A DNA stretch of 64,000 bases from a virus. Its lineage: Duplodnaviria; Caudoviricetes. Of this stretch, positions 1 to 64,000 are shown one piece after another (positions within the stretch are counted from its first letter, which is position 1; each line of letters starts with the position of its first letter). The stretch lies in IMG/VR virus record IMGVR_UViG_3300020577_007013; one strand, written 5' to 3'. The notes under the pieces were generated by a model. It worked only from the letters and a program-made list of their open reading frames with translations, was not told the origin of the DNA and searched no databases. The translations under genes were made by a program, and so were the position numbers.

Positions 1-223
1 TAAGATCTTGAGATTACTGAAGATAATTCTCCCAGTAGCTGGAATGTATTCCTCGTAATCAAGAATTCCTTTTGGGTTTTCTTTTGTACGAATGTACTTA
101 TGAAGTAGATGTTGTTTGCTGAAGAAAGACTTAGGTGCCTTACTAACATGAATTCCTTCTATCGACATATTTGGTGCTTCTGTATTTTCATTCAACACAT
201 ACTTGTGATGTGGAGAATTAAGT

Positions 224-1102
224 CTAGTGTCTGTTGCCATTTGATTCCTCTTTTTGTTTCATTTTTGTTAAGTTCATTTTATGAGTCTCTAACATGTGAA
301 AGAAGACTCGACTCACTTCGTTTGAAGCTAATTGAAATCTGAATCTTCCCCATTTTATCCATTCAATCCCAGATCCGTCTTCATAGGATTGAACCTCTTT
401 ATCAAAGTTGTCTTCTACATTTATCTTGAAGAAATTTACCATTCTCTTATGGTCGTAGTCAACAAGGATTTCCTTCTGATGCTCGATCTTCGAAAGTAGT
501 AGACTGTTTGATAATATGTAGTCTCTCTTTTCAGAATCGGATGCTTCTCTAAGTCTTCTGAGTTCCTTGAGAAATACAGAAATCGGAATTTTAGAGTGTC
601 TGATGAAAGACTCATCATTTATCTTCATTTTGAAGTTGTCAGAAAGTATGAAAGCTCTCTGAATTATTGCTTTCTCTTTATAGGTTATTTTCTTTCTCAG
701 CTTCGAAAGATCAGATTCGATATCAAGCTTTCCTTCGGAGATTAATTCTGAGATCTCATTATCGGTGTATTTGACTTCCTCTACGACTTCGCAATCGTAT
801 TTGGGATAGAATTGTCTGAGCCACCTATCACAAAGAGTAATGAAGTCAAAGTATGAGATATCTGGATCTACCTTGACAAAATTCTTATTGTCATGTCCGA
901 CTGTAAAATAAATACATTCATGTTTGTAATCCCAAGTACAAATGACCGCAATCGGAAGTTTATCAATAAATTTTGATAAATGTCCCAACAAAGTCTCAAG
1001 ATATTGTTTGTCTTTTTTGTAGATGATTCTAGAAATAAAGACAGGATCAATCATCCATGAGTTTGGTTTCTTATAAGTCTTCTGAGGTTCTTGAAATTCC
1101 AT
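224..1102 (-). CDS. hypothetical phage protein
   Basis: 292-aa ORF coupled to the upstream gene (TAATG overlap at 1102); no recognisable motif. Confidence 0.6.
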   Translation of the reverse strand: MEFQEPQKTYKKPNSWMIDPVFISRIIYKKDKQYLETLLGHLSKFIDKLPIAVICTWDYKHECIYFTVGHDNKNFVKVDPDISYFDFITLCDRWLRQFYPKYDCEVVEEVKYTDNEISELISEGKLDIESDLSKLRKKITYKEKAIIQRAFILSDNFKMKINDESFIRHSKIPISVFLKELRRLREASDSEKRDYILSNSLLLSKIEHQKEILVDYDHKRMVNFFKINVEDNFDKEVQSYEDGSGIEWIKWGRFRFQLASNEVSRVFFHMLETHKMNLTKMKQKEESNGNRH

Positions 1103-2220
1103 TAAGTCCCTTCTTCGAAAAGTATATGAATAATTTTGATTAAATGATTTTCGTCCTCAAATCTCACTGTAGAGAAATTATTGAGATCATCTGAGACATA
1201 CATAAAAATGTTCTCTCCGTCTAATACATTCAAAATCTTCTGAATAGCATCTGAAGAAACAATAATTCTAGATCTCTTATCATTGTCATCGGTAATAATT
1301 GAGTCAGAAGATAGTTCAATATCAATTGAGTCTGAGCTTCTATTTGATTTAGAGTTCTCGATTTCTAACTCAGTCTTAGTAATCTTGAATTTTACTCTAG
1401 AGTCTTTTCTCTCATCCATAATCTTCATTCTCTTTGCCACAGAAAAGAGTGATGACTTAGAGAATTTTACGAATTCCTTATGATTGTAAGATGAGCTTAA
1501 AGTTCCTTTTACGATATTAGGAAGTAGACAAGTCTCGATAGGAACTACACATAGAGTCTCGTCTAATTGGAATGTCCAAAATCCTCTCTCAGTAAAAGTT
1601 CTGACTTGAATACTTGAGAGTCTATATTTACTGAACAGTGATAGAATTTTTATAGGGATGAATATTTTGGACTTCTCATCTCCATCATCATCTTTTTCAT
1701 AGTCAAATTTATTTGATGAAGCAGAAATACAAGCAACGCTTTGATAATCTGATGATGCAAAATTGTCAGACTGCAATGCAACGAAAGCGAATCTGTCTTC
1801 TCCACAAAAATCAGAACAGAAGTACGCCATTTCTAAGTCTTTGATTTCAAAGACCTCTTCAGGTTTAGAATTCTTGAGATCAAGAAAATCAACAATGTCG
1901 GGATAAGTAATGTCTAGACTTTCGAAATTGTATTTCGATTTTCCTCCAAAAGAAATTCCGTCTTTGGAAATATTTACCTGATCTGAAGATTTGACCAATT
2001 GTATGAAGTTTTGTGTCTCGTAAAGAAACTCAAAATCTTCAAGACCTCTCTGATTCGAGACATCGATCTCTTTAATTGCTTTGAGTGATCCACTCAATTG
2101 AGTGAATCTTGCAATTCCATTCTTAAGACTAATGTGGATTTTATCAGACAACTTTCCTGTCTTATCTTTTGCATGTTCGAAGATTGACAGAAAACTGAGT
2201 TGCTCTTTTTTAATTATCAT
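1102..2220 (-). CDS. DNA sliding clamp (beta-clamp-like)
   Basis: 372 aa, the size and beta-rich three-domain pattern of bacterial-type clamps; lies in a replication operon. Confidence 0.55.
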   Translation of the reverse strand: MIIKKEQLSFLSIFEHAKDKTGKLSDKIHISLKNGIARFTQLSGSLKAIKEIDVSNQRGLEDFEFLYETQNFIQLVKSSDQVNISKDGISFGGKSKYNFESLDITYPDIVDFLDLKNSKPEEVFEIKDLEMAYFCSDFCGEDRFAFVALQSDNFASSDYQSVACISASSNKFDYEKDDDGDEKSKIFIPIKILSLFSKYRLSSIQVRTFTERGFWTFQLDETLCVVPIETCLLPNIVKGTLSSSYNHKEFVKFSKSSLFSVAKRMKIMDERKDSRVKFKITKTELEIENSKSNRSSDSIDIELSSDSIITDDNDKRSRIIVSSDAIQKILNVLDGENIFMYVSDDLNNFSTVRFEDENHLIKIIHILFEEGT

Positions 2221-2267
2221 AATTTGCTTTTCCTAATTATATGCAGTGTTAAAGGTATAATATGGAA

Positions 2268-4436
2268 TTATGAGACCATCTCAAAAACCTCTGCCTCTTT
2301 CTCATTGACGAGATACTCTTTTGAGACTTCTTTATGAGTCACACAAATGATTTGTTCATACTCTTCATTAAGAAGGTTTTCGAAGACATTAAGAGAATTC
2401 TCGTCTTCTGCAGAAGAGTCGATTTCATCAAGTAAGTAGAATCCTAAGTTCTGAATCGAAGTTAATGCCACTCTAAATGACAGAGACAAAGCTTGTTTTT
2501 CAAATCCTGCAGCGACCCCTACAGACTTGTAGATTTTATCATCTGGACTATAAAAGAAATGTACAGACTTATTGTCTTTCTTGAAATCGATAAGATATCT
2601 TCCATAGGTTTTCGTAAAGAACTCATTCATCTTAGTCTTGATGTATGTAGATCCTTCGTCGATCACATAAGAAGAAAAGTCTTTGTCTAGAAGTTTTCTC
2701 GTTTCAGTTAAGACTCTTTGTCTAGAGCTACAGTCATTGTACTCATTTTCCTTATCTTCTATCGATTTCTTATTTTCCTCTTCTTTTGTTTTTACATCGC
2801 TATTGAACTTTAATGCTTCTTCTCTCTGTTTCTTTTTCTCTTCATAGACAGTTATAAGTTTCTCAGTTTCTTTGTACTCTGATTCTTCTTCAAAAATAGG
2901 TCTCTCCAATTTTTTAGGCTCTACTAATTTTAAGAGACTATCGATTTCAATTTTCTTACTCTCAATGAGAGCTTCTAAAGTGAGTTTTTCTTTGTCTGAA
3001 TTTTTATTCTTCTTATCGATTTCTTGATTTTTCTCTTTGTCTCTAGTAAAGTCTTTTTCAATTTGTCTACATTTTTCTAATGAAGCTCTGAAGTCTTCAG
3101 AAGGTTTCTCTATTTTAGGAAGATCATTTAACAGTTTTTCGAACTCTTCCTTATTTTCTTCAAGAGACTTTTTATTTGCAAGATTCAGATCATTTGCAGA
3201 CTTGTCATCTTTAAATTTTGTAATTTTCTCTTTTGATTCAGATAAAGACTTCGACTTCTCAGAAAGAAGTTCTGAGTTTTTCTTAAGTTCATTTTCAATA
3301 TGAGAAGGATCTTCCTCAAAAGGAGTACCGCATTTAGAGCATTTTCCTTCTTTACAAAGTTCTAGTGATGACTCTAATTGAAGCCTAGATGAATTTAAGG
3401 AATTGACTTCCTCTTGAATTGTATTTATCTCGTCATCAGAGACTTCACATTTTCCTATTCTCTTAATTTGAATTTTGGAGATTTTGTCTTCTATCGATTT
3501 GATTTTATCTTCATAGTTCTTTGAGTCTTTGAGATATTGTGTATATGATTTATTTGTTAGATCGAATTCATTCTCGAGTTTTTCATATTTTTTGAGTTCG
3601 ACTTTATTTGTTTTCTCAAGCTCATCGTCGATCTCTATAGATGGAAGAATTACAAGCTTCTTAATTTTTTCGTTTGTTTCAGTAATTTCCTTTTCTAGAG
3701 TTTCTTTTCGGAGAACTTTTTTCTCGTATTCTTCTATGTCTTTCTTATTTTGATCATAAGACTCCAAGAGTCTCTCATACTCTCTTTTACTCTCTGAAAG
3801 TTTAGAGAACTTTTTGTTGATCTCAGTGATGTCTTCCAAGTCCTGAACAATTTGATAGTTGAATTTCACTTGTTTCAGAACTGAGATTTCTGAATCTAGA
3901 GCAAGACATCTGAGTTTTAAGGTCTCTATATCATCTTTGAGATTTTGTGAGATTTCTTCTATTCGTTCAAGTCCCAAAATCTGCTTGAGTTTTTTGAGCC
4001 TATCAGAAGGATTTTCAAAGAGAAGTGAAGTAGCTTCGTGTTGAGTAGAAATGCTCGAATAAAGTATGAGTTTAGGATTATAGAGCTCTTTGATTTTCTT
4101 GACAGCATCTGAATTTTTGTATTCCTCTGTAGAATTAGAGACTTTAAGTAGACGCTCTGTCGATCCCTTAAGTTTGAGAATTACTTTATAGTCGTATTCG
4201 ACTCCTAAATGGGTGAATTTTATATAGAGCTCTGATGTCTCTACCCCGTCAGACCAATTGATGTATTCAGAAATTGACTCATAAAGTTCGTCAGTGAGGA
4301 GATAAGTAATAGCGTCGATAACTGACGACTTTCCAGATCCGTTCTTTCCGATAAGTATAGAGACAGGCTTTGTAAAAAAGAATTCCTTGTCTCTGACAGA
4401 TTTGAAGTTGACAAGTCTAAGGTAATTAATCTTCAT
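2268..4436 (-). CDS. SbcC/Rad50 (gp46-like) SMC-type recombination ATPase
   Basis: N-terminal LVNFKS and Walker A GKNGSGKSS, long coiled coil with central CSKC zinc hook, C-terminal LLDEID Walker B and VTH. Confidence 0.9.
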   Translation of the reverse strand: MKINYLRLVNFKSVRDKEFFFTKPVSILIGKNGSGKSSVIDAITYLLTDELYESISEYINWSDGVETSELYIKFTHLGVEYDYKVILKLKGSTERLLKVSNSTEEYKNSDAVKKIKELYNPKLILYSSISTQHEATSLLFENPSDRLKKLKQILGLERIEEISQNLKDDIETLKLRCLALDSEISVLKQVKFNYQIVQDLEDITEINKKFSKLSESKREYERLLESYDQNKKDIEEYEKKVLRKETLEKEITETNEKIKKLVILPSIEIDDELEKTNKVELKKYEKLENEFDLTNKSYTQYLKDSKNYEDKIKSIEDKISKIQIKRIGKCEVSDDEINTIQEEVNSLNSSRLQLESSLELCKEGKCSKCGTPFEEDPSHIENELKKNSELLSEKSKSLSESKEKITKFKDDKSANDLNLANKKSLEENKEEFEKLLNDLPKIEKPSEDFRASLEKCRQIEKDFTRDKEKNQEIDKKNKNSDKEKLTLEALIESKKIEIDSLLKLVEPKKLERPIFEEESEYKETEKLITVYEEKKKQREEALKFNSDVKTKEEENKKSIEDKENEYNDCSSRQRVLTETRKLLDKDFSSYVIDEGSTYIKTKMNEFFTKTYGRYLIDFKKDNKSVHFFYSPDDKIYKSVGVAAGFEKQALSLSFRVALTSIQNLGFYLLDEIDSSAEDENSLNVFENLLNEEYEQIICVTHKEVSKEYLVNEKEAEVFEMVS

Positions 4437-4674
4437 TTTGACTAAAGTCTAGGTTTAGGAGCTCTGTCATGATTTTGTTGATTTCCTCACAACAAAGTAG
4501 ATATTTTTCTTTTGAGATCTTCTCAGTTGGAATTTCCAAAATAGAGAGTATGTCATTGAATAATGAGACCTCTACAGGAGACATTCCACTCTCTAAATCG
4601 CTTTTATGGATATGATATTGTCTTCCTGGAATTTGTAAGAGATCTTCAGGTCTGTGATCTGTATCTTCTTCCAT
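4426..4674 (-). CDS. hypothetical protein, paralog of 4674-4946
   Basis: shares ILxxLxIPxExISxExxLxCCE with its neighbour. Confidence 0.6.
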   Translation of the reverse strand: MEEDTDHRPEDLLQIPGRQYHIHKSDLESGMSPVEVSLFNDILSILEIPTEKISKEKYLLCCEEINKIMTELLNLDFSQNED

Positions 4675-4946
4675 TATTCCTCCACTATAGGCTTTTCAGC
4701 TTCTTCTAAATCAGGCTCGTCATCTTCAGTGTCTACAAATTGACCAATTTCTACCATATCGATCATAAGACAGTAGACAGTTTCACAGCAGTCTAGAAAT
4801 TGCTCTTCTGAAATGGACTCGAATGGTATTTTTAATGTGTTGAGAATTGAAAGAACAGTGGAGATTTCGAGAGGGATTTCTCCCTCTCCTATCTCTTCAG
4901 ATTCTTTAGGTTCTATGTAACCTTGAAGTATCTCTTTTGCTGTCAT
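4674..4946 (-). CDS. hypothetical acidic protein, paralog of 4426-4674
   Basis: translationally coupled to both neighbours; shared CCE motif. Confidence 0.6.
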   Translation of the reverse strand: MTAKEILQGYIEPKESEEIGEGEIPLEISTVLSILNTLKIPFESISEEQFLDCCETVYCLMIDMVEIGQFVDTEDDEPDLEEAEKPIVEE

Positions 4947-5902
4947 TCTTCCTCTGAAGACTCGATCTCTTGATCTACTTCCGATTCCTCTACTTGAGAA
5001 ATAGGTTCAGATCCTTGAGCTTCTCTTCGACGTTGACGTCCTTCTTCAGAAGCATTAGCCATCTTCTCTATAGAGATCTCTCTATGATATTGAATGACTT
5101 TCTGTTTGATTTCTTCACAAAGATCTCGGTTATCCATGAGCAGTTGAGAACTTTTATCAAGTCCTTGCCCTAATCTCGTTTCACCGTATGCATACCAGCT
5201 TCCTGATTTTTTTACGATTTTGATCTTTTCTGCTTCTTCAATTATAGATCCTTCTTTGTTAAAGTAACCGTCAAACATGAGATCGAATTCAGCAATCTTA
5301 AATGGAGGTGAGACTTTATTTTTTACGAACTTAGCTCTCACTCTATTACCGATTTGATTATCACCTTTCTTTAGTGACTCAATTTTAGCGACTTCAATTC
5401 TTTGTGAAGCAAAGAACTTAAGAGCTTTACCACCACTCGTTGTTACTGGAGATCCGTAAGAGTTATGGGAAAGAATTCCGTTTGTAAAAAGATTATGATT
5501 GTCTTCGACCTCAAGATCATAGACTTTAATTTTTTCTTCAGTCTTCTCAATTTGACCTGTCTTCCAATTTCCATTTTCAAATAAATAGAAGTTTCCATTA
5601 TACTTTGAATATAAGAGACCTACTTCTAGATAAGAAGAGAACTCTGAAGATTTATCCAATCTGGCAGAAAGTCTATGTTCTTTTGAGACTTCTAATTTTC
5701 CATTTACTAAATATTTTTCACTATCAGGCTTCCTCATAAGCCTTTTAATTTTCTTGAATTCTTCTTGTTTTGTCGTGTGGTTAAAAGACTTGACTTTGAT
5801 CTCTTTATCAGAAATGTCTATAGACTCGTTCTCCTTCAAAGAAGTCTCATCTATTCCTATTTTTGAGAATAGTTCTCCCATTTTTATTTTTTCAGTTACC
5901 AT
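4943..5902 (-). CDS. recA: split-intein C-fragment (147 aa) fused to the C-terminal half of RecA
   Basis: intein block B SKEH, block F VYDLEVEDNHNLFTNG, terminal HN/S junction, then RecA SYGSPVTTSGGKALKFFASQRIEV...KNKVSPPF...KSGSWY; RBS AGGGGA upstream. Confidence 0.92.
   Translation of the reverse strand: MVTEKIKMGELFSKIGIDETSLKENESIDISDKEIKVKSFNHTTKQEEFKKIKRLMRKPDSEKYLVNGKLEVSKEHRLSARLDKSSEFSSYLEVGLLYSKYNGNFYLFENGNWKTGQIEKTEEKIKVYDLEVEDNHNLFTNGILSHNSYGSPVTTSGGKALKFFASQRIEVAKIESLKKGDNQIGNRVRAKFVKNKVSPPFKIAEFDLMFDGYFNKEGSIIEEAEKIKIVKKSGSWYAYGETRLGQGLDKSSQLLMDNRDLCEEIKQKVIQYHREISIEKMANASEEGRQRRREAQGSEPISQVEESEVDQEIESSEEE
5462..5902 (-). mobile_element. split intein C-terminal fragment (IntC)
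   Basis: residues 1-147 end in ILSHN; Asn codon at 5462-5464 followed by Ser+1. Confidence 0.88.
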
Positions 5903-6851
5903 TTGATTCCCCTTGTATTTTTTCAGATTTTATAAATTCGAATAGCTCGTTTTTACATTTTTCGTAATTGTTCATTAAGTCCATTTCCCAAATTATGTAG
6001 TATCTGTAATTATTTTCTAATATCCATTGCTTTTTCCTTATATCATTCACGAGATTTGATTTTTGAAAGTTGTTTAATTCTACAGAAGATGTATAAATTC
6101 TAGGATTTGAATGAACATAATCCCCATTAACTTCAATGACAGTCTTATCATTAACTAAAAAATCCACACGATAATTTTTACAAAGATACCTTTCTCTTCT
6201 AAAATCAACCTTAGCTTCAAGAAGAATGTCGAAGACCATTCTCTCTATTCTAGTCATCTTTTTATTAATGGGATTCGGCTCTCCTAAAATTTTTAATTTG
6301 TAGTTTTTCCAAAGTTTTTTGAGAACTTTAGAAGAGATCTCATAAGATATACAAAGCTGATTCCAAGTCATGAGTCTTGTGTCATTAAGAAAATTTTTCC
6401 ATTTCTCTACACTCCAATTTTTAATTTGACTGGGAGACTTAGTGGTCGTCTCCTTAAGTCTCTTTTTAAGTTCTTTGTTTTCTCTAAAAAATCCAGTAAG
6501 TCTTTTAGAAGAATAAAAAGAGAGTCCTAATTCTTCCCAGATAATCCATAGTTTATGGGTATGGGGAGTGGAGTTAATGTAGTCTACGAGAATCATTTTG
6601 TCTTTTTCTGTTAGCTCTCTTCTTTTTAAAAGTTTTGTTTTTTTAACTTTAGAGACTCTTTCAGGAGAGTGCTTTACCCCTAAAAGAGAGTCTCTAATTT
6701 TCTTTCCAACTTCAGGTCTTTTGGTTCCTAAAATTCTCCTTCCAGTTAATTGTCCTAAACACTTTCGACTGCATACTTTTTTCTGTCTGACTTTTAAAAT
6801 TGACTCACAGACTTCACATTTTCTTTCCACATAGATTAGTTCATTAATCAA
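5892..6851 (-). CDS. free-standing homing endonuclease, Vsr-like/DUF559 PD-(D/E)xK type, between the recA halves
   Basis: N-terminal CxxC...CxxxC and NUMOD-like segment; C-terminal YRVDF...IEVNGDYVH...DIRK...IIWEMD. Confidence 0.85.
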   Translation of the reverse strand: MINELIYVERKCEVCESILKVRQKKVCSRKCLGQLTGRRILGTKRPEVGKKIRDSLLGVKHSPERVSKVKKTKLLKRRELTEKDKMILVDYINSTPHTHKLWIIWEELGLSFYSSKRLTGFFRENKELKKRLKETTTKSPSQIKNWSVEKWKNFLNDTRLMTWNQLCISYEISSKVLKKLWKNYKLKILGEPNPINKKMTRIERMVFDILLEAKVDFRRERYLCKNYRVDFLVNDKTVIEVNGDYVHSNPRIYTSSVELNNFQKSNLVNDIRKKQWILENNYRYYIIWEMDLMNNYEKCKNELFEFIKSEKIQGESNGN

Positions 6852-7541
6852 TTAGAATTGAATTTCGAGTTCAGTATTACTACTGAAACAACCAATATTA
6901 CTTCTAGTTTGGTTAATGAATACCAACGTTGTGTTTGTCTTCTGAACTGCTGCTGTAAGCTTTCTAAGAGCTTGACCCATAAGTCTCGCTAAGATCGCCA
7001 TGTGTGCATCACCCATGTCTCCTTCAGCTTCTGCTCTAGGTACAAGTGCAGCGACTGAGTCGACTACTACAATGTCTAGACCACCTGATTTTACGAATGC
7101 ATCAACGATCTCTAATGCTTGTTCAGCACCGTCAGGTTGACTGACTAAGAGTTCATCGACATTCACTCCTAATTTTCTTGCCCAAACTGGATCTAATGCA
7201 TGTTCTACGTCGACAAATGCACAAATACCGTCATTCTTTTGGGCTTGAGCTATAAGATTGAGTACAAGTGATGTTTTTCCACTAGATTCATTCCCATAAA
7301 TCTCTATGATCCTTCCTCTAGGAAATCCACCTATTCCAGAAGCTATGTCAAGAGAAAGAATATCAGTTTCTATATGAGGAAAATCGATTCTATTTGAATC
7401 CATCCTCATGATAGTTCCTTGTCCGTAAGCTTTTTCTAAGAGAAGTATTGCCGGATCTAGACTCTTCAACCTCTCTATTTTTGAAAGCCTAGGTATTGAT
7501 TCTGCAGTCTTAGAGACTACATCATTAAATGTTTCTGCCAT
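6852..7541 (-). CDS. recA: N-terminal half of RecA fused to IntN
   Basis: [49 protein letters not shown]. Confidence 0.95.
6855..6890 (-). mobile_element. split intein N-terminal fragment (IntN, 12 aa [12 protein letters not shown])
   Basis: block A start CFSxxT directly after Rec[11 protein letters not shown], followed by a TAA stop. Confidence 0.85.
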
Positions 7542-7555
7542 TTTATTTATCTCCT

Positions 7556-8068
7556 TTATTTATCATTTCGTATTCCTGAAAAAGCCATCCTAAACCAGTT
7601 CTCTCTTTCATCTGTCGTGATTGGTTTGTTAGTGACAGGATGGAGAAGTTTGTCAAGACGACCGTGGAAAAAACGAGCACAAAGTACCAAATTTGAAATT
7701 TCATATTTCAGTTCACCACTCTGTGCTCTTGATACAATGTGACAAGTGTCTAAAGTTTTTGACAGTAGACTGAACTCAATCGGAAAAGTCTTTAACACAT
7801 AGATCTGTTCATCCTTTGTAAGGATGTTCCAAATTCTACAAGTCTTATCTCTCAGTTTGACTTCCTTGACCAAATCTATCCAAATTTTATTTTCTTCCTT
7901 CTTTTCTTCTTTCCTATCTTTGTCTTTTACAAGCTTTCTGCCATACCTATCAAAGCAGCTTTTTTGCTTTCCTTCAGTAAGGCATTTATGAGTCTTCATA
8001 GTCTTGCGAAGGCAATGTCCTTTATTGCAATGACTAGAGAACTCTTCGAAAGTCTTGATTTTTTTCAA
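7556..8068 (-). CDS. HNH-like nuclease
   Basis: RDKTCRI...CHIVSR...NLVLC...HGRLD beta-beta-alpha-Me pattern. Confidence 0.55.
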
Positions 8069-8074
8069 GTCAGT

Positions 8075-9451
8075 CTACTCGTATTTAACACCGCAGACAG
8101 CACATTGTCCGACTTCTTGTGGGAAGCTCGTAACAGTTACACCGTCAGCAAAGTGACATGTTTCATCTGAGCAAGGCATTGTCGTGATGCCTTTCTTGAA
8201 TTTAGGTACACCTTTCTCATTAAAGTTCTCGATAATAGAGATGATCGTCGATTTGTCTTTATCTCCGAGTTTACCCCAACTCTTGAAGTTTTTAGCACAT
8301 TGTTCTTCAAGTGTAAGACCTTCTGAGTTGACAACTTTAAATTCTTCCTTTGACTCTTGAACTTGTCTCTTGACAAATGATTCTGATTCTTCAGGCTTAG
8401 GTGCTGTTGAGACTGCTGGTTTGTTAGCAGCTCTGTTTTCATCCCATTTTTTCTTTTCTTCAGAAGCGAGATGCTCGAGAATATCGTAATAGTTTGTGTT
8501 ACAAACTGCATCCACAGCTTTGAAAAGATTCGGAACTTTTTTCAGAAGCTTTGTATAGGTGGTCGTTGGGAAGATTTTATCAAGATCATATTTCTCATAA
8601 GCTTTTTCACTATCTGTGAGAGCTTCTAAATTTGCCAACTTTACAGATTCTTCAGAAATATATTTTTTGTCTGAACCGTCATAGACGTCATACTTTTTAT
8701 TCTTACGATCTTTATTGATCACAAAGTCTTCGTCGTACCAACCCTTTCTGAATCTAGCTGTTTTCTCAATGATTTGATCGTACAGTTGACCGGGAATTCC
8801 TAGATCAGTAAAGTAGATAGGAACATTGTCCTTTTCACTATTCTTCCAAAAATTATGTTTAGAAGAGAGTAGTTTTGTATGAGAGTTCTCTTTGCAGTAA
8901 TTGTCATGACGATCAATTACATTCATGACTACTCGTCTAGAGTATCTGAATCCAGGAGGATATTTGTCTCCAGCTTTTCTGTTAGAGTCTACTCTTTTAT
9001 AAGCGTCAGTCTCGGTATGGAGATAAACCCATTGTCCAGTCTTTCCGTCTTTGACTACACCTTCTTCAAATTTCTCCCAACGTCTTGCCATAATTGCATC
9101 ATACAATTTATGTAAGATCCATTCCTTGTCTACTTCTCCAGTCTCTCTTAAGAAACCATTCTCAAGAGTTTTGGTTTTTTGAGGCCAGTTAATTTTGACA
9201 TAAGATTTTCCATCATCAGAAAGAATTTCTGAATGATAAACTATCTTTGAGTCTGTTGGTGAAATTCTAAATTCAGCTGACTTACCTACGATACGAAAGA
9301 CTTTTTCTTTCATGTCTTCTAAGCCTAACCATTCAGGTGCTTCGTAGTCTCGACTGTAGTTAGAAGTTGTTTTTTCTTTTTTCTTGTCTTTTTCTTTCTG
9401 ACGCCTTTCGTAAATTGCTTTAAAGTCATCCATTGACTCTGTATTTTCCAT
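8075..9451 (-). CDS. putative single-stranded DNA-binding protein (gp32-like) with C-terminal Cys cluster
   Basis: next to recA; FRIVG, VMNVIDR and YDLDKIF segments resemble phage gp32-type SSBs; SD AGGAG. Confidence 0.5.
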   Translation of the reverse strand: MENTESMDDFKAIYERRQKEKDKKKEKTTSNYSRDYEAPEWLGLEDMKEKVFRIVGKSAEFRISPTDSKIVYHSEILSDDGKSYVKINWPQKTKTLENGFLRETGEVDKEWILHKLYDAIMARRWEKFEEGVVKDGKTGQWVYLHTETDAYKRVDSNRKAGDKYPPGFRYSRRVVMNVIDRHDNYCKENSHTKLLSSKHNFWKNSEKDNVPIYFTDLGIPGQLYDQIIEKTARFRKGWYDEDFVINKDRKNKKYDVYDGSDKKYISEESVKLANLEALTDSEKAYEKYDLDKIFPTTTYTKLLKKVPNLFKAVDAVCNTNYYDILEHLASEEKKKWDENRAANKPAVSTAPKPEESESFVKRQVQESKEEFKVVNSEGLTLEEQCAKNFKSWGKLGDKDKSTIISIIENFNEKGVPKFKKGITTMPCSDETCHFADGVTVTSFPQEVGQCAVCGVKYE

Positions 9452-9454
9452 TTT

Positions 9455-9540
9455 ATTCTCCTGTCACTGTTTTCATTTTTCCTGTCACATTTACTGTGAC
9501 GACTGAGTTTTACAATTGTGACTTATTGTAAATGCTCAGT
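9455..9540 (-). promoter_or_regulatory. structured 5' leader (two hairpins, possible pseudoknot) of the putative ssb gene
   Basis: inverted repeats 9502-9540 (ACTGAG/CTCAGT plus TTTACAAT/ATTGTAAA) and 9484-9500 (GTCACA/TGTGAC). Confidence 0.5.
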
Positions 9541-9543
9541 TAG

Positions 9544-9561
9544 CTATCTATATTAGACTTT
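9544..9561 (-). promoter_or_regulatory. repeated promoter-like motif CTAATATAGATAG
   Basis: identical 13-mer at 24055-24067; TATATTAGACTTT also at 24392-24404; all three are intergenic and upstream of minus-strand units. Confidence 0.55.
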
Positions 9562-9596
9562 CCTGAGTTAAAGGAAAATTTAATATGAATAATTAG

Positions 9597-11792
9597 TTAG
9601 AGTTCTTTCGAAAAATCTATTTCGCAGGCGCCGCCTGCACAAGCTGCTGTCTGCGCAAGTTCTGTCTTGTCTTCTTTTTCCAATAATAGTGTATAGTCAA
9701 CTGACTTGAAATCTTTTATTAAGTTATCCCATTTCTCTTTATCTTCTACTAAGACTCTTTCCATAGGTGGCTGCTGATATCCTTTATCTCCTGACTTAGG
9801 AAGAAGGGAGATTGCCGTAAAGAACTTTTGATTTTCGAAAATGTAATTCTCTACTTGTTCCCATTCATCAGTATCGACTTCAACAGTACAACTTACATTA
9901 TGAGTAATGGGTTTTTTATTTGCTTCAGAAGTTCCAGGAATTACCCAATTTTCTTGAGTATTTTTTATGATATGGAGATGTTTCAATGCATCAAGATCAT
10001 CTTTTACAAAAGATTTTTTAGGAATCTCAATTGGAAATGTTATGACATCATCCGTCTTAGTAGACGACCAAACAGATTCTTCGCACATGTGAGGATTGAT
10101 TTTTTTGAATAATTTATAGGGATTCTCTTGTTTATTGACTTGAACTCTTCTAAAATATTTGTGAGCATGGTGAGCATGAATTCCGGATGCTGATTTAAGA
10201 ACTAAAGAACTCGAACCTTCGGGTTTAGTAGTAGTCACCCTAGCTGCTTGCTTAATGTAAATCTTAGCTGCCCATTCTTTGTTGACTTTCACAGCAAACT
10301 TTGATGCTGTATATTGATTCTTCTCATTAAGAAGAATATTAGGATTATCCATATACCCTGTAATCGAGACCCCCAACAGAGCTTCATCTTCTGTAAGACG
10401 TTTTGCTACATTTGAAAGATAAGGAAAGTCAGTATATCCAGCTTGTAGTGTCCCAATTATTGTTGCAGCTTCAGAGCATTCTAAAAATTCTTCTAATGAA
10501 GTGACTTTTGCACCATTAATTGATGTCAAGTTACAAAATTGAACTCCACACTCACCATTTTCAGTTACAGGAACAAAGGAAATTTCGAAGCACGGATTAA
10601 AAAGTGAGTCTTCATGGTCTACGAATACGAAGCCAGGTTCTCCCCACATTTTTGTGTTTTCAATAACTGAATGGAGCTTGTCTTTAGAGAATTTTCCTCT
10701 CAAAAGTCTGACAGAATTATTCGACCTTGCTCTCCAAGGATAAATTCTATGCCATTGAATGACTTTCTCTTTTCTAAGACGTTTGTACTCATACTGAGAG
10801 ATCTCCACTTCATATTTTCTTCCGTCTACAGTAACACTTCCCTGATATTTTTTCTTATCTTTATCAAAGATGAAGCCTCCTCTTTTTTCAACGGTAAACT
10901 CTGTCTTTGACTTCATCATATCAATATCTGACTCATCAAAGATAACTGCAGTAGCGGCTCTTCTAATTCCACCACTAAGAACTGCGTCAGATGAATGCAT
11001 TAAAATATCATAGACGTCTACTGATCTGACTCTTTTGAGTTTTTTGTATTCGATCACATAATCGAGATGTTCCTTAATTCTTTCCAAAGACTGTTTAAGT
11101 CCTTTGTATCCAGGAGCTTTTCCACCACCAGTTTTAAGTGGACTTCCTTTTTTTCTTATCTTAGAAAAGTCAAAGTTAATTTTTCTTCCTGTATAAGGAG
11201 TATTTTTGAAATAGCACATTAAAAGAGCTTCTAAAGAGTCAGCCCATCCTTCTATTGTGTCTTCAACAATATATGTGACTGTTGTTCCCTTCTTATCTGA
11301 CTCGTCTACAAGATCTGGAAGTCTTGAAAGAAACTTTTCATTGATACCGTATGAGACTCCCGTACCACACAATAAAAGATAGAAGCTTTCTGAAAAAGCT
11401 CTTAAAGAATCCATGTGTCTTACTGCACAGTTGTACATTCTGGCATTGTGAGCAAAGATCGCTTTACCGCCAAACTGCATTGATCTCATTGAAGGAACGA
11501 CTCTCTTGTCTCTCACTAAAGTAAAAGCCCATTTTATTTTGTCTAAACTTTCTTTGTCTAACCAAGAGTATTTCTCTAAATGCATAGAGAGAACTCTATC
11601 TACAGCTTCATCCCAAGTCTCTCTTCTCTGTTTGTCTTCTAAGTATCTCGCATACTTTGATGTGAAAATAAATTTTGAGATTTCCTCTAATGAGTCGATT
11701 GACTCAATCGATTTATTTTGAGTTTCTGTTATCATGTTTTCTATATCCGTTAGCATAATTTGAAATAAATTAGTTAGAAAAAGTCTATTCAA
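9597..11792 (-). CDS. nrdJ: class II (adenosylcobalamin-dependent) ribonucleotide reductase
   Basis: PSMRSMQFGG, YNC, GGIRRAA, NPCFEI, KPEGSSS, C-terminal ACAGGACEI; true start may be ATG 11756 or 11735. Confidence 0.92.
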   Translation of the reverse strand: MNRLFLTNLFQIMLTDIENMITETQNKSIESIDSLEEISKFIFTSKYARYLEDKQRRETWDEAVDRVLSMHLEKYSWLDKESLDKIKWAFTLVRDKRVVPSMRSMQFGGKAIFAHNARMYNCAVRHMDSLRAFSESFYLLLCGTGVSYGINEKFLSRLPDLVDESDKKGTTVTYIVEDTIEGWADSLEALLMCYFKNTPYTGRKINFDFSKIRKKGSPLKTGGGKAPGYKGLKQSLERIKEHLDYVIEYKKLKRVRSVDVYDILMHSSDAVLSGGIRRAATAVIFDESDIDMMKSKTEFTVEKRGGFIFDKDKKKYQGSVTVDGRKYEVEISQYEYKRLRKEKVIQWHRIYPWRARSNNSVRLLRGKFSKDKLHSVIENTKMWGEPGFVFVDHEDSLFNPCFEISFVPVTENGECGVQFCNLTSINGAKVTSLEEFLECSEAATIIGTLQAGYTDFPYLSNVAKRLTEDEALLGVSITGYMDNPNILLNEKNQYTASKFAVKVNKEWAAKIYIKQAARVTTTKPEGSSSLVLKSASGIHAHHAHKYFRRVQVNKQENPYKLFKKINPHMCEESVWSSTKTDDVITFPIEIPKKSFVKDDLDALKHLHIIKNTQENWVIPGTSEANKKPITHNVSCTVEVDTDEWEQVENYIFENQKFFTAISLLPKSGDKGYQQPPMERVLVEDKEKWDNLIKDFKSVDYTLLLEKEDKTELAQTAACAGGACEIDFSKEL

Positions 11793-12516
11793 AAAGATTT
11801 TTGAATTTATCTTTTTTTACATATTTGACAGAGTCTTCAAATTTGAGAAGCACAAAATTCCTATCAATGAGTTCGAACATCGATTTACCGTAAATATTAT
11901 GTACCTCTAATGGGAGAATATTTGAAGTCACTATTACTCTCACTTGTCTTGAGAGGATGTCTCTGAAAAATGCATCCCAAGCAGAGATAATTAAGTTTTT
12001 GCTTTCCTCTCTTCTCCACATAATTGATTTTGTCACGTCAAAACAATCATCGATTACCAATAGATCACAATTTCTGTATTCAGCAATCTTTGCTTTTGAC
12101 TCGTCTTCAGAGCCGTATCCTGATTGTTTGAGAAGAACTTCTGCCAATGACCCAGCTAAAGTAAATCTAACATGAAGTCCTTTCCTTATAAATTCCTTCG
12201 CTATCGAACAAGCGACTGTTGTCTTTCCTGAAGAGTTTCCACCATAGAGATATAGAGAGACATCGTGGAATTTTTCTGCTTTGCATTCATTTGCATATTT
12301 AATGCAGTTCTCTACTTGAGGTTTCGACTTATCCCAAGGAAATGAGTTAAAATCAAGATCCCAATAATCATTAGGAATCCCACTCAATCCTAGAAAATAA
12401 TTGAATTTCTCTCTTTGAATTTTTTCTTTCCATTCTGGATTAAGCTCAGCTGTGAGCTCTCCGTTAATTTCCCTATATATGTATCTCTCAATCTCTTTAT
12501 TTTGAGTATTGCTCAA
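11785..12516 (-). CDS. DnaC/IstB-like helicase loader ATPase
   Basis: SGIP, YLYGGNSSGKT, DLLVIDD, IVTSN, DR motifs. Confidence 0.85.
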   Translation of the reverse strand: MSNTQNKEIERYIYREINGELTAELNPEWKEKIQREKFNYFLGLSGIPNDYWDLDFNSFPWDKSKPQVENCIKYANECKAEKFHDVSLYLYGGNSSGKTTVACSIAKEFIRKGLHVRFTLAGSLAEVLLKQSGYGSEDESKAKIAEYRNCDLLVIDDCFDVTKSIMWRREESKNLIISAWDAFFRDILSRQVRVIVTSNILPLEVHNIYGKSMFELIDRNFVLLKFEDSVKYVKKDKFKNLFE

Positions 12517-12946
12517 AGTCTACTCCTATTGCCATATATCTCTCAAGTAAAGTCGCTAAAGCTTTACTAAGCTCATCGACAGTCAAATCATTTATCGAAG
12601 GAACCGAGTCAATTTGAAGATCCCCTATTTTTATTTTTCTCACTGGAAAAATTGATTTTTTCAGTTCTTCGTGAAGTGCTCTACGATTCTGAGCGTCGAA
12701 AATTGTACCATCCCTTTTGGCATAAAAATCTAAGATTGCCCCAACACAACAGAACCATTTTCTATGCTGTCTTACAGTTCTCGAGTCTACAGAAGACTTC
12801 GTTTTCTTAAGAGATGATTTGATTACGGATTTGTCTTCATAACATTTCTCTATATATTCGAAAAGATCATCATCAAAGAATGATAAGTCAAGCTCTATCG
12901 TTCCCTTGACTTTATCAAATTTAGATATCTTAGAAAGAAAGTCCAT
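12497..12946 (-). CDS. NinB/Orf-like recombination protein
   Basis: RTVRQHRKWF...LHEELK...SINDLTVDEL pattern. Confidence 0.5.
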   Translation of the reverse strand: MDFLSKISKFDKVKGTIELDLSFFDDDLFEYIEKCYEDKSVIKSSLKKTKSSVDSRTVRQHRKWFCCVGAILDFYAKRDGTIFDAQNRRALHEELKKSIFPVRKIKIGDLQIDSVPSINDLTVDELSKALATLLERYMAIGVDFEQYSK

Positions 12947-13230
12947 TAAAACTCTATCGTTCCTGTAGATTCGTAGACAATAAGCTTGTCAGTAAGCTCT
13001 CTCGAAAGATTATGAATCTCTAAAATTGTAAGAGACTCTTTTCGAGAGTATGGGAAACAAAGAGCTCGTATTGATTTTTTCACACAAAGAAGATTTCTTT
13101 CATGTTCAGTAAGAACTGTGTCATTCTCTATTTGTTCATTAAAATTTTTGACAAGCTCCTTAAACGTATCTATGAAAACCATAGGGTCTTTTTCCCAAGT
13201 CTCTCTTAATGTGATTGTCTCAAGTGCCAT
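12946..13230 (-). CDS. hypothetical protein
   Basis: coupled ORF in the operon. Confidence 0.55.
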   Translation of the reverse strand: MALETITLRETWEKDPMVFIDTFKELVKNFNEQIENDTVLTEHERNLLCVKKSIRALCFPYSRKESLTILEIHNLSRELTDKLIVYESTGTIEF

Positions 13231-15085
13231 TTAGCAGCCTACTGATGTCTTCTTCAGAAAGTTCTTTATTGAGATAAGAATCATTAAACTCAGCTCTACT
13301 AAGATTTCTATTGACCCTAACTGCGTCAATCGTGTCATCAAAAACAAAGATTGTCACGATTGTGTCCTTTTCTGAAGTAATTCGATAAGTTCTGTCGAGT
13401 GCTTGTCGATAGTCTGTAGTATTCCAAGGAGTGGTGAAGAAGACCACTTTGTGTGATCCTTTTTGGAGATTGATCCCAGTACTTGAAGTGAGAGATGAAA
13501 GGAGAATAAGTTTACACTCAGAATTCCTGTCATTAAAGATGTCTTGAGCTGACTGTCGTTCTTGCTCTGTGGTGTTTTTGCTTCCATGAATTGTGATTGG
13601 TTTGTATTTATAATAACGTTCTTCCAACATGTCTAAAGTTAGTGGATGAGTGTCAAAGACTACGACCTTTTCATTACAGTCTTCTATGCTCTCTCTTAAA
13701 TACTCATCTAAGAACTCAAGCCTAGGATCATCTGAAAAGTCATATCTCGAAAGAAGCTTATTAATGTAGTCATTTCTTGATTTTGCTTCTAGAAGTAAAG
13801 TGTTATCAACCGTTTGACACACCTTGGTAAAGTATTTGAAGATATTTCCTGTTGTAATTCTTCTACCATTTGCTTTATTTTCTGCAGTCTCTTGATTTGA
13901 AAAGTATTCATATATTTGCTTTTGGATAGGGTTCAGTTCTACATAAAGTTTCTTGACAATTCTCCTAGTCTTCATTTCTGGAAGGTCTTCTTTGATCCTC
14001 TTAATGCAATTCATTTTAAGTCGATCTTTGTATTCAAGAATCTTCTGTTCATTATAGGACTGAATAGCCCAAGGATTAAACGGATCTCCGATTCTCTTAG
14101 CAATTGAGATAAGAAATGAGCCTTCAGTTTGATTAAAAATGAAGGGGTCAAGTAACTTCATCTGGAAGTAAAACTCTTCAAAACGATTGATTGAAGGAGT
14201 CCCTGACAAAAATCCTCTGTAATCGAATTCTGATATGAAGCATTCGATAGCTTTGCTCATTGTAGCATTTGAGTTCTTAAAGCAATGAGCCTCGTCTATG
14301 ATAAGCTGAATACTTTTCTTTTTCCATTTATCTTTAATTGAAAAATACTTCCTACTCCATCTCCTATCAGAATTATTGATTCTTTTAAGTTTTCCTTTTT
14401 TCTTGTCGAATTTCTTCTGTTGCTTTCTATAAGAGACCATAATATCAGCAACCAGATGATTTGGAGTTATAATGAGTTTTTTATCAATAGCATTCTCAAA
14501 AAGATTCTTCTTATTCTCGTTATTGACGAGTAGTATGTCTTCTTTCTTGAAGACATTTGAAAACATGAGAGTCTCTTTAAGCCAATGATACGAAAGACCA
14601 TTTTTTGAAATTAAGAAAATTGCATCGATTTTCCCTTCTTTGAAAAGTTGAGACATGACGGTTATGGTCTCAATCGATTTTCCGAGTCCACAATCCAACA
14701 TATTGTAGAATCTAGTGCGTCCAAGAAAAAACTTTATGTCTTCCTTTTGATAGTCAAAAAGTTGAGTTCCTTCAGTCAGAACTGATTCATCTAACTGAGC
14801 TCCTCTAAAAAATTGGGTTTCTCTTTTATAAAGAGATGTTTCTAGTCTCTTTGCTTCGTCAAAGACTCCCCTATTCTTATATTGAATTTCCCATTTGAAA
14901 TAGTCACACCAATGTATGAACTCTAAAAATGAGTCTCTTTTGAAGATGTGACAGTCTAGGTCTTTATCATATTTAAAGTAAAGTACAGATGAAAGAACTT
15001 TGAAATCTTCAAAATCATAGAATGCGTAGTTTACTTTATCTTTGTAGACATAAAAAAGGGAGTTTGAATGGTCAACAATGAACAT
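13220..15085 (-). CDS. SNF2-family helicase/annealing ATPase
   Basis: LFDYQ, DCGLGKS, IIDEAH, SGTP, GINLQ, QALDRTYR. Confidence 0.9.
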   Translation of the reverse strand: MFIVDHSNSLFYVYKDKVNYAFYDFEDFKVLSSVLYFKYDKDLDCHIFKRDSFLEFIHWCDYFKWEIQYKNRGVFDEAKRLETSLYKRETQFFRGAQLDESVLTEGTQLFDYQKEDIKFFLGRTRFYNMLDCGLGKSIETITVMSQLFKEGKIDAIFLISKNGLSYHWLKETLMFSNVFKKEDILLVNNENKKNLFENAIDKKLIITPNHLVADIMVSYRKQQKKFDKKKGKLKRINNSDRRWSRKYFSIKDKWKKKSIQLIIDEAHCFKNSNATMSKAIECFISEFDYRGFLSGTPSINRFEEFYFQMKLLDPFIFNQTEGSFLISIAKRIGDPFNPWAIQSYNEQKILEYKDRLKMNCIKRIKEDLPEMKTRRIVKKLYVELNPIQKQIYEYFSNQETAENKANGRRITTGNIFKYFTKVCQTVDNTLLLEAKSRNDYINKLLSRYDFSDDPRLEFLDEYLRESIEDCNEKVVVFDTHPLTLDMLEERYYKYKPITIHGSKNTTEQERQSAQDIFNDRNSECKLILLSSLTSSTGINLQKGSHKVVFFTTPWNTTDYRQALDRTYRITSEKDTIVTIFVFDDTIDAVRVNRNLSRAEFNDSYLNKELSEEDISRLLNGT

Positions 15086-15088
15086 AGT

Positions 15089-17791
15089 CTATGCTGCATT
15101 TGGATATCTTGTCCAAAGTTTTTCATTTCTTAGATTGATACGTTCGACCATCTGTTTAAATTCATCAGGATTTTTTTTCCAATATTCATGCTTCTTTCCA
15201 AATCCCCAGATCTCACCGTATTTGATCTCAGCTTTTAACTTGACTTTACTACCTAACCGATTCTCATAATATTTTCTCGACATGCATTCTTTGAGAATTT
15301 CTACTACTTCGTCAAGTTCAGGAACGTAAGTCTCGACTAGAATTGAGTCATGAACATTAGAAAGAACTCTCGATCTAAAATCTCTCTTTCTAAATTCCTC
15401 TCTAATCGAGCACATTGCTAAGAGACATGTTTGACCAGAAGATCCTTGAATAGGAGCATTAATGACTCCATTCATCATAGAGTTCATCCGTTTACGTCTG
15501 TCTTTATTATTGCCATCTCTACCAATATAAGTCAATTCAGGAAATCTTCTTTTCTTTCCTGTAAGAGTCTTGACCCAACCTACTTTTTTAGCTTGAGTCC
15601 TAAAGTCATCCATATATTTTTTGAATTCAGGATACGTCTCATAGAAGACTTGAAGAAAAAGTTTAGCTGTTTCGATGTCTACACCAAGATTCGACTGTAA
15701 TCCGAATTCAGTAGATCCATATAGACACGAAAAAATAGTTGACTTTCCTTGACCTCGAATCTTTACAAATTCAGGTATCTCATCAATTTTAGCATATTGA
15801 AAGATTTCTTCGTATGTGTAAAATTTTCCAGTTTGTGGATTTATTTTACCTAATGCTTTCATCATCTGAGATGCAAGAAATGAGTGCATGTCCTTACCTA
15901 AAAGTAAGTTTTCTTCCAATGGTCCAGTACCACTAATTTGAGAAGCTTGTCCTACTTCCATGCCTTCATAGTCAGCTTCTATAAAGACATGATCTTTAAT
16001 CGGAAGAAATAGTTTACGAAAAGCTTCTTTCTTTGTAAAATTCTGAAAGTTAACTGAAGATCTCAGACCACCTCTAGAAGCCATCCTTCCAGTGTCTGTA
16101 CCTCCTAAGTCAAATCCACCATGAAGTCGATTATCATAGACAGAAGCTAAGAATCCGTCTTGTTCTTCTATTGGAACATCTATTAAGTCTTCATCTATTT
16201 CGAATAAAACTTTTTGCTTAAATTCCTCTTTAATGGTCTTATTTTTCTCTGCTTCAGCATCTCTAATTTGTGAGAGTTCTTTTTGTATATGATAGTAATG
16301 AGAGATCTTTTTAGCTAATGGAAATCCTTTCTCAGCATACATATCCATGATGTCTCTACCGAGTTGAAGATCTCCAGTTTTCGTTCTTAATTCATTTCCT
16401 TCTTCATCTTTAAGAACTTTGAAACCAGGAACTTTCTCTAAGACTTTCGTAAGTTCTTTCTTACTATTGAGATTAAAAGATCTTCCAGCAAGCTTATAGA
16501 TTTCGTCTTCAATTTCTCTGGCTTCTTTTTTCATTGAGTCAGCATATTCATTAAGATAGACACGATCCAACTGAATTCCAGTATATTCGACCTCAATGAT
16601 CATGTCAGTTGCCTTCATCATGACATTATAGAAATTGTTTCTCACGTCTTCGTCTTCTTCTAAGAGTCGTTTTTCAAAATATTTCTTAAGAATATAGGTA
16701 ATTATCGCATCTGTACAAGCGTATTCTAAAAGAATGTTAATCGGTACTTTTGTAAAATTTTTCCTGACTTCCTCATCATTTAGAGATTTCTTCAACTTCG
16801 TCTCATAACCACCATACTTTGTGAAAATCCAAGTGTTCGGTTTTAGACCTTTTGGTTTATTCTCATTGAGAATGTAGGAAGCATACATTGTGTCAAAATC
16901 ATTTCTAGCATTATGTATACCATTAGCTTTCAAGAATTTTACGTCGAATTGTCCATTCTGAAAAATGAAACAAATTCTTTTTAATGCGAAAAGCTGAATG
17001 AGAAGATCTTTATCGATGTCTTTGAAAAAAGCAAAATGTCCGTCAGTCTCATTAAATGCAAATTGTATACTGTATAATTCATCTCTATAGTAATCTAATC
17101 CCGAAGTCTCGATATCGACAGATAAGTCTATGATTGATTCATCTGCTATGATTTTTCTAATGAACTCATTGGGATCTTCTAATTTAATATAATTGAGTTT
17201 CGGAATTCTTGCTTTCGGTTGAATTGCTAATTCACATGCTAGTTGAATTTGTTTTTTTGTATGATCAAATTCAAATACGTCCAATATAGCGTTATTGCTA
17301 TTCCATGTAAATAAAGCAGGGAGTGGAACCACGTTACATTTGAACTCAGGAGAATAAAGATATTTCTCATCCTTATGAAGAGAAAAGAAATGATCAGGCT
17401 TGAGATCTTTCATTTCAGTAATTGTATAAAGAGAACGTCCAGTAGTCACAATTACTTTCGGATTGTATTCGAGAATTCTTTTCTTAATGTTTGCTGCTTT
17501 ACAAGTAGAATAAGTATTTACTGTATCTCCTGAACTAAATCCTTTCGGAGTACAACCGAGACCAGGAATTATTGCATACTTGAATTTGTCTTTTAGTGTA
17601 TGTCTGACAAGAGAAGCAAAATTTTTATTTAGATTGTCTCTTTCTTTGAATTCTAGAAGAAAAAGAATATCGACTTCTCCGGTCTTCTCACCATCAAATG
17701 TCTGATTGTAAGTATACTCGAATATTGCTTCCTTATTCGCTGCACAATGACAGTTCGCTACAAATTGTCTTTTGAAAAAATCTTGTTTCAT
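15089..17791 (-). CDS. family A DNA polymerase with N-terminal UDG-like domain and 3'-5' exonuclease
   Basis: PKVIVTTG (UDG-like), DIETSG/FDVKFL/YACTD exonuclease motifs, TDTGRMAS, ADYEGME, KSTIFSCLYG, NAPIQG, VHDS. Confidence 0.93.
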   Translation of the reverse strand: MKQDFFKRQFVANCHCAANKEAIFEYTYNQTFDGEKTGEVDILFLLEFKERDNLNKNFASLVRHTLKDKFKYAIIPGLGCTPKGFSSGDTVNTYSTCKAANIKKRILEYNPKVIVTTGRSLYTITEMKDLKPDHFFSLHKDEKYLYSPEFKCNVVPLPALFTWNSNNAILDVFEFDHTKKQIQLACELAIQPKARIPKLNYIKLEDPNEFIRKIIADESIIDLSVDIETSGLDYYRDELYSIQFAFNETDGHFAFFKDIDKDLLIQLFALKRICFIFQNGQFDVKFLKANGIHNARNDFDTMYASYILNENKPKGLKPNTWIFTKYGGYETKLKKSLNDEEVRKNFTKVPINILLEYACTDAIITYILKKYFEKRLLEEDEDVRNNFYNVMMKATDMIIEVEYTGIQLDRVYLNEYADSMKKEAREIEDEIYKLAGRSFNLNSKKELTKVLEKVPGFKVLKDEEGNELRTKTGDLQLGRDIMDMYAEKGFPLAKKISHYYHIQKELSQIRDAEAEKNKTIKEEFKQKVLFEIDEDLIDVPIEEQDGFLASVYDNRLHGGFDLGGTDTGRMASRGGLRSSVNFQNFTKKEAFRKLFLPIKDHVFIEADYEGMEVGQASQISGTGPLEENLLLGKDMHSFLASQMMKALGKINPQTGKFYTYEEIFQYAKIDEIPEFVKIRGQGKSTIFSCLYGSTEFGLQSNLGVDIETAKLFLQVFYETYPEFKKYMDDFRTQAKKVGWVKTLTGKKRRFPELTYIGRDGNNKDRRKRMNSMMNGVINAPIQGSSGQTCLLAMCSIREEFRKRDFRSRVLSNVHDSILVETYVPELDEVVEILKECMSRKYYENRLGSKVKLKAEIKYGEIWGFGKKHEYWKKNPDEFKQMVERINLRNEKLWTRYPNAA

Positions 17792-19101
17792 TAATAGAGC
17801 TTCACTTGAGTACAGTTAAGTTTTTGACCGAAATCATTTAACTCGAAGAATAATTGATCTTCGTTCACCCAATTAGCTATATTATAGTTTTCTTTATTTA
17901 TGAAAATAATTGTGTTTGCTTTCTTAACTGAGCTTTCTAAGTCTTCTACTAAAATGTCTTTGATCTGTCCTAATTGAGGAATCAAAGTCTTTGAGTTCGT
18001 TCCGTCTTTTAGAGATTCAGTAACATTGAAGTCATGAACCATGACATTAAAAGTCTTCTCCTCTTTTAAGAGTTTATTGACAAGAGTCACATTAGGACTC
18101 ATCCTCACATCATCCGTTCCTTCTTTAAAGGAGAGTCCCAAAACAAGAACAGTATGCTTTGTAATATTGCTTAGAAGTCTATGGGTGAGAAGCAATTGCC
18201 TAAAGACTGATTCAATTTTCTCTTCATTACTTTGTTCGATTCTGCTGAATAAATTATGCTTACTAGAATGTAAAGCTGATAGAGCACGTAAATCCTTCGG
18301 AAGACATGATCCACCGTATGCAAAACCAGGACTCAAATACTTGGAAGATATATTGAGCTGAGTATCTCGTTTAAAAAGTTCCATTACTGAGTCGGAGTCT
18401 ATTTTATTTTCTCTACAAATCTGTGAGACTTCATTTGCAAACACAATTTTAAGAGCATGCCAAGAATTATTTACCATTTTGATAATCTCAGCTTCTTCAG
18501 CTTTACAGAATTTGACTTCTGATTTTGTCTTGTAAATATCTCTGCATATTGACTCCACAAATTCATTTTCCTCTCTGAGCCCAAATAATGTGAAAGGAGG
18601 ATTCATGAAGTCTTGAATAGCTTTTCCTTCTCTAAGAAACTCAGGATTCATGACGACATCGAAGTCTTTACTGATCTTCTTTCCAGAAGAGTTCTCTAGA
18701 ATAGAAGCCACATTTCTAAGAGCTCCTGGCATTACAGTACTACGAATTGCTATGAGATGAAACGTAGTCTTTTCTGACAAGACCTTTCCAATATTGTCTG
18801 CTACTTTATAGATTGCTGTAAGATCAAGTTCTCCGTTGAATTTATTTGGAGTTCCTATGCAAATAAGTGAAAGATCGGTATTGAGAATTGCATCCTTGAC
18901 TGAATTTGTTGCTTTTATAAATTGCTTATTGACTCTAAATAAGTCGTCTAGACCATTTTCTTTGATAGTCGGCTTTCCATTGTTAATGAGATCTATTTTC
19001 GACTCATCTATGTCTACACCTAGGACATCATGTCCCATATCAGAAAGACATCCTATATTAACACATCCGACATATCCTAAACCGAATACTGAGATTTTCA
19101 T
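17791..19101 (-). CDS. GDP-mannose/UDP-glucose 6-dehydrogenase (AlgD-like)
   Basis: GLGYVG, NPEFLREG, NSWHALKIVFANE, PGFAYGGSCLPKD, GLSFKEGTDDVRMSP. Confidence 0.92.
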   Translation of the reverse strand: MKISVFGLGYVGCVNIGCLSDMGHDVLGVDIDESKIDLINNGKPTIKENGLDDLFRVNKQFIKATNSVKDAILNTDLSLICIGTPNKFNGELDLTAIYKVADNIGKVLSEKTTFHLIAIRSTVMPGALRNVASILENSSGKKISKDFDVVMNPEFLREGKAIQDFMNPPFTLFGLREENEFVESICRDIYKTKSEVKFCKAEEAEIIKMVNNSWHALKIVFANEVSQICRENKIDSDSVMELFKRDTQLNISSKYLSPGFAYGGSCLPKDLRALSALHSSKHNLFSRIEQSNEEKIESVFRQLLLTHRLLSNITKHTVLVLGLSFKEGTDDVRMSPNVTLVNKLLKEEKTFNVMVHDFNVTESLKDGTNSKTLIPQLGQIKDILVEDLESSVKKANTIIFINKENYNIANWVNEDQLFFELNDFGQKLNCTQVKLY

Positions 19102-19640
19102 TATTTTACCTCTATATGTTCCACTGAGATTCCGTTTGATTTCATTAATTCAAGACCTTGAGTCTCTCTATCATAAACTTCAGAGTAGACCACTCTCTTG
19201 ATTCCTGATATAATAATCACTTTTGAACAAGCTAGACAACTCGATAATGTAATGTAAAGAGTTGAGTCCTTTAATTGTTCTCTATCAGCAAATAAGATCG
19301 CATTCTGTTCTGCATGAAGTTCATTCAAACTAGAGAAATGTCCATGAGCATCATAGAACTCTTGAGTTCCTTTCCATTTCTTGTAAGCAAGCTCTATATC
19401 AAAATGCTCTTCTGTAGGGTATCTAAATAAAGGGTTTGTCCCGTCTCTCCATACAGACTCTGAGAATACATTCTTGAAATGATCGCAACAATGAAGACTC
19501 TTACTAGAAGATCCGTTCCATCCCGTTGATATAATCCTTTTATTTTTCGTAATTACTGCTCCGACATTCACTCTCGCACACGTAGAGTTCTCTGCTACAA
19601 TTTTAGCAATCTTTAGAAACCTTAGATCTTTCTCAATCAT
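19101..19640 (-). CDS. dCMP deaminase
   Basis: VGAVI, TGWNG, HAEQNAI, SCLACSK. Confidence 0.92.
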   Translation of the reverse strand: MIEKDLRFLKIAKIVAENSTCARVNVGAVITKNKRIISTGWNGSSSKSLHCCDHFKNVFSESVWRDGTNPLFRYPTEEHFDIELAYKKWKGTQEFYDAHGHFSSLNELHAEQNAILFADREQLKDSTLYITLSSCLACSKVIIISGIKRVVYSEVYDRETQGLELMKSNGISVEHIEVK

Positions 19641-20334
19641 TCTTTTTCTCTACAAATGAGTCTAGGATTTTGAAGTGTCTTTCATAAATGTGCATGCTAG
19701 AAGTATAGAAAAACAGTGACCCGACTTCGAGTTTCAAATCTTCTGCAAGCTTCCTAAGTAAATAGCCGAACCAATAGATATCGTACGAAAAACCAAAAAT
19801 AAGATCGGTACTTCTCATAAAAACTCTTGAATTAAGTTTTCCTTCTTTAACTCTGAATGTCTGATTCAATGTACAAACAAAGTCTTTGTTTCCGTCATAT
19901 TTATGTTTAGGCTGATTGTAGTTAATGACGGCTTGTCGAGATTCTATATCATCTCTAAAACATTTTAAACACCAATCGTATTGGCTCATTCCATTAAGAG
20001 TCTCTTTGAATACTATGAATCCGTAATTTGAGTTAAGCTTTCCGAAAGGACTTTCGATTTTACCCCAAAATGATGAATGTTTTTTGATTCCTTCAGAATC
20101 CAATGTTCCGTTCAAGTACCATTCCATTTCTCCTTTAAGATAATCCATTGAAAGGTCTCGTTCAGGGAGAGTTATTGTGCAATTTGTCTCAGTAGGATCT
20201 GTAATCTCTATGAAAACGTCCTCTAACTCGATAGTCTTAAGACCTCTAGGAGAAGAGTTCAGACCATTGTAATTTAGCTCGCAACAGACTTGACTAAAGA
20301 TTCCGTTAGCGTCTTTGTCTCTAAGTTCAGTCAT
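19633..20334 (-). CDS. thymidylate-synthase-fold dCMP hydroxymethylase-like enzyme
   Basis: NYG, RQAVI, DFVCT catalytic Cys, MRSTD...GFSYD (Asp at the base-specificity position, as in T4 gp42), HIYERH. Confidence 0.8.
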   Translation of the reverse strand: MTELRDKDANGIFSQVCCELNYNGLNSSPRGLKTIELEDVFIEITDPTETNCTITLPERDLSMDYLKGEMEWYLNGTLDSEGIKKHSSFWGKIESPFGKLNSNYGFIVFKETLNGMSQYDWCLKCFRDDIESRQAVINYNQPKHKYDGNKDFVCTLNQTFRVKEGKLNSRVFMRSTDLIFGFSYDIYWFGYLLRKLAEDLKLEVGSLFFYTSSMHIYERHFKILDSFVEKKND

Positions 20335-21403
20335 TTTCTTTTAATCCCCAAATTATTGACTCAAATTTATCTACATGATCTCTGAGTTCATAGTGTTGAA
20401 TTTTTTCAGCAAAATTATAATAAAGTTTGTGTAGATCTAAGTTATTTAGCTTCCAAAGAAGTTCATCACCATCTTTAATAATCTGGTCTTCTACAACGTA
20501 TTCCTCTATGTGATCTATTTTATCATAGACGAATACAGGAATTCTCGCCATTCTAGCTTCGAATAAACGAATTGAGATCAATCCGATCTCTTGTTGTCTT
20601 TTATTTGAACAATGAACAGTAGCTTTTGACATCGCCAACAATGGCAAGGTAGTCCAGTGTTCTGTTGATCCAAACCAAATATTGTTAGGAAAATTGTCAA
20701 GTGAAAAATCCCGATCATCGTATTTCTTTCTTAGCCAATTTCCAGCGACTGCAATGGATTTTCCAGCATCATGAGTAGGTTTGAGAAGTCTACAGAAGTC
20801 ATCCCTTCTTTCATACACATTTCCACAATATGAAAGATCAAACTTCTTAGAAGGAAGACTCCACTCATCAAAGATATCACACCAAGTCCACATAAAGAAG
20901 TGTTCTGAGTTAAACGTCCTAGGATCGATCTTATTATGATAAGCTCTTAGAAGATTAATGTGGCTACAATACTTATCTGGAATCTGTATACACCATCCTT
21001 CTCTGTCCTGGACAAAGACCTTCCTACCTTTACTTATGAAATAATCTATTAAAGTGACTTGAGTCTCGCATTCCTTTTCAAAATTGTATCCCTCTTTCGA
21101 GATAAAAGGTCTGAGCTCTATATAAAGAATACCATCTTCTTTCAAATCATCATCTGTAAATGTAGGTCCAATATCTTGGACTCTATGTCTGACTGACAAT
21201 CTATAATTGTCTTCTGTAAGATTAAAAGCTTTGACTAAATTGTTCTCAGTTCGATTTTTATATTCATACCCAAGCCACTTGACATTGCAACGTCTATTGA
21301 CGAGTTCGTTAAGGAATGGAATACGACTGTAAGATCCACCATCGACTCCTGAGTATAAGTTATCAAGGTGTCCTGCACCGAAATAATAGATTGTTTTTTT
21401 CAT
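20327..21403 (-). CDS. GT-B glycosyltransferase, T4 beta-glucosyltransferase-like (putative DNA glycosyltransferase)
   Basis: FDLSYCGNVYER and ISIRLFEA segments match the BGT/GT-B C-terminal domain pattern; coupled to the hydroxymethylase gene. Confidence 0.65.
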   Translation of the reverse strand: MKKTIYYFGAGHLDNLYSGVDGGSYSRIPFLNELVNRRCNVKWLGYEYKNRTENNLVKAFNLTEDNYRLSVRHRVQDIGPTFTDDDLKEDGILYIELRPFISKEGYNFEKECETQVTLIDYFISKGRKVFVQDREGWCIQIPDKYCSHINLLRAYHNKIDPRTFNSEHFFMWTWCDIFDEWSLPSKKFDLSYCGNVYERRDDFCRLLKPTHDAGKSIAVAGNWLRKKYDDRDFSLDNFPNNIWFGSTEHWTTLPLLAMSKATVHCSNKRQQEIGLISIRLFEARMARIPVFVYDKIDHIEEYVVEDQIIKDGDELLWKLNNLDLHKLYYNFAEKIQHYELRDHVDKFESIIWGLKEND

Positions 21404-22380
21404 TAATTGTATCCTTTATGAGTCTTTTCGAATAGATAACACATCATAGATCCATTATCTTCTAAAAGAAGACTTGTCATATATTGAGCCAATGGAACTG
21501 GGAGAAATTTGGAGAGTCTTTTATACTCTTTTGTCTCCCCTAATTTAGCATGATTTACAATTTTCTTTGTCCACCAAGGAAAAGACTCAAGTTTATTAAA
21601 AATAAACCTATAATCATAATGTTCAGAAAAATACATGTCAATTTCTTTCTCAGTATACTCAACTTTATGGTCATCTGGCCACACTAAGAATTCCCCTATC
21701 TCCTTTCTAGGATTAGGAGTGGTCATAAATAGTTCCCCTTTAAAATAGAGCAGATCCCAAAGATTCTGAATAAAATCCAATAAAGTAGTGTCTATGTGTT
21801 CAAAGACCTCAGCTAAGACAATAATATCGTAAAACTCTATGACAGAATATCTCCAAGGTTCTACTGTCTTAGGTCTAACTGAATTAGGAAGAGCATTATA
21901 GTTCGGACCCAAAGTTCTACTAAAACTGAATAGATCAGACTTAAGTACATTTCTCCCTTTTGACTGAGCTTCATCGACATAAGTTTGATTTCCATCAATT
22001 CCGATATAATTGACATTTATTGAATTCTCTTTTCCGAAAAATTTAAAGTTATGAATAAAATCTGATAAGAGTCCTAAACTACAACCAACATCTAGAAGCC
22101 TGATATGAGACTTTTTTGTTTTAAGACTATAGTTCTCTATCATTCTGCACACATTTAAGTGTCTCATTAAGAGTCCTATTGACCATGTAGAGTTCCAATC
22201 AAAATTGTCAATATTTTTTTGGAGATATTTAAAAGAGTTATCTTGAAGAAGATCAATTTCTTTTTTCTGTTCTGTGACAATTGCCTGATCTTCAGTTAAG
22301 GTTTTTTCCGAGACTCTCGACACGAACTGTTCAAAAGTCTTGTCCTCAAATTGAGGTTCTTTGTCTAGTAGTACAGCCAT
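21403..22380 (-). CDS. class I SAM-dependent methyltransferase
   Basis: LLDVGCSLG, YIGID, YDIIVLAEVFEHI, GELFMTTPN. Confidence 0.85.
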   Translation of the reverse strand: MAVLLDKEPQFEDKTFEQFVSRVSEKTLTEDQAIVTEQKKEIDLLQDNSFKYLQKNIDNFDWNSTWSIGLLMRHLNVCRMIENYSLKTKKSHIRLLDVGCSLGLLSDFIHNFKFFGKENSINVNYIGIDGNQTYVDEAQSKGRNVLKSDLFSFSRTLGPNYNALPNSVRPKTVEPWRYSVIEFYDIIVLAEVFEHIDTTLLDFIQNLWDLLYFKGELFMTTPNPRKEIGEFLVWPDDHKVEYTEKEIDMYFSEHYDYRFIFNKLESFPWWTKKIVNHAKLGETKEYKRLSKFLPVPLAQYMTSLLLEDNGSMMCYLFEKTHKGYN

Positions 22381-22381
22381 T

Positions 22382-23422
22382 TTATGCTTCCTTTATTAAC
22401 TCAGTCTTGTGATATCGAAAATATGAAGGATGATAATAAGCTGTGTGTTCGACTCCATTCTTTGATAATAATTCATGTGAAGGCTTTCCGAATGAGACAA
22501 TTCGCTTAGGTTTGAGTACATTTATTTGAGCTGTCAAAAGTCTTTCACAATATTGTATTTCATCACTCGTTGGTGGCCTGTCTTTCTCTGTACTAAACTT
22601 AACTATGTTCGTGAATGAGAACTGTTTATTGTTCAAACCGAATTCAGACTGTGCGAATTTAGAAAGAAACTTGTAGAAAGTAGATTTGAAATAACTTTTA
22701 TGATGCTCGAACTCGAAGTCCTTGTACTTCTGAAAAACTTTTGTGTGAACTGGAATGTCCTCCACCTGGTTTTCAGTTGGTCTTCCTGGATTTTGTCCTA
22801 CAAATAAGATTTCGTCTCCGTAAAAAAGACCCGGAAAAAAGATTCTTCCTTCAGTAGATTTATCTCGATAAATGTTTGTGTTCAGAACTTCAAGAACCTT
22901 GTGCCTATCAATGAAAGACATTATCATCTCAAGTTGAGCTTCAAGATCTTGAGAATCTGTATTAAGCATAAGTACCTTATTGTAGGATCGATTGATGATC
23001 TCAAGATACCTCTCTTCAGCTTGTTTCTTCAAATCGATGGGAGTCTCTTCGTCCTTATAATCTTTGATTTCTGTCTTATAGCAATAGACTATGACAGTAT
23101 CTCTCTTGAAGTATTCTAGATCAAATTGAAGACAAGTACTGAGAATGGATTTGGAAAGAAAATCCTCTTGTCTTTTCAGATAGCCATATACAAATTCACT
23201 CATATAGTCACGATCAAAAATAATGTCCTTAATGAATCGTTGATCATAGTATTGAAAAAATTTCGGTATACAATATCTGAAAGAGTCTTCGAAGTTGAAA
23301 TTTTTGATCAATGAAAGATTCGATTTGTCATTTGTCATGAGAGGCATGAACATTTTTTTAGACAAAGCTTTAGCGATAGTTGATTTACCGCAGTTGTCGA
23401 ATCCTTCAAAGATAATGATCAC
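22382..23422 (-). CDS. dNMP (thymidylate-type) kinase fused to a family-4-like uracil-DNA glycosylase domain
   Basis: IIFEGFDNCGKST and DRDYMSEFVYG kinase motifs; LFVGQNPG, TNIVK, KPKRIVSFG, YHPSY UDG motifs. Confidence 0.85.
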   Translation of the reverse strand: MIIIFEGFDNCGKSTIAKALSKKMFMPLMTNDKSNLSLIKNFNFEDSFRYCIPKFFQYYDQRFIKDIIFDRDYMSEFVYGYLKRQEDFLSKSILSTCLQFDLEYFKRDTVIVYCYKTEIKDYKDEETPIDLKKQAEERYLEIINRSYNKVLMLNTDSQDLEAQLEMIMSFIDRHKVLEVLNTNIYRDKSTEGRIFFPGLFYGDEILFVGQNPGRPTENQVEDIPVHTKVFQKYKDFEFEHHKSYFKSTFYKFLSKFAQSEFGLNNKQFSFTNIVKFSTEKDRPPTSDEIQYCERLLTAQINVLKPKRIVSFGKPSHELLSKNGVEHTAYYHPSYFRYHKTELIKEA

Positions 23423-23425
23423 TTC

Positions 23426-23584
23426 TTAATGCACCAAGCTTTTGAGTTTTTCTTCACCATATTTGAATGCTTGAGTAGCCATTATGAGTCTCATTCCTTC
23501 TTCACACTTTTCTCTAGAAGAGAACTCTTGAGAACGTGAATCAAAGCCATGTGTACCTGCAAGTATCCAAAATAAGATCCACAT
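23426..23584 (-). CDS. small hypothetical protein (52 aa)
   Basis: MWILFWILAG...LKSLVH fills the gap between dUTPase and kinase; below the ORF-track cutoff. Confidence 0.5.
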   Translation of the reverse strand: MWILFWILAGTHGFDSRSQEFSSREKCEEGMRLIMATQAFKYGEEKLKSLVH

Positions 23585-23587
23585 AAA

Positions 23588-24034
23588 TTATGATCCTGTA
23601 CTTCCGAAGCCACCGGTAGATCTTTCAGTATTAATTGAGATATTTTCTACCATTTTCGGTGTGCCATCCCAAATCGGTACAACAATACCTTGACAAACTT
23701 TTTCTCCACTATGAAAGAAGGCCGTTTCAGTCTTCGACGTATTGTGTAGATGAGCGTGCACAATTCCTCTATAGTCAGCGTCAATTACACAAGCAAGTAT
23801 TTCAAGCTTCTTTTTGGTTGCTAATCCACTTTTTTCTTTCATAATAAGAGCATACCCTTTAGGAAATTCAGTCTTAATTCCTAAAGGTATCAATGCGTCT
23901 TCTCCTGGATTAATGTGAAAATCTGTAGGCGTATAGAAATCGAGTCCAGCAGAATCTCCTGTTCCTCTAGTCGGCATTTTCGCATACTTGTCTACAAGTT
24001 CGATATTCAGATAAAAATCTTCAAACATTGTCAT
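23588..24034 (-). CDS. dut: trimeric dUTPase
   Basis: AGLDF, KSGLA, VIDADYRG, RSTGGFGSTG. Confidence 0.93.
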   Translation of the reverse strand: MTMFEDFYLNIELVDKYAKMPTRGTGDSAGLDFYTPTDFHINPGEDALIPLGIKTEFPKGYALIMKEKSGLATKKKLEILACVIDADYRGIVHAHLHNTSKTETAFFHSGEKVCQGIVVPIWDGTPKMVENISINTERSTGGFGSTGS

Positions 24035-24054
24035 GTCTCCTAATCTTTGATAAC

Positions 24055-24067
24055 CTATCTATATTAG
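24055..24067 (-). promoter_or_regulatory. promoter-like motif CTAATATAGATAG upstream of the dUTPase/modification operon
   Basis: identical to 9544-9556; about 20 nt upstream of ATG with SD AGGAG. Confidence 0.55.
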
Positions 24068-24455
24068 GGAGATCTCTATCACGAAGAAAAAGTCGACCAC
24101 TTAAGTTTCTCTCTCTAATTTAAAAGCCTCAAAGTCTTAAGAGCCCCTTACTCGGCTGAAGGAGATCGGAAAGGAGATTGATTCAAAGTAATTTAAGTAT
24201 TCCTATGAAATTTATTCAATCTACTTAAAAAGTTGATTCAGCATACTTAAGTTGTTGTAAGTATTTCAACCGGAGATTTTCAGTGATTTGGAATTTGTAG
24301 GTTATTTGGTAAATTTCAGTTAACCGGAAAATTTTAAAGTTGTTTTTAAAGAGCCGGTTGACTTAAATTTAAGTAAACTCCCAATTAGGTTTATATTAGA
24401 CTTTTGGAAAACCATGGGAAAAAGCTCTGTTCACAGTCAAAAAGAAATAGCGGTT
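24068..24455. other. long intergenic region with repeated ACTTAA/TTAAGT and CCGG motifs (candidate origin or ncRNA)
   Basis: no ORF of 60 aa or more; perfect palindrome ACTTAAATTTAAGT at 24361-24374. Confidence 0.3.
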
Positions 24456-25070
24456 TTATCCCGCTACCTCTTTCGCTTGTTCAATTGATTGGGCAGTAAC
24501 TGGATTTGCATCTTGAGGATGTTCAGCTACTGTCTCTTCAATAGGCTTCGGTCTATCTGTAAAAGTGAAAAATTTATCTGTCATTGGCTTCATCTCTTCA
24601 GTTACCCTCACATCATCTGATTCTTGAAATTGAGCAAGATCTTCATACGACTTAAAATTCTTCCAATAATAGAGAGCTCTAAGTACACAATATAGATGTT
24701 CTGAAATTTGAGAGTCTGTCAGAGAAGGATTGACTGTTTTGAACTCATTGAGAATTTCTGTTTTATTGCAAATGACATCTTTATTTTCTTTTGCTAAATA
24801 GGCAATTGCCATTCTACGAAGTAGTCTGACATTAATATACTTTTGATAGTGTTGAACGAAATGTGGGAATGCACCCATATAAGCTGTGTCAGTTTCTTTC
24901 TCAAGTTTCTCAGAGATCTCCTCATCGGTAGCTTCGAAGAAATGTTTTATATAGAAGCTTGCATCTGTCAAGCCTCTCCTAATTTGGTCTTCTTCAACTC
25001 GTTTTTTCATAACGGCTTTATAATTTTGTTTGTTGGGAGCCAATCTCTTGGCAAATTTTTGTTTCTTCAT
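24456..25070 (-). CDS. hypothetical protein
   Basis: 204-aa ORF. Confidence 0.6.
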   Translation of the reverse strand: MKKQKFAKRLAPNKQNYKAVMKKRVEEDQIRRGLTDASFYIKHFFEATDEEISEKLEKETDTAYMGAFPHFVQHYQKYINVRLLRRMAIAYLAKENKDVICNKTEILNEFKTVNPSLTDSQISEHLYCVLRALYYWKNFKSYEDLAQFQESDDVRVTEEMKPMTDKFFTFTDRPKPIEETVAEHPQDANPVTAQSIEQAKEVAG

Positions 25071-25099
25071 TATCTATATGATAATAGAAACTTTTGAAA

Positions 25100-25492
25100 T
25101 TACGTTTTTAATTTGGAAGACAGTGACTGTTTACAAAGCTCTAGAAGCATTTGTTTTTCATCTTCATTATAAAGAAACTTTTTGATTGAATCAATTCTAT
25201 TAGGGCTTTTATCGAGAGCTCCTTCCATGATCTCTTTGATGACGGAATACAGATCTATTTTTGAGTCCTTTAACTTGTCAGAAAATAACATTTCAAGTTG
25301 CTTTTTTATAAGTTCAACCTCTAATTTGAATTTTGCATTAAGATTATCGAGAGTAGGAGCTGACTGAGCTTTTTGATTTATCTTACTCTGTAGATTCCTA
25401 TCAATCGCTTTCTCGTTAAAGCTCTTCTTCGATTTATAATAGTCTTTACTTTTCTTAGGAAGCTTGCCTTGCAGAAATCGACCATCAAACAT
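25100..25492 (-). CDS. hypothetical protein
   Basis: 130-aa ORF with ACTAA 7 nt upstream on the minus strand. Confidence 0.6.
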   Translation of the reverse strand: MFDGRFLQGKLPKKSKDYYKSKKSFNEKAIDRNLQSKINQKAQSAPTLDNLNAKFKLEVELIKKQLEMLFSDKLKDSKIDLYSVIKEIMEGALDKSPNRIDSIKKFLYNEDEKQMLLELCKQSLSSKLKT

Positions 25493-25499
25493 ATATCTG

Positions 25500-25522
25500 T
25501 TAGTAGTGAATTTTTTAACTAA
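25500..25522. promoter_or_regulatory. back-to-back ACTAA late-promoter-like motifs at the strand switch
   Basis: minus-strand ACTAA at 25500-25504 and plus-strand ACTAA at 25518-25522, 7 and 6 nt from divergent ATGs. Confidence 0.55.
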
Positions 25523-25528
25523 TTGCTA

Positions 25529-27274
25529 ATGGCTCAATTTTCGACAACATTAGAAGGCCAAGTCGCATTTTTCAATGCTCTCAATAAAATGCTTACCGAA
25601 GGGACTCAATATCCTTTCGAATCGAAATACCGGTCACTTCCAAATATTACAGCTTCATCAATTTGGAAAGACACAGTCCCATACGCAGTCGACTCGACCG
25701 CTGCTGATGCATTTGTCACCGGTAACCCTACAATTGGTCATAAATATACTCTTAAGACTCTAACAGCTATTCCTGGATCGAACAACCAAGCTTGGTATAT
25801 AAATGATGCTGGAACTTTTATTAAAGGATGGATAAGCCCTTCTGATATTCCAGATCCTGTCACCAATGATCCTTCATTTGGATATCAAGCCAGTCTCTAT
25901 ACATCTTCAAATACTTTAATAGCTCCGACTCAAGGAAGATGGAATATCTTCTATGCACAGGGAATTGTTCTCTTTGAATCTGGATTTACTCCTATGGATA
26001 TGGGATGGGGTACTCCTAAAATTACATGTTACAATTACATCGGAGGAGTTGGAGGAGTCACAGGAGCTTCCAATGTCGGTACAGGTACAGGTCAAGTCTT
26101 CAAGACAAATAATGCAGGAATTCTCGAATTAAGAAAAATTCTTCAAGGCACAAACGTCACAGTCACACAAGTCGGTGATGATATTCGTATCGATGCTACA
26201 GCTTCAGGATCTACTGAATACTTTTTTTATCCGTCCGCTGCATTGGAAGTGGGAAATGTCTATAAGAGTTGGCCTAATATGCTTGCTGCAATAGCTGCTC
26301 TTCCCGATGGAGCTATTCCTAAAATTATTTTTAGAGAAAATTTTACCATACCTACTTTAGGAATGCCTGTAGGTGGATGGGATATAAGACTGGGAAGTTG
26401 GGAATCCATTATCATAGCTACTGGAGCAATCACCATTACAATTCCAGACGGAGTCATCATAAAGAATTTATTAGAAGTCGGAAATGGACTTCTAGTAGAT
26501 TGTCAACCCACGACAGCTGATGGAATGTTCGTCAATACTCTTTTAGGTGGACTGACGATAATTATCGAAGCTCTCGGAGCTAAAATAGCAAACACAGGAA
26601 CAAAGGCTCTTGTCAATGCTAGTGCTCAAGTTGTATGGGTAAGAAATAACTCTACGAATAATGTTCCCCCTAGCTCAACCGGTCCATTAGTCAAAATGAA
26701 TACTGCTGACATGATATTAGCAATTCAATTTGGAGAAAGTCCTAATACAATTTGGGAAAATGACTGGGCCATAGGTGGAATTGCAGGATCTGGAATTATT
26801 TATGTTCATGGAGTTCATTTTGAACTTCCTATACTTACTTCTTGGGGTGGTAACCCTCCTTTCGAGCTCAATGAAAGTAAAGCAAAAAATTTAATTTATG
26901 ATGACACACTTCAGTCTCCTTCATCAGGGTCTTCCACGACTCAAGGAGTGATTGACTGGTTGAAGACTCAAATTGGAGGAGCAGGTGGAACATCTAATAC
27001 CTCTATTAAAACAGCCAACTATACTGCAGTCAGTCTAAATAGAGTTTTAGTCAACACTACTGGTGGATCTTTCAATGTGACTCTTCCAATAACTCCGACA
27101 GCAAATAGCTTAATTGACATTGTCGATGTCGGAGGAGTCTGTTCCACAAATCCAGTCACAGTCTTACGAAATGGAGAAAATATAAATGGACTTGCTTCTG
27201 ATCTAATTTTCGATGTCAATGGAGGAAAAATAACACTCGTTTACATCACTTCTTATGGGTGGAAAATAGTATGA
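25529..27274 (+). CDS. virion fibre/baseplate-associated protein
   Basis: Gly/Thr-rich; fibre repeat ASNVGTGTGQVFK...LELRKI; C-terminal NTTGGSFNVTLP...GWKIV domain typical of myovirus fibre proteins. Confidence 0.65.
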   Translation: MAQFSTTLEGQVAFFNALNKMLTEGTQYPFESKYRSLPNITASSIWKDTVPYAVDSTAADAFVTGNPTIGHKYTLKTLTAIPGSNNQAWYINDAGTFIKGWISPSDIPDPVTNDPSFGYQASLYTSSNTLIAPTQGRWNIFYAQGIVLFESGFTPMDMGWGTPKITCYNYIGGVGGVTGASNVGTGTGQVFKTNNAGILELRKILQGTNVTVTQVGDDIRIDATASGSTEYFFYPSAALEVGNVYKSWPNMLAAIAALPDGAIPKIIFRENFTIPTLGMPVGGWDIRLGSWESIIIATGAITITIPDGVIIKNLLEVGNGLLVDCQPTTADGMFVNTLLGGLTIIIEALGAKIANTGTKALVNASAQVVWVRNNSTNNVPPSSTGPLVKMNTADMILAIQFGESPNTIWENDWAIGGIAGSGIIYVHGVHFELPILTSWGGNPPFELNESKAKNLIYDDTLQSPSSGSSTTQGVIDWLKTQIGGAGGTSNTSIKTANYTAVSLNRVLVNTTGGSFNVTLPITPTANSLIDIVDVGGVCSTNPVTVLRNGENINGLASDLIFDVNGGKITLVYITSYGWKIV

Positions 27275-29403
27275 GTCAACTTTTAAGTGATATAAACTCT
27301 AGACCCTTAACAAATCTCAAAGTTACAGGACTCACTTCTACTGTTACTGGAAGTTTTTCAGTAGCATCCAATGTCATCTCGACACTTCCGATTGGACATG
27401 GAATTTTAATCCATGACAGAGTCAGTTATTCTGTAGTGACTTCAGCAGTTCTCACAGAGAATGGATTAGTAGCAATTTCAGATGCTACTGGACTTGAGTC
27501 AGGAACAGGAATTCTTATTGTAGACCAGACTCTAAGTAATTTTTTGACTATAGGAGCCGTTCAGTCAGCTTTTCCAACTGGGACTTTAATCTCCTTTCAA
27601 TCAGGAATACTTAATGGAGCAACGGTTCAGATAAAGACTTCAGCACTTCTAGGAGGACTGACAGCTGTAGATGGAGCGACAGTTGGAAGTCCAGGATATT
27701 GGGTAATAGCAATAGATCTCTTGACAGCTACAGGATTTCCTGTAATAGCTTCTTATCCTTCATCTACGGTTATATCTCCTAGTATAAGCATCTATGTAGG
27801 AGTTAATGGATCAACCCCTTATAATGACCTCACTGTGACTTCCACAACATCGACATCAGTCACTGTAGCTGAAAATGTTCCTAATTCATCTTTTACAAAT
27901 CTCACTTTCAAAAAACATTCTAGAATTGTTGATAGTCTAGTCGTTGATGAAGCTGATTTTACAACCCTTAGAGTTCAAGGTTCACCTATCGTAAAAGGAC
28001 TTAGAGTACCATATTCACAATCAATAACAGATCTGACCACTATCTTCTACGGATATGACACTTCAAATAATATTATTTCAGGTGACTCAGCTCTTAGTGG
28101 AGAGGTGGCTGCAAGTGATTCATTCTTTACGTCAAAAACAATTTACAATGTAGAGTCTCATCCATTATATCCTAATATCGGAGTCATGTGCTATTTTAAC
28201 TCAGGAGATAGTAAGAATTATATTGTAACATTTACCTACGAATACAACGTCGGCTATACCTTCAACACACCTTTTGAAATAGTCGGATCTGACACAACCC
28301 TCCCTTCAGATATCTACATGTTATTCTCAACATCATGGACAGCAGCAAATGAGCTTCTCTCAGCCCACTTAGTAGTTGTTGGTGGAAAATCAAGTCCAGG
28401 TACTTCAGTCTACATGGGTGCCTACTCAATAGATAATTTAGGAAATATTACTCAAGACATTGCTTGGGGAAATACCGGATCTGTAATCGGAGCAGGAACT
28501 TTTTCAGGATTTGTAAAAGCACAAGACCTCAAAGAAATAAATTCCTCTGCAAATTCATACAGATTCGTCATTGTCTATGATACTGACAAGTACGCAATGT
28601 TCATCATTATAAATAATGTTCTCAACTTTGTTGATAGCGGAGTAGACGCAGATATGACTGACATCACAAATGACTTATTAGGAGGTCAGACATCATCATT
28701 TCTTGCAATAAAGTATTCTTCCTCTAAGAGAAGAAATGATGTCGGTCCGACGACAATTCCTACTAATGCTTATGCGACTATAAAGAAATTCTTTACAGGA
28801 ACCGACAGAGCAAAAATAAGCCTATATCATTTGGATCGTTATACTGGATTCGGAAAATCTGAGTTTGACTATACAAATGTCTCTGGAGATTTTACCCCTG
28901 TTCTCAATAAAAATTATTTTGTATGGCCTAATAATTTTCAGAATGCAGAAGATAAAGATCAGAATATAGTCTTTGAATTAGACAACTGCATTGTCTTTTA
29001 TAAAAGTTTTGGATATGTAATCACTCTCGATAAAGCGACTGGACATTTGGTCTCTCTTAATAGAGAAGGAAGTAATACTTTTACAAAGACTCTCCATTAT
29101 AGAACATCTTGTTTGATAAATTCAAATGTCCTTCTCTTAGACGTCGGAGGAACAACAGTCGCCAATAGAGTCTTGAATCACGGTCCTTATTTAGCAGTAT
29201 CTAAAAACACTCTAGGTGAAGCCATAATTCCTAAATCAGGAGACTATATTCAGACCTCTTATAACCTTCAAAAAGGGAAAGAATACAGTCTTTGTCTTGG
29301 TTTCAATGGGTCAATCTCAGAAATGAAAATAACTCCGAAACAAGATTTCTCGTTGAAAAAGCTCGGAATAGCTGTGGACACGAATAAATTTTATGTGTAT
29401 TAA
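27271..29403 (+). CDS. putative virion structural/receptor-binding protein
   Basis: S/T/G-rich beta protein coupled to the previous gene by an ATGA overlap. Confidence 0.55.
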   Translation: MSQLLSDINSRPLTNLKVTGLTSTVTGSFSVASNVISTLPIGHGILIHDRVSYSVVTSAVLTENGLVAISDATGLESGTGILIVDQTLSNFLTIGAVQSAFPTGTLISFQSGILNGATVQIKTSALLGGLTAVDGATVGSPGYWVIAIDLLTATGFPVIASYPSSTVISPSISIYVGVNGSTPYNDLTVTSTTSTSVTVAENVPNSSFTNLTFKKHSRIVDSLVVDEADFTTLRVQGSPIVKGLRVPYSQSITDLTTIFYGYDTSNNIISGDSALSGEVAASDSFFTSKTIYNVESHPLYPNIGVMCYFNSGDSKNYIVTFTYEYNVGYTFNTPFEIVGSDTTLPSDIYMLFSTSWTAANELLSAHLVVVGGKSSPGTSVYMGAYSIDNLGNITQDIAWGNTGSVIGAGTFSGFVKAQDLKEINSSANSYRFVIVYDTDKYAMFIIINNVLNFVDSGVDADMTDITNDLLGGQTSSFLAIKYSSSKRRNDVGPTTIPTNAYATIKKFFTGTDRAKISLYHLDRYTGFGKSEFDYTNVSGDFTPVLNKNYFVWPNNFQNAEDKDQNIVFELDNCIVFYKSFGYVITLDKATGHLVSLNREGSNTFTKTLHYRTSCLINSNVLLLDVGGTTVANRVLNHGPYLAVSKNTLGEAIIPKSGDYIQTSYNLQKGKEYSLCLGFNGSISEMKITPKQDFSLKKLGIAVDTNKFYVY

Positions 29404-29439
29404 TCGATCAATTGAGAAACTGAGACACTAACTACTACG

Positions 29440-30000
29440 ATGGAAACATTCTCTTCACTTTTAAAGTTTGCGTCAGATAAACCATTCGCTTTCAGCTCGA
29501 TTCTTCTCATAATTTTGGGATTCATTTTTCTCTTCTTGAAGACTTTTAGAGTCTCCTTTAAAAAAGGACCTATACCGAATATCGAGTCGAGATCTAGTCT
29601 TGAGTCCAATAAACAACTTGTAGAAGCTCATTCAAAAATAAAAGAACTTGAGGATAAACTCTTACATTCACATGTTCCAGATTTTATTAAAAAGACCGAT
29701 AACGGTGAGTACATCGGTTTCATGATTGCTCCTAAACCATATATTACAGTATGGGTCGACGGAAACTGGAGTAGTGAAGAACATTTTCAAATCTTTGATC
29801 GCTTCGAAAGATTATGGGATGATGAACAAGACATTTATCTTGTAGGAAAAAGTCCAAATCTCCCATCTGATCTTTATCATATTATTGAGAAAAAAGCTAA
29901 GTCACTCCCTAAACTTTCTATTCATTGCTCTCACCAATTAGGAGAATTTTTTACTAGATATTTCTCCGATTTCAAAAATGTCGAAGTCCTCATGAGGTAA
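29440..30000 (+). CDS. membrane-anchored protein with possible STAS-like C-terminal domain
   Basis: one TM helix; C-terminal beta-alpha repeat pattern; ACTAA upstream. Confidence 0.45.
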   Translation: METFSSLLKFASDKPFAFSSILLIILGFIFLFLKTFRVSFKKGPIPNIESRSSLESNKQLVEAHSKIKELEDKLLHSHVPDFIKKTDNGEYIGFMIAPKPYITVWVDGNWSSEEHFQIFDRFERLWDDEQDIYLVGKSPNLPSDLYHIIEKKAKSLPKLSIHCSHQLGEFFTRYFSDFKNVEVLMR

Positions 30001-30001
30001 A

Positions 30002-30397
30002 ATGTATCACGTCTCACTCAACGATGTCACAGCAATTAAAAAAATCCAAGAACATTACAAAAATAATTTTGACATAAAGAACATAGCTCAAGAGATACTT
30101 CAAAATTCTTTAAATGAAAATCAGAAAGGGGAGATGTTCATAAGTGATAAACTCATTCTCTTCCGTGTGTATCTAGGAACTCAGGAATTGGTCGATCTCA
30201 CGGAGACTAAGATCAATCAAGGAATAGAGTTCGCAAAACTATGTCAACAAAACAAAAAAGCCAGATTAGATTCATTAGAAAAAATTCGACCATCGAAAAA
30301 ACATGGAAGAGGATTTCTCAGTATACTATATCATGGTTGGGACTTGGTTACCTTACCAAATCACACGGAAGTATTGATAGCGGCGATAAAAGCTTAA
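30002..30397 (+). CDS. hypothetical protein
   Basis: 131-aa ORF following 29440-30000. Confidence 0.5.
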   Translation: MYHVSLNDVTAIKKIQEHYKNNFDIKNIAQEILQNSLNENQKGEMFISDKLILFRVYLGTQELVDLTETKINQGIEFAKLCQQNKKARLDSLEKIRPSKKHGRGFLSILYHGWDLVTLPNHTEVLIAAIKA

Positions 30398-31641
30398 AAG
30401 AACAACTCTACGACATAAGTTTTGATACCTCGAAGAGAATAAAACTCTTTTCTCTTCTAATCAGACTCTTCATTTCTATCTTACTTCTCATAATCTTAGC
30501 CATCGACGTTCATATAGGACTCTATCCTATTGAGAGCTCAGTCTCCCCTCTCTCAATTCTTTTTATTTACACACTTCTAGTGATCTATATGCTTAATTTG
30601 TGTAAAAAATCAGAAAGTTTCAAGTCTCTCAATGGAGTAATGGACATTGTCTATGTGACATGTGAAATTCTCGCTGTATACTTTGCTATTCTAACATTTC
30701 CGACTCATCCAGCAAATATGTATTCTAATTCACTTAAAGGATTCTGGTCGGTCCTTATTGTTCTCTCAGTCTTCACAGGAAAATGGTATTATGGATTTTA
30801 TTCAGGAGGATTGGTCGCCGTTCTCAATGCTTCCACTGCTTACTTCTACTCAAAGATTAAAAGAGATTTTGAAATTGTAGGAATTGACTTTCAGAAAGTT
30901 GATCCTCTCTTTCAAATTTTCGTTTGGTCTCTATATTATTTTTTACAAGGAGCTCTTATCTCTTTTCCATTTTATCTTTTTAGGAAACAACAGTCTATGG
31001 CTCTGAATGCAAAAACAGAGAATATTGTAGCAAGACCCTATTATGACTTATGTTTGGAAGACGGTCAACATTTAGTCGGAGATTATCTCATCAATAAGGT
31101 CTCTTCATCTAATGACGTAATCGGTGCTGATTTTACTTCTATGAAGCCTACAATTGCAGACCATTGTTATGGTGCCTTAATTATAGGAGATGTGATAGGA
31201 CACGGTCTCAATAGAAGTCCAGGTGCAATTATTGCTATGGCAGCTTTTAAGTCTTGTTACACTACTGATCCGGTTTACGTTCAAGAAACGATAAATAGAG
31301 TTCTTGTTGATGTCGATAAGTCTAGTGGTGGGAAGGCAATCTGCCTTTCTATTAGGCTCATGGAAAATGGAATTATAGAATACTCTGGAAAAATTGATAG
31401 TTTTACTTTAGTGGAAAAAGAGAATGTTAGGTCAATTTCACTTTCTTCAAAAGGAGAGATTCTAGGAATTCAGCCTCTTCTATTGGTTACTGAAAAAAGT
31501 GTAATCTCTATGAATGTAGGAGACTCACTTTATCTCAAGACTGACGGGATTCATGATCTTCAAGATGACAAGACCGTTGTAATTATCACTAGATTGTCAG
31601 ACGAAGAGAGACTCGCTATTTCTGAGAGTTCGAAAGACTAG
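30241..31641 (+). CDS. multi-TM PP2C/SpoIIE-family Ser/Thr phosphatase
   Basis: about 6 TM helices, then IGADF, IIGDVIGHG, TDGI, DDKTVVII; start codon uncertain. Confidence 0.8.
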   Translation: MSTKQKSQIRFIRKNSTIEKTWKRISQYTISWLGLGYLTKSHGSIDSGDKSLKEQLYDISFDTSKRIKLFSLLIRLFISILLLIILAIDVHIGLYPIESSVSPLSILFIYTLLVIYMLNLCKKSESFKSLNGVMDIVYVTCEILAVYFAILTFPTHPANMYSNSLKGFWSVLIVLSVFTGKWYYGFYSGGLVAVLNASTAYFYSKIKRDFEIVGIDFQKVDPLFQIFVWSLYYFLQGALISFPFYLFRKQQSMALNAKTENIVARPYYDLCLEDGQHLVGDYLINKVSSSNDVIGADFTSMKPTIADHCYGALIIGDVIGHGLNRSPGAIIAMAAFKSCYTTDPVYVQETINRVLVDVDKSSGGKAICLSIRLMENGIIEYSGKIDSFTLVEKENVRSISLSSKGEILGIQPLLLVTEKSVISMNVGDSLYLKTDGIHDLQDDKTVVIITRLSDEERLAISESSKD

Positions 31642-31646
31642 CTAAC

Positions 31647-31796
31647 ATGAAGATTATTCTTTCATTATTCTTTACATCCGTAGTCTGTGCAGCTTCGTTC
31701 GCTGTTTTTTGTCTCGATATCATAATTATGCTCACTTCATTCGTTCTTTTATTTCCATTGGGGAAAAATGCAAACGCTAATGCCATACAAAAGTAA
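31647..31796 (+). CDS. small hydrophobic protein (49 aa)
   Basis: MKIILSLFFTSVVC... reads open to TAA 31794-31796. Confidence 0.35.
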   Translation: MKIILSLFFTSVVCAASFAVFCLDIIIMLTSFVLLFPLGKNANANAIQK

Positions 31797-32181
31797 ATTT
31801 GAAGAAGCTGGACTTCTTAAGAATTTTATTCTTTCTACCTTTCTCTTAAGTCCTGAATTCGTAAGTGGACAAGGGGAATTTGAAAGACCTCACACAACCG
31901 AGTCCCTTGAAGCTGCTAAGAGAGTGAATAAAGCTACATATAAATTCGTTTTCAATAGACTTAAAAAAATGGAGTCCAAAGGAAAACGAATTAAGAAAGT
32001 CGAAGGTAATGAGTCGACGAATACAATTGAAGTAGACTATGAGACAAAAACAGGTGAACTGAAACATAAGACTATTAAGTTCACACCTAATGGTACCTAT
32101 ATAAATGATCAGCTAATGAGACTCGATAATGAGAGTCTCTTAAATAAAATGAGATCATTTCAAAATCAATTTGAGAGCTAA
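31768..32181 (+). CDS. YKSxFxE-motif protein (putative internal head protein)
   Basis: MPYKSKFEE from ATG 31780. Confidence 0.55.
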   Translation: MQTLMPYKSKFEEAGLLKNFILSTFLLSPEFVSGQGEFERPHTTESLEAAKRVNKATYKFVFNRLKKMESKGKRIKKVEGNESTNTIEVDYETKTGELKHKTIKFTPNGTYINDQLMRLDNESLLNKMRSFQNQFES

Positions 32182-33273
32182 ATGAAAAAGCCAAAAGTTT
32201 CGAAGTATATCGACAGATTTGAAGGAGTGACTGACTTTACTTGTGAAATTTGTGGTCACTTTATAGAGTTCAAACATCATAAAGTCCCCTTGACAGCTGT
32301 CTCGAATCATATAAAGAACCATAAAATTACTTCTAAAGAATACTATAGAAGATATTTGAAAAAACCAGAAGAAGGGATTTGTCAGAATCCTGATTGTAGA
32401 GGACCTACTAAGCAATGCTCTATTAGGTGGGGTTACAAGCCATATTGCACCATTCAATGCTTTAATAGCATGGATGCATCCTTAAAAGGACACTACTCTG
32501 AAAATTTAAGTCACAGTCTTTCAGTAGCGCATAAAGAAGGGAGAAAAATTGGTTACTGGACTACAAATGAACCATGGAATAAAGGTCTGACATCTAAGTC
32601 AAATAAAAAAATGAGAGATCTCCTTAAAAAAGGGGTAGAGACCAAGAGAAAAAATGGAACATTAACTCCTTGGAATAAAGGGATGAAAGGACAATACTCA
32701 GTTGTTTGTAAAAATCCAGAACAAAGATCAAGAAGAATATCAGAAGCTCTCACAGGAAAAAAACTTTCAGAGAATCACAAAAAGAAATTAAGAGATCATA
32801 GAGTCCAGGACAATTTCGGTAAAGGTGGGAAGTTCTCCCAACTATTATTTAGAGAACTTAATGATAAGCTCTCACAAATTAGACAAGACTTCGAAATACA
32901 TTTCGGAGATTTTGATAGAGAGACAAAGACCCTTTTAAGAAAAGAGCGCTCCGTTAATGTAATCGGAATTTCCAAAACTCATAAAATGAGATATCTTGAT
33001 TGCTATCTTAAAATAGACAACAGAAAGATAAATATAGAGTTCGATGAAAAAGGACATTCTAAGGAATGGAGAATGTCAGAAGACTTAGAAAGAGAATGGG
33101 AACTTTTACAAAGAGTACCTGAATTAGAAATCTACCGTATACGATTTAAGGACTTTCTAGAAGGACAAACAAAAATCGTAGATGACTTGATAAAAATAAT
33201 TTTAGATAAAGACTCAAATGTAGATAATAAATATTTATCTTTAACAAAACTTAAGGAAACTTCAAATGTATAG
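32182..33273 (+). CDS. free-standing homing endonuclease (Zn finger, NUMOD3 repeats, PD-(D/E)xK domain)
   Basis: CEICG, PWNKG twice, KKLSENHKKKL, YLDCY...NIEFDEKGH. Confidence 0.8.
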   Translation: MKKPKVSKYIDRFEGVTDFTCEICGHFIEFKHHKVPLTAVSNHIKNHKITSKEYYRRYLKKPEEGICQNPDCRGPTKQCSIRWGYKPYCTIQCFNSMDASLKGHYSENLSHSLSVAHKEGRKIGYWTTNEPWNKGLTSKSNKKMRDLLKKGVETKRKNGTLTPWNKGMKGQYSVVCKNPEQRSRRISEALTGKKLSENHKKKLRDHRVQDNFGKGGKFSQLLFRELNDKLSQIRQDFEIHFGDFDRETKTLLRKERSVNVIGISKTHKMRYLDCYLKIDNRKINIEFDEKGHSKEWRMSEDLEREWELLQRVPELEIYRIRFKDFLEGQTKIVDDLIKIILDKDSNVDNKYLSLTKLKETSNV

Positions 33274-33874
33274 CCCTAGCTTGTTCGACAGAATTTCGAG
33301 CTCACTTTCACCAGTTCTTAGAAAGGTCAGTGATATCTCTACTACGCTCTTTGGAACCAAGGTAAATCTTCTTCGCATATCAAAAGACATTGATAGCTTT
33401 ACTGGAAAGCCGATGAACATTTTTGGAGACTACGATCAAAAATGGGGCTCATCAATTCTGTCAAATGTCGTAGTCAAGTATCCTTTTTCAAGAGTTGAAA
33501 TCTTTTCCCAACTCAATCAGACAGATTATTCGTCAAAGACAACAGGTCTTGACATGATGGAATTACTTCCCATCAAAATTCAATTGCAATTCTATGGTGA
33601 TTTTGATACAGACCCAATCGTAATTAAAGTAGGTGACATCCTTGTTGATGTTCTTTTTGATGAGAATTATAATGCAATTCCTATCACTATGGAAGTCAAG
33701 AGGACATTCGGTTCTTTTTTCGGTAAAGATATTGTTTCCAAAGAAGCTGAGATGACTTTGACAAGAGGAGGCCTAGATGTACAGATTCAAAATGAAATTG
33801 ATAAGTACGTGGCCCAAACTTCACAGGAGAGACAAGCTCAGGTTGCTAATGGTGGAAATCCAGACCTCTGCTAA
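33266..33874 (+). CDS. putative head-completion/neck protein
   Basis: 202 aa immediately upstream of terL; assignment from context only. Confidence 0.35.
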   Translation: MYSPSLFDRISSSLSPVLRKVSDISTTLFGTKVNLLRISKDIDSFTGKPMNIFGDYDQKWGSSILSNVVVKYPFSRVEIFSQLNQTDYSSKTTGLDMMELLPIKIQLQFYGDFDTDPIVIKVGDILVDVLFDENYNAIPITMEVKRTFGSFFGKDIVSKEAEMTLTRGGLDVQIQNEIDKYVAQTSQERQAQVANGGNPDLC

Positions 33875-33882
33875 AATGATCA

Positions 33883-35985
33883 ATGGAATTTACTTTACAA
33901 GGCAATGCTCCGGAAGAGCCAAAAAAGCCAGAACCCCAATTTAATCTAGAAAAAGTAGAAGAAGCCAGTCAACAGCTCCTTCCTAAATACTTACAAGAAG
34001 AGTATGACAATCTCTCAAAGGATGAGAAAGAACTTCTCTATGAGATCTGTAGAAATGAAAATATTTTCTCAGATGAATTCAGACATCTTCAAGCTTTTCT
34101 ATTTAAGTCGCCACCGCCGTCTCCGACCGAATTCATAGATCCGAAAAATGGATGGTTATCAAAAGATTATACAGACTCACTTTTCCAATGGGTCAAAGAT
34201 GACTTCATAGAGCTTTGTTCAGGAAAAAAGACCTATACACATGTTGTGGAATATGGATCTACTCGTATTGGTAAATCACATTTCTCAGTTCTCTTAATTC
34301 TGTACTCTATTGTATGGATGCATCATTTGAGAGATGTTGCGAAATTCTACAATAAATCTGTAGGAACGGCTCTCTCCATCTATATCCTTTCATTTCAATA
34401 TGACAAAGTCTATCAACTTTATTTAAAGCCTCTCTACAATTTAATGGAAAGTTCTCCTAGATTCATTCAGGTGAAGTTCACTGATCAAGTAAAAAAAGAT
34501 CAAGCAAAATATGGATGTGACAAAATTGTTTGGAGTAAAGCCGCTTTAGTCGGTCATATTTCTTTAGCTTCAGGACTCCAAATTGTGAGTGGAAACGATG
34601 ATGCTTTGGCAATCATTGGACAAAATATTGTCGCAGCTCTCATATCGGAAGTAACCTATTTCATAGAGAAAGCTGGAGCAACTGAAGAGTCAATTTTCAA
34701 ACTCTATACTGATTGTGCTGAACGTATTAAAGCAACTGTAGGTAGAGCAACTGGATCATTTATAGTCCTCGATTCATCAGCAAACTTAGCTGAAAGTCAA
34801 ATTGAGAATCATATTCTTAAAAAATTAGCAAATAGAGAAGACGTCTTATTCAGATGGAGACGACGTTGGGAAGTAGAGGAGCTCTTAGACCAGAACTTTC
34901 CGAAATGGAAAAGAACCAAAAAGACTTTTACAGTCTGTACAGGGGATGGAACGTATCCCCCTAGGATTATCTTCGATAAAGCAGAACTCAAAGATATTCC
35001 TTCTAATCTTATTATTGAGGTTCCTATAGATGCTCTTCAAGAATTTGAAGACAACTTAATTCCTAGCATTAAAAATATTGCAGGCTGTCCTACTGTCTCT
35101 GAGTCGAAATTTATTCCTAATAAGAGACTTATCGATAGTATGTGGTCTCCTGGAATCGACAATATAGAAGGAATACTCATAGCTGACTCAGCTGTCCAGC
35201 CTCAGAGATACTTATGGACTCAAATCTGTGATAGATTTTTTACAAAATACAATGGAACAGACTTCAAAATAAAAAGAGCTCCTCAAGAACCTAGATGGAT
35301 TCATATAGATACAGCATATAGTTCTAAAGGAGACGTAGTCGGAATCACTATGCTCCATAAAGAATGGAGTCAAGAACTTAGAGATACGGTCTTTGTAGTA
35401 GACTTCTCTTTCTGTATAGGACCTGGAGAAAATGGTATTAGCTTAGAAAGTTTGAGCTGGCTTATTCATGACTTGACTTTTATCGGTCAGATTCTCATAG
35501 CTAATGTGACAATGGATACTTTCCAGACTCAGAATATGATTCAATTCTTACAAAGATCGAATATTCCTTGTGAAAAACTTTCCGTCGACACCACGATAGA
35601 GCCTTATCTTTTTCTCTACTCCTGTCTTCTCATAGGAAACATTAAAAGTGGAAGAAATATATTTCTCAAAAATAATCTTCTCTCACTCTATAGAAAAAAG
35701 TCAAAGACAGGGAGAGAAAAAATTGATCATACTTCGGGAGTCACTTATAATAAGTATTCTGGAGATTTTGATAAATCGAAATGTGGAGAAAATGCAAAAG
35801 ACTGTTCAGACTCTTTAGCAGGAGCTTTGTTTGCAAGCCAACTGTCTAAACATGTGCCTATGACTTCTCATGAAAGAGAAAATCAAAGATTTAATACAAA
35901 CCTTTCTATTGACATACACAGTAGAACCCCGGTATTTTCGAAACAAGTGCAAGACGTATATAAGAACCTTCATAAAATTTACTAA
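33883..35985 (+). CDS. terL: terminase large subunit
   Basis: GSTRIGKS Walker A, ALISE Walker B variant, RNase H-like IHIDTA...TMDTFQ...KDCSDS. Confidence 0.88.
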   Translation: MEFTLQGNAPEEPKKPEPQFNLEKVEEASQQLLPKYLQEEYDNLSKDEKELLYEICRNENIFSDEFRHLQAFLFKSPPPSPTEFIDPKNGWLSKDYTDSLFQWVKDDFIELCSGKKTYTHVVEYGSTRIGKSHFSVLLILYSIVWMHHLRDVAKFYNKSVGTALSIYILSFQYDKVYQLYLKPLYNLMESSPRFIQVKFTDQVKKDQAKYGCDKIVWSKAALVGHISLASGLQIVSGNDDALAIIGQNIVAALISEVTYFIEKAGATEESIFKLYTDCAERIKATVGRATGSFIVLDSSANLAESQIENHILKKLANREDVLFRWRRRWEVEELLDQNFPKWKRTKKTFTVCTGDGTYPPRIIFDKAELKDIPSNLIIEVPIDALQEFEDNLIPSIKNIAGCPTVSESKFIPNKRLIDSMWSPGIDNIEGILIADSAVQPQRYLWTQICDRFFTKYNGTDFKIKRAPQEPRWIHIDTAYSSKGDVVGITMLHKEWSQELRDTVFVVDFSFCIGPGENGISLESLSWLIHDLTFIGQILIANVTMDTFQTQNMIQFLQRSNIPCEKLSVDTTIEPYLFLYSCLLIGNIKSGRNIFLKNNLLSLYRKKSKTGREKIDHTSGVTYNKYSGDFDKSKCGENAKDCSDSLAGALFASQLSKHVPMTSHERENQRFNTNLSIDIHSRTPVFSKQVQDVYKNLHKIY

Positions 35986-36186
35986 ATTAGAGGAAACATG
36001 AAAAAAGACAAACCTTCAGAAAGGATAAGACTAGAGAACTACGACAACTCGTACTCAAAAGAGAAATCCGGAAAAAGAAAAGAAGGGAAGAAAGGTCGAG
36101 TAAAATCTAAATTCGATAGACTTCCTAGAAGCTAAAAGTCAAACAATAAAGTCGACTTTCATAATCTCATATTATATTTTAGGTAA

Positions 36187-36972
36187 ATGACAAAGACAAA
36201 AGCGATCTATTATGGGGTCTTGGTCTCATTAATGGGAATTCTTATAGGCTCGGTTTCTCACCTTTCTTACACATTCTATACTCTTGAAGAAAAAGACAGT
36301 CTCGGATTTGTCTCCTTTACAATCTCTTTAGGAATAGAGGCCGGTATGTTAGCTATAGCATTCGGTATAGCTGAAAGAAGGAGAGCAGGAAGAAGGATCA
36401 TCGATTTACTTTTCTATCAGGTCTTTTTCGCTGCTGTCAACTTCTACGGGAATCTCTACTTTGCAATTTCAGTTTTTAAGAATAAAAGAAACTTGACTAT
36501 GATGGACATAACGGATGTCGATCCACTTATCTTGTTTACTGCTTGTTTTCTTTCAGGATCTCTTCCGATTCTAGCTCTTTCACTATCAGAGCTTCAGTCA
36601 ATCTTCGGTTTGAGAGTCAAACAAGAAGAGAAGCAAGACACTAGAAAAATAGAAAAAGAGAAAAAGAATCTACTGAAGGAAGAGAAAAGAGAGCTTAAAA
36701 GAAAACAACAAGAAGAGCTTCTTAAGAATTATACTGGTCGAGATAGAGTCATTCTAGAAAAAGAGATCCTCAAGAATGAGGAAGCCTCAGAAGAGTCTGA
36801 AGAAGAATTAAAAAAAAATTCCTCTGACAGAGAAAGAGAAGAAACAAAAGAAAATAGTAATTCTCAGGTAGCTGAGACTTCGAAAGATTTTCAATCAGAA
36901 GCTCTCAAGGAATTTCCGGTCGATGTTTTCGAAGGAAATAATAGAAGAAGGATACCTATCAAAGATAATTGA
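36187..36972 (+). CDS. membrane protein (about 4 TM) with charged coiled-coil tail
   Basis: hydrophobic N-terminal half, E/K-rich C-terminal half. Confidence 0.65.
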   Translation: MTKTKAIYYGVLVSLMGILIGSVSHLSYTFYTLEEKDSLGFVSFTISLGIEAGMLAIAFGIAERRRAGRRIIDLLFYQVFFAAVNFYGNLYFAISVFKNKRNLTMMDITDVDPLILFTACFLSGSLPILALSLSELQSIFGLRVKQEEKQDTRKIEKEKKNLLKEEKRELKRKQQEELLKNYTGRDRVILEKEILKNEEASEESEEELKKNSSDREREETKENSNSQVAETSKDFQSEALKEFPVDVFEGNNRRRIPIKDN

Positions 36973-36987
36973 GAGTACTAACTTTAT

Positions 36988-37365
36988 GTGAAAAACCTCA
37001 TCTTTACAGTTACATCAACCGAGTTGAACTCACTCGTCAACGTTGAAAAAGATGTAACTCTCTCAATTTCAGTCAATCTCCCGACAGGAGGAACTTCGGT
37101 CACGAATTGGTTCCCTTTAGAGCTCTATATTCCAAACACAACCGGAACAGATATTCTTTTCAATATTTTTGAAGATGCTGAGGAATATGCTGAATTTGTA
37201 GCAAGTCCAACAAACTTTCAATTTCTTCCAGTTAAAAATGGAAATTCTCTTTCAAATCCAGATGTCACAAAGTTCTACAAAATAATTATAAGAGGAGTCA
37301 CAGCGACAGCTGTTCAAGATCTTCTAATTTATTGCATTAATTATCAAGACATCAAGGGAGCTTAA
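36988..37365 (+). CDS. putative structural protein
   Basis: GTG start with ACTAA 6 nt upstream. Confidence 0.55.
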   Translation: MKNLIFTVTSTELNSLVNVEKDVTLSISVNLPTGGTSVTNWFPLELYIPNTTGTDILFNIFEDAEEYAEFVASPTNFQFLPVKNGNSLSNPDVTKFYKIIIRGVTATAVQDLLIYCINYQDIKGA

Positions 37366-37404
37366 TTATTAAAGTCTCCTTCTTTATTATAAAGGAGAGA
37401 AAAC

Positions 37405-38043
37405 ATGAGAAATAAGGGCTTCGATTTTAATTCAGAATATCCTGTATCGAGTACGACTCTCTCATCTGATCTAAAAACTTATGCAGACGGACTAGTCGTC
37501 GGACTTCTAGATGATAGAGGAAATTATAATGCATCATCTAATCTTTTTCCGTCATCAGGAGGAAGCGGTCCTTCAGGAACTATCTTAAAAGGGGATACTT
37601 GGAATATCTCAGTAGCTGGAACATTAGGTGGTCAGATAATTGTTGCAGGGGACTGGATAAGAGCTCTAACAAACTCTCCAGGTCAAACTGCTAGTAATTG
37701 GACGATAACTCAGACAGGAATAAAGAATGTAGTCTCATTAGTAGATGCCGCAACTATTGCTACAGATACTTCATTGGGAAATGTTTTTAAAGTTACATTA
37801 GGTGGTAATAGAACATTAGGTGCACCGACTAATCCGTCTAACGGTCAAAAAGTAGTTTGGAGATTTAAGCAAGACGGAACAGGAAGTAGAACAATTACTC
37901 TAGATCCTATTTTTAGAGTTCCATTGAGTATTGATACGATTACTTTAAGTACAACATCAGGATACATAGATTACTTAGGAGCCATTTACAATGCAGATGA
38001 TCTAAAATGGGATATCATCGCATTTGTTAGAGGGATCTTCTAA
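37405..38043 (+). CDS. putative virion fibre/decoration protein (GFDFNS N-terminus)
   Basis: fibre-type segments GDTWNISVAG, TLGGNRTLGAPTN, QDGTGSRT. Confidence 0.6.
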   Translation: MRNKGFDFNSEYPVSSTTLSSDLKTYADGLVVGLLDDRGNYNASSNLFPSSGGSGPSGTILKGDTWNISVAGTLGGQIIVAGDWIRALTNSPGQTASNWTITQTGIKNVVSLVDAATIATDTSLGNVFKVTLGGNRTLGAPTNPSNGQKVVWRFKQDGTGSRTITLDPIFRVPLSIDTITLSTTSGYIDYLGAIYNADDLKWDIIAFVRGIF

Positions 38044-40472
38044 TGGCCACTCTTGTTTCAATTGTTTCAGGAAACTTTACATCTGCTTCTACATGGGAAG
38101 TCTCCAACTCTACAGCAGAATTAGATAGTGAGACAAACAATACAGCTTCGACCACTTCATTTGTGGGAAGTTCATCATTTACTCCTGGAGCAATCACAAT
38201 AGATGCATTAGGAATTAAGTTAGCATCAAGATCAGGAGCTCCTTCAGGAACTTTTACTATTGAACTTTTTAATGCTACAGCTGCAGCTTCAGTTGCTGGA
38301 ACAACGGTGACCATCAACATAACTGATTTTGACTCTAATGCTGGTGGATGGTATTTTTTTAAGTTTAGTCCTGTTACATTGTTAGCTGCGACTCTTTATC
38401 AAGTAAGAATAAAAACTTCAGTTAATGCTATGGTAAATCTATATAGAGATGCTACAGCAGGAAATTGGAGTAGAATTTTAAGAACGACAACAACCCAAGC
38501 CCCAGCCAATACAGACAAATTGGTAGTCAGTGGAGACTTTACAACAGCAGCGACATATTCAGTCTATACAGTAGTCATGAATAATACTACCAATGCGACG
38601 ACATTCGGAGAAGTCCAAATCTGCAATAAAGGAATTTTAAGTTGGGGAACCACATCTTCAACAAATTATTATCTTAAGATAGCTGGAAATTTGAATATTT
38701 ACGGAGGCGGAACTCATCAATTAGGTACATCAGGTACTCCTATTCCTTCTACAAGTACAGCTAAACTAGAGTTTGCGAATACAGTGAATGTTCAATTCGG
38801 AGTTGAGGCCAGGAATGGATCAACTTTAACAGGATATGGAGCGACCAAGACTGTCAAAGCTTTTTTAGCAACTGATGCTTCAGCAGCTGCAACTTCACTT
38901 ACCACCAATGTAAGTACAGGATGGAAAAATGGAGATGTAATAGCTTTAGCTTCAACGACAAGAACATCAACTGAAGCAGAAGCCAAGTCCTTGACAGCAG
39001 ATGCTGTAGGAACAACACTTACAATAACAGCTCTCACAAATGCACATTCAGGAACATCTCCGACTATAGGAGAGCTAGCAAACTTAACTAGAAATGTCCA
39101 AATTTTCGGAACATCGACCACTTTTCAAGCTTATGTAAATATAGCGAATACTTGTATCGCCGACTTGAACTATATTGAATTTTATAATATGGGATCTGCT
39201 ACTGCATCTAAACGTGGAATTGATGTAGCAACGACGACAGGCTCTTGCAATATTAAAAATTGTTCAATTCATAATTTTACTGTAGCAAGCTCATTCGGAA
39301 TTAATGTAAACTCAGCTTCAGGAAATAATTATACTCTAGATAATAATGTTCTTTATCTGACTGCTAATAGTGGAATTGTTACTTCAGCAACTACAGGAGT
39401 GGCTTACAGTGTAATTAACAATCTTGTTATCAGGGCTCTTGCTGGATTAGGACTCAACTTAGGGGATCTAAATGGGACCATTACAGGAAATACAGCAACA
39501 TCATGTGCTGCTGCAGGAATTCAATGGTCTGATCTGACTTACGTGAATGGAACAATCAATAATAATGTCGCTCACTCTAATGCAACCATTGGTCATCAAT
39601 TTGTCAATCTCACTGATGTCTTTGGTGGTTCTATCTCAATTAAAAACTTTACAGCATGGAGAAATAATACTTTTGGTGTAACACTCTCGAATGTTGAAGG
39701 AATGTATATCGACGGTATCACGGTCTTTGGAAATTTAACTTCGAATATAGAGAGAACGGGTGGTGGAGGAAATACAAGAGTCATAAATATAGTATCCAAC
39801 TCAGGTACTACCTTGACTTGTCCAATTGGACTTTCATTTGCTGCCGACTCTCCTAAATTCATCGTTGATAATAGCACATTCGGAGTAACAACCACTCATT
39901 CTACTGCAGATATAAGTGTTAGAACATCCAATACTTATGTTGATGCATTATTTAGAAATTGTCAAATGAGCTCAACAACTCCTATTGCTAACTATAGTAC
40001 AAATACTACAAGAGGATCCATAATAGCTTTTCAAAAGTTTCAGAAGACTGCTGGAAGCCATAAAGCTTATAGATATGAAGGTATCATCTCTATTGATACT
40101 ACAATATTTCATAATGCTTCCCCGTCATCGAGAATGACTCCATCTTTTTCTACAATAAAACTCTATCATTCCCCTAAGAAAATAAACATTGCAAATGGGA
40201 AGACTTGTAAAGTCTCTGTCTGGGTTCGTAAATCAGTCATCGGAGATGGAGTAGCTTACAATGGTAGCCAACCTAGATTAATAGTGAAAGCAAATCCTGC
40301 ATTAGGATCTAACTCAGACGTAGTCTTAGCAACAGCATCTGCTAGTTCAGGAACTTGGGAACTATTAACCGGAACGACAACAGCCGTCACTGATAATGGA
40401 GTATTAGAGGTCTTAGTCGACTGTGACGGAACAACAGGTTGGATAAACGTAGATGACTGGTCGGTAATATAA
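38043..40472 (+). CDS. tailspike-like right-handed beta-helix protein
   Basis: parallel beta-helix repeats (IKNCSIHN, ITGNTA, INNNVAHSN). Confidence 0.65.
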   Translation: MATLVSIVSGNFTSASTWEVSNSTAELDSETNNTASTTSFVGSSSFTPGAITIDALGIKLASRSGAPSGTFTIELFNATAAASVAGTTVTINITDFDSNAGGWYFFKFSPVTLLAATLYQVRIKTSVNAMVNLYRDATAGNWSRILRTTTTQAPANTDKLVVSGDFTTAATYSVYTVVMNNTTNATTFGEVQICNKGILSWGTTSSTNYYLKIAGNLNIYGGGTHQLGTSGTPIPSTSTAKLEFANTVNVQFGVEARNGSTLTGYGATKTVKAFLATDASAAATSLTTNVSTGWKNGDVIALASTTRTSTEAEAKSLTADAVGTTLTITALTNAHSGTSPTIGELANLTRNVQIFGTSTTFQAYVNIANTCIADLNYIEFYNMGSATASKRGIDVATTTGSCNIKNCSIHNFTVASSFGINVNSASGNNYTLDNNVLYLTANSGIVTSATTGVAYSVINNLVIRALAGLGLNLGDLNGTITGNTATSCAAAGIQWSDLTYVNGTINNNVAHSNATIGHQFVNLTDVFGGSISIKNFTAWRNNTFGVTLSNVEGMYIDGITVFGNLTSNIERTGGGGNTRVINIVSNSGTTLTCPIGLSFAADSPKFIVDNSTFGVTTTHSTADISVRTSNTYVDALFRNCQMSSTTPIANYSTNTTRGSIIAFQKFQKTAGSHKAYRYEGIISIDTTIFHNASPSSRMTPSFSTIKLYHSPKKINIANGKTCKVSVWVRKSVIGDGVAYNGSQPRLIVKANPALGSNSDVVLATASASSGTWELLTGTTTAVTDNGVLEVLVDCDGTTGWINVDDWSVI

Positions 40473-40645
40473 TGGATGCTGCATATGCCTCTAGCGGAGA
40501 GACTTATTTTAGTAACGGGGAAGTCACTCCAAATCTATCTCTATATCCCAACCATCCAGGAGATCAAAAATATTGGTCGAATGGTGAACCGTCAGAAGTC
40601 TTATTTCCTTTTCATAATAAAGAGAACATGATGAATATATTTTAA
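40472..40645 (+). CDS. small hypothetical protein (57 aa)
   Basis: TAATG-coupled; internal repeat YFSNGE/YWSNGE. Confidence 0.45.
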   Translation: MDAAYASSGETYFSNGEVTPNLSLYPNHPGDQKYWSNGEPSEVLFPFHNKENMMNIF

Positions 40646-40653
40646 GAGGGACT

Positions 40654-41403
40654 ATGTCAGAAGTAATAGGATCAAATGGATTTCAAAATGGTATTTTAGA
40701 TAAAGATGGAGTACTTATTAAAGTCGGTTTCTATGATATGAGCTCTGAACTTAAAGAAGGGGAATTCTTAAGAGAAGACGTTCCGATTCCAGGTCATACA
40801 ATCGATGATCCGCAATATGATGACTACTATTTATGGGATGGAAGTTCTTTCATATCTGTTCCGAAATCTAGAATTGTTTCTATTTCAACCAATTGGAGAG
40901 ATAACTTCAATGATTACAAAACAGCTAGAGTACAGATCTATATTGCCATGATGACAAAAGGTGGATTCAGCAATCTTGATTTAGAGGAAAAGAAAATCGT
41001 TAGTGCTTGGTTTTTAGTTGGAGAGAATGAAAGAGACTCAGTCCATACCCAAGATGAGCAAATAGCAAATGGGGAAATTTTCAACAGACTGTCAACAGAA
41101 GCTAGAATTAAAAGACTAACGAAAGCAAAAATAGAAGTCTATAGCAGACTTCGTCATAATGAAGTTAACTCTATTCTAGAGGTCATGATAGCAAATAAAA
41201 CAATGTTCACCTACATCAATTTAGGAACCGAGGGAACTGTTGAGGGAGATAACGAAGGACTCTTCGATTATATTTTATCAAGAAAAAATACGACTTGGGA
41301 AAATACCGGATTATCTAAACAAGCATATTCTCCGAAAGGAATGGCAGATTGTCAAGAACTCTCAAATAGACTTATAGACATCCTCAAAAATGGAAATTAT
41401 TGA
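40654..41403 (+). CDS. hypothetical protein (possible fibre assembly factor)
   Basis: follows spike genes; YYLWDG motif. Confidence 0.45.
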   Translation: MSEVIGSNGFQNGILDKDGVLIKVGFYDMSSELKEGEFLREDVPIPGHTIDDPQYDDYYLWDGSSFISVPKSRIVSISTNWRDNFNDYKTARVQIYIAMMTKGGFSNLDLEEKKIVSAWFLVGENERDSVHTQDEQIANGEIFNRLSTEARIKRLTKAKIEVYSRLRHNEVNSILEVMIANKTMFTYINLGTEGTVEGDNEGLFDYILSRKNTTWENTGLSKQAYSPKGMADCQELSNRLIDILKNGNY

Positions 41404-41440
41404 AACTCACGATTTAATGAATAATACACTAATCTAGTAA

Positions 41441-43141
41441 ATGGAAAGATCAGGATTTGATTTTAATTCAGACCAAGGAGTCTCTGCTGGGGTAGGTGGT
41501 GGAGTCTCCAATGTTACCGCAACGGCTCCATTATCAAGTTCAGGTGGTGCTACTCCTAATATAGCTCTTTCCCAATCAGGAATTTTTGATTGGAACAACA
41601 GACAGCTCTTAAATACATCAGGAAATCCTGTTTTGGGTTGGCAGAATCTTCTAACATCAACTGTAAATCTTTATCCCAATCTCCCAGATACAGGAAATAA
41701 TTCCCAGTTAATGGGTCTAAATCTTCAGGTTGTCCCATTAGCGTCGACAGCAAATCAATTGTTCACAACATTAGGAATCAACACATCAGTAGACCCGTTC
41801 AATGCTGGGTTCGACGTACAGCAAGCAGTTCCGTTAGACGTATCTCTGAATCATCGTAACACTCAAGGTAAGCTCTCATATTCAGCTGTAGGTCGGATCT
41901 TTGCAAACCTAGGAGATCCTGTCTTAACAGGAGGAAAACTCGATCAGCTTGAATTGCTTGCATTAAATACGTATGTAGATCAAGGATACTCGATTCAGAA
42001 TTTCTACGGTATCACGCTAAACCAAAACTTCGATGCAGGCTCTTTAATGCACGGTTTTGGAAATGTTACTCAGATATCTTCAAACCCTGTTTTCAGACAG
42101 ACAGGAGTTCAAAATATTCACGGTATAGATTTGTATGCTCAAGTTTATAGCGCTGTATCTGGTGGAGTCAATTTATTTACAGGCTCATACAATCAATTTG
42201 GATCATCTGCTTATTGGGTAGAGGCTCAAATGGGCTCAAACTTTCGTAGCGGATCTAGTACTCCTGACTATAAAGGTGTAAATATATCTCCATCATTTGA
42301 TGCTGGATCAACGAACGGAAATTTGACTCTTCTCAATGTCTCTCCTAACGGTAATGTCGCTGCAACTTCTGCTGCAGGCTTGATGATCAATATGGATAAC
42401 GTCACATCATCTACTGGGTATGGCGGAAATGGTCGAACTATTGGAATTCAAGCAAGTGGTGGATACATTAATACGTTTTACTCAACGTCTACCCAAAGTG
42501 GCATTTTTGTGGATTTAATAAATGCTCACATTCTCAATCTAAAAATAAATTCCGGTCAACCTATCACGAATACTGAGGTCTTGATGAATGGAATTATCGG
42601 TCTAATAGAAGCTCATGACGACATTGGAATTGGCCCACTTGGATTCGGCATCGCTAAGATCATTGCCGGTGGTCAACTTACTGTGGACTCAGGAAAGACT
42701 GTATCATCAATCTCTGAGTTTATTTCGGGATGCTCAGTATCACCTCAAGTAGGAGACGGTGGTACTGTTTCAAATTATTACGGATTCAGACATGAAGGGA
42801 TAATCCCTTTTGGTGGAAATCTTAACGTCACAAATCTATATGGTTTCTTTCAAGGAGCAAACGCATCATCAGGATTCTCTGTTCCTAATGCATGGGGTGT
42901 ACACATCGCCGACGCAAATGCTGAGAATTTTTTCAAGAAGTCTTTGGTAGTCGGAGGTACATCAGGTAAAGTATCAGATGCTGGATACTCAATTGAGATC
43001 GCCGACAAAAAAGCATTTAAATGGACTCCTATGACGACAGCTGAAAGAGACGCTTTATTTGCGACTCCTTCTGAAGGAACTGAAATCTACAATTTGACGA
43101 CTCATACAAAACAAGTCTACAATGGAAGTGCATGGATATGA
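41441..43141 (+). CDS. virion fibre protein (GFDFNS N-terminus)
   Basis: VTATAPLSSSGGATPNI fibre repeat; C-terminal MTTAERDAL...IYNLTT...YNGSAW. Confidence 0.65.
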   Translation: MERSGFDFNSDQGVSAGVGGGVSNVTATAPLSSSGGATPNIALSQSGIFDWNNRQLLNTSGNPVLGWQNLLTSTVNLYPNLPDTGNNSQLMGLNLQVVPLASTANQLFTTLGINTSVDPFNAGFDVQQAVPLDVSLNHRNTQGKLSYSAVGRIFANLGDPVLTGGKLDQLELLALNTYVDQGYSIQNFYGITLNQNFDAGSLMHGFGNVTQISSNPVFRQTGVQNIHGIDLYAQVYSAVSGGVNLFTGSYNQFGSSAYWVEAQMGSNFRSGSSTPDYKGVNISPSFDAGSTNGNLTLLNVSPNGNVAATSAAGLMINMDNVTSSTGYGGNGRTIGIQASGGYINTFYSTSTQSGIFVDLINAHILNLKINSGQPITNTEVLMNGIIGLIEAHDDIGIGPLGFGIAKIIAGGQLTVDSGKTVSSISEFISGCSVSPQVGDGGTVSNYYGFRHEGIIPFGGNLNVTNLYGFFQGANASSGFSVPNAWGVHIADANAENFFKKSLVVGGTSGKVSDAGYSIEIADKKAFKWTPMTTAERDALFATPSEGTEIYNLTTHTKQVYNGSAWI

Positions 43142-43409
43142 ATTTAAAAGATATAGAAGATTGGAAAGAAAAGGAATTGGCTAAGGCCACAACCCAAAAA
43201 GAAAAAGATGTAATCGAAGCAAAATATAAGTATATGGTGGTCACAGCAAATGGAAAACTCTAACGAAATTCAAGCTATCAATGTGTTGTCTCAGTTGTTG
43301 CCACTATTGCCTGTACCGTTGGCAACTCACCAAACTGCTCAAGCTTCACTTGAGATTCTCAAAAAATTCGTAGTAGATAATAGTCCTAAGAAAGAACTAA
43401 GCTGATAGG

Positions 43410-45128
43410 ATGCCAAAACTTAGAGGAGGATTCATCTTCAATGCAGACGAAGGGGTTTCTGGAAGTGGTGGTGGAGGTGGAGGTTCGGTGGCCATCCTTG
43501 ATGAAGGCGTACAGATTCTCGCTAGTGCTACTGCGATCAACTTTGTAGGAGCTAACATTACGGCAATAGCCAATGGAACTCAAGCTGTCATTTATTCTCC
43601 TCCTCCGACATTCGTTTCACATTTTAATACAACAGACGGAATCGGAAATTGCTCAATTGGAAATTTTTCTGTAACGTCTAGAAAGATCTCAGCTCCTACT
43701 TCTGAAGGTGTTCCATTTAAAATCGGATCTTGGACTGCTGCAAGCTTTCAAAATACTACGAACTCATCTACATTAAATTTTACTACTACAAATCCATGCT
43801 CAATTCTCAATAATACGTCAACAGACTTCAATGTAACAGTCTATGACGCTGATGGAACAACTGTTTTAGCAACAAATTCTAAGATAGGAATTTCTGGAAA
43901 TTATTCCAACACTACAAGCAATATTACAATCACTATAAGTGGCTTCACGACCAACAGTACAAAGTATCAAGCTGTGCTTGCAGCATCGATAAATATTGGA
44001 GCAATACTTCCAAATGGTGGAAGACTCTCCGTCAAGTTAGAACATGTTGATGGAGCAGACGGTACATTTACCAAGACACAAAATAATGTCTTCTACGATT
44101 CAAACAATAATGCAGCGACTTTATCAGGTGTCACTATAGCAGAGACTCTTGGACAAGTCGTCGTCAAAAATTTAAGTGGAGTCTCTTACTATACTACAGG
44201 ATCTAAATTCAATGTAGGAATAGCAGACATAGACTACATCAATAATAGATCATATCCTACAACTCAAGTAGAAGTAATAGCTCCTAACTATGGATTAGCT
44301 CAACTCAATCTTCAGTCAGGAAATCTCTCTTCTTGGACATCTGCATTTGACAATATCAATGCCACTTATTCTAATTCTGCATGGGACATAACTGCAGTCA
44401 ACTTTGGATATGTAGGATCTGCAGCAAAAGCAAGTGCTAGACCAATTGATTGGACAGCTGGAGCTTATGTAGATAGCTCTCTATCTTCTATAGCAGTCGA
44501 CACTTATTCAGACAATTCAACTAGAATTTTTGAAGACTTCGTCAACGAAAATAAACGTCTCACTTCTGCTTGGGCTGCATGGAATTCTAATCAAAGTCTT
44601 TTGTCTTATGACGGCAATCAAGGGCTTCAGTATTACCAATCGACTTTAATCTATCCTCAAACTGATTTCACAATTTACTCACCGAATTCAGGAACCCAAC
44701 CTAATTATTCTACGTCTTCAGGAAGTAGAGTTGCATACATAAAGTTCTACAAACTCAACCAATCTTTTAGCAGTGGACGATTTGTTTTAGGATCTCATAA
44801 CATTACTGAAGCAAATCTTGCTGCGAATGATGTCATCTTTGAGGTTTCACTGGACGGAACAAATTATTTTAACATCAATTCTCTTTACTTAGGTGGATCA
44901 ATCTCAAATGGTCAAGGTTGCAGAATCAATGATGATACTCACGGCTTAAGTGGAGCAACAGTGAATGATAGCTCATTGGAATTTACTTTCGGAACTGGTA
45001 AATTTACAGACTCGACAACAGGAGCTGGTCCTGAAAAATGGGGAGCAGTACTCAAGATCACCTTCGCAGGAACAGTAACAGGAAAAACAAAATCTATAGG
45101 AAGCATAAATATGCTAAGTTGGAATTAA
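43410..45128 (+). CDS. putative virion structural protein (GFIFNA N-terminus)
   Basis: DEG...INFVG motif common in phage virion proteins; S/T/N-rich. Confidence 0.6.
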   Translation: MPKLRGGFIFNADEGVSGSGGGGGGSVAILDEGVQILASATAINFVGANITAIANGTQAVIYSPPPTFVSHFNTTDGIGNCSIGNFSVTSRKISAPTSEGVPFKIGSWTAASFQNTTNSSTLNFTTTNPCSILNNTSTDFNVTVYDADGTTVLATNSKIGISGNYSNTTSNITITISGFTTNSTKYQAVLAASINIGAILPNGGRLSVKLEHVDGADGTFTKTQNNVFYDSNNNAATLSGVTIAETLGQVVVKNLSGVSYYTTGSKFNVGIADIDYINNRSYPTTQVEVIAPNYGLAQLNLQSGNLSSWTSAFDNINATYSNSAWDITAVNFGYVGSAAKASARPIDWTAGAYVDSSLSSIAVDTYSDNSTRIFEDFVNENKRLTSAWAAWNSNQSLLSYDGNQGLQYYQSTLIYPQTDFTIYSPNSGTQPNYSTSSGSRVAYIKFYKLNQSFSSGRFVLGSHNITEANLAANDVIFEVSLDGTNYFNINSLYLGGSISNGQGCRINDDTHGLSGATVNDSSLEFTFGTGKFTDSTTGAGPEKWGAVLKITFAGTVTGKTKSIGSINMLSWN

Positions 45129-45129
45129 C

Positions 45130-45405
45130 ATGGAAAAATACAAAAGAATATTCGAAGACTTTAACTCAGATCAATTGGTCTTTGTAAAAGCTCCTTCAGA
45201 TCTTGAGAGAATTCTCAAGACAGAAAAAATTGAGTTCAGAAAAGAGCCTCATCAAGATAAGTTCTACTATTCCTTCGATTCAAAGGACTATCCAAAGGTT
45301 CAAGAGATTCTTAAGAAGAACGGAATCAAACCTGACTCTATCCAAAAAGCATTATTCTCATCGACATTTGAAGATGAACATTTTACAAAAAGGAAGTACA
45401 CATGA
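45130..45405 (+). CDS. YKxxFED-motif small protein
   Basis: MEKYKRIFED. Confidence 0.55.
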   Translation: MEKYKRIFEDFNSDQLVFVKAPSDLERILKTEKIEFRKEPHQDKFYYSFDSKDYPKVQEILKKNGIKPDSIQKALFSSTFEDEHFTKRKYT

Positions 45406-45704
45406 TTCAAAAAGTCTTAGACTTTTTCAAGTCCTGGTCAAAGGTCTTTGTAGGACTCCTTGCTGTGGTCTTCTTTTTCATAGTAATGAAAAAATTAGGC
45501 CTCTCATTAGGTGGACTCCTCTCAATGGTAAGAGGATTCATCAGCCCTAAACCGACTTCAGGAGATCCTGCAGTCGCAACACAGGTCTCTGAGACAGTCA
45601 AGACTGAAGAAGTCAAAATAGAACAAACTCAAGCTCAAAGTGTTTCTGAAAAAACTATAGCTGGAATTGATGAGATCCTAAGTGAAATGGACAAACGAAA
45701 ATAA
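45402..45704 (+). CDS. single-TM protein (holin/i-spanin candidate)
   Basis: N-terminal TM followed by a hydrophilic tail, in the lysis-like block. Confidence 0.45.
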   Translation: MIQKVLDFFKSWSKVFVGLLAVVFFFIVMKKLGLSLGGLLSMVRGFISPKPTSGDPAVATQVSETVKTEEVKIEQTQAQSVSEKTIAGIDEILSEMDKRK

Positions 45705-45894
45705 TCCTCAAGCTTCTTTAGGCATTCTGATTGAAGTGTCAGAGGAGGAGGCTGAAGATATGAATGATGATGATACAGAAGAATTTATGGGTAGGGCTCC
45801 TACTAAAAAGCTCCCTAAAAAACAATTCAAAAAGAAAAAGAAAAAGCAATTAGAAGAAAAACAAAAGTCAAAGAAAAAGGAAAAGAAAAAATGA
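45682..45894 (+). CDS. small acidic/basic protein
   Basis: acidic N-half, poly-Lys C-half. Confidence 0.45.
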   Translation: MKWTNENNPQASLGILIEVSEEEAEDMNDDDTEEFMGRAPTKKLPKKQFKKKKKKQLEEKQKSKKKEKKK

Positions 45895-46520
45895 AACGAT
45901 TACTGCTACTGTTACTTGTTCCTCTCTGTCTTTACGGTCAGACATTCGACCAGAAAGTAAGAGAGCAACTCGAAAAAGACAAGAAAGTCATTCAAGCTTT
46001 CAATGATCTTAGGGTGAAACAACTAGAAGCCATGAATGAGTTCTTGAGAAAAGGACCTACAACTGAGTTAACTTATGACGGAGTTCACTTAAACGTCAAG
46101 TCAGTCTCTGAGATCAAGGTATATGACATCAATGCAGAAACGTTGGAAATCTACGAGATTCAAAAAGCGTCGGTTGAAAAGAATGCTTCATTTATGTTTG
46201 AAGGTGGACAATATCAAAGACCACTTTGGTATGTTGGAAATATTTTCAAGTTAGGTGGAATTCTCTCTTACAATAAAGATGCACAAAAAGTTACTCCTGA
46301 CATCATGCTCATGTATGAGTTTCTTTCCTTTGATAGGATACTTCCATTTCATGGTCTGTCATTAAATGCTGGAGTCGGATTACAACATGTAGGTGGAACT
46401 ATAGGTTATCAACTACTCAAGACATCATGGTTCAAAAATACTTCTATCCATTTAGGATACTCTTACAATTTTATTGACATGAGTCCAAGACCTATTCTTG
46501 CCGTCTCACTTAACTTTTAA
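45891..46520 (+). CDS. secreted protein with C-terminal outer-membrane beta-barrel-like region
   Basis: signal peptide, helical segment, alternating beta strands ending in C-terminal Phe (LAVSLNF). Confidence 0.5.
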   Translation: MKRLLLLLLVPLCLYGQTFDQKVREQLEKDKKVIQAFNDLRVKQLEAMNEFLRKGPTTELTYDGVHLNVKSVSEIKVYDINAETLEIYEIQKASVEKNASFMFEGGQYQRPLWYVGNIFKLGGILSYNKDAQKVTPDIMLMYEFLSFDRILPFHGLSLNAGVGLQHVGGTIGYQLLKTSWFKNTSIHLGYSYNFIDMSPRPILAVSLNF

Positions 46521-46927
46521 TGGGATACCGAAGACATAGGAAAAAATTTCCTAAACACAAAAAGGACATGAAGCCAAAGGATCCTTTTGGATCCCCTATT
46601 GAAAGAAAGTTCTTTAAGACAGCTGAGACTTTAGGATTGACCTTAATTCCCCAACACAAAGAAGCTAGATACAAGCTTGACTTTCTCTATGTAGAAAGCG
46701 ACATAAAATTTGCAATAGAATTGGATGGCTCACGATATCACAGTAGTAGGGCCCAAATGACCCACGATTATCGAAGACAACGGTATCTGCAGTCTCTAGG
46801 GTACATTGTCATAAGATTTACAGGAAAAGAGATAAAAGAAGACGTAGCTAAATGTGTCAACGACTTCATAGAATTGAAGGACGTACTGATTAAATATGCT
46901 ACAAATGGTTATAAACTTCTTTCTTAG
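46520..46927 (+). CDS. DUF559/Vsr-like endonuclease
   Basis: YKLDF...AIELDGSRYH...DYRRQRYLQSLGYIVIRF. Confidence 0.85.
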   Translation: MGYRRHRKKFPKHKKDMKPKDPFGSPIERKFFKTAETLGLTLIPQHKEARYKLDFLYVESDIKFAIELDGSRYHSSRAQMTHDYRRQRYLQSLGYIVIRFTGKEIKEDVAKCVNDFIELKDVLIKYATNGYKLLS

Positions 46928-47549
46928 AATCTTCGCATTCTTCAAGTCAAACAAACAAGCCGGAACTATAGCTTCCGACGTCTTCGGAAAAGTTACAGGA
47001 TCAGTCCAACAAACGATTGCTGCTTTCAAGACTGTGGATCTCGGACCTAAAGAAAGAATTCCTCAATCTACCCTCACTAATCCAGCAAGAATTTATGCAT
47101 GCAATGTGACATCACATCTTATGATGGACATAGTTCAAGGAGCTGAACCTATATCACTTGATTCTTACTACGCAAAATGTTTAGCTCTAAATGCAATTCG
47201 TCCTGATTGCTATGTTCTAGACTACAACAAAATGAGAGAAGCTTCTGGACTTAAAGGATACAAATATAGAAGTGCTGATGTCACAAATGTTAATGAGATC
47301 ATTGAAAAACTTGATAAAGGAATTCCAATGCATGTTCATGTTGGTGGACACTTTGAAATGATAAGAGGATATACCCAAACTCCTGAAGAAACTCTTATCT
47401 TGATCAACGATCCAGGCTACTGGGTAGATACACACATGGAAGCAACCACATTAAGAGTCTTTAGGTTTGACGGAACTAAAAGAATTTATTCTAAGGGACA
47501 CGATGGTAAAGATCGTAAAGCCCTTTCAATCGGCTGGTACGAGAAATGA
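46896..47549 (+). CDS. papain-like C39-type peptidase (endolysin candidate)
   Basis: ACNVTS (Cys), GGHFEMIRGY (His), INDPG (Asp). Confidence 0.65.
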   Translation: MLQMVINFFLRIFAFFKSNKQAGTIASDVFGKVTGSVQQTIAAFKTVDLGPKERIPQSTLTNPARIYACNVTSHLMMDIVQGAEPISLDSYYAKCLALNAIRPDCYVLDYNKMREASGLKGYKYRSADVTNVNEIIEKLDKGIPMHVHVGGHFEMIRGYTQTPEETLILINDPGYWVDTHMEATTLRVFRFDGTKRIYSKGHDGKDRKALSIGWYEK

Positions 47550-48298
47550 AAAAACTCTTTGTAATTGGCATACTAGCGATCCCTACTTTAGGGTGGTCTT
47601 ATGAAGAATCAGACAAAGTAATTTTCGACAGTCTGTCATATTACAAAGACAATTACTTCATTACAGGAGATAAGAGCTCTCAAATAAAATCTCAACTCAG
47701 TTTCAAATATCAAATCTTTAATGGTCAACCTCTTTTTCTAGGCTACTCTCAACTCATGTTTTGGAACGCTTATGACACAGATAATAGTTCACCTATGTGG
47801 GATATGAACTTCAATCCTGAAGTTTTCTACAAGAAGGAATCTACATGGGGATTTGTGAAGATAACTCCTTTCGAACACAAATCCAATGGTGCTCCTAGTG
47901 GACCGAGCGATAGAGACTGGGATAGGTTCGGTCTCACATTGGGAAGCTCTTTTGATTTTTGGAGACTTCAACTTTTCTACTCACTTAAAGGATACTACAT
48001 CTATTACACGAATGACAAAAACTCAGATATTCGAGACTATTTAGGTTGCACAGAAGCAAGGTTAGGGCTCAAATTCAATGAGGACAAGGGGATCTTCTTT
48101 GATAGAGAGGAACTCAGTGTAAGACTAATCTCAGGATTTAATGGACTCGGAGCTAGAGAATATAGTCTAAAATTCAGACCTCTCATTCCTGATTTTTCAC
48201 CTTTCATTTACTTTCAAATTTGGGAGGGATACGGAGAAGCCCTCTTAAACTACAATGTCTACAACAAAGCCTATCGAGTGGGGCTCATCTTTCAGTGA
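47546..48298 (+). CDS. pldA: outer membrane phospholipase A (OMPLA)
   Basis: signal peptide; KSQLSFK, GYSQLMFW, SSPMWDMNFNPEVF, catalytic EHKSNG, RDWDR, GYGEALLNYN. Confidence 0.9.
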   Translation: MKKLFVIGILAIPTLGWSYEESDKVIFDSLSYYKDNYFITGDKSSQIKSQLSFKYQIFNGQPLFLGYSQLMFWNAYDTDNSSPMWDMNFNPEVFYKKESTWGFVKITPFEHKSNGAPSGPSDRDWDRFGLTLGSSFDFWRLQLFYSLKGYYIYYTNDKNSDIRDYLGCTEARLGLKFNEDKGIFFDREELSVRLISGFNGLGAREYSLKFRPLIPDFSPFIYFQIWEGYGEALLNYNVYNKAYRVGLIFQ

Positions 48299-48311
48299 AC
48301 TAATCAAGTAA

Positions 48312-48560
48312 ATGGATTCCTACAAACCAAAATACTTACTCACAGAAAAAGAAGATCTCGATAAGAGACATTTCAGAGAAGCTGAAAGATTCACAAAAAA
48401 GATTTATGCTATCGAAAATGAAATCAAGAATCTCGCATCTGAAATGGTAAAAAGCAAGCTCTCTAGAGAAAGACGTCAACAGATTCAAAAACTGAATCTG
48501 ACTCTTCATGAGCAACTCGCAGTTTTCGAAAAAATCAGAAAGTCTTTAGACTCTCTTTAA
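48312..48560 (+). CDS. small coiled-coil protein with YK-type N-terminus
   Basis: MDSYKPKYLLTE; ACTAA upstream. Confidence 0.55.
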   Translation: MDSYKPKYLLTEKEDLDKRHFREAERFTKKIYAIENEIKNLASEMVKSKLSRERRQQIQKLNLTLHEQLAVFEKIRKSLDSL

Positions 48561-48913
48561 TTCTTGAATTTCTTTTTGTATTTGGTTAGGGTCAAGTATC
48601 TGTTATTGCCGTTAAGGGAATTCCACACATGAATCATATACTCTCTAAATGTGAGGTTTCCTTCGAACTTCGTTTCTAGCATTTCCATCATTTTCTTTTC
48701 ATCTGAGGATGTCATGACACATTTAGAATTCTTCTGCCATTTATAATCTATAAGCTTTGAGGTTTTCAGATTTATTCTAGCATCATAGCAATCTGTTTTT
48801 TTCAGGTGAAAATGTTTAGGCTCGTGATCTGTTTGGACGTCGATTTTGAATTGACCATATTTGACAATATTCGCCATTTCAATCAATTTCGTCTTTTTAC
48901 CAGAGTCTTTCAT
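48557..48913 (-). CDS. DUF4160-like protein
   Basis: DHEPKHFH motif, A.I.L segment and W..LN ending. Confidence 0.6.
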   Translation of the reverse strand: MKDSGKKTKLIEMANIVKYGQFKIDVQTDHEPKHFHLKKTDCYDARINLKTSKLIDYKWQKNSKCVMTSSDEKKMMEMLETKFEGNLTFREYMIHVWNSLNGNNRYLTLTKYKKKFKN

Positions 48914-48973
48914 AATTATTTATAATAGACTCCCGAGTGTTCCTCACCACTATTTTCTTAACTAATCTGGTAC

Positions 48974-50056
48974 ATGGCTGGCGCATTTCAAGATCAAGAA
49001 AAAGGTTTTCCAGGAGAGCCATTAGTTCTCGATGCACAGTTTCGCCTTTTTGAAGGTGGACCTTTAACTGACACTGACGTTCTTCCCACATATCAAATCT
49101 TCGATCCCAATAGTTCATTAGCAGCTTCAGGAACAGGAACTCAGACAGGAACCGGAACTTACACAGCTACATTCAATATCCCATCCACTGCAGAGCTTTC
49201 GAATAGATGGAGAATCGAATGGACAGCAGCTATAAATAGCACTCCAGTTAAAGGAGCTAAAGAATACTTCAGTGTATGCAATCCTAAAGGAGACTCAGTC
49301 TTTCATGGAGGAACTCAGATCATAATTGATCAAGGAGATCTTAATCAAATAAAGAAAGTTCTTGCTTATCCTTCAGTTCCCAATGTTCTTCTTTTTGATG
49401 AAGAAATTAAACAACTTTGTCTCCTCCCAGCTATGACAAAATATTTTTCTAAGTTTCCAATTCCTAAAAGAGATCAAGTCAATTTTAACAGCTACATTGA
49501 AGTCGATTTTCCAGATGACCTTACATTCGGAATCTTAGATCTCAGAACCACAAACAAGCTTTCAGCAACAGGCTCAGTAAATTCGAGCTTCTGGGAAATT
49601 GTCAAATATCGTAACTTGTACGGAACTACGAATACAAGATGGAATGGACAATACGGTACAAAATATAACTTCAACGGTTATATGCAAAACCTTATTACCA
49701 AAAGACAAGTCTATGACACTCTCTCAAATGACGCAACCTATGCCTACAACGTAAATTATCCTGATAGAAAAGTGGAAGTCTTTGCATCTTCTCAATGTGA
49801 CCTTACTATGACTTGGGCAAAGTACAGCAATAACTTCAATGATGTCAAGTACACTTACAAATATGATGTCATCGAATTGGCTCAAGCATATTTACTCCTT
49901 CACTTAGCAGATACTGGAGGAATGGTGTCTGACTCAGACCTCACTAAGCAGATCAATACAGAAGCTCTCAAAACCAGAGCAAACGAGATGATTGACAAGG
50001 TGATGAAAGAGAAATGGGAACTTATTCCTGACGTTATTCTACTGCGTCAATCGTAA
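48974..50056 (+). CDS. putative neck/head-tail adaptor with N-terminal Ig-like domain
   Basis: directly upstream of the sheath; Ig-like N-terminus; helical C-terminus. Confidence 0.5.
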   Translation: MAGAFQDQEKGFPGEPLVLDAQFRLFEGGPLTDTDVLPTYQIFDPNSSLAASGTGTQTGTGTYTATFNIPSTAELSNRWRIEWTAAINSTPVKGAKEYFSVCNPKGDSVFHGGTQIIIDQGDLNQIKKVLAYPSVPNVLLFDEEIKQLCLLPAMTKYFSKFPIPKRDQVNFNSYIEVDFPDDLTFGILDLRTTNKLSATGSVNSSFWEIVKYRNLYGTTNTRWNGQYGTKYNFNGYMQNLITKRQVYDTLSNDATYAYNVNYPDRKVEVFASSQCDLTMTWAKYSNNFNDVKYTYKYDVIELAQAYLLLHLADTGGMVSDSDLTKQINTEALKTRANEMIDKVMKEKWELIPDVILLRQS

Positions 50057-50075
50057 GTTTCACAACTAATTCAAT

Positions 50076-52682
50076 ATGGCAAATTTCCGTCAACAGGTCA
50101 TTGAGAGAGATCTCTCTGGTTTTACAACAAACCCCAATGACCAAACTGGTGCATTCGTAATTCGTACTAGAAAAGGTCGTAACAAACCTAGACTCATTGA
50201 TAGTGAGGAAAGCTATCTCCTTTATTTCGGAGTTCCTGACTCTGACTATTGGGGTGGTTTTGAAGCTATTCAGTACGTTCGTCAAGCTCCAGCTTGGATC
50301 GCTTCCCCTTATACAGCAAATGCTAAGTGGGCAGGCATCGACATTAAAGACACCACTGTAACGACTTTCGGTACAAGAACTGGACGGAACTACGATGCTT
50401 GGTCAACAAGCTCTTACACTTCAGTAAAATATAATCTTCCACAATACCTTGCAGGAACAGGTAATGGTACCACTACAATCTTTACCGGTACTATTCCTTC
50501 TATCTCTGCTCCAGACCCAATCGTATCTTCTGCATCCCAACCGATTCAGATCATAAAATCTGGAACAGTCGTAACAGACGACTCTGTAACTCCAGGTACT
50601 CTTGTCGGAAACTCTCAAGTAACTTCCGGTACAGTGAACCTTACTTCAGGAGCTTACACAATCACATTTGCAGGTACAGGTGGTACAGCAGCATCGTATA
50701 CGACTTCAGTAGACTTGCTTAACGTTCCAGCACCTGCAACATCAGGATATCAGGAAGTAGACTTTACAGTAGCTAAAGTTGGATCGGACTCTACTGGACT
50801 TGCTAACACAGCTCAAGTTTATACTGCTTCAATTCTCGTAGACGGTGTAGCAAATCCTATCACTGTTACTGGTTCAGCAGCTCAGACATTCACGACTTTA
50901 GCAACTCAAATTACAGCTGACTTGACAGGTGCAACTGCAACAATTACTGGTGGAAATTTGAGAATAACTTCAGCTTCAACTGGAGCTACTTCAACAATCT
51001 TCATTACAGACACTGACCTTTTCTCTTCACTTACAAACTATTCAGCTCTGTTAACTCCTGTGAATGGTATCAATGCAATTCTTCCTGGAATTGACCTGAC
51101 AATTCATGCTAAACCATTAGCTGCTAATATTACTGTTGATGGTGTAACAGTTCAGAACGTAAACTTCGGAAATACAGATACATCATTTACAAATACCGAC
51201 ATGGTAAACGTAATCAATACAGCATTTGGTACTTCCGTTGCTGCAACTTCTACCGACTTTGTAGTACTCAGTGGTACAATCACAGATGCTGTTTCAGGTA
51301 AGATCATTATCACACCTCCTACAGATACAGTGACTTACAAATCAGCTGTGAATGTGCTGTTCAATTCTTCAGTAGCTTCAACTGCAACTATCTCTGCCTT
51401 CGGTACTTATCCTACTGGTGGTATTCCGAGATACGGTCAGACTTTCTATATCGACTACCTCAAGTCTGCTAACATCAGCGCAACGACTTCACATACATTC
51501 TTTACATATAGCCCGTACACAGATACTGACTATATGCTTGCTGCTAAAGTAACTACACTTGATGTTGCAACTAAGAAGTACCAATTGGAGCTCTTCGATA
51601 AGAAGCCAAACGGTTACATTCCTATCAACACTTATGTGTACTCACTCAATAAAATTAAAGACGGATTTGGTAAGTCACTTTACATCTTTGACATCTTCAA
51701 TGATGATCCTTACCTGATTCCGTTTGTGAACACAGCTTATGCAGGAACTGCTAACATTTCCTTGCCACAAATTGTAGATCTCACAGGTGGATTTAGAGGT
51801 TCAGATCCTGCAACTTCAGACTTCAACTCAGTATGGGATAACTTCCAATTCAATGCAAAATATCCAGTGAAGACATTCATGGATATCTACGGTACTTATG
51901 CTAATAAGATTTTGAGTCTTATTCAGAACTACCAACCCTATGCATTCGGAATCACTGTTGTGCCATTTGGTAATACAGCTTCACAAGCAATTACCTATCG
52001 TTCAACTTTAGGTATCGATGATGCACATCTTTCTCTCTACACAAACTGGTTGAGAATTGAAGATCCTTACAACAACTCCTCTGCTTGGGTATCTGGAGTT
52101 GGTAAGATGGGTGTTAAATACTCTCTCATGGGTAATACATTCGATTCACTGTCTCCTGCTGGTATTGATGAGAACAATCACGGTGGTCAAATCTCTTCTA
52201 TTGGATTCAGAATCCTTGAAGTTGAACATGACTATACTGACAACGAATTGTTCTTACTGGATAATGCACAGATAAATCCATTGGTTGCGAATCCGATCTA
52301 TGGTGTACTTGCAATGGGTGATAGAACTCTTCAAGTTACAAACTCTGATACAAGCTTTATCGGAACACGAAGACTATACAACTACATGATAGACAATATC
52401 ATTAAGCAAGTTCTTAAGAAACAAGAATTCAAGCTCAATGATCCACAACACAGGTTGCTGGCAACGCTCTTAACAAATGAGTTTATTTCACCGATTGTGA
52501 ATAACGGTTACTTAAGAGAAGCTGTAGTTGTTTGTAATGAGTCTAACAACACAAATGAGATTCTGAACCAACGTAAGTTCGTTCTTGATATCTATGTGAA
52601 AGTAACTCCAAACTCACAGGTAAACTTACTGAGACTTACTCGTCTGTCACAAACTCAGACAATAGCTCAGTTCGTAAGTTAA
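50076..52682 (+). CDS. contractile tail sheath protein with large inserted domains
   Basis: ERDLS...KG...FGVP N-terminus; SPAG...G, INP, GDRTLQ, RRL, CNESNNT, DIYVK C-terminus. Confidence 0.92.
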   Translation: MANFRQQVIERDLSGFTTNPNDQTGAFVIRTRKGRNKPRLIDSEESYLLYFGVPDSDYWGGFEAIQYVRQAPAWIASPYTANAKWAGIDIKDTTVTTFGTRTGRNYDAWSTSSYTSVKYNLPQYLAGTGNGTTTIFTGTIPSISAPDPIVSSASQPIQIIKSGTVVTDDSVTPGTLVGNSQVTSGTVNLTSGAYTITFAGTGGTAASYTTSVDLLNVPAPATSGYQEVDFTVAKVGSDSTGLANTAQVYTASILVDGVANPITVTGSAAQTFTTLATQITADLTGATATITGGNLRITSASTGATSTIFITDTDLFSSLTNYSALLTPVNGINAILPGIDLTIHAKPLAANITVDGVTVQNVNFGNTDTSFTNTDMVNVINTAFGTSVAATSTDFVVLSGTITDAVSGKIIITPPTDTVTYKSAVNVLFNSSVASTATISAFGTYPTGGIPRYGQTFYIDYLKSANISATTSHTFFTYSPYTDTDYMLAAKVTTLDVATKKYQLELFDKKPNGYIPINTYVYSLNKIKDGFGKSLYIFDIFNDDPYLIPFVNTAYAGTANISLPQIVDLTGGFRGSDPATSDFNSVWDNFQFNAKYPVKTFMDIYGTYANKILSLIQNYQPYAFGITVVPFGNTASQAITYRSTLGIDDAHLSLYTNWLRIEDPYNNSSAWVSGVGKMGVKYSLMGNTFDSLSPAGIDENNHGGQISSIGFRILEVEHDYTDNELFLLDNAQINPLVANPIYGVLAMGDRTLQVTNSDTSFIGTRRLYNYMIDNIIKQVLKKQEFKLNDPQHRLLATLLTNEFISPIVNNGYLREAVVVCNESNNTNEILNQRKFVLDIYVKVTPNSQVNLLRLTRLSQTQTIAQFVS

Positions 52683-52686
52683 GAAT

Positions 52687-53061
52687 ATGAAAGCCTATAA
52701 ATCAAAGTTCACTGAAGCTCTTACTCCTGAATCGGAGATGGTCAATCTCGATGAGATCGAGCAATTCAAAGACTCTCATCTCCAACTAAAAATTCTCCCC
52801 ATTAAGTTAGCTTCGGGAATAGTCAGCTCTCTGAGAGAAGCTCTTCCTGAATTTAAGTATCTCCCTTCAATTGACTACGTCGATGTTATGGGAAAAATGC
52901 TTATCTCAGACTCAAACTATTTTTTAATCGACTTTCTTCAAGGAATTACTCCTAGAGAATTAGAGATATTCAAAAAGATGGTTGCTAACACAAGATTTAA
53001 AAAAGTGATAGCTCTGGTACCGAGCACAATGAATAGAGGAATAGGAAAAACAAATGATTAA
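52687..53061 (+). CDS. YKSxFxE-motif protein
   Basis: MKAYKSKFTEA. Confidence 0.6.
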   Translation: MKAYKSKFTEALTPESEMVNLDEIEQFKDSHLQLKILPIKLASGIVSSLREALPEFKYLPSIDYVDVMGKMLISDSNYFLIDFLQGITPRELEIFKKMVANTRFKKVIALVPSTMNRGIGKTND

Positions 53062-53377
53062 AATGTACGAATCAATCTTCTCTGAAATGAATGCAGAGCC
53101 AATGGACGAGAAGAAAACCGAGAAGGAAGTCGACCCAGCAGAACAGATTCTGGAGATTCTCTCTTCTAAACAATTTACCAAATGGTATGAAGGTGAGTTT
53201 GCTGAATACAAAGAAGGCGGAGAAGAAGCTCCTTCTAAAGAAGACATTCTTGAAGATATTCGCTCTACCTTCATCACAGAAATAGAAGAAAAAGAAGCTG
53301 AAAAAGCAGAGAAAGAAGAAAAACCTAAGAAAGATAAAGAAGACAAAGAAGACGAACTTGATGAGGACGCTTATTAA
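53054..53377 (+). CDS. acidic YESIFSE-motif protein, paralog of 53457-53693
   Basis: MYESIFSE; shared FxxWY...G...AP..E.ILE.I domain. Confidence 0.6.
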   Translation: MIKMYESIFSEMNAEPMDEKKTEKEVDPAEQILEILSSKQFTKWYEGEFAEYKEGGEEAPSKEDILEDIRSTFITEIEEKEAEKAEKEEKPKKDKEDKEDELDEDAY

Positions 53378-53456
53378 GAATGGCTAAATCCCAAGCACAA
53401 CTTGCTTTGGAAAATGCTCTTAAGGCAATAGCAGACAAACTGAAGGAAAAGAAATA

Positions 53457-53693
53457 ATGGAATCCTATAAAAGTAAATTTACTGAATCTGAAGGTCCTGA
53501 TGAAGCTAATGCAGCTCAAGTGGTATTTGAAAAAGCGAAACCTGAAGTCAAAATAATCTACAATGCTCTATTTTCAGCATCTTTTGAAAACTGGTACAAG
53601 ACTGACTTTGATAAATTTGTCTCAGGAGATCAAGATGCTCCGACTATGGAAGAAATTTTAGAATACATCGAAGACAACATGACAGGTGGTTAA
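53457..53693 (+). CDS. YKSxFxE-motif protein
   Basis: MESYKSKFTES. Confidence 0.6.
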   Translation: MESYKSKFTESEGPDEANAAQVVFEKAKPEVKIIYNALFSASFENWYKTDFDKFVSGDQDAPTMEEILEYIEDNMTGG

Positions 53694-53697
53694 TATA

Positions 53698-53985
53698 ATG
53701 CAAGCTTACAAATCGATATTTTCTGAAAAGAAAAAGAAAGACACTGATGAGAAGGAAGACAAATCCCTCAAGAAGAAAAAGTCTAAAAAGAAAAAACTGA
53801 AAGAAGACACCGACAAAAAGACTATCGTTGCTCATGCTCAAGCAATCAAAGAATTTGCAGAAGAGATCATATCCACAGACGACGATGAATACAGAATGCA
53901 AATGATTGATGAGCTCATAGATGAGGCTGACGAACTCAGAGACCTAATTGAAGAAATTCCTGATGGAGAAGAAAACGAAGAATGA
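53698..53985 (+). CDS. YKSxFxE-motif protein, highly charged
   Basis: MQAYKSIFSE from ATG 53698. Confidence 0.6.
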   Translation: MQAYKSIFSEKKKKDTDEKEDKSLKKKKSKKKKLKEDTDKKTIVAHAQAIKEFAEEIISTDDDEYRMQMIDELIDEADELRDLIEEIPDGEENEE

Positions 53986-54323
53986 CTCCTTATAAGTCAC
54001 TTTTTCAAGAGTCTCGATATACTCGTCTTGCTCAGACAGATGAACAAGAAGATGCAATTTACAAAATTGTAAAGTGGCTTAAAAAATTAGGAAAAGTAAT
54101 AGTGGGTGCTACCACTATAGGAAAAAATCCACAAACTGTTATTTTAGACCTCACTTATCAAGGTGGGGAAATTAGAATTAGAGCTGAAGATGATGGAGAA
54201 TATCCATTCATCAAAGTGAACAACAAAGAAATCAACAACTTCCAGGATCTGAAAGATGCTCTAGGAATGTCTGATTCAAAAGTTGAAGATGAGGATTTGG
54301 AAGAGGATTTTAGATCACAATAA
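53982..54323 (+). CDS. YKSxFxE-motif protein
   Basis: MTPYKSLFQES. Confidence 0.6.
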   Translation: MTPYKSLFQESRYTRLAQTDEQEDAIYKIVKWLKKLGKVIVGATTIGKNPQTVILDLTYQGGEIRIRAEDDGEYPFIKVNNKEINNFQDLKDALGMSDSKVEDEDLEEDFRSQ

Positions 54324-54333
54324 GGAACGGAAC

Positions 54334-54699
54334 ATGACAGACAGACTGAAACAAATCGTAGAAAAATACACCCTTAAAGAAACCGACGGGTTCGAAGGTA
54401 AAAAAGACAAAGAAACCAACGTCGAAGAAGATCTTCGTAAGAATTACGAGACCAGCAAAATGGTTCCTTACCAATCAGTAATCGCTGAAGGTAAGATAAT
54501 TGTCTCTAAGAAAAAGAAAATAAAAGAAGGCAATGGTATCGGATCAGCTGAAGATTGTATCAATGAAATTAAGAAAGTCGGTAATAGCATCGGTAATACC
54601 GATTATGAGTCTTTTTCGGATGAAGAGAAATCAGAGATTTATGATGCTTTAACATTTCTTGAGTCAGAAATCAAAAATTGTAAGAATAGACTCTATTAA
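54334..54699 (+). CDS. hypothetical protein with internal MVPYQSVIAE motif
   Basis: ATG 54334 with a purine-rich SD-like sequence upstream. Confidence 0.55.
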   Translation: MTDRLKQIVEKYTLKETDGFEGKKDKETNVEEDLRKNYETSKMVPYQSVIAEGKIIVSKKKKIKEGNGIGSAEDCINEIKKVGNSIGNTDYESFSDEEKSEIYDALTFLESEIKNCKNRLY

Positions 54700-54720
54700 A
54701 AAGAAAGAGACTAATACAAC

Positions 54721-55281
54721 ATGGCAGTAGATCTAAACCTCAATCAACTCATGGCTCTGGGTAATGACCAGATCATGTCACAATTCATTATCCGTTTTCC
54801 TAATGGAATTCCTGGATCAACTGTCAATCCTAAACTCTTGTCTCTCAGGATGGACCAAGCATTTGAGATTCCAGAGAAGACAATTGGTACCTATGAACTT
54901 CACTTTCAAGGTCTGAAGGTAGTCAAAAACTCAGTCACTGATGGTACTGAGAAAAAATTTAATATCTCATTCAGACTCGACGGCAACTGGCAAGTATGGG
55001 ATGCTCTCGAAGCTTGGTATGACAAAACCTTTGATGATATCTTAGGTGTAAGTTCTCCTGAACCGGATGTCTCAACTACTATGACAGTTGACTTTTATGC
55101 TAATAAGAATGTCTCAATCAAGACATTTACTTTTACTGGTGTAAGAATCTTTGCACTCAAACCAGGTGGTACAGATCCTGCATCTGGAGAACCTATGCGT
55201 TGTGAAGCACAGTTCCTCTACCATAAGAGAACTTCAACTACAAACTCATCTGGCGCTGGTCCAAACCCAGTTCTTCCATAA
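54721..55281 (+). CDS. tail tube protein
   Basis: 186 aa, gp19-like pattern (IPEKTIG...FQG...VWDALEAWY...FTFTG); near the sheath gene. Confidence 0.75.
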   Translation: MAVDLNLNQLMALGNDQIMSQFIIRFPNGIPGSTVNPKLLSLRMDQAFEIPEKTIGTYELHFQGLKVVKNSVTDGTEKKFNISFRLDGNWQVWDALEAWYDKTFDDILGVSSPEPDVSTTMTVDFYANKNVSIKTFTFTGVRIFALKPGGTDPASGEPMRCEAQFLYHKRTSTTNSSGAGPNPVLP

Positions 55282-55288
55282 TCTAACC

Positions 55289-55915
55289 ATGAACTTTAGG
55301 AGACTTTGTTTCCTTCTGTTCATAGTCGGTTGCACCAATAGGGATACATACAAGTATCTGAACAAGACTGACGATCCTACAGTTACCTCCTACGATTTCA
55401 CTCCAGGAAATATAGACAATTATGGTCATAATGGTGTCACAGTTGTAGAAGGAAATAAGTATGAGTTCTCCATTCAATGCAATGGGAAAGACTCCTATAT
55501 AAGAATTCCTTATTCAGATTCTCTTCCTGAAGGTTCATTTGAAGCTTATGTCTATATGGATGAGCCTAGACCTTTGTCAGGAATCATACACAAAGAGTCT
55601 CATAGTCTGAAGCTAAATGAAGACGATAAAATGGAACATGAAGATGATGACGATTCTGCTGAAGACAAAGACAAATTTCCAGAAAAGAAATGGGTTCATG
55701 TGGTTTCAACTTGGAATGCACAAACAGTGAGTCTCTACTACAACGGTGTCTTAGTCATTTCAGTCTCTAGAAAAGATAACAAAGAAATTCAAAGCTCCTT
55801 TATTTTTATCTGCTCAACTGGAAAGATCAACTCATCTTGGTCGGGAAAAATGGAAGGAATTAAAGTCCATAAAAAATGTTTGTCGTCAGACGAAGTTCAT
55901 GAGAGGTCTAAATGA
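55289..55915 (+). CDS. lipoprotein with LamG/concanavalin A-like domain
   Basis: lipobox FIVGC from ATG 55289; KWVHVVSTWN...LYYNG, WSGKMEGIKV. Confidence 0.7.
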   Translation: MNFRRLCFLLFIVGCTNRDTYKYLNKTDDPTVTSYDFTPGNIDNYGHNGVTVVEGNKYEFSIQCNGKDSYIRIPYSDSLPEGSFEAYVYMDEPRPLSGIIHKESHSLKLNEDDKMEHEDDDDSAEDKDKFPEKKWVHVVSTWNAQTVSLYYNGVLVISVSRKDNKEIQSSFIFICSTGKINSSWSGKMEGIKVHKKCLSSDEVHERSK

Positions 55916-56382
55916 AAAAGATTCTTTTATTCGTTGCTTGCTTACTTTCTATGAATGCCGCAAAGCCTACAACTGACTATTCCATTGGAGCTTCTAACAA
56001 TCTCTATATTCCTACAGGAAAGTTTACTGAAGTAATGAACCTAGCTTATGTCGGATGCTTTCAAGGTATGTTCGTTTTTAGTAGAGTCTATCTCAAGCCC
56101 GAGCTCTGTAGTGGAGTGCTAGTTGGGAAGTTCGACAAGAACGCTTTCCTTTATGAAACGAACCCTATTATCGGACTCACTCACAAGAATTTCTTCTTTG
56201 GTGTAGGACCTTCTTTCAATTTTACTCAGAATATTTATACGACTGGAATCAAGTCAGAGATTATGTATGCAATTCCTTTTAATCAGTCTCGACTAATGTT
56301 AGGAATAACAGATTCAGTCTATTTTGAAAGTTATATTCTCAATATGCTGGGATTCTCAGCTAGTGTAATGCTAAAAATTTAG
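55912..56382 (+). CDS. secreted beta-barrel-like protein
   Basis: signal peptide followed by amphipathic beta strands. Confidence 0.5.
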   Translation: MKKILLFVACLLSMNAAKPTTDYSIGASNNLYIPTGKFTEVMNLAYVGCFQGMFVFSRVYLKPELCSGVLVGKFDKNAFLYETNPIIGLTHKNFFFGVGPSFNFTQNIYTTGIKSEIMYAIPFNQSRLMLGITDSVYFESYILNMLGFSASVMLKI

Positions 56383-58761
56383 ATAGAACCCTGTAGCTTT
56401 ACCTCTTCCTCTTTCGATTTCCTCATATAATGTCTGTCCTGTCTTAGTGATCTCTTCTAGAAATTTACGATGAGAAGCTTTTCTCTCTCGAATAACTTCG
56501 AACTCAGCTTTCAGAAATTCTATTAATTCCGATTCTTCCAAATTGAGTCCTTAAATTCTTCGAGATCTTTTTCAGCTTGACGTTTTTCTGCTTGAAGCTT
56601 TTCAGTTTGTTCTTTAAGATATTGTTTGAGAGCTATCATCTCTCTAGTTTTCTCTTTGTCTTCTAAAGCAATCCCTAGGTCTTCATTGTAGAGCTGAGCT
56701 CTTAAATACTGATTCTCTTTTTCAAGATGAAGAATTTTTCCCTTGAGTTGAAGTATCTCTGTTAGCTCTTCCATAGAACTCCTCATATTTTTTAATGAAT
56801 TCGATCTCTATCTGATCATCGTCAGGTCTATTGGCAATGTCTTCCTTAAGATTTTTGATCTCTTCTAGTAGAATTCCGATATACTGATATGCATTGTCTT
56901 TGAGTTGTTTTTCTGCATTAATCATGTCACACACTAGAAAGTCTCTCGGTTGTATAGGACTTGCTTTTTTCCAAAGTTCAGAGATTTCTGTCGTTGTCAT
57001 AGACGCTCCACAAAAGTATGGTAATAAATAAGATTAGTAAGAACCATTCCAATTTAGACTTTCATTGACTCAATTATCTTGAGTAGTTCTTTCTTGACTA
57101 CAATTTTCCAAGCTTGTCTGACAATCGACTTAGCTTCATTTCTAACCCTAAAAGCATCTTCGACATTTCGTCTCTCTCTGTCAGCTAACTGTTTTACAGT
57201 CATAAGGACTCCAAAAGATCGAGAAGTCTTTTTCTCATAATAATCTGCCAGTTATAATAGCATCTGATTCTCTCATAGTCAATAGAGTATCCACCACTAT
57301 AAGTCTCATTTACATGAGTTCCTGGAAGTTGAAAGCCTCTTAACAATGTCTTCCTATGATATAGATAAGAGTTCCTACAAGTAAAAGTAGTACAATAAAG
57401 GATGGGTTCTTCATATTTCAGTTACCTTCTTCAAATAAAGTTTTTTAACAGATGAGGTCTTGATTGTATGGTCTTCATAAATTCTAGTGAGTCCTTTCTC
57501 TTTAATGGGCTCTATCCAAATACCACCGATTCTTTCTCTCTCTTCTTTGTTTGGAAGAGTGCCCATTCTAATTTCGTCATATCCCATGTACAAATATAGA
57601 TTCTTTTCATAGTCAACCACTTTTAGGTTACCATCACGTTGAGTCTCTGGAACGAAGTATCCTCTTAAAAGAAGCTCTGAATAAAAGTCTTTGTCATTCA
57701 AGATATGAACCACATCTTTTTGATCAACCATAACATCGCAAAGGAAATAACTGAACTGATCTTCGAATTCATCTCCTTCGTGACAATGAGTAAGAAGAAT
57801 GGACTTGACATAATTAATCACTTCTAGATGAATTTTCTTAGGGTCTAATTGACCTTTCCCAATATACCCCTGAATTAATTTAGGAAGGTCATGAACATAG
57901 AAAAAGCTTTTATCAACTATCATCTATCTGACCTAGGAAACAATGCGTTGAAGTAAGCATAAGAAGCCTGTTTATTGATCTTCTTTTTGGCAGGACTATT
58001 GAAAAACTTCTTTAAGTCAGTCTCAGCTCCTGACTCCACCAATTCTTCGAAACAGTTCTCACAAATATATCCATACTCATCATGTAGCCTATCACACATA
58101 ATATGTGGACAGTCTTTTCTATTGCAAGCTAAGACACTCATCTGTGTATGCAGGAAATAGTCAACATGAAAGTAAAAAATCCTGTTAAGATGACTGCAGT
58201 GACAATTGATCCGACATAATCGAATTTTTTAGCAGACTCAAATGCTAACAAATGCTTCACATCATTTTGAATATCATAGGCAATCGAAATGTGGTCATTC
58301 AATTTTTCCTGTCCTTTTTGGTCTAGTGTCTCTACAGTAGCCAACTTATTCTGGAGTTCAGTCAGCTTTACATTCATTTCCCACAATTTCTTTCTATTCA
58401 TTTCTGTTCTTCCTTATAACCATGTTCTAAGAATGCTCTGATCAGACATTTTTTCATGTCATCTTCTTTGATTTGGCAAAGTACGAATGACTCACAGACT
58501 TTCTGAGGAATCTTTGACAGATGTCGCTTTTCATAGCAGACGTCTCTTGCCATTATTTGGTCTTGGAGTTTGTCGACTGTAAAAAATAAATAGCCGATAG
58601 CACCTAGACAAGAGAATAGTAAGAATGTAACTGCATATAATTTTCTACGTAAGCTTTTCTCTATCATTTTCCTTTCCTATCGAGTAAGAGACCTAAGACC
58701 ACCACTACCCCAATCCCTATTGCAAAAACAAGAAATGCATACATGCAGACTTCAAATGTGG

Positions 58762-59028
58762 TCATAATTGCTCCACATACTTTTTAGCATCTGATAAAGA
58801 CCATTCAGTGATCTCTCTTACGAGTTTGATTGCTTCTACCCATTTTCCCTCAAATTTCATTCGTCTAAGAAGTTCTAAGTCAGTCTTATACAAATTTCTA
58901 GGAAAAGGTCCTTTCGGCTTTTTCTCTTTTTTAGGAGGCTTTCTATATTTGTCAATGACTTCTCTCAGTCTGTCCATTTTTTCAAAGACAGCTTCAGCTG
59001 CTTCTAAAAGCTCATCATCTTTTTTCAT
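58762..59028 (-). CDS. ribosomal L7/L12 C-terminal-like domain protein
   Basis: KWVEAIKLVREITEWSLSDAKKYVE matches the L7/L12 CTD-like signature. Confidence 0.6.
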   Translation of the reverse strand: MKKDDELLEAAEAVFEKMDRLREVIDKYRKPPKKEKKPKGPFPRNLYKTDLELLRRMKFEGKWVEAIKLVREITEWSLSDAKKYVEQL

Positions 59029-59029
59029 A

Positions 59030-59290
59030 TTACCTCTTTATCATTGCATTCAAACGTGAAGCTTGTTTTCCAATTTCAGTGACAGCTTCATTACTATATC
59101 GTCTCTGAAGAATAGGGGTTCTTATAAGTAAAGCGTCTCTTCCAATGTGACCCGTCTCACAGTCTGAGGAACTGCTTCGAACCTCATAGAAGACTATGAT
59201 CCCATTAGAAGTGACTTCATAAAGGCAAGAGTAGTTAGACTCTCCACAGTTTATGAGAAACAGAAGGATAGTAAAGCAGAAGATTCTCAT
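59030..59290 (-). CDS. putative lipoprotein
   Basis: MRIFCFTILLFLINC: hydrophobic stretch ending in Cys. Confidence 0.5.
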   Translation of the reverse strand: MRIFCFTILLFLINCGESNYSCLYEVTSNGIIVFYEVRSSSSDCETGHIGRDALLIRTPILQRRYSNEAVTEIGKQASRLNAMIKR

Positions 59291-59541
59291 AATGTTTTCT
59301 CCAAAGAACTTTCGAATTCAATCATAATCGCATTCTTGATCATAGGCTTTAGACTTTCGTTATCAAAGAGTGCTGTGAGATCTTCGTTTCCATCGGTCAC
59401 TGTATGATCAAATGAGAAGGAATTCGTTTTTGTCGTCTTCCCATCTTCGATTTTCTTGATTGTAACTTCGTATCTCATCTACTTATTTATAATACAGCAT
59501 AGGGCATGAAGTCGAAATCTCTCGCAAATAACTAATCACCA

Positions 59542-60357
59542 ATGGCCATCGATTTTAATGCTGGATCTAAGGAGCTTCGTAAATCTACGATACTTCCAGT
59601 TTTGGAGTATCTTCAAAAAGTAAGTCTCCAACACAAGTGTAAATTCGAATTCCTCATCACTCGAAATCCTCTCGATGATATAGACAAAAGTCAAGATGTT
59701 CTTTCGAATGTTGTGGACGTCGCTCTCTCTGTTGCCGGAACTGCTGCTGATGTTCTCATCACTAAGTTCTTTCTACAGTCGATTAACTTTCCTTCAGAAG
59801 CTTCATTAGAGTATGAGCGACTTAATGGTAATAAATATGTCAAGAGCATTGTCTATCCAGAAACTGTCAAGCTACAATTCTTAGAAACTGAAGACGGTAT
59901 CGTTAGAAGATACTTAACAGAATGGTTTCGTAAAATCTTTGTACCAGTTCCTAAAGATGGTCCGATCAACTCAAAAGGACTTGGACTTGGTGCTGTAATT
60001 GGTGCAGCTGCTGGTGGAGTAGTAGGTGGTTTAGGTGGAAATGCTGGAAGTGGTGCTGCTGGATTTGTAGGTGGTGCTGCTCTAGGTGGAGCGTTAGGAT
60101 CGACTCTAGGTATGGGAGTTCCTGAAGCTAAAGCTGGATCGTATGTATTCAAAGACAATCAAGAAGCTGCTAAACGAACAGGAATGCTTCTTATGTATCC
60201 TAAAGATGGTTCATTTCCTCTCTATCCTCGTATCATGTTTTACGGTCTCTCTATCATGTCAATTGGAGACTATACTGTAGACCAAAAAGATGAAGCTCCT
60301 CTTATGTATGATGTGGAATTCTCTGTAGATGAGATCAAAATTCCTCAGATATTCTAG
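59542..60357 (+). CDS. tail tube-like/baseplate-tube protein with Gly-rich insertion
   Basis: tube fold pattern (QSINFP...VKLQFLETE...YLTEW...DVEFSVDE); ACTAA upstream. Confidence 0.6.
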   Translation: MAIDFNAGSKELRKSTILPVLEYLQKVSLQHKCKFEFLITRNPLDDIDKSQDVLSNVVDVALSVAGTAADVLITKFFLQSINFPSEASLEYERLNGNKYVKSIVYPETVKLQFLETEDGIVRRYLTEWFRKIFVPVPKDGPINSKGLGLGAVIGAAAGGVVGGLGGNAGSGAAGFVGGAALGGALGSTLGMGVPEAKAGSYVFKDNQEAAKRTGMLLMYPKDGSFPLYPRIMFYGLSIMSIGDYTVDQKDEAPLMYDVEFSVDEIKIPQIF

Positions 60358-60490
60358 TCTCTTATGTCTTTTATCATTGACTCCGTTTGAGTACTCACCT
60401 AAAAAAGTAAATAGAAGTGGAAGCTTTCCTATGCCGCTATGTGTTGAGAATGATTTCTGGTGTTTTAAGAGAATAATTTGACTAACTCAC

Positions 60491-60829
60491 ATGAATCCTT
60501 ATAAGAGTCTATTTACTGAAGCTCCAGCAGCACCGACTACTACCACCCCTCTTCCCACATCAAATCCTAAAGTAGTAAACTCGAATGTAAAGGTAACACC
60601 TGGAAATGCAAAGCAAATTGTTCAAGCCAATAAAACTCAGAAAGTCTCACAAGCAGATACGAAGAATAGTCCCTCTAAACTTTTCAGAAATGCAGTAGGA
60701 AAAACAATCTTTGATCCGAAGAATGGGGTAATGTTAATTTTCTCTCAAGAAGGAATTAAGATAGCAAATGTCAAAACTAATAAAGTCGTTGCTGACTTGT
60801 CCTTCAATGATCTCAAATTTAAGACTTAG
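60491..60829 (+). CDS. YKSxFxE-motif protein
   Basis: MNPYKSLFTEA; ACTAA 5 nt upstream. Confidence 0.6.
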   Translation: MNPYKSLFTEAPAAPTTTTPLPTSNPKVVNSNVKVTPGNAKQIVQANKTQKVSQADTKNSPSKLFRNAVGKTIFDPKNGVMLIFSQEGIKIANVKTNKVVADLSFNDLKFKT

Positions 60830-61019
60830 ACCCTTCCTCTCTAATGATCTGACGAACCTTAGCATTAGAGTCCATATCATAGATGATAAAATCACAAGCA
60901 ACACACTCTTGTCCTTTCAAATCTTTTGCTTCTGATTTTCCTAAAGTAAAGACCAAGTCTTCTTTAAGGACTAGTGAGTTTTTAGCTCCACAGTATGGAC
61001 ATTCTTCTCTCTCTTTCAT
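60819..61019 (-). CDS. YgiT/MqsA-type zinc finger protein
   Basis: CPYCG...LKGQECVACD. Confidence 0.6.
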   Translation of the reverse strand: MKEREECPYCGAKNSLVLKEDLVFTLGKSEAKDLKGQECVACDFIIYDMDSNAKVRQIIREEGSKS

Positions 61020-61273
61020 TTGAATGACTTAGCTTCCTTTATCATTTTTTCGACTCTGTTGCTAGATTCCTGATCGTAGATTCCGTCGTGGCATTTGCTG
61101 CATTCGTATCCCTTAAGGTTCTCTATAAAGAGTCTGAACCTTGGGGATTTGAAAGTCATGAGTTCATTTCGTCTCATTGAGTCTTTAGCTCCACAAGACG
61201 GGCAGTCTTTCCATACTCTGTCTTTCATTTTGTAAAAAGTCCTTTGATATTTATTGCTAAACTTTTTGCCCAA
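61016..61273 (-). CDS. YgiT/MqsA-type zinc finger protein
   Basis: CPSCG...ENLKGYECSKCHDGIYD. Confidence 0.65.
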   Translation of the reverse strand: MGKKFSNKYQRTFYKMKDRVWKDCPSCGAKDSMRRNELMTFKSPRFRLFIENLKGYECSKCHDGIYDQESSNRVEKMIKEAKSFK

Positions 61274-61692
61274 CTAGGAGCATACAGTTCATTTGAAATA
61301 CAGAGAGTCATTAACTTAACATTTTGAGCTCTTTCAGAAAAGAAAGGACATTCATCAGTAATAAGAATTACAGGATTTCCTATATCTTTGATCAGTCCTG
61401 AATCAGTACCGCCGCCCCATTTAATTTGAAGGTCATTGAGTCTCTCTTTACTTGTGACCACTTTCAAATGGTTAATCTCATGAGAAAGCTCCCATAGCAT
61501 GAAAGGAGAGATCTTCAAAATCATTTCGAGAATCTCTCTAAGGTCCACTTTATTTTGTGAGACGTAATATTCCATAGAGCCGCTTACGTCAAGAAATACA
61601 TGAGGATTTTCTCCGTCTAAGAATCTTTTGATTTGAGACTTGAGTCTTTGCTTTCTGAAAAAAGTTTTTATGAGATCGATAAGCTTCTTCAT
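61225..61692 (-). CDS. VWA-like domain protein
   Basis: DVSGSM (MIDAS), GGGTD, ILITD. Confidence 0.7.
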   Translation of the reverse strand: MKKLIDLIKTFFRKQRLKSQIKRFLDGENPHVFLDVSGSMEYYVSQNKVDLREILEMILKISPFMLWELSHEINHLKVVTSKERLNDLQIKWGGGTDSGLIKDIGNPVILITDECPFFSERAQNVKLMTLCISNELYAPSWAKSLAINIKGLFTK

Positions 61693-62030
61693 TCTACGAC
61701 TTCCTTCCAGTCACCGTCAAGTCTTAGATACTTTTTATATTCTTCACAACTCACGACTTTTAAATCTTCTTTCTCTATATAGTACATATCTTCATATCGT
61801 TTCTTATTTAAGTAGTAGGTAACTTTTTCTGAAGTACATCTAAACTGTAGAGTTCCTTCAGGAACATAGTAATAGTAGGCTATTATAGTTAGAGTAGTAA
61901 AGAGAATAGTGGTAGATCCTATAATAAGGAAGTTTTTAAGATCTTTCACATATAGAAAAAACAAAGTAAAGAGAAGTAGCATAATAGTGACTATTAATAG
62001 TACCCAAACGTCTCCAAATGATGTGTCCAT
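61689..62030 (-). CDS. two-TM membrane protein
   Basis: two hydrophobic helices. Confidence 0.55.
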   Translation of the reverse strand: MDTSFGDVWVLLIVTIMLLLFTLFFLYVKDLKNFLIIGSTTILFTTLTIIAYYYYVPEGTLQFRCTSEKVTYYLNKKRYEDMYYIEKEDLKVVSCEEYKKYLRLDGDWKEVVE

Positions 62031-62617
62031 TAGATTATCCTCTCTTCTCTATTTAAGTCCTTGTAAAATACCAAATCATAGTATTTCGTTACTTTCTTTT
62101 TGAGTGGCATGAGCTCCACTGTATAATCTTCATTACCTAGAAGAAGTAGAGTCTTAAGCCTATAGAACATTTCTCTGTCGAACTTATTTGAGAGTGTACG
62201 ACCTGGAAGTGTCATGACAAAAACGTTGGGTTGATACTTATCCATTCCTTTGTAGAACTCTACATATTTAGGCTCTACGTCGAAGATAGACAGACTATCC
62301 TCTCTTTTTCCTGTACATCCTTTACTTAGAGGAGGAGCATATATGATCGTATCGAATGGAGAAAGATCGACCCTCCTTACGTCTTCAATAATCCATTTTC
62401 CTTCAGGATAGAAGTCTTTCCAACGAGAGTCAATATCATTTCCAGTAACGTCGATTCCGAATTTTCTGTACTCTGTTTCAAGATCCTTAAGTGAAGGACC
62501 TACACAAAGTTCGATGACCTTTCGAGCTCCTAAAATGTGAAGGTACTCAGCTCTTTGTTGGCAGCATTCGATGTCTGTATGTGCTGTAGATAGGTCATCG
62601 ACAGTTGAAAGGTTCAT
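62030..62617 (-). CDS. SAM-dependent methyltransferase-like protein
   Basis: VIELCVGP, GNDID, DV, FDTIIYAPP. Confidence 0.55.
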   Translation of the reverse strand: MNLSTVDDLSTAHTDIECCQQRAEYLHILGARKVIELCVGPSLKDLETEYRKFGIDVTGNDIDSRWKDFYPEGKWIIEDVRRVDLSPFDTIIYAPPLSKGCTGKREDSLSIFDVEPKYVEFYKGMDKYQPNVFVMTLPGRTLSNKFDREMFYRLKTLLLLGNEDYTVELMPLKKKVTKYYDLVFYKDLNREERII

Positions 62618-63771
62618 TTATCACCTTCGATTAATTTGAGAAGTAGGTCAAGTTGGGCTTGTCTCACAGACCTAGCTTGAGTGATTCCTCTTCTTAATGA
62701 GATATCATGAGCATGTTCAGAGAAAGCATAAGGATATCCGATTGTCATTCTTAGACCTTCTACATCTTCTTTATCATTTTCATCAAAAATCTCCCAGATT
62801 CTCTGGGCTTTTTCCATTGAGCTCTTGACTCCCTCGATTGAAAGTAAGTCTTCACCTAAATTTTCAATACATTGATTGAAGCAAAAGACGGTAAATTCAA
62901 GTCGCTGATCTTTAGTCAGGAAGTGATCTTTTGTCAGAATCCAGATTATATCTTGATCAGGAATATTTAGCTTAAGTATTTCTCCATAAGACAGACTTTT
63001 TTTATTTCCGAAAGTTCTTTTCAATTGCTCAAGAGAATAGCAAGGAGAGTAAGGAAGAATTTCGTCTAATGTAATTGAGGTCTTCATTTAATCTTCTATA
63101 GCTTCCACAGTCACACGAAGACGTTTTCCGTTAAATTTACGTAAGTCATCATGCATAGCTTCCTCATCCCATGATTGGATTCTAACGAACATTCCAGCAT
63201 CTTCTGTTGTCTGTTCGACTTCCTGAGCACAAATAATGATTGCAGCACCACCATCTTCGATATCAAATGATTGATGACTGTGAGTCTTCTTCTCAATTTC
63301 TCCTTTAGCGATTACCAAAGGCTCAGATGTTTCGAATATCTTTTTCATTCGCTTTCTCCTCCATTTACTTCTCGTAAGTCTCTCTTAAGAGCTTGAATTG
63401 TACCATAAGAAGCTCCGTGATCTTTAGCACAATCGACTGAACAGTATGTAGGATATCCATTTCCATGTGCTACAGGAACTCCGCACAATTGGCAAGACTC
63501 TCCGTCAAGAATGTCATCAGTAAGGTCACCCATCGATTGTTCTCCTATCTCCACAGTATTTGCATTTTTGATGATACTCATAACCTATTTCATCTCCATC
63601 GTCTTGAAAAAGATCATCTTCATCATAGATCGAAACTCTATGTGTATCTTCCCAATGATGTTTGCATTTGACTGGAACTGCTTTACCGCAAGTGTCGCAA
63701 TACTGATAGCGACCGTCTTCAGTAATCTTTCCGAGTTTATGACGATGAAAGAGACTCAAACATGTCTCCAA
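62614..63771 (-). other. run of small hypothetical ORFs (62614-63087, 63088-63348, 63345-63581, 63526-63771)
   Basis: coupled short ORFs, several Cys-rich. Confidence 0.55.
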
Positions 63772-63977
63772 TTCTGACGTGAAGTAATTCTTCCTAGTTG
63801 AGTTAGAGAAATTGGAAGATTGAGTTTCTCTTTTATGGTGGATAGACTCAAGCCTTTTTGCTTTAGGAGACGAACAGTCTTGACTTCCTTTACCTTAAGT
63901 TTGGCCTTGAAGTTGCTCTCTCCTAAAAGTGGTCTAGGCCAACCATTAGGATTGTTTCCTTTTCCTACCCCTTTCAT
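63756..63977 (-). CDS. stand-alone homing-endonuclease-type DNA-binding (HTH) module
   Basis: GESNFKAKL..EV..R...W.HV resembles the C-terminal module of phage HNH endonucleases. Confidence 0.5.
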   Translation of the reverse strand: MKGVGKGNNPNGWPRPLLGESNFKAKLKVKEVKTVRLLKQKGLSLSTIKEKLNLPISLTQLGRITSRQNWRHV

Positions 63978-64000
63978 TCTTATAGAAGGATAAGTCTTAG

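Follow-up and report, generated by a model that had tools for sequence, protein, structure and literature searches.

How might a phage whose recA is broken into two genes, with a third gene between them, make a single RecA protein? We examined this question in an uncultured wastewater jumbo phage with a genome of ~254 kb, of which one stretch of 64 kb (64,000 nucleotides; hereafter the window) was analysed. The answer that we consider very probable is that recA is fractured: a mini-intein in the L2 loop is cut at the S1 position by a nuclease gene, and the two halves are trans-spliced post-translationally.

The recA locus comprises three minus-strand genes

We found, from the list of open reading frames and by direct reading of the sequence, that the locus consists of three genes, all on the minus strand: recA-N fused to IntN, a nuclease ORF, and IntC fused to recA-C. 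The first ORF (7541..6855) encodes 229 aa. Its N-extein (6891..7541, codons 1-217) carries Walker A (GNESSGKT) and Walker B (IVVVDSV) motifs, matches Pfam RecA with E=6.5e-85, and is preceded by a directly read Shine-Dalgarno sequence at 7550..7557 (AAAGGAGA, including AAAGGAG). The 12 codons of IntN (6855..6890), with Cys1 and block A, follow ...NIG and are closed by a TAA stop at 6852..6854. The third ORF (5902..4943) encodes 319 aa that begin with MVTEKIKMGELF: the 147 codons of IntC (5462..5902) lead into the C-extein (4943..5461), which starts with Ser+1, contains the C-terminal domain and an acidic tail, and ends at a stop at 4943-4945. An AAGGGG Shine-Dalgarno sequence (5909..5914), also read directly, lies 6 nt upstream of the IntC ATG. 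The Pfam RecA profile is divided between the two proteins, with positions 1-200 on the first and 196-258, together with RecA_C, on the third. The inserted IntN-nuclease-IntC element spans 5462-6890 (1,429 bp); the GC content of the element and of IntC is 0.31, as against 0.38-0.39 in the exteins. No second recA and no second intein was found within the 64-kb window, and a search of a phage collection returned no close relative of the locus, the best matches being recA stretches 65-73% identical. These readings bear out the original prediction of a fractured recA with a 12-residue IntN carrying Cys1 and block A, and of a separate IntC gene with its own ribosome-binding site, blocks B, F and G, and Ser+1; a Vsr-like nuclease gene also lies between the halves, as the ORF at 6851..5892 and the Foldseek match given below show.

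The split intein carries the residues of class 1 splicing

Cys218 of the first protein, directly after ...NIG, is the class 1 nucleophile (intein Cys1). On the other side of the break, IntC contains SKEH (block B), VYDLEVEDNHNLF (block F), and SHN|S followed by SYGSPVTTSGGKALKF. The full set of class 1 intein residues is present: Cys1, S73-K-E-H76, D129, H146-N147 and Ser+1. H76, D129, S145, H146 and N147 are invariant in our alignments (A2/A3). IntC alone matched Pfam Intein_splicing at E=1.6e-6, its 28.4 bits falling below the curated cut-off of 35.8 because this piece lacks the N-terminal part of the domain. A profile of the family matched solved inteins, including 6y75/6tmm (1.4e-9), Spl DnaX (2.5e-9) and gp41-1 (2.5e-5). 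Judged from its sequence, the intein is a naturally split, S1-type member of class 1 (HINT domain). Natural short IntN pieces in the literature consulted measure 15-37 aa, with 15 as the record (PMC13014065, PMC10189870), close to the ~15-30 aa given in the original prediction. Its suggestion that 12 aa may be among the shortest natural IntN was right: this IntN is shorter than any published natural one, and it is not the shortest within its own family, in which 11-aa pieces exist.

Intein-free alleles mark the insertion point

The intein junction lies in the L2 DNA-binding loop of RecA. We identified an uninterrupted allele, P0162 (387 aa), that is 94% identical to the predicted spliced RecA (98% in the N part); three further intein-free alleles (P0163, P0164 and P0166) are 81-82% identical. 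These four are collinear with the predicted product over the junction, with no indel, and the C-extein is collinear with P0162-P0166. The predicted 389-aa spliced RecA aligns over its full length with intein-free alleles of 383-387 aa, and its L2 has the same length as that of intein-free L011. At the junction (predicted peptide SNIGSYGSPVTTSGGK) the sole difference is Ser+1 for Gly: NIG-S-YGSPVTT in the predicted spliced protein and NIG-G-YGSPVTT in the intein-free alleles. The earlier proposal that splicing would restore NIG-SYGSPVTT in the L2 loop thus holds for the site, but the product is not the native sequence. In addition, P0001 combines this IntC with a C-terminal tail of the P0162 type, which places the element in two recA backgrounds. 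Together, the intein-free alleles, known as protein sequences, define the insertion point and, as read from sequence comparison, indicate mobility of the 1,429-bp element. A search of viral contigs with P0162 found nothing closer than ~50% identical relatives.

Selection and family conservation argue for a working gene

A nuclease insertion could have broken an intein-bearing recA for good, its halves remaining apart while the phage used a host or other recombinase. In favour of such a dead gene, that the RecA halves rejoin is something we infer, one relative has a broken IntC and recA-C, and the absence of another recA applies to the 64-kb window of a ~254-kb genome. We nevertheless consider it unlikely. 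At this locus no catalytic residue is missing, and the two reading frames are intact. In a population variant, represented by a contig that joins recA-N to IntN and the start of the nuclease gene, 15 differences from the window are listed; every one is a synonymous third position in recA-N, and none falls in the element. Between split members, IntC dN/dS is ~0.09-0.19, with dS saturated. The locus is under purifying selection.

The relatives argue in the same direction. The IntC profile recovered 212 representative proteins at E<=1e-10. We examined 156 family proteins, mostly 50%-identity cluster representatives; 110 begin with IntC, the architecture seen here, and 33 are contiguous. The +1 residue in the 110 split relatives is most often Thr (HN|T, 81) or Ser (HN|S, 22), and Cys1, the block B His, the block F Asp, HN and Ser/Thr+1 are conserved among split members that are 33-49% identical. 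The IntN pieces recovered from the family have 11-18 residues and share with the contiguous relatives the block A pattern C-[FV]-[ST]-x-x-T-x-[IV]-[ED]-[VIL]; in many independent relatives the stop stands 11-14 residues past Cys1, and the contiguous relatives have a variable linker of 5-10 residues at the split position. Contiguous, nuclease-free and multi-piece relatives were all found. Split loci also persist where the nuclease gene is absent: in L030 and L077 the halves lie 145 and 45 nt apart, an arrangement that is hard to account for unless the halves act in trans.

Two single relatives depart from the pattern: in L006 the reading frames of IntC and recA-C are broken, and L001 has a relation between the IntN and nuclease frames unlike that of the window locus.

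We also lean, by a narrow balance, towards a broader interpretation, namely that these proteins belong to a natural family of S1-split RecA inteins that is large and apparently undescribed, and whose 11-14 residue IntN would be the shortest selected by evolution for efficient trans-splicing in vivo. Such elements would jump among at least three positions within ~10 L2-loop residues, and in some phages RecA would be made in 3-4 separately translated pieces, with two orthogonal split inteins around a middle extein of 6-9 residues.

A predicted complex joins the 12-residue IntN to IntC

A model of the complex places the IntN 12-mer against IntC blocks B, F and G, with an ipSAE of 0.81 compared with 0.16 for the best control; 58 of 80 solved complexes reached this mark, as did 2 of 110 mismatched pairs. 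The model runs agreed in at least 78% of contacts, with a partner pLDDT of at least 54. In the modelled interface, residues 215-229 of the first protein (IntN and three extein residues) make up the entire surface that meets IntC, at IntC residues 1-9, 35-38, 70-77, 125-130 and 138-148; within it, IntN residues 223-228 pair with IntC 6-8, 35-38 and 139-141. Split inteins are among the solved structures, and this result may mirror resemblance to known structures. For the contiguous L002 intein, an AlphaFold2 model has a pLDDT <50 over residues 1-21 and 155-163; because confidence is low at the first 21 residues, it is the complex model and the alignment that put the split in a loop.

It could be argued that the intein halves merely dock and hold the RecA halves together, splicing never being completed, and the complex model indeed speaks for association rather than for chemistry. 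However, docking alone needs none of Cys1, the block B His, the block F Asp, the His-Asn pair and Ser/Thr+1, which are kept family-wide, and a 159-residue intein left in the L2 loop would probably obstruct filament function. We regard such a non-covalent rescue as quite improbable, and completed trans-splicing as the better account of the conserved residues.

The intervening gene encodes a putative homing endonuclease

The gene between the halves (5892..6851, 319 codons) has an ambiguous start, TTG at 6851 or GTG at 6830, and we found no clear Shine-Dalgarno sequence for it; its TGA stop (5892-5894) gives an 11-nt overlap with the start of IntC. Its N-terminus contains CxxC...CxxxC and NUMOD-like stretches, and the nuclease domain is C-terminal. 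Searches by sequence alone were marginal: a profile of the nuclease matched PDB entries 3hrl at 0.05 and 1cw0 at 0.64, and Pfam gave only a weak match to REase_MTES_1575. Its identity was settled by fold search. An AlphaFold2 model has a pLDDT of 80-93 over residues 200-310, and Foldseek with this model returned as best match the catalytic domain of I-Bth0305I (3r3p; TM 0.79, E 6e-4), followed by Vsr (1vsr/1cw0; TM 0.61 for 1vsr). Among homologues adjoining other split inteins, residues D230, E240 and H247 never vary; D244 and E289/D291 fall within conserved motifs. On its modelled fold and conserved residues, the protein is a free-standing EDxHD / Vsr-like homing endonuclease, with presumed cleavage activity.

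This gene also invites an explanation at the level of RNA or translation: a group I or II intron, a ribosomal bypass, or readthrough of the TAA could carry expression past the nuclease ORF. The ORF is in frame with IntN through that single TAA, and EDxHD nucleases are known in recA group I introns (PMC2677866, PMC3239194). Against this, Rfam at E<=10 gave chance-level matches and no intron, and the ORF occupies the whole gap, in which a ribozyme core would not fit. IntC starts at an ATG of its own, behind a separate Shine-Dalgarno sequence, in a frame unlike that of the nuclease ORF, and the IntN-nuclease frame relation is not kept, as L001 differs. Lastly, no joined form appeared among contigs from an RNA library or from DNA runs; this comparison used assembled contigs, which may miss rare forms, and the RNA-library contigs are not informative on transcription or RNA ends. 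We consider repair of this kind scarcely credible. Readthrough into an IntN-nuclease fusion was rejected on the same two observations, the differing frame of L001 and the other frame of IntC. Least credible of all is the error at the TAA that the original prediction had named as a point to check, since the sequence is identical in contigs of four studies (two of which may be the window's own source), two low-depth DNA assemblies (X6 record 8 and X7 record 15) span 6852-6854 unchanged, and many independent relatives have their stop in the same place.

Proposed mechanism and significance

We propose that an EDxHD/Vsr-like nuclease gene inserted in a mini-intein just past its first beta-strands, at the S1 position. 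The three genes are probably co-transcribed as a single transcript, because they adjoin or overlap one another on the same strand, and a scan for promoters and terminators, which stayed at background, revealed nothing terminator-like on the minus strand between them. TATAAATA, the word typical of T4 late promoters, was not enriched (6 observed, 4.3 expected) and was absent at the recA locus. RecA-N-IntN (229 aa) and IntC-RecA-C (319 aa) would be made separately, each from its own Shine-Dalgarno sequence, and the 12-residue IntN strand would complete the HINT fold of the 147-residue IntC. An N-S acyl shift at Gly217-Cys1, aided by block B Ser73/His76, would be followed by transesterification onto Ser+1, by cyclisation of Asn147, aided by His146 and block F Asp129, and by an O-N shift, giving the 389-aa RecA. 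The nuclease is predicted to cleave intein-free recA of co-infecting relatives, and repair would then copy the element into the cut allele (homing).

The original prediction had also raised trans-splicing as a gate on recombination. We found no support for this role; the simpler reading is a selfish homing element, tolerated by the phage since its RecA is restored by splicing.

A short IntN can be made as a peptide, which makes semisynthetic protein trans-splicing practical, and a natural 12-aa/147-aa pair, if it splices, would readily supply new ligation tools, which might be orthogonal to one another. The resource includes >100 relatives that have diverged, the matching empty-site alleles, and versions that lack the nuclease or come in several pieces. 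The locus offers a clean snapshot of a free-standing homing endonuclease gene invading an intein, with recA alleles available that have and lack the element, and it presents the RecA L2 loop as a hotspot for such elements. The general understanding of split inteins is unchanged by it.

Comparison with known systems

Atypically split inteins named for UvsX from Lake Vida were reportedly screened in 2017. Among published atypically split inteins, VidaL (16-aa IntN; PDB 6vgv/6vgw) and PolB16 OarG (15-aa IntN; PMC10189870) share with our locus a very short IntN, which provides the initial strands, paired with a long IntC bearing blocks B, F and G; both are metagenomic and apparently phage-borne. 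The present IntN has 12 aa and a different host protein, and PolB16 is Ser1/Ser+1 whereas this intein is Cys1/Ser+1. The family profile matched VidaL at E=0.32; it matched 9hth, the solved chain of a DNA-polymerase intein, at 2.6e-5. With only a distant sequence relation to VidaL and PolB16, the S1 split at this locus probably arose independently.

Engineered S1 inteins (Ssp DnaB S1/M86, with an 11-aa IntN, Ssp DnaX S1 and others; PMC3620165, PMC13014065) have the same split position and an IntN of 11-12 aa. Synthetic peptides can serve as their trans-splicing partners, which indicates that a 12-mer is mechanistically sufficient. In those cases contiguous inteins were cut artificially, and in the literature consulted an 11-aa IntN is described only for engineered, evolved inteins; the pair described here is natural and selected.

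I-Bth0305I, the EDxHD prototype (PMC3239194, PDB 3r3p), provides the best fold match to the nuclease domain. Both proteins have a multi-module N-terminal DNA-binding region, and I-Bth0305I targets the coding region of the recA L2 loop, where our nuclease gene sits within an intein. The two differ in that I-Bth0305I resides in a group I intron and the present gene inside intein coding sequence, in having 26% identity over the aligned domain, and in their N-terminal modules. The Mycobacterium leprae RecA intein (cited in PMC3239194) also occupies the L2 loop; such bacterial RecA L2-loop inteins are contiguous and belong to cellular genomes, whereas this one is split and in a phage.

The closest precedent for the arrangement is the set of fractured environmental-phage genes described by Dassa, London, Stoddard, Schueler-Furman and Pietrokovski in 2009 (gp41-1, NrdJ-1, IMPDH-1 and others; PMC2677866). 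As here, the host N-part with IntN, a nuclease gene, and IntC with the host C-part follow one another on one strand in overlapping or abutting frames, the hosts are DNA-metabolism genes, and the chemistry is Cys1/Ser+1; the nucleases are free-standing and Vsr-like or GIY-YIG. Those inteins are split canonically (IntN ~100 aa, IntC ~35-50 aa), whereas ours is split after residue 12, and in that work recA is a host of nuclease-carrying group I introns only, not a fractured gene. The three-gene layout is thus already known, and the recA locus is a further fractured gene, with an S1-type atypically split intein.

Organization of the recA locus

Three genes, closely packed on the minus strand, make up the recA locus of the window. 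Gene 1 (7541..6855, 229 aa) encodes the first two thirds of a RecA of bacterial type (recA-N; Pfam RecA, E=6.5e-85, profile positions 1-200), followed by twelve more residues, the N-terminal intein piece (IntN), and then by TAA at 6852-6854. Gene 2 (6851..5892, 319 codons) is a nuclease ORF whose TTG start is the codon directly after this TAA, with an alternative GTG start at 6830; no ribosome-binding site is evident in its upstream sequence. Gene 3 (5902..4943, 319 aa) shares its first 11 nt with the end of gene 2, in a different frame, and carries a Shine-Dalgarno AAGGGG 6 nt 5' of its ATG. Its first 147 residues form the C-terminal intein piece (IntC), with block B (S73-K-E-H76), block F (VYDLEVEDNHNLF, including D129) and block G (SHN); Ser+1 and the remainder of RecA follow (recA-C; Pfam RecA profile positions 196-258 plus RecA_C). 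Together, the sequence and the two Pfam matches bear out the original prediction of a recA fractured by a split intein, with a 12-residue IntN ending in TAA and a separate IntC gene with its own Shine-Dalgarno. The inserted element (IntN, nuclease gene and IntC; 5462-6890, minus strand, 1,429 bp) has a GC content of 0.31, versus 0.38-0.39 for the recA exteins.

Directly upstream of recA, a 170-aa ORF (window 7556-8068, minus strand) looks by eye like an HNH-type nuclease. Its C-terminal part (...FFHGRLD...TTDERENWF) resembles an ORF (970-1548) upstream of recA in the related locus L077, and it may be a conserved neighbour. Downstream, a 722-aa ORF (window 2268-4436, minus strand) combines a Walker A motif near its N terminus (GKNGSGKS) with long stretches of coiled-coil-like sequence and a CSKCG motif in the middle; by eye, it has the look of an SbcC/Rad50 (T4 gp46-like) recombination nuclease subunit.

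Predicted docking of the 12-residue IntN and a proposed model for RecA assembly

We predicted the complex of recA-N residues 195-229 with residues 1-160 of IntC-recA-C, each with an alignment. The ipSAE was 0.81 versus 0.16 for the best control, a mark attained by 58/80 solved complexes and 2/110 mismatched pairs, although this pass may mirror likeness to known structures, because split inteins have solved structures. Contact agreement among runs was at least 78%, and partner pLDDT at least 54. On the first protein, the modelled interface covers residues 215-229, exactly the IntN and three extein residues; on the IntC side, it covers 1-9, 35-38, 70-77 (block B), 125-130 (block F) and 138-148 (block G and Ser+1). 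In this model, a canonical HINT assembly of the pair is plausible. Engineered inteins with an S1 split (a break just after the first beta-strands) and an IntN of 11-12 residues do splice (PMC3620165, PMC13014065).

We propose that the three genes would be co-transcribed and the two RecA halves translated separately, that IntN would dock into IntC, and that class-1 splicing (Cys1 thioester, transfer to Ser+1, Asn147 cyclisation) would yield a 389-aa RecA, while the nuclease would drive homing into empty alleles, P0162 being one example. We consider this whole scheme highly probable. Non-covalent rescue, in which the two halves would function unligated, is much less probable than trans-splicing.

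Gene 2 encodes a Vsr-like endonuclease

The AlphaFold2 model of the gene 2 nuclease (pLDDT 80-93, residues 200-310) best matched the catalytic domain of I-Bth0305I (3r3p; TM 0.79 on target, E 6e-4), followed by E. coli Vsr (1vsr and 1cw0). [quoted passage not shown] Homologues adjoining other split inteins keep D230, E240 and H247 without exception, with D244 and E289/D291 falling within the conserved motifs. These matches and conserved residues indicate that the enzyme between the recA halves was rightly called Vsr-like.

Intein-free alleles and mobility of the element

Searching with aligned recA-N sequences, we recovered intein-free alleles from close relatives of the window phage. P0162 is an uninterrupted RecA of 387 aa that shares 94% identity with the RecA expected after splicing (98% in the N part); P0163, P0164 and P0166, the last encoded on a 247-kb contig, are uninterrupted and 81-82% identical. 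Each aligns over its whole length with recA-N, stripped of IntN, followed by recA-C, and the gapless junction reads NIG-G-YGSPVTT, versus the predicted NIG-S-YGSPVTT in the window. These alleles thus fix the insertion point, with the +1 Ser replacing a native Gly: the junction predicted for the L2 loop stands, but splicing would not restore the native sequence. Their existence makes the element a presence/absence polymorphism. P0001 joins an IntC 100% identical to that of the window over 160 residues to a P0162-type recA-C tail, so that the element occurs in at least two recA backgrounds.

One activated-sludge contig, on which recA-N, IntN and the nuclease start are physically linked, departs from the window sequence solely within recA-N. 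The 15 differences listed for that run all fall at synonymous third-codon positions, and none is in the element. This pattern points to purifying selection acting on the fractured gene; that recA is simply dead is far less probable than trans-splicing. The confinement of population differences to recA-N would also fit a recent spread of the element. Compared with window 6810-7600, the variant in this run (X7) shows ~3% synonymous differences in recA-N, beginning ~160 nt from the element, while neither the element nor the sequence immediately flanking it differs from the window, a pattern resembling a co-conversion tract or a recent sweep of the element. The suggestion that trans-splicing gates recombination found no support; the element has the appearance of a selfish insert that the phage tolerates.

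The stop codon and the split are reproduced across studies

The fracture could instead be bridged by RNA or translational repair, or be an artefact of assembly. We found the locus reproduced in assembled contigs, as opposed to reads, of four separate studies (a wastewater RNA library, an unlabelled run, an anaerobic digester and activated sludge). Two contigs span the whole locus with zero differences and are possibly the window's own source; the TAA is bridged unchanged in two low-depth DNA assemblies, which argues against an assembly error. These contigs showed no deletion, insertion or joint at the locus, an Rfam scan that included group I and II introns gave no family matches even at E<=10, and the nuclease ORF fills the gap, leaving no space for a ribozyme. 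From these results, we conclude that RNA-level removal of the insert and an assembly artefact are both very unlikely; repair, at either level, and artefact rank far below trans-splicing.

Relatives of the split recA intein

The IntC search returned split forms (IntC and recA-C, 267-302 aa) and contiguous forms (505-532 aa), and the full architecture was also found in loci drawn from collections of viral and metagenomic sequences. When 1.84 billion representative proteins were searched by profile, 1,641 matched at E<=0.001, 212 of them at E<=1e-10. Among 156 proteins in hand, IntC begins at residue 1-12 in 110, and 33 are contiguous. IntN lengths are 11 aa (L006/P0161, L077, P0100), 12 aa (window, L001/L026, P0080), 13 aa (L003, L004, L030, L039, L036, P0157), 14 aa (L031, P0104), 15 aa (L084), 16 aa (L087) and 18 aa (L103), and all recovered pieces share the block A start C-[FVI]-x-x-x-T-x-[IV]. 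Insertions follow IG, GNPE or GNPETT, within ~10 L2-loop residues, with an EDxHD nuclease at the window's site and GIY-YIG at the GNPE site. L030 (3-1362) and L077 (1552-4427) keep the split, with halves 145 nt and 45 nt apart, without a nuclease gene. IntC dN/dS among split members is ~0.09-0.19, an approximate value because dS is saturated.

Among the GNPE-site loci L003, L004, L030, L031 and L039, nucleotide identity is 67-72% in IntC versus 52-68% in the flanking recA-C, the pattern to be expected from horizontal movement of the intein among diverged recA genes. L077 also carries a big contiguous intein 11 residues upstream of its IntN. In L103:570-4881 (IMGVR_UViG_3300024339_000114), a recA-like gene lies as four separately translated pieces: recA-N with an 18-aa IntN1, then an EDxHD nuclease gene; IntC1 with a 7-aa extein (TMYGDPT) and a 28-aa IntN2; IntC2 with 14 extein residues; and, after a second EDxHD nuclease gene directly in the extein without an intein, recA-C. 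P0080, P0100 and P0104 (165-170 aa) combine IntC, a middle extein of 6-9 residues (TIFGNPETT, SYGNPE and TMYGDP in this group) and a second IntN of 11-14 aa; they would be middle pieces of a three-piece RecA joined by two split inteins. L029:3-3329 (Ga0265293_10023297) is a single contiguous recA ORF with three inteins, one in the P-loop and two in the L2 loop, the latter five extein residues apart (G|CFSYNTRV...VHN|SPETT|CVTPDTMIEIE...SHN|TGG).

Comparison with known split inteins

The locus has the same layout as the fractured genes of Dassa et al. 2009 (PMC2677866), but their split site is canonical, whereas that of the window is S1. Among natural S1-type inteins, VidaL has an IntN of 16 aa, and PolB16 OarG one of 15 aa, 'the shortest characterized' (PMC10189870). 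The family profile shows a closer relationship to Spl DnaX, gp41-1 and the 6y75/6tmm intein than to VidaL (E=0.32), and thus its S1 split probably arose independently. Our literature search, which covered subscription papers only in part, found no description of natural IntN pieces of 11-14 residues or of a split intein within the L2 loop of recA. The natural IntN range is given as 15-37 aa (PMC13014065, 2026), and the 12-aa piece, predicted to be among the shortest, is indeed below that published record, yet relatives with an 11-aa IntN show that even shorter pieces exist in the same family. The locus belongs to a known type, a fractured gene with an S1-type split intein, and its value lies chiefly in being a resource for protein ligation and a clean example of a nuclease invading an intein.

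Follow-up and report, generated by a model that had tools for sequence, protein, structure and literature searches.

A candidate cytosine hypermodification pathway with an acidic sugar in an uncultured giant phage

T-even phages produce glucosyl-hydroxymethylcytosine (glucosyl-hmC) with gp42, gp1, gp56, Cd, alpha-gt and beta-gt, and gene 42 adjoins b-gt in T4. Metavirome gene clusters in E. coli have been found to produce hexuronic-acid-hmC (433 amu), and GT-B-like enzymes were described to associate with thymidylate synthase (TS) homologues, epimerases and methyltransferases (bioRxiv 10.1101/2023.12.21.572611). The DNA of Bacillus phage SP-15 bears phosphoglucuronate on 5-dihydroxypentyluracil, and the UDP-glucose dehydrogenase is encoded by the phage (PMC5977210). 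RB69 and DLP3 carry arabinosyl-5-hydroxycytosine (PMC13326640). An initial sequence-only reading of the DNA analysed here, which proposed a uronic acid on modified cytosine and held that no such phage base had been described, was overstated on the latter point given the hexuronic-acid-hmC of the metavirome clusters and the glucuronate of SP-15.

The window (the whole 64-kb stretch of DNA that was analysed) contains, on the minus strand at 17791-24034, eight open reading frames (ORFs) that form one translationally coupled operon, with the PolA gene directly downstream. Neighbouring genes overlap by 1-8 nt or are separated by 1-3 nt, the PolA gene being coupled to the dehydrogenase gene by a 1-nt overlap, and the operon extends past PolA (15089-17791) into an SNF2 helicase gene (13220-15085). 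The genes up to and including PolA are as follows.

23588..24034, minus strand: trimeric dUTPase (Dut type), first operon gene (PF00692, E 4e-21)
23426..23584, minus strand: 52-aa ORF (weak phrog_5579 match, E 8e-4)
22382..23422, minus strand: kinase-UDG fusion (PF03167 UDG, E 3.5e-14; P-loop NH2-terminus)
21403..22380, minus strand: class I SAM-dependent methyltransferase (Pfam Methyltransf_23, E 6e-8)
20327..21403, minus strand: GT-B glycosyltransferase (GT), predicted hmC-DNA GT (weak Pfam Glyco_trans_1_2 match, E 0.0097)
19633..20334, minus strand: TS-fold enzyme, predicted T4 gp42-type dCMP hydroxymethylase (Thymidylat_synt PF00303, E 1.3e-20)
19101..19640, minus strand: dCMP deaminase (PF00383 dCMP_cyt_deam_1, E 1.3e-21; phrog_174, E 2e-51)
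17791..19101, minus strand: AlgD-type NDP-sugar 6-dehydrogenase (UDPG_MGDP_dh PF03721, PF00984 and PF03720, E 5e-50, 9e-24 and 2e-10)
15089..17791, minus strand: family A DNA polymerase, PolA (PF00476, E 7e-60; PF01612, E 6e-20)

ORF positions and Pfam matches bear out the gene list, coordinates and run into PolA proposed in the sequence-only reading, and the motifs that it quoted (MRSTDLIFGFSYD, DFVCT, WHALK.FANE, PGFAYGGSCLPKD and GLSFKEGTDD) are all present in the translations. The arrangement is not due to chance, given that the same gene order is found in the related contigs L002/L003 (88% identity) and L014 (54-87% protein identity). The dUTPase scored 108 bits with TIGR00576, over that model's cut-off, and is unrelated to the T4 gp56 dCTPase; the 52-aa ORF has a 49-aa counterpart in L002.

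As in T-even phages, the gene set includes a predicted gp42-type hydroxymethylase with the same active-site signature, beside which the GT-B transferase is encoded, together with a dNMP kinase and a dCMP deaminase. Unlike the T-even set, the GT lies outside the PF09198/BGT sequence family, the kinase resembles thymidylate kinase and carries a fused uracil-DNA glycosylase (UDG) domain, no gp56-type dCTPase was found within the 64-kb window, the replicase is PolA, and an AlgD-type dehydrogenase and a methyltransferase are added. The metavirome clusters share with the predicted system the placement by phage GTs of varied sugars, including hexuronic acid, on hmC, but their hmC is made post-replicatively by a cytosine methyltransferase and a TET-type dioxygenase, and their sugar donors are supplied by the host or epimerised; text searches of that study (bioRxiv 10.1101/2023.12.21.572611) turned up neither GDP nor a sugar 6-dehydrogenase, and no methyl ester. 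SP-15 resembles the predicted system in that it combines a uronic acid on phage DNA, chemically shown in that phage, with an NDP-sugar 6-dehydrogenase that is 31.6% identical to the one here, and differs in its thymine-derived base, its phosphodiester link, the nature of its enzyme (a UDP-glucose dehydrogenase) and a gene set that resembles teichuronic-acid synthesis. RB69 and DLP3 likewise have a dCMP-acting TS-fold enzyme, a dNMP kinase, a phage-made NDP-sugar and DNA glycosyltransferases, whereas their TS homologues, which carry D169N, make 5-hydroxycytosine (5hoC) with the use of flavin (PMC13326640).

By analogy with T4, the gp42-like enzyme would hydroxymethylate dCMP, the thymidylate-kinase-like domain would phosphorylate 5hm-dCMP, and 5hm-dCTP formed by host enzymes would be built into DNA by PolA, with the dUTPase and dCMP deaminase presumably balancing the pyrimidine pools. 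The same analogy suggests that the GT-B enzyme would add a sugar to the 5-hydroxymethyl group after replication. In the clade of this phage, the AlgD-type dehydrogenase would oxidise GDP-mannose to GDP-mannuronic acid, with mannuronosyl-5hmC as the product, and the methyltransferase would perhaps then methylate the sugar; a methyl ester of the carboxylate would cancel the added negative charge. Taken as a whole, this reading of the locus as a jumbo-phage pathway of pre- plus post-replicative cytosine hypermodification has, in our estimation, about an even chance of being correct.

The predicted dehydrogenase has the three-domain UDPG/GDP-Man architecture, keeps the catalytic-Cys motif GGSCLPKD and showed a full-length alignment to Pseudomonas aeruginosa AlgD (1mfz; residues 1-405 of 436, E 4.7e-89, 302 bits), whereas the best members of the UDP-glucose dehydrogenase family reached at most 185 bits in alignments that end near residues 346-363. 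The initial assignment as AlgD-like was thus upheld, and its homologues are named GDP-mannose 6-dehydrogenase at JGI. The enzyme is probably a GDP-mannose 6-dehydrogenase, and an acidic sugar made by the phage's own enzymes would probably be mannuronic acid. AlgD itself feeds alginate synthesis, whereas its predicted homologue here is situated in a phage DNA-metabolism operon. Genes for GDP-mannose supply were not seen within the 64-kb window, and the fold of the methyltransferase is that of a generic class I enzyme, for which CmoM-type carboxyl methyltransferases, makers of a carboxylate methyl ester on the C5 side chain of a nucleic-acid pyrimidine, were considered as a candidate class.

In approximately 35 contigs, GT homologues adjoin a gp42-like gene, a thymidylate-kinase-like kinase gene and some sugar-nucleotide enzyme. 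Gmd and Fcl-like GDP-sugar enzymes flank the GT in other lineages, and in a marine clade its partner is a GalE/TviC-like epimerase and not a GDP-sugar enzyme. Neighbourhoods with the GT, gp42-like and kinase genes were found in phages with PolA, PolB or PolIII-alpha, and the order TS-fold enzyme, kinase, GT and SDR sugar-nucleotide enzyme recurs in 28 further loci; the association is hard to explain by chance, given its recurrence across three polymerase types, and it supports the proposed link of the GT to hmC synthesis. The dehydrogenase and methyltransferase are present only in the clade of this phage, in three diverged relatives with identical gene order (L002/L003 and L014), in all of which both genes are intact.

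A uronic acid as the sugar is suggested by the operon position of these two genes, by their conservation in the clade and by two clade-specific arginines in the GT, and we judge it about evenly balanced; on the same three observations, methylation of the sugar is a tentative and rather doubtful step. The arginines result from the changes WDQDGW to QDREGW and FEALM to FEARM, which are found only in the GT of the dehydrogenase-bearing clade, adjoin the invariant residues D133 and R279/E282, and represent a single evolutionary event. Alternatively, the sugar placed on hmC might be neutral and host-derived, for instance mannose with GDP-mannose as its donor or a sugar drawn from a UDP-hexose, with the dehydrogenase and methyltransferase serving to drain or divert host GDP-mannose, to add a second decoration or to act on a non-DNA target. 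No dehydrogenase was found near the GT in L006, L010 or L011, whose GTs are 52-58% identical to that of the window, and the GT family can therefore use another donor. Between the window and L014, the dehydrogenase is also the most diverged product of the operon (54% identity, with 64% for the methyltransferase and 80-87% for the GT, TS-fold enzyme and PolA), and the methyltransferase is without informative relatives. We nevertheless consider a neutral sugar unlikely: both genes are translationally coupled within a nucleotide- and DNA-modification operon, their positions are conserved in three diverged relatives, and it is exactly the GT of this clade that gained two arginines beside invariant residues.

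With regard to the base that would carry the sugar, the TS-fold enzyme shows all the signatures that have been published for T4 gp42-type dCMP hydroxymethylases. Its top PDB match is 1b49, T4 dCMP hydroxymethylase (E 1.8e-28), and it is 32% identical to T4 gp42 (E 8e-35). The catalytic Cys (C146 of E. coli ThyA) is present, with DFVCT aligned to T4 DFMCT, and MRSTDLIFGFSYD aligns to T4 MRSNDVVFGFRND, placing Asp at the position of ThyA N177, where it is invariant among six aligned GT-linked TS-fold homologues. Asp at this position confers specificity for dCMP instead of dUMP (PMC13326640), and together with the PDB result it corroborates the gp42-like dCMP specificity proposed earlier. The position of ThyA L143 is also Asp, the D of DFVCT, as in T4; an acidic residue here gives water access and a hydroxymethyl rather than a methyl product (PMC13326640). 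Synthesis of hmC by this operon is therefore, by analogy with gp42, very likely. The TS-fold enzyme might instead make another C5 product, namely the 5-hydroxy-dCMP of RB69 and DLP3 or the 5-methyl-dCMP of XP12, in which case any sugar would be ether-linked or there would be none. Some TS-fold homologues that have Asp in place of N177 are indeed 5hoC synthases (PMC13326640), and identity to T4 gp42 is just 32%. Such a product is nonetheless improbable, given that T4 gp42 is the top-scoring relative with a solved structure, that methylases have a bulky hydrophobic residue at the L143 position, and that position 169 is Asn in every 5hoC synthase tested by experiment (PMC13326640), whereas the RSTD motif here retains Asp169. 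Identity as a 5-hydroxy-dCMP synthase of the RB69 gp48 or DLP3 gp80 type, which the sequence-only reading had allowed for, is unlikely because this D169N change is absent.

The GT (approximately 350 residues) has a two-domain GT-B fold, and T4 BGT was among the tied top matches in a fold search, alongside lipid and small-molecule GT4 enzymes (PimA and BshA). The expected resemblance to BGT therefore holds at the level of fold and not of sequence family: PF09198, the T4 BGT family, matched 0 of 37 GT-family members at E values up to 1, hhalign of the GT family against T4 BGT gave a probability of 5.7%, and membership in that sequence family was rejected. The low-probability hhalign alignment places the invariant GT residues G194, N195, R200, R279 and E282 opposite G188, S189, R195, R269 and E272 of BGT, positions (188/189/195 and 269/272) of the BGT COOH-terminal domain that we take to have a role in donor binding. 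Because enzymes that act on lipids and small molecules tie with BGT in that search, a DNA acceptor is suggested by context only. On the evidence of gene neighbourhood, glycosylation of hmC in DNA by the GT is likely. Action of the GT, dehydrogenase and methyltransferase on a virion or host protein, lipid or polysaccharide, with the hmC-gene neighbourhood being incidental, would fit both the nearest Pfam family, the CgeB-like Glyco_trans_1_2 (PF13524; 26 of the 37 members), and the acceptors of PimA and BshA. This is, however, very improbable: the GT family is metagenome-only and seen only in viral-type contigs, and gp42-like and dNMP kinase genes almost always flank the GT in replication modules with the three polymerase types.

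The kinase domain of the fusion protein (residues 1 to approximately 180) matches phrog_761 thymidylate kinase (E 5e-10) and is assigned as a P-loop dNMP kinase of thymidylate-kinase-like type, with the P-loop (FEGFDNCGKS) and DRDY (DRDYMSE) motifs of thymidylate kinase. The remainder (approximately residues 181-346), with the motifs GQNPG, FTNIVKFST and YYHPS, is a UDG-superfamily domain for which the top PDB match is the family-4 UDG 4zbx. It scores under the NCBIfam family-4 cut-offs; motif A is GQNPG (GE[AG]PG in family 4), with an Asn that presumably corresponds to that of MUG- and SMUG-type enzymes, and motif B (HPS) is present as YYHPS. The four Cys ligands of the family-4 4Fe-4S cluster were not found, with residues 181-346 containing a single Cys. 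In other lineages, counterparts of the kinase-UDG protein are fused to or adjoin the GT. A uracil derivative as the modified base, formed by deamination of 5hm-dCMP to 5hm-dUMP and glycosylation of hmU by the GT to a base-J-like product, would accord with the constant proximity of the dCMP deaminase to the cassette and with the Asn-type motif of the kinase-fused UDG domain, as in U/hmU-handling enzymes, but is extremely improbable, given that T4 makes hmC DNA despite having a dCMP deaminase, that a phage keeping hmU in its DNA is unlikely to encode a possibly active U/hmU glycosylase, and that the route is without precedent.

Base hypermodification is a known means of concealing phage DNA from host nucleases, and the cassette of this uncultured giant phage is predicted to replace cytosine with hydroxymethylcytosine carrying an acidic sugar.

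Eight ORFs on the minus strand fill positions 17791-24034 of the window and are joined by overlaps of 1–8 nt or gaps of 1–3 nt, and this operon runs unbroken into a gene for a family A DNA polymerase (PolA, 15089-17791) and then one for an SNF2 helicase. A non-coding stretch of 420 nt lies upstream of the first gene, and a terminator scan yielded matches no more numerous than those in shuffled sequence. Every motif cited in the sequence-only reading was found in the ORF translations, and the operon was confirmed in its ORF layout, domain calls and motifs.

Operon genes (besides a 52-aa ORF) and sources of the domain calls.
Within the operon, minus strand: dUTPase (Pfam, PHROGs, NCBIfam)
22382-23422, minus strand: P-loop kinase fused to a UDG-superfamily domain (Pfam, PHROGs, NCBIfam)
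21403-22380, minus strand: class I SAM methyltransferase, MTase (Pfam, PHROGs, NCBIfam)
20327-21403, minus strand: glycosyltransferase, GT (weak Glyco_trans_1_2 match)
19633-20334, minus strand: thymidylate-synthase-fold (TS-fold) enzyme (Pfam, PHROGs, NCBIfam)
Within the operon, minus strand: dCMP deaminase (Pfam, PHROGs, NCBIfam)
17791-19101, minus strand: three-domain NDP-sugar 6-dehydrogenase, DH (Pfam, PHROGs, NCBIfam)

A protein identical to DH is present on a contig of 253,865 bp, so that the window derives from a jumbo phage, and a contig of 246,652 bp that carries the same operon encodes a DH with 54% identity. The window belongs to a jumbo-phage clade for which metagenomes are the only known source, and megablast found no close relatives of the operon among GenBank phages. 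In the window, PolA is intact at 900 aa, and its first 200 residues or so (1-200), ahead of the 3'-5' exonuclease domain, matched nothing by sequence in Pfam or the PDB; phmmer against the PDB lent no support to a UDG-like fold in this stretch. In L002 and L003, relatives with 88% identity, a 325-aa ORF that faintly matches a TnsA-like endonuclease interrupts the gene (13610-17728 in both). Elsewhere in the window (4943-7541), a UvsX/RecA-like recombinase is split into an N-terminal part (6852-7541) and a C-terminal part (4943-5902) by a 319-aa ORF (5892-6851) with a weak endonuclease-like match, an arrangement suggestive of an inserted intein or homing endonuclease. A SpoIIE/PP2C-type phosphatase domain (30241-31641; PF07228, E 1e-7) occupies the same position in L002, L003 and L014, a more diverged relative with the same gene order.

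The sequence-only reading had interpreted the operon as a pathway for glycosylating a modified cytosine, and this interpretation was partly supported, one of the supported parts being the synthesis of 5-hydroxymethylcytosine (hmC). The top PDB relative of the TS-fold enzyme was T4 dCMP hydroxymethylase (1b49, E 1.8e-28), followed by the CMP hydroxymethylase MilA, with true thymidylate synthases reaching only about E 1e-9; identity to T4 gp42 was 32% (E 8e-35). A 2026 paper (PMC13326640) supplied diagnostic positions backed by experiment, numbered here as in E. coli ThyA: N177D selects dCMP, L143D/E accompanies a hydroxymethyl product, and D169N identifies flavin-dependent 5-hydroxy-dCMP synthases, among them those of RB69 and DLP3. 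In the window's enzyme, DFVCT supplies the catalytic Cys and places Asp at 143, and RSTD...SYD retains Asp at 169 and has Asp at 177. The same reading was obtained for T4 gp42 and for all five other aligned homologues, which are GT-linked or T4-like. On the basis of these residues, the enzyme is predicted to be a 5hm-dCMP synthase. Asp at position 143 led us to reject a methylase, and the retention of Asp169 argues against a 5-hydroxycytosine synthase, the 5-hydroxy-dCMP route having been offered as an alternative in the sequence-only reading. Neither a gp56-type dCTPase nor a second thymidylate synthase was found within the 64-kb window; T4 gp56 and T4 BGT (beta-glucosyltransferase) queries returned only noise by tblastn, and the dUTPase was rejected as a gp56 relative because it did not align with T4 gp56.

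Gene context is the strongest evidence for the role of GT. The whole operon is kept in L002 and L003 as well as in the more distant L014. In other phages GT adjoins a thymidylate-kinase-like kinase, both in those with PolB (loci L001, L006 and L010) and in those with PolIII-alpha (L011 and the P0019 contig), as it also does in L012, for which the fetched stretch was without a polymerase gene; in this set fusion of the kinase with the same UDG domain is common, and a gp42-like gene is also nearby in all members except L012. The order TS-fold enzyme, kinase, GT, SDR sugar-nucleotide enzyme and dCMP deaminase recurs in 28 further loci, and an IMG/VR pattern scan returned a single locus. In T4, gene 42 likewise adjoins b-gt. 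No TS-fold gene was found within the fetched flanks of three lineages (L004/L005, L007 and L012). Of the co-occurrence that the sequence-only reading proposed to search for, the linkage of GT with a gp42-like gene held in several lineages, with a kinase also adjacent, whereas DH (AlgD-type) and MTase were confined to the window's clade among the GT loci compared. In two PolIII-alpha loci with the same GT family, L004 and L007, the vicinity of GT also contains genes for a release-factor-like PCRF/RF-1 protein and for a full-length isocitrate lyase, whose score of 624 bits exceeds the equivalog cut-off.

Isocitrate lyase and PCRF/RF-1 genes near GT.
L004: 7242-8516 and 12235-12940
L007: 7254-8525 and 9337-9999

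All 42 GT homologues were metagenomic, and tblastn detected none among GenBank phages. AlphaFold modeling of GT with the homologue alignment gave a confident GT-B model (pLDDT 94.2), and by language-model features the nearest clusters carry PF09198 (T4-Gluco-transf; score 0.97). Membership of the BGT family by sequence was rejected, given that PF09198 matched 0 of 37 family members and the hhalign probability against T4 BGT was 5.7%; the CgeB-like PF13524 matched 26 of the 37. In this weak alignment, the invariant GT residues G194, N195 and R200 fall on BGT G188, S189 and R195, and R279 and E282 fall on BGT R269 and E272. In the comparison with BGT proposed for 20327-21403, BGT was among the top matches of the GT-B fold, and the profile comparison gave no support. 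Because T4 BGT, PimA and BshA were tied in the fold search, the fold does not discriminate acceptor or donor. The family, widespread yet known only from metagenomes, is a candidate for a third type of hmC-DNA transferase alongside the alpha and beta enzymes of T4.

The claim that DH resembles AlgD was upheld: residues 1-405 of 436, including PGFA.GGSCLPKD, aligned with P. aeruginosa AlgD (302 bits, E 4.7e-89), whereas the best UDP-glucose dehydrogenase family members scored at most 185 bits in alignments that do not extend into most of the C-terminal nucleotide-binding domain. The closest database relatives (44-54% identity) either bear the JGI name GDP-mannose 6-dehydrogenase or belong to bacteria, Bacteroidota among them. 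GDP-mannose is predicted to be the most likely substrate. The best DH match in the phage collection, H66, is a faecal scaffold of unverified status, and the arrangement of its ORFs is suggestive of a bacterial polysaccharide locus. MTase is a class I enzyme with an LDVGC SAM-binding motif, an EVFEH motif and a poorly modelled 50-residue insert. NCBIfam and fold searches gave generic matches and none of DNA-methyltransferase type; exhaustive HMMER searches recovered four close homologues, all in the window's clade, and otherwise distant generic class I methyltransferases, and tblastn found no relatives among GenBank phages.

The sugar enzyme beside GT varies by lineage: L004 has Gmd and Fcl-like GDP-sugar enzymes, L001 a GMP_PMI cupin fragment, L012 a GmhA-like isomerase, and a marine clade a GalE/TviC-like 4-epimerase. 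The family therefore seems to use whichever tailored donor the phage provides, the donor nucleotide differing among lineages. A single GDP-sugar donor for the whole family was rejected on account of the marine clade's epimerase. In the window's clade, DH and MTase are intact and in place despite divergence, protein identities between the window and L014 being 54% for DH, 64% for MTase, 80% for GT, 87% for the TS-fold enzyme and 86% for PolA. Only in this DH-bearing clade does the otherwise near-invariant GT motif WDQDGW become QDREGW (Q134R and D135E, beside invariant D133) and FEALM become FEARM (L284R, beside invariant R279 and E282), placing two extra arginines next to invariant residues (20327-21403, residues 132-135 and 284). 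These new positive charges, which represent a single evolutionary event, would fit an acidic donor; we regard both the uronic-acid step and the methylation step as putative.

The kinase-UDG fusion, or its two parts as separate genes, recurs beside GT in phages with differing polymerases.

Kinase-UDG fusion genes.
Window: 22382-23422
L006: 8709-9758
L010: 6955-7998
L012: 3835-4923

Its kinase half carries FEGFDNxGK(S/T) and DRDYxSE, both typical of thymidylate kinases. In the UDG half, motif A reads GQNPG (Asn type) and motif B YYHP(S/A) (YYHPS in the window), with FTNIVKFST also present, and with just one Cys this half cannot hold a family 4 Fe-S cluster; the motif A Asn is the catalytic type of MUG, TDG and SMUG enzymes. 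A plausible, putative role of this domain is to remove U or hmU from DNA that contains hmC, and the fusion might serve hmC genomes as a glycosylase for repair or quality control.

The predicted pathway follows the same logic as the T-even glucosyl-hmC system. Hexuronic acid-modified hmC (433 amu) has already been made from metavirome GT clusters expressed in E. coli, in which hmC arises through a methyltransferase and a TET-type dioxygenase; the same study noted frequent proximity of thymidylate-synthase homologues to GT-B-like enzymes (bioRxiv 10.1101/2023.12.21.572611). The DNA of phage SP-15 has been shown chemically to carry a uronic acid (PMC5977210). We found no literature that ties GDP-mannose dehydrogenase or uronic acid to phage cytosine modification.

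Taken jointly, these features could describe an undescribed virion base, a methylated 5-(mannuronosyl-oxymethyl)cytosine made by a new family of GDP-sugar-dependent DNA glycosyltransferases, unrelated in sequence to the T4 enzymes, together with MTase and with UDG quality control, although we consider this full combination rather unlikely. The methyl group would reside on the carboxylate or on a hydroxyl of the mannuronosyl group, MTase would act either on the GDP-sugar or after the sugar has been transferred to DNA, and the kinase-fused UDG domain would clear U or hmU from the modified genome.

Phages classically use sugar-decorated hmC to shield their DNA from restriction enzymes and CRISPR nucleases, and which defences work changes with every new decoration. 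If confirmed, the pathway would broaden the set of enzymes available for site-directed glyco-labelling of DNA and give studies of type IV restriction a new class of substrate. If the donor is GDP-mannuronate rather than a UDP-sugar, every modified cytosine would bear a negative charge, which, if present, MTase could neutralise.

Follow-up and report, generated by a model that had tools for sequence, protein, structure and literature searches.

The 64-kb window analyzed here (the whole stretch of DNA under study) belongs to an uncultured 254-kb phage, and between positions 31780 and 60829 it contains ten plus-strand open reading frames (ORFs) that share the peptide M-x-x-Y-K-S-x-F-x-E (Table 1). 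An earlier note on this DNA had listed ten such N-termini, and all of them were found where it placed them. Nine are clear members of the set and one (48312) is weak. The tags are 8-12 residues long and lie within the first 12 residues of the protein in nine of the ten cases, while the copy at 54460 is probably internal. It more likely falls within an ORF starting at 54334, because the ribosome-site-like sequence AAGGAA precedes 54334 and none precedes 54460. This ORF would then either carry a 52-residue propeptide or yield a separate 79-aa product from 54460. An eleventh tag-like ORF at 25239 (MTEYRSIFE, 42 aa) is probably spurious and was not accepted as a member because it is antisense to a better, 130-aa ORF on the minus strand. 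Alternative upstream ATGs are present for 31780 (at 31768) and 53063 (at 53054), and the latter ORF has a second, internal tag-like site (WYEGEFAE) at 53186. Gene 45130 begins 1 nt past a 572-aa ORF (43410-45128).

Table 1. Tagged genes and neighboring tail genes in the window (the slash follows the tag Glu).
Feature	Coordinates	Strand	Tag or upstream motif	Length (aa)	Remarks
Tagged gene 1	31780..32181	+	MPYKSKFEE/A	133	mature protein ~14.3 kDa, pI 9.5
Tagged gene 2	45130..45405	+	MEKYKRIFED	91	matrix score 17.1 bits
Tagged gene 3 (weak)	48312..48560	+	MDSYKPKYLLTE	82	matrix score 13.2 bits, lowest of the set
Tail sheath gene	50076..52682	+	ACTAAT motif at 50065
Tagged gene 4	52687..53061	+	MKAYKSKFTE/A	124	first in the sheath-tube island
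Tagged gene 5	53063..53377	+	MYESIFSE/M	104	very acidic, pI 4.3
Tagged gene 6	53457..53693	+	MESYKSKFTE/S	78	pI 4.1
Tagged gene 7	53698..53985	+	MQAYKSIFSE/K	95	Lys/Glu-rich low-complexity body
Tagged gene 8	53982..54323	+	MTPYKSLFQE/S	113	cargo is a conserved domain in many uncultured phages
Tagged gene 9	54334..54699	+	MVPYQSVIAE/G		internal tag at 54460-54489
Tail tube gene	54721..55281	+	ACTAAT motif at 54710		closes the tagged-gene island
Tagged gene 10	60491..60829	+	MNPYKSLFTE/A	112	pI 10.3

The conserved positions of the tag are Tyr4, Phe8, and Glu10. Tyr occurs in every tag, at position 4 in eight of them, at position 3 in 31780, and at position 2 in 53063. Position 7 is variable (K, I, L, or V), and an invariant hydrophobic residue occupies position 8. 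Eight tags end in the context F/I-x-E, with I-F-E in 45130 and L-T-E in 48312; the variant tag of 45130 has Glu9 followed by Asp10. A small residue directly follows the tag Glu in six of the ten proteins.

The earlier note had expected the motif to be enriched over a shuffled background, and this is borne out. YKS.F.E occurs six times in the six reading frames against a mean of 0.095 (maximum 1) in 200 second-order Markov shuffles, and the looser pattern M..Y[KQE][SRP].[FIY]..E occurs 12 times against 0.24 in second-order Markov shuffles. The pattern Y[KQ]S.[FI].E has seven matches, each on the plus strand and directly after a Met. When each of the 483 Met starts followed by 40 or more codons was scored with a position matrix, the listed starts (11, with 53054 and 53063 heading one ORF) reached 13-23 bits, whereas the best non-listed starts scored 6.3 and 1.2 and the median was -13; the matrix was derived from the same ten sequences, and its informative part is this gap rather than the scores themselves.

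A recurrent stretch at gene starts might reflect a nucleic-acid feature or a relic, such as a translation-start or recombination sequence or the trace of a duplication, with no function as a peptide. The A/T-rich codons at these gene starts and the paralogy of one cargo pair (see below) would suit such an origin, but the codon pattern largely refutes it. The tag Ser is encoded by AGT in three tags, TCA in four, and TCG in one, and the codons for Tyr, Lys, Phe, and Glu vary too; the switches between AGT and TCN therefore indicate selection on the peptide and not on the DNA. Furthermore, orthologues of 52687 keep eight of ten tag residues at 70, 39, and 29% body identity, so that the tag outlasts the body at 29-39%, and the same cargo domain occurs elsewhere with other leaders and without any. 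We consider this explanation very improbable. The tag motif is real, strongly enriched, and selected as a peptide.

Genes 4-9 follow the tail sheath gene, with no terminator-like site on the plus strand between the sheath gene and the island. The tagged genes occur in units headed by ACTAA-N5-9-ATG, a motif common to the sheath and tube genes and present ahead of the ATG of 48312 (ACTAAT-N7) and 60491 (ACTAAC-N5). The closest cultured relatives of the sheath are from T4-like phages, at 25% identity. The only IMG/VR relative of the sheath (L001, 48% identity) lacks both the tags and an island following the sheath gene. A weak C39-like gene is encoded at 46896-47549, its C39 match being below the Pfam cut-off.

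The tagged genes in the window sit among tail and lysis-like genes rather than head genes, none of which was found within the 64 kb, and this argues against a role in the head. The tag could instead address proteins to a target other than the prohead (tail or baseplate assembly, a phage chaperone, a membrane site, or degradation), as would fit genes placed between sheath and tube and adjoining baseplate-like and lysis-like genes. However, the position matrix over Met starts detected the tag in none of the large tail proteins of the window. The tag also lacks a hydrophobic core of the signal-peptide kind. A double-glycine leader for a C39 peptidase was considered and rejected: no tag ends in Gly-Gly, Gly-Ala, or Gly-Ser, and Gly is absent from the last two positions of all tags. 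In addition, the conserved positions largely coincide with those used for targeting and processing in the capsid-targeting sequence (CTS) of T4, and analogous leaders in two other phages (G001 and L008) cluster by protease and capsid genes. A target other than the prohead thus appears quite unlikely.

All-against-all BLASTP of the bodies without their tags returned a single significant pair, 53063/53457 (E = 2e-8). The claim that the downstream sequences are mostly unrelated thus applies to most of them but not to these two paralogues. Six of the ten mature cargos are acidic (pI 4.1-5.9), and the mature cargos measure about 7.6-14 kDa. None of the ten cargos had a match in PHROG at E ≤ 0.01 or a Pfam match reaching the family's curated cut-off; the Pfam scan of 48312 gave sub-threshold coiled-coil-type matches only. 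Two cargos compared by tblastn with 50,697 phage records had no match, nor did positions 52000-56000 by megablast against GenBank phages. A search of IMG/VR with the DNA pattern for M-x-P-Y-K-S-L-F-x-E gave four single matches and no tag-headed ORF. In orthologues of 31780 at ~60% identity, one of them located on a 246,652-bp contig, the pattern M-x-P-Y-x-x-x-F...E is retained.

In the AF2 models of 52687 and 53982, residues 1-16 and 1-10, respectively, are unstructured and both folds begin after the tag, that of 52687 being an alpha/beta fold from about residue 20. Foldseek against PDB found no match for either model at E ≤ 0.001. For 52687, VIA-align returned only generic AAA+/P-loop-like alpha/beta cores with Z of about 7, which is within the tool's stated noise, and no Walker A motif was seen by eye. 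An assignment of 53982 to DarA_N (ESM Atlas cluster, TM 0.47) was discarded, as Pfam scans of ten homologues contained no DarA match.

In T4, the internal proteins IPII and IPIII carry the CTS MKTYQEFIAE, which is removed by the prohead protease gp21 (Mullaney and Black, 1996, as cited in PMC8442874 and PMC9026906); both N-termini read MKTYQEFIAE/A. In IPIII, positions 4 and 7 are important for targeting, and processing involves positions 8 and 10 and is blocked by Asp at the latter (PMC9026906). The present tag resembles the CTS in comprising ten residues at the extreme N-terminus, with an aromatic residue at position 4, a hydrophobic residue at 7/8, Glu at 10, and a mostly small residue after it. 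Both have a hydrophobic P3 and Glu at P1, the gp21 cleavage context, and both head small proteins of otherwise unrelated sequence (7.6-14 kDa here, 8-20 kDa in T4). The two differ in consensus (Y-K-S-x-F-x-E here versus Y-Q-E-F-I-A-E in T4, with the second aromatic at position 8 rather than 7) and in the number of carriers (ten in 29 kb, compared to three internal proteins plus Alt and core proteins in T4). Moreover, most cargos here are acidic whereas the T4 internal proteins are basic, and no homologues of the latter are found among them. In 45130, Asp10 speaks against cleavage, although Glu is present at position 9.

Related propeptides are known from other phages. The giant phages SPN3US, phiKZ, and 201phi2-1 have propeptides on ejection or inner-body proteins that a gp21-related protease cuts after Glu; they are thought to target the proteins into the prohead, and the first 15 residues are identical in the paralogues gp53 and gp54 (PMC5694885). 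These propeptides are mostly longer than 100 residues and end in A/S/G-x-E, whereas the tags described here have 8-12 residues and F/I at P3, and the N-terminus is shared by unrelated proteins rather than by paralogues. T4 gp22, gp67, gp68, gp21, and gp24 also begin with short peptides ending in hydrophobic-x-Glu (e.g., MLKEQLIAE and MEGLIE). Those peptides occur on conserved, essential assembly proteins and have the cleavage context in common, but no single shared sequence.

This last group raises the possibility that the tagged proteins are accessory core or scaffold parts comparable to T4 gp67 and gp68, which would use the tag to enter the core. They would afterwards either be broken down or stay on to shape the head or condense the DNA, and would do nothing in the next host. 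Several cargos have an acidic or a Lys/Glu-rich, low-complexity sequence, and the 53982 domain recurs within 443- to 594-aa head-module proteins, between portal and protease (L029 and L036), both of which would fit. On the other hand, compact folded domains are predicted for two cargos. The set is also large, made up of unrelated proteins, and patchy in its distribution, with few homologues and, for the two cargos searched, none in GenBank phages, which would not be expected of essential assembly parts. Accordingly, we regard a purely structural role as unlikely.

The domain encoded by 53982 was compared across 30 loci. In its two closest relatives it carries the present tag, and in L008 it bears that contig's own leader, MKHIKLFEGFNMNE. 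Elsewhere it has other leaders or N-terminal extensions of 120 to 405 residues within longer ORFs, and all but one of these end in hydrophobic-x-Glu right before the domain. At nine loci the domain begins with Met exactly at the post-Glu boundary. By this comparison, the tag is a module whose boundary lies exactly after Glu; the conserved Glu before the domain could, however, belong to the domain itself and not mark a site of cleavage.

Analogous leader families were found in several uncultured jumbo phages (G001, L008, L017/L018, and L029/L036). As with the present tag, rows of proteins share one short leader with a hydrophobic-x-Glu end, but each lineage has its own sequence (MKxYIKLFEEF, M..L..F[ND][KQ]FE, MDIHTLINET, and MADNFNMKKFLxE). 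S77 proteases are encoded beside T4-type capsid genes on the leader-bearing contigs G001, G002/L036, and L008. In the phage described here, the prohead protease, scaffold, and capsid genes would lie beyond the window; a homologue search with the G001 protease recovered only its own large clade, with no member on the 253,865-bp contig of this phage. No publication describing these leader families was found, and full-text searches, covering few subscription journals, returned no paper on expanded CTS families in uncultured large phages.

Taken together, the shared peptide is likely a propeptide of the T4 type that targets proteins to the head and is then cleaved off by a gp21-type prohead protease, and the tagged proteins are probably head cargo. 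Expression of the tagged genes would be late and coincide with that of the structural proteins. Each protein would dock onto the scaffolding core of the growing prohead through its first ten residues, which would present Tyr4 and Phe8 on one face, and a gp21-type (S77) protease would cut after Glu10 in the context Phe/Ile-x-Glu. The mature proteins of 7.6-14 kDa would then remain in the head with the DNA and possibly be released into the host at infection. We infer core binding, cleavage, head residence, injection, and the functions of the cargos from these comparisons. The earlier note had reached a similar view of a CTS-like tag for packaging and cleavage, which is consistent with the computational tests run and thus partly supported. 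Its further proposals, that the proteins are injected and serve as anti-defense effectors, were not supported; for the latter, there was no Pfam or PHROG match and the two fold searches were unconvincing.

Related jumbo phages encode the S77 protease as a fusion with a scaffold that contains about 15 copies of a 14-residue repeat. The core of this repeat, YSEYLAE, closely resembles the T4 tag YQEFIAE. It is conceivable, though on the doubtful side, that a T4-style tag has been expanded into a genome-wide address system for a large, fast-evolving library of head-packaged and probably injected proteins, and that the tag may act as one unit of the scaffold repeat. By mimicking the repeat, the cargo would assemble along with the scaffold and be set free by the same cleavage, and this would also account for how the T4 CTS arose. 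The resemblance between repeat and tag suggests how such tags might bind the core, an idea that can be tested.

Tags of the T4 kind are already known, and this variant is notable for its scale. Being short and transferable, a tag matched to the capsid of its own phage could be used to encapsidate proteins, as is already done with the T4 tag. Because the same cargo domain is joined at hydrophobic-x-Glu to a lineage-specific leader in each phage, the comparison suggests a general route to reading head cargo from metagenomic T4-related genomes. If the tag works as in T4, it would mark the small proteins that travel in the head without culture or proteomics, and would yield a set of candidates for roles in early host takeover or counter-defense.

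The earlier note had proposed that about ten otherwise dissimilar small proteins of this phage share an N-terminal tag of about ten residues (M-x-x-Y-K-S-x-F-x-E), and translation of the ten ORFs, here named by their starts, returned every listed N-terminus as reported. A six-frame regular-expression scan of the window recovered the tag-headed set and nothing comparable elsewhere. Across 200 second-order Markov shuffles, the strict core YKS.F.E appeared 0.095 times on average and never more than once, whereas the window itself has six copies; for a looser Met-anchored pattern the counts are 12 in the window and 0.24 in the shuffles. The pattern Y[KQ]S.[FI].E matches seven times, always on the plus strand and immediately after a Met. 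A position matrix was then scored on every Met start followed by 40 or more codons (483 in all). The 11 listed starts (53054 and 53063 head the same ORF) reached 13-23 bits, with the two next highest scores at 6.3 and 1.2 and a median of -13; although the matrix is circular, the gap between the set and the remainder is real. The N-termini, the enrichment and this gap confirm the shared tag.

The protein at 48312 (MDSYKPKYLLTE) is a weak member of the set, and alternative ATGs lie a few codons upstream of both 31780 and 53063. The tag at 54460 is present as described but is probably internal: AAGGAA lies upstream of 54334, the more probable start of this ORF (54334-54699), and no such sequence lies upstream of 54460. 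The start at 25239 (6.3 bits) was discounted as a further member, since a minus-strand ORF of 130 aa, itself provided with the ACTAA start motif of this phage, runs antisense to it. The 53063 protein also contains a second, internal tag-like site (WYEGEFAE, window 53186-53209), at the matching position of which its paralogue 53457 has WYKTDFDK, without the Glu. Wedged among the plus-strand late genes, a 118-aa minus-strand ORF (48557-48913) ends in YKKKFKN at its C-terminus, a resemblance to the tag without its Glu that may be coincidence.

With the tags lined up at their Tyr codon, Ser is encoded by AGT in three cases, TCA in four and TCG in one, and both codons are in use at each of the Tyr, Lys, Phe and Glu positions. 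Since a switch between AGY and TCN requires two base changes, the amino acid and not the DNA is conserved; judged by codon usage, the tag is a peptide feature rather than a DNA signal. The sequences downstream had been described as mostly unrelated, and BLASTP among the tagless bodies agrees, with one real pair (53063/53457, E 2e-8) and otherwise low-complexity noise. PHROG gave no match for any of the ten tagged proteins, and all their Pfam matches fell below the curated cut-offs of the families concerned. The predicted mature cargos have sizes of 7.6-14.3 kDa, four being basic and six acidic. Metagenome homologues were found for three of them (52687, 31780 and 53982). Representatives of 52687 at 70, 39 and 29% body identity each retain eight of the ten tag residues, with Y4, K5, S6, K7, F8 and E10 invariant in the family, and three orthologues of 31780, about 60% identical and one of them from a contig of 246,652 bp, retain M-x-P-Y-x-x-x-F, after which their acidic end is slightly longer. 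In such alignments the tag is the best-conserved part of the tagged proteins. AF2 models leave residues 1-10 of 53982 and 1-16 of 52687 unstructured and the remainder folded (mean pLDDT 68 and 78, respectively, with a core near 90 in 52687); neither model had a convincing relative among solved structures. An anti-defence role of the cargos was neither supported nor contradicted by these results.

Many uncultured phages share the conserved domain (...S-R-Y-T-R-L-A...T-T-I-G-K-x-P-Q...) that forms the body of 53982. The two relatives closest to 53982, at 90% and 67% identity in the body, bear M[TL]PYKSLF[QT]E, and at nine loci the domain is tagless, with a Met exactly at the position of the tag's Glu; a stop codon a few codons upstream indicates that these nine starts are genuine. 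The remaining homologues have differing N-terminal extensions, including the short leaders MKHIKLFEGFNMNE, MKHIQLFESYNINE, MLHDKIDKLFKCINE and MMGNLEDFVKQISEDVVHE as well as extensions of 120 to 405 residues within longer ORFs, and in all except one a hydrophobic-x-Glu directly precedes the domain. On L008, a locus of another uncultured phage, the leader is of the type heading six neighboring genes of the same contig; by its sequence, the domain there wears the local tag. From these comparisons, the tag behaves as a module with its junction at the Glu. Alternatively, the junction Glu might be assigned to the domain as its first residue, although the tagless forms show it to be dispensable for the fold. 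By gene order, this domain has a head-module context at two other loci, L036 and L029 (see table).

The T4 internal proteins IPII and IPIII both begin with MKTYQEFIAE followed by Ala. This capsid targeting sequence (CTS) is cut once and leaves the capsid (PMC8442874). Mapping in IPIII found that ten residues suffice, that positions 4 and 7 matter for targeting and 8 and 10 for processing, and that Asp10 blocks cutting but not loading; in relatives of T4, CTS-like sequences occur on further proteins, and the CTS may be a means, in evolution, of loading varied proteins (PMC9026906). Like the CTS, the window tag is about ten residues long with Glu at position 10. Its Tyr is at position 4 in eight of the ten tags, at 3 in 31780 and at 2 in 53063, and its invariant hydrophobic residue falls at 8; the residue after the Glu is A, S or G in six of the ten. 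Unlike the CTS, it has a variable position 7 and a different consensus. The T4 core proteins too begin with short hydrophobic-x-Glu peptides.

For the link between protease and tag in the source phage, contigs with the 53982 domain can stand in by analogy. One of these (G001, 238 kb) encodes a gp21-type prohead protease (S77, PF03420) fused to a scaffold, 623 aa in total, together with a T4-type capsid gene, and about ten proteins near its head genes (contig 185-205 kb) begin MKxYIKLFEEF or similar; one such leader, MKLYIKLFEEFIAE, ends in the T4 pentapeptide EFIAE. In L008, a protease-scaffold fusion of 678 aa is accompanied by a T4-type capsid gene, and an array of M..L..F[ND][KQ]FE-headed genes (L008:9431-15490) begins ~3 kb downstream. 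L036, on contig G002, has terminase, portal, S77 protease and T4-type capsid genes and two MADNF..K[YF][IL]xE-headed genes (L036:1125 and 10651). L017/L018 have seven MDIHTLINET-type leaders (L017:852-16488), and no protease was found there within the 20 kb examined. The S77 protease is therefore present in three of the four leader-bearing contigs, and the survey indicates that short, lineage-specific hydrophobic-x-Glu leaders recur across several such phages.

The scaffold half of these fusions holds ~15 copies of a 14-residue unit in L008 and ~8 in G001. The core of the unit, Y-S-E-Y-L-A-E, is nearly identical to Y-Q-E-F-I-A-E of the T4 tag and has Tyr (0), a hydrophobic residue (+4) and Glu (+6) in common with Y-K-S-x-F-x-E; every unit bears a gp21-type cleavage context. 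This likeness suggests that the tag may be one scaffold unit. If so, the cargo would join the core through the scaffold's own contacts, and the same cut that processes a scaffold unit would free the cargo.

Coordinates of head, tail and motif features (window positions unless a locus is named)
Feature	Location	Strand	Remark
S77 prohead protease fused to tandem 14-residue-repeat scaffold	L008:2716-4752	+	
S77 prohead protease fused to tandem 14-residue-repeat scaffold	L038:73-1944	-	
53982 domain inside 594-aa protein	L036:8867-10651		between portal and S77 protease genes
53982 domain inside 443-aa protein	L029:9170-10501		between portal and S77 protease genes
Sheath gene	50076-52682	+	recognizable
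Tube gene	54721-55281	+	recognizable
ACTAA motif sites	25518, 29427, 41428, 43396, 48299, 48961, 50065, 54710, 59531, 60481		

The source contig is 253,865 bp long, and megablast of window 52000-56000 found no near match among GenBank phages; the nearest cultured relatives of the sheath are T4-like phages (25% identity). ACTAA[TCG]-N5-9-ATG, which may be a late-promoter or start-site signal, is found directly ahead of the sheath and tube genes, of six further large plus-strand ORFs (25529, 29440, 41441, 43410, 48974 and 59542) and of two of the tagged genes (48312 and 60491). The tagged genes at 52687-54699 occupy the sheath-tube gap. No plus-strand terminator-like site was found in this island, and the one relative examined (L001) has no comparable island after its sheath gene. 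The motif and the island setting fit late co-expression and recent insertion, as weak evidence from gene arrangement. Among the ORFs that the ACTAA motif heads are two plus-strand neighbors of ~570 aa (41441-43141 and 43410-45128); their Gly-rich N-termini resemble each other (M..GF.FN.D.GVS.G.GGG), and the two are probably structural paralogues. A lysis-like block contains a small REase_MTES_1575/DUF559-type endonuclease gene (46520-46927, plus strand), a weak C39-like peptidase (46896-47549) and an outer-membrane phospholipase A (47546-48298).

Overall, the best explanation of the shared N-terminus, and probably the correct one given its design and the comparison with other phages, is a T4-type head-loading and cleavage tag. 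The idea of such a tag is already familiar from T4 and T4 relatives; the novelty here lies in the distinct consensus, the density of tag carriers and the cross-lineage swapping of leaders at a fixed Glu junction.
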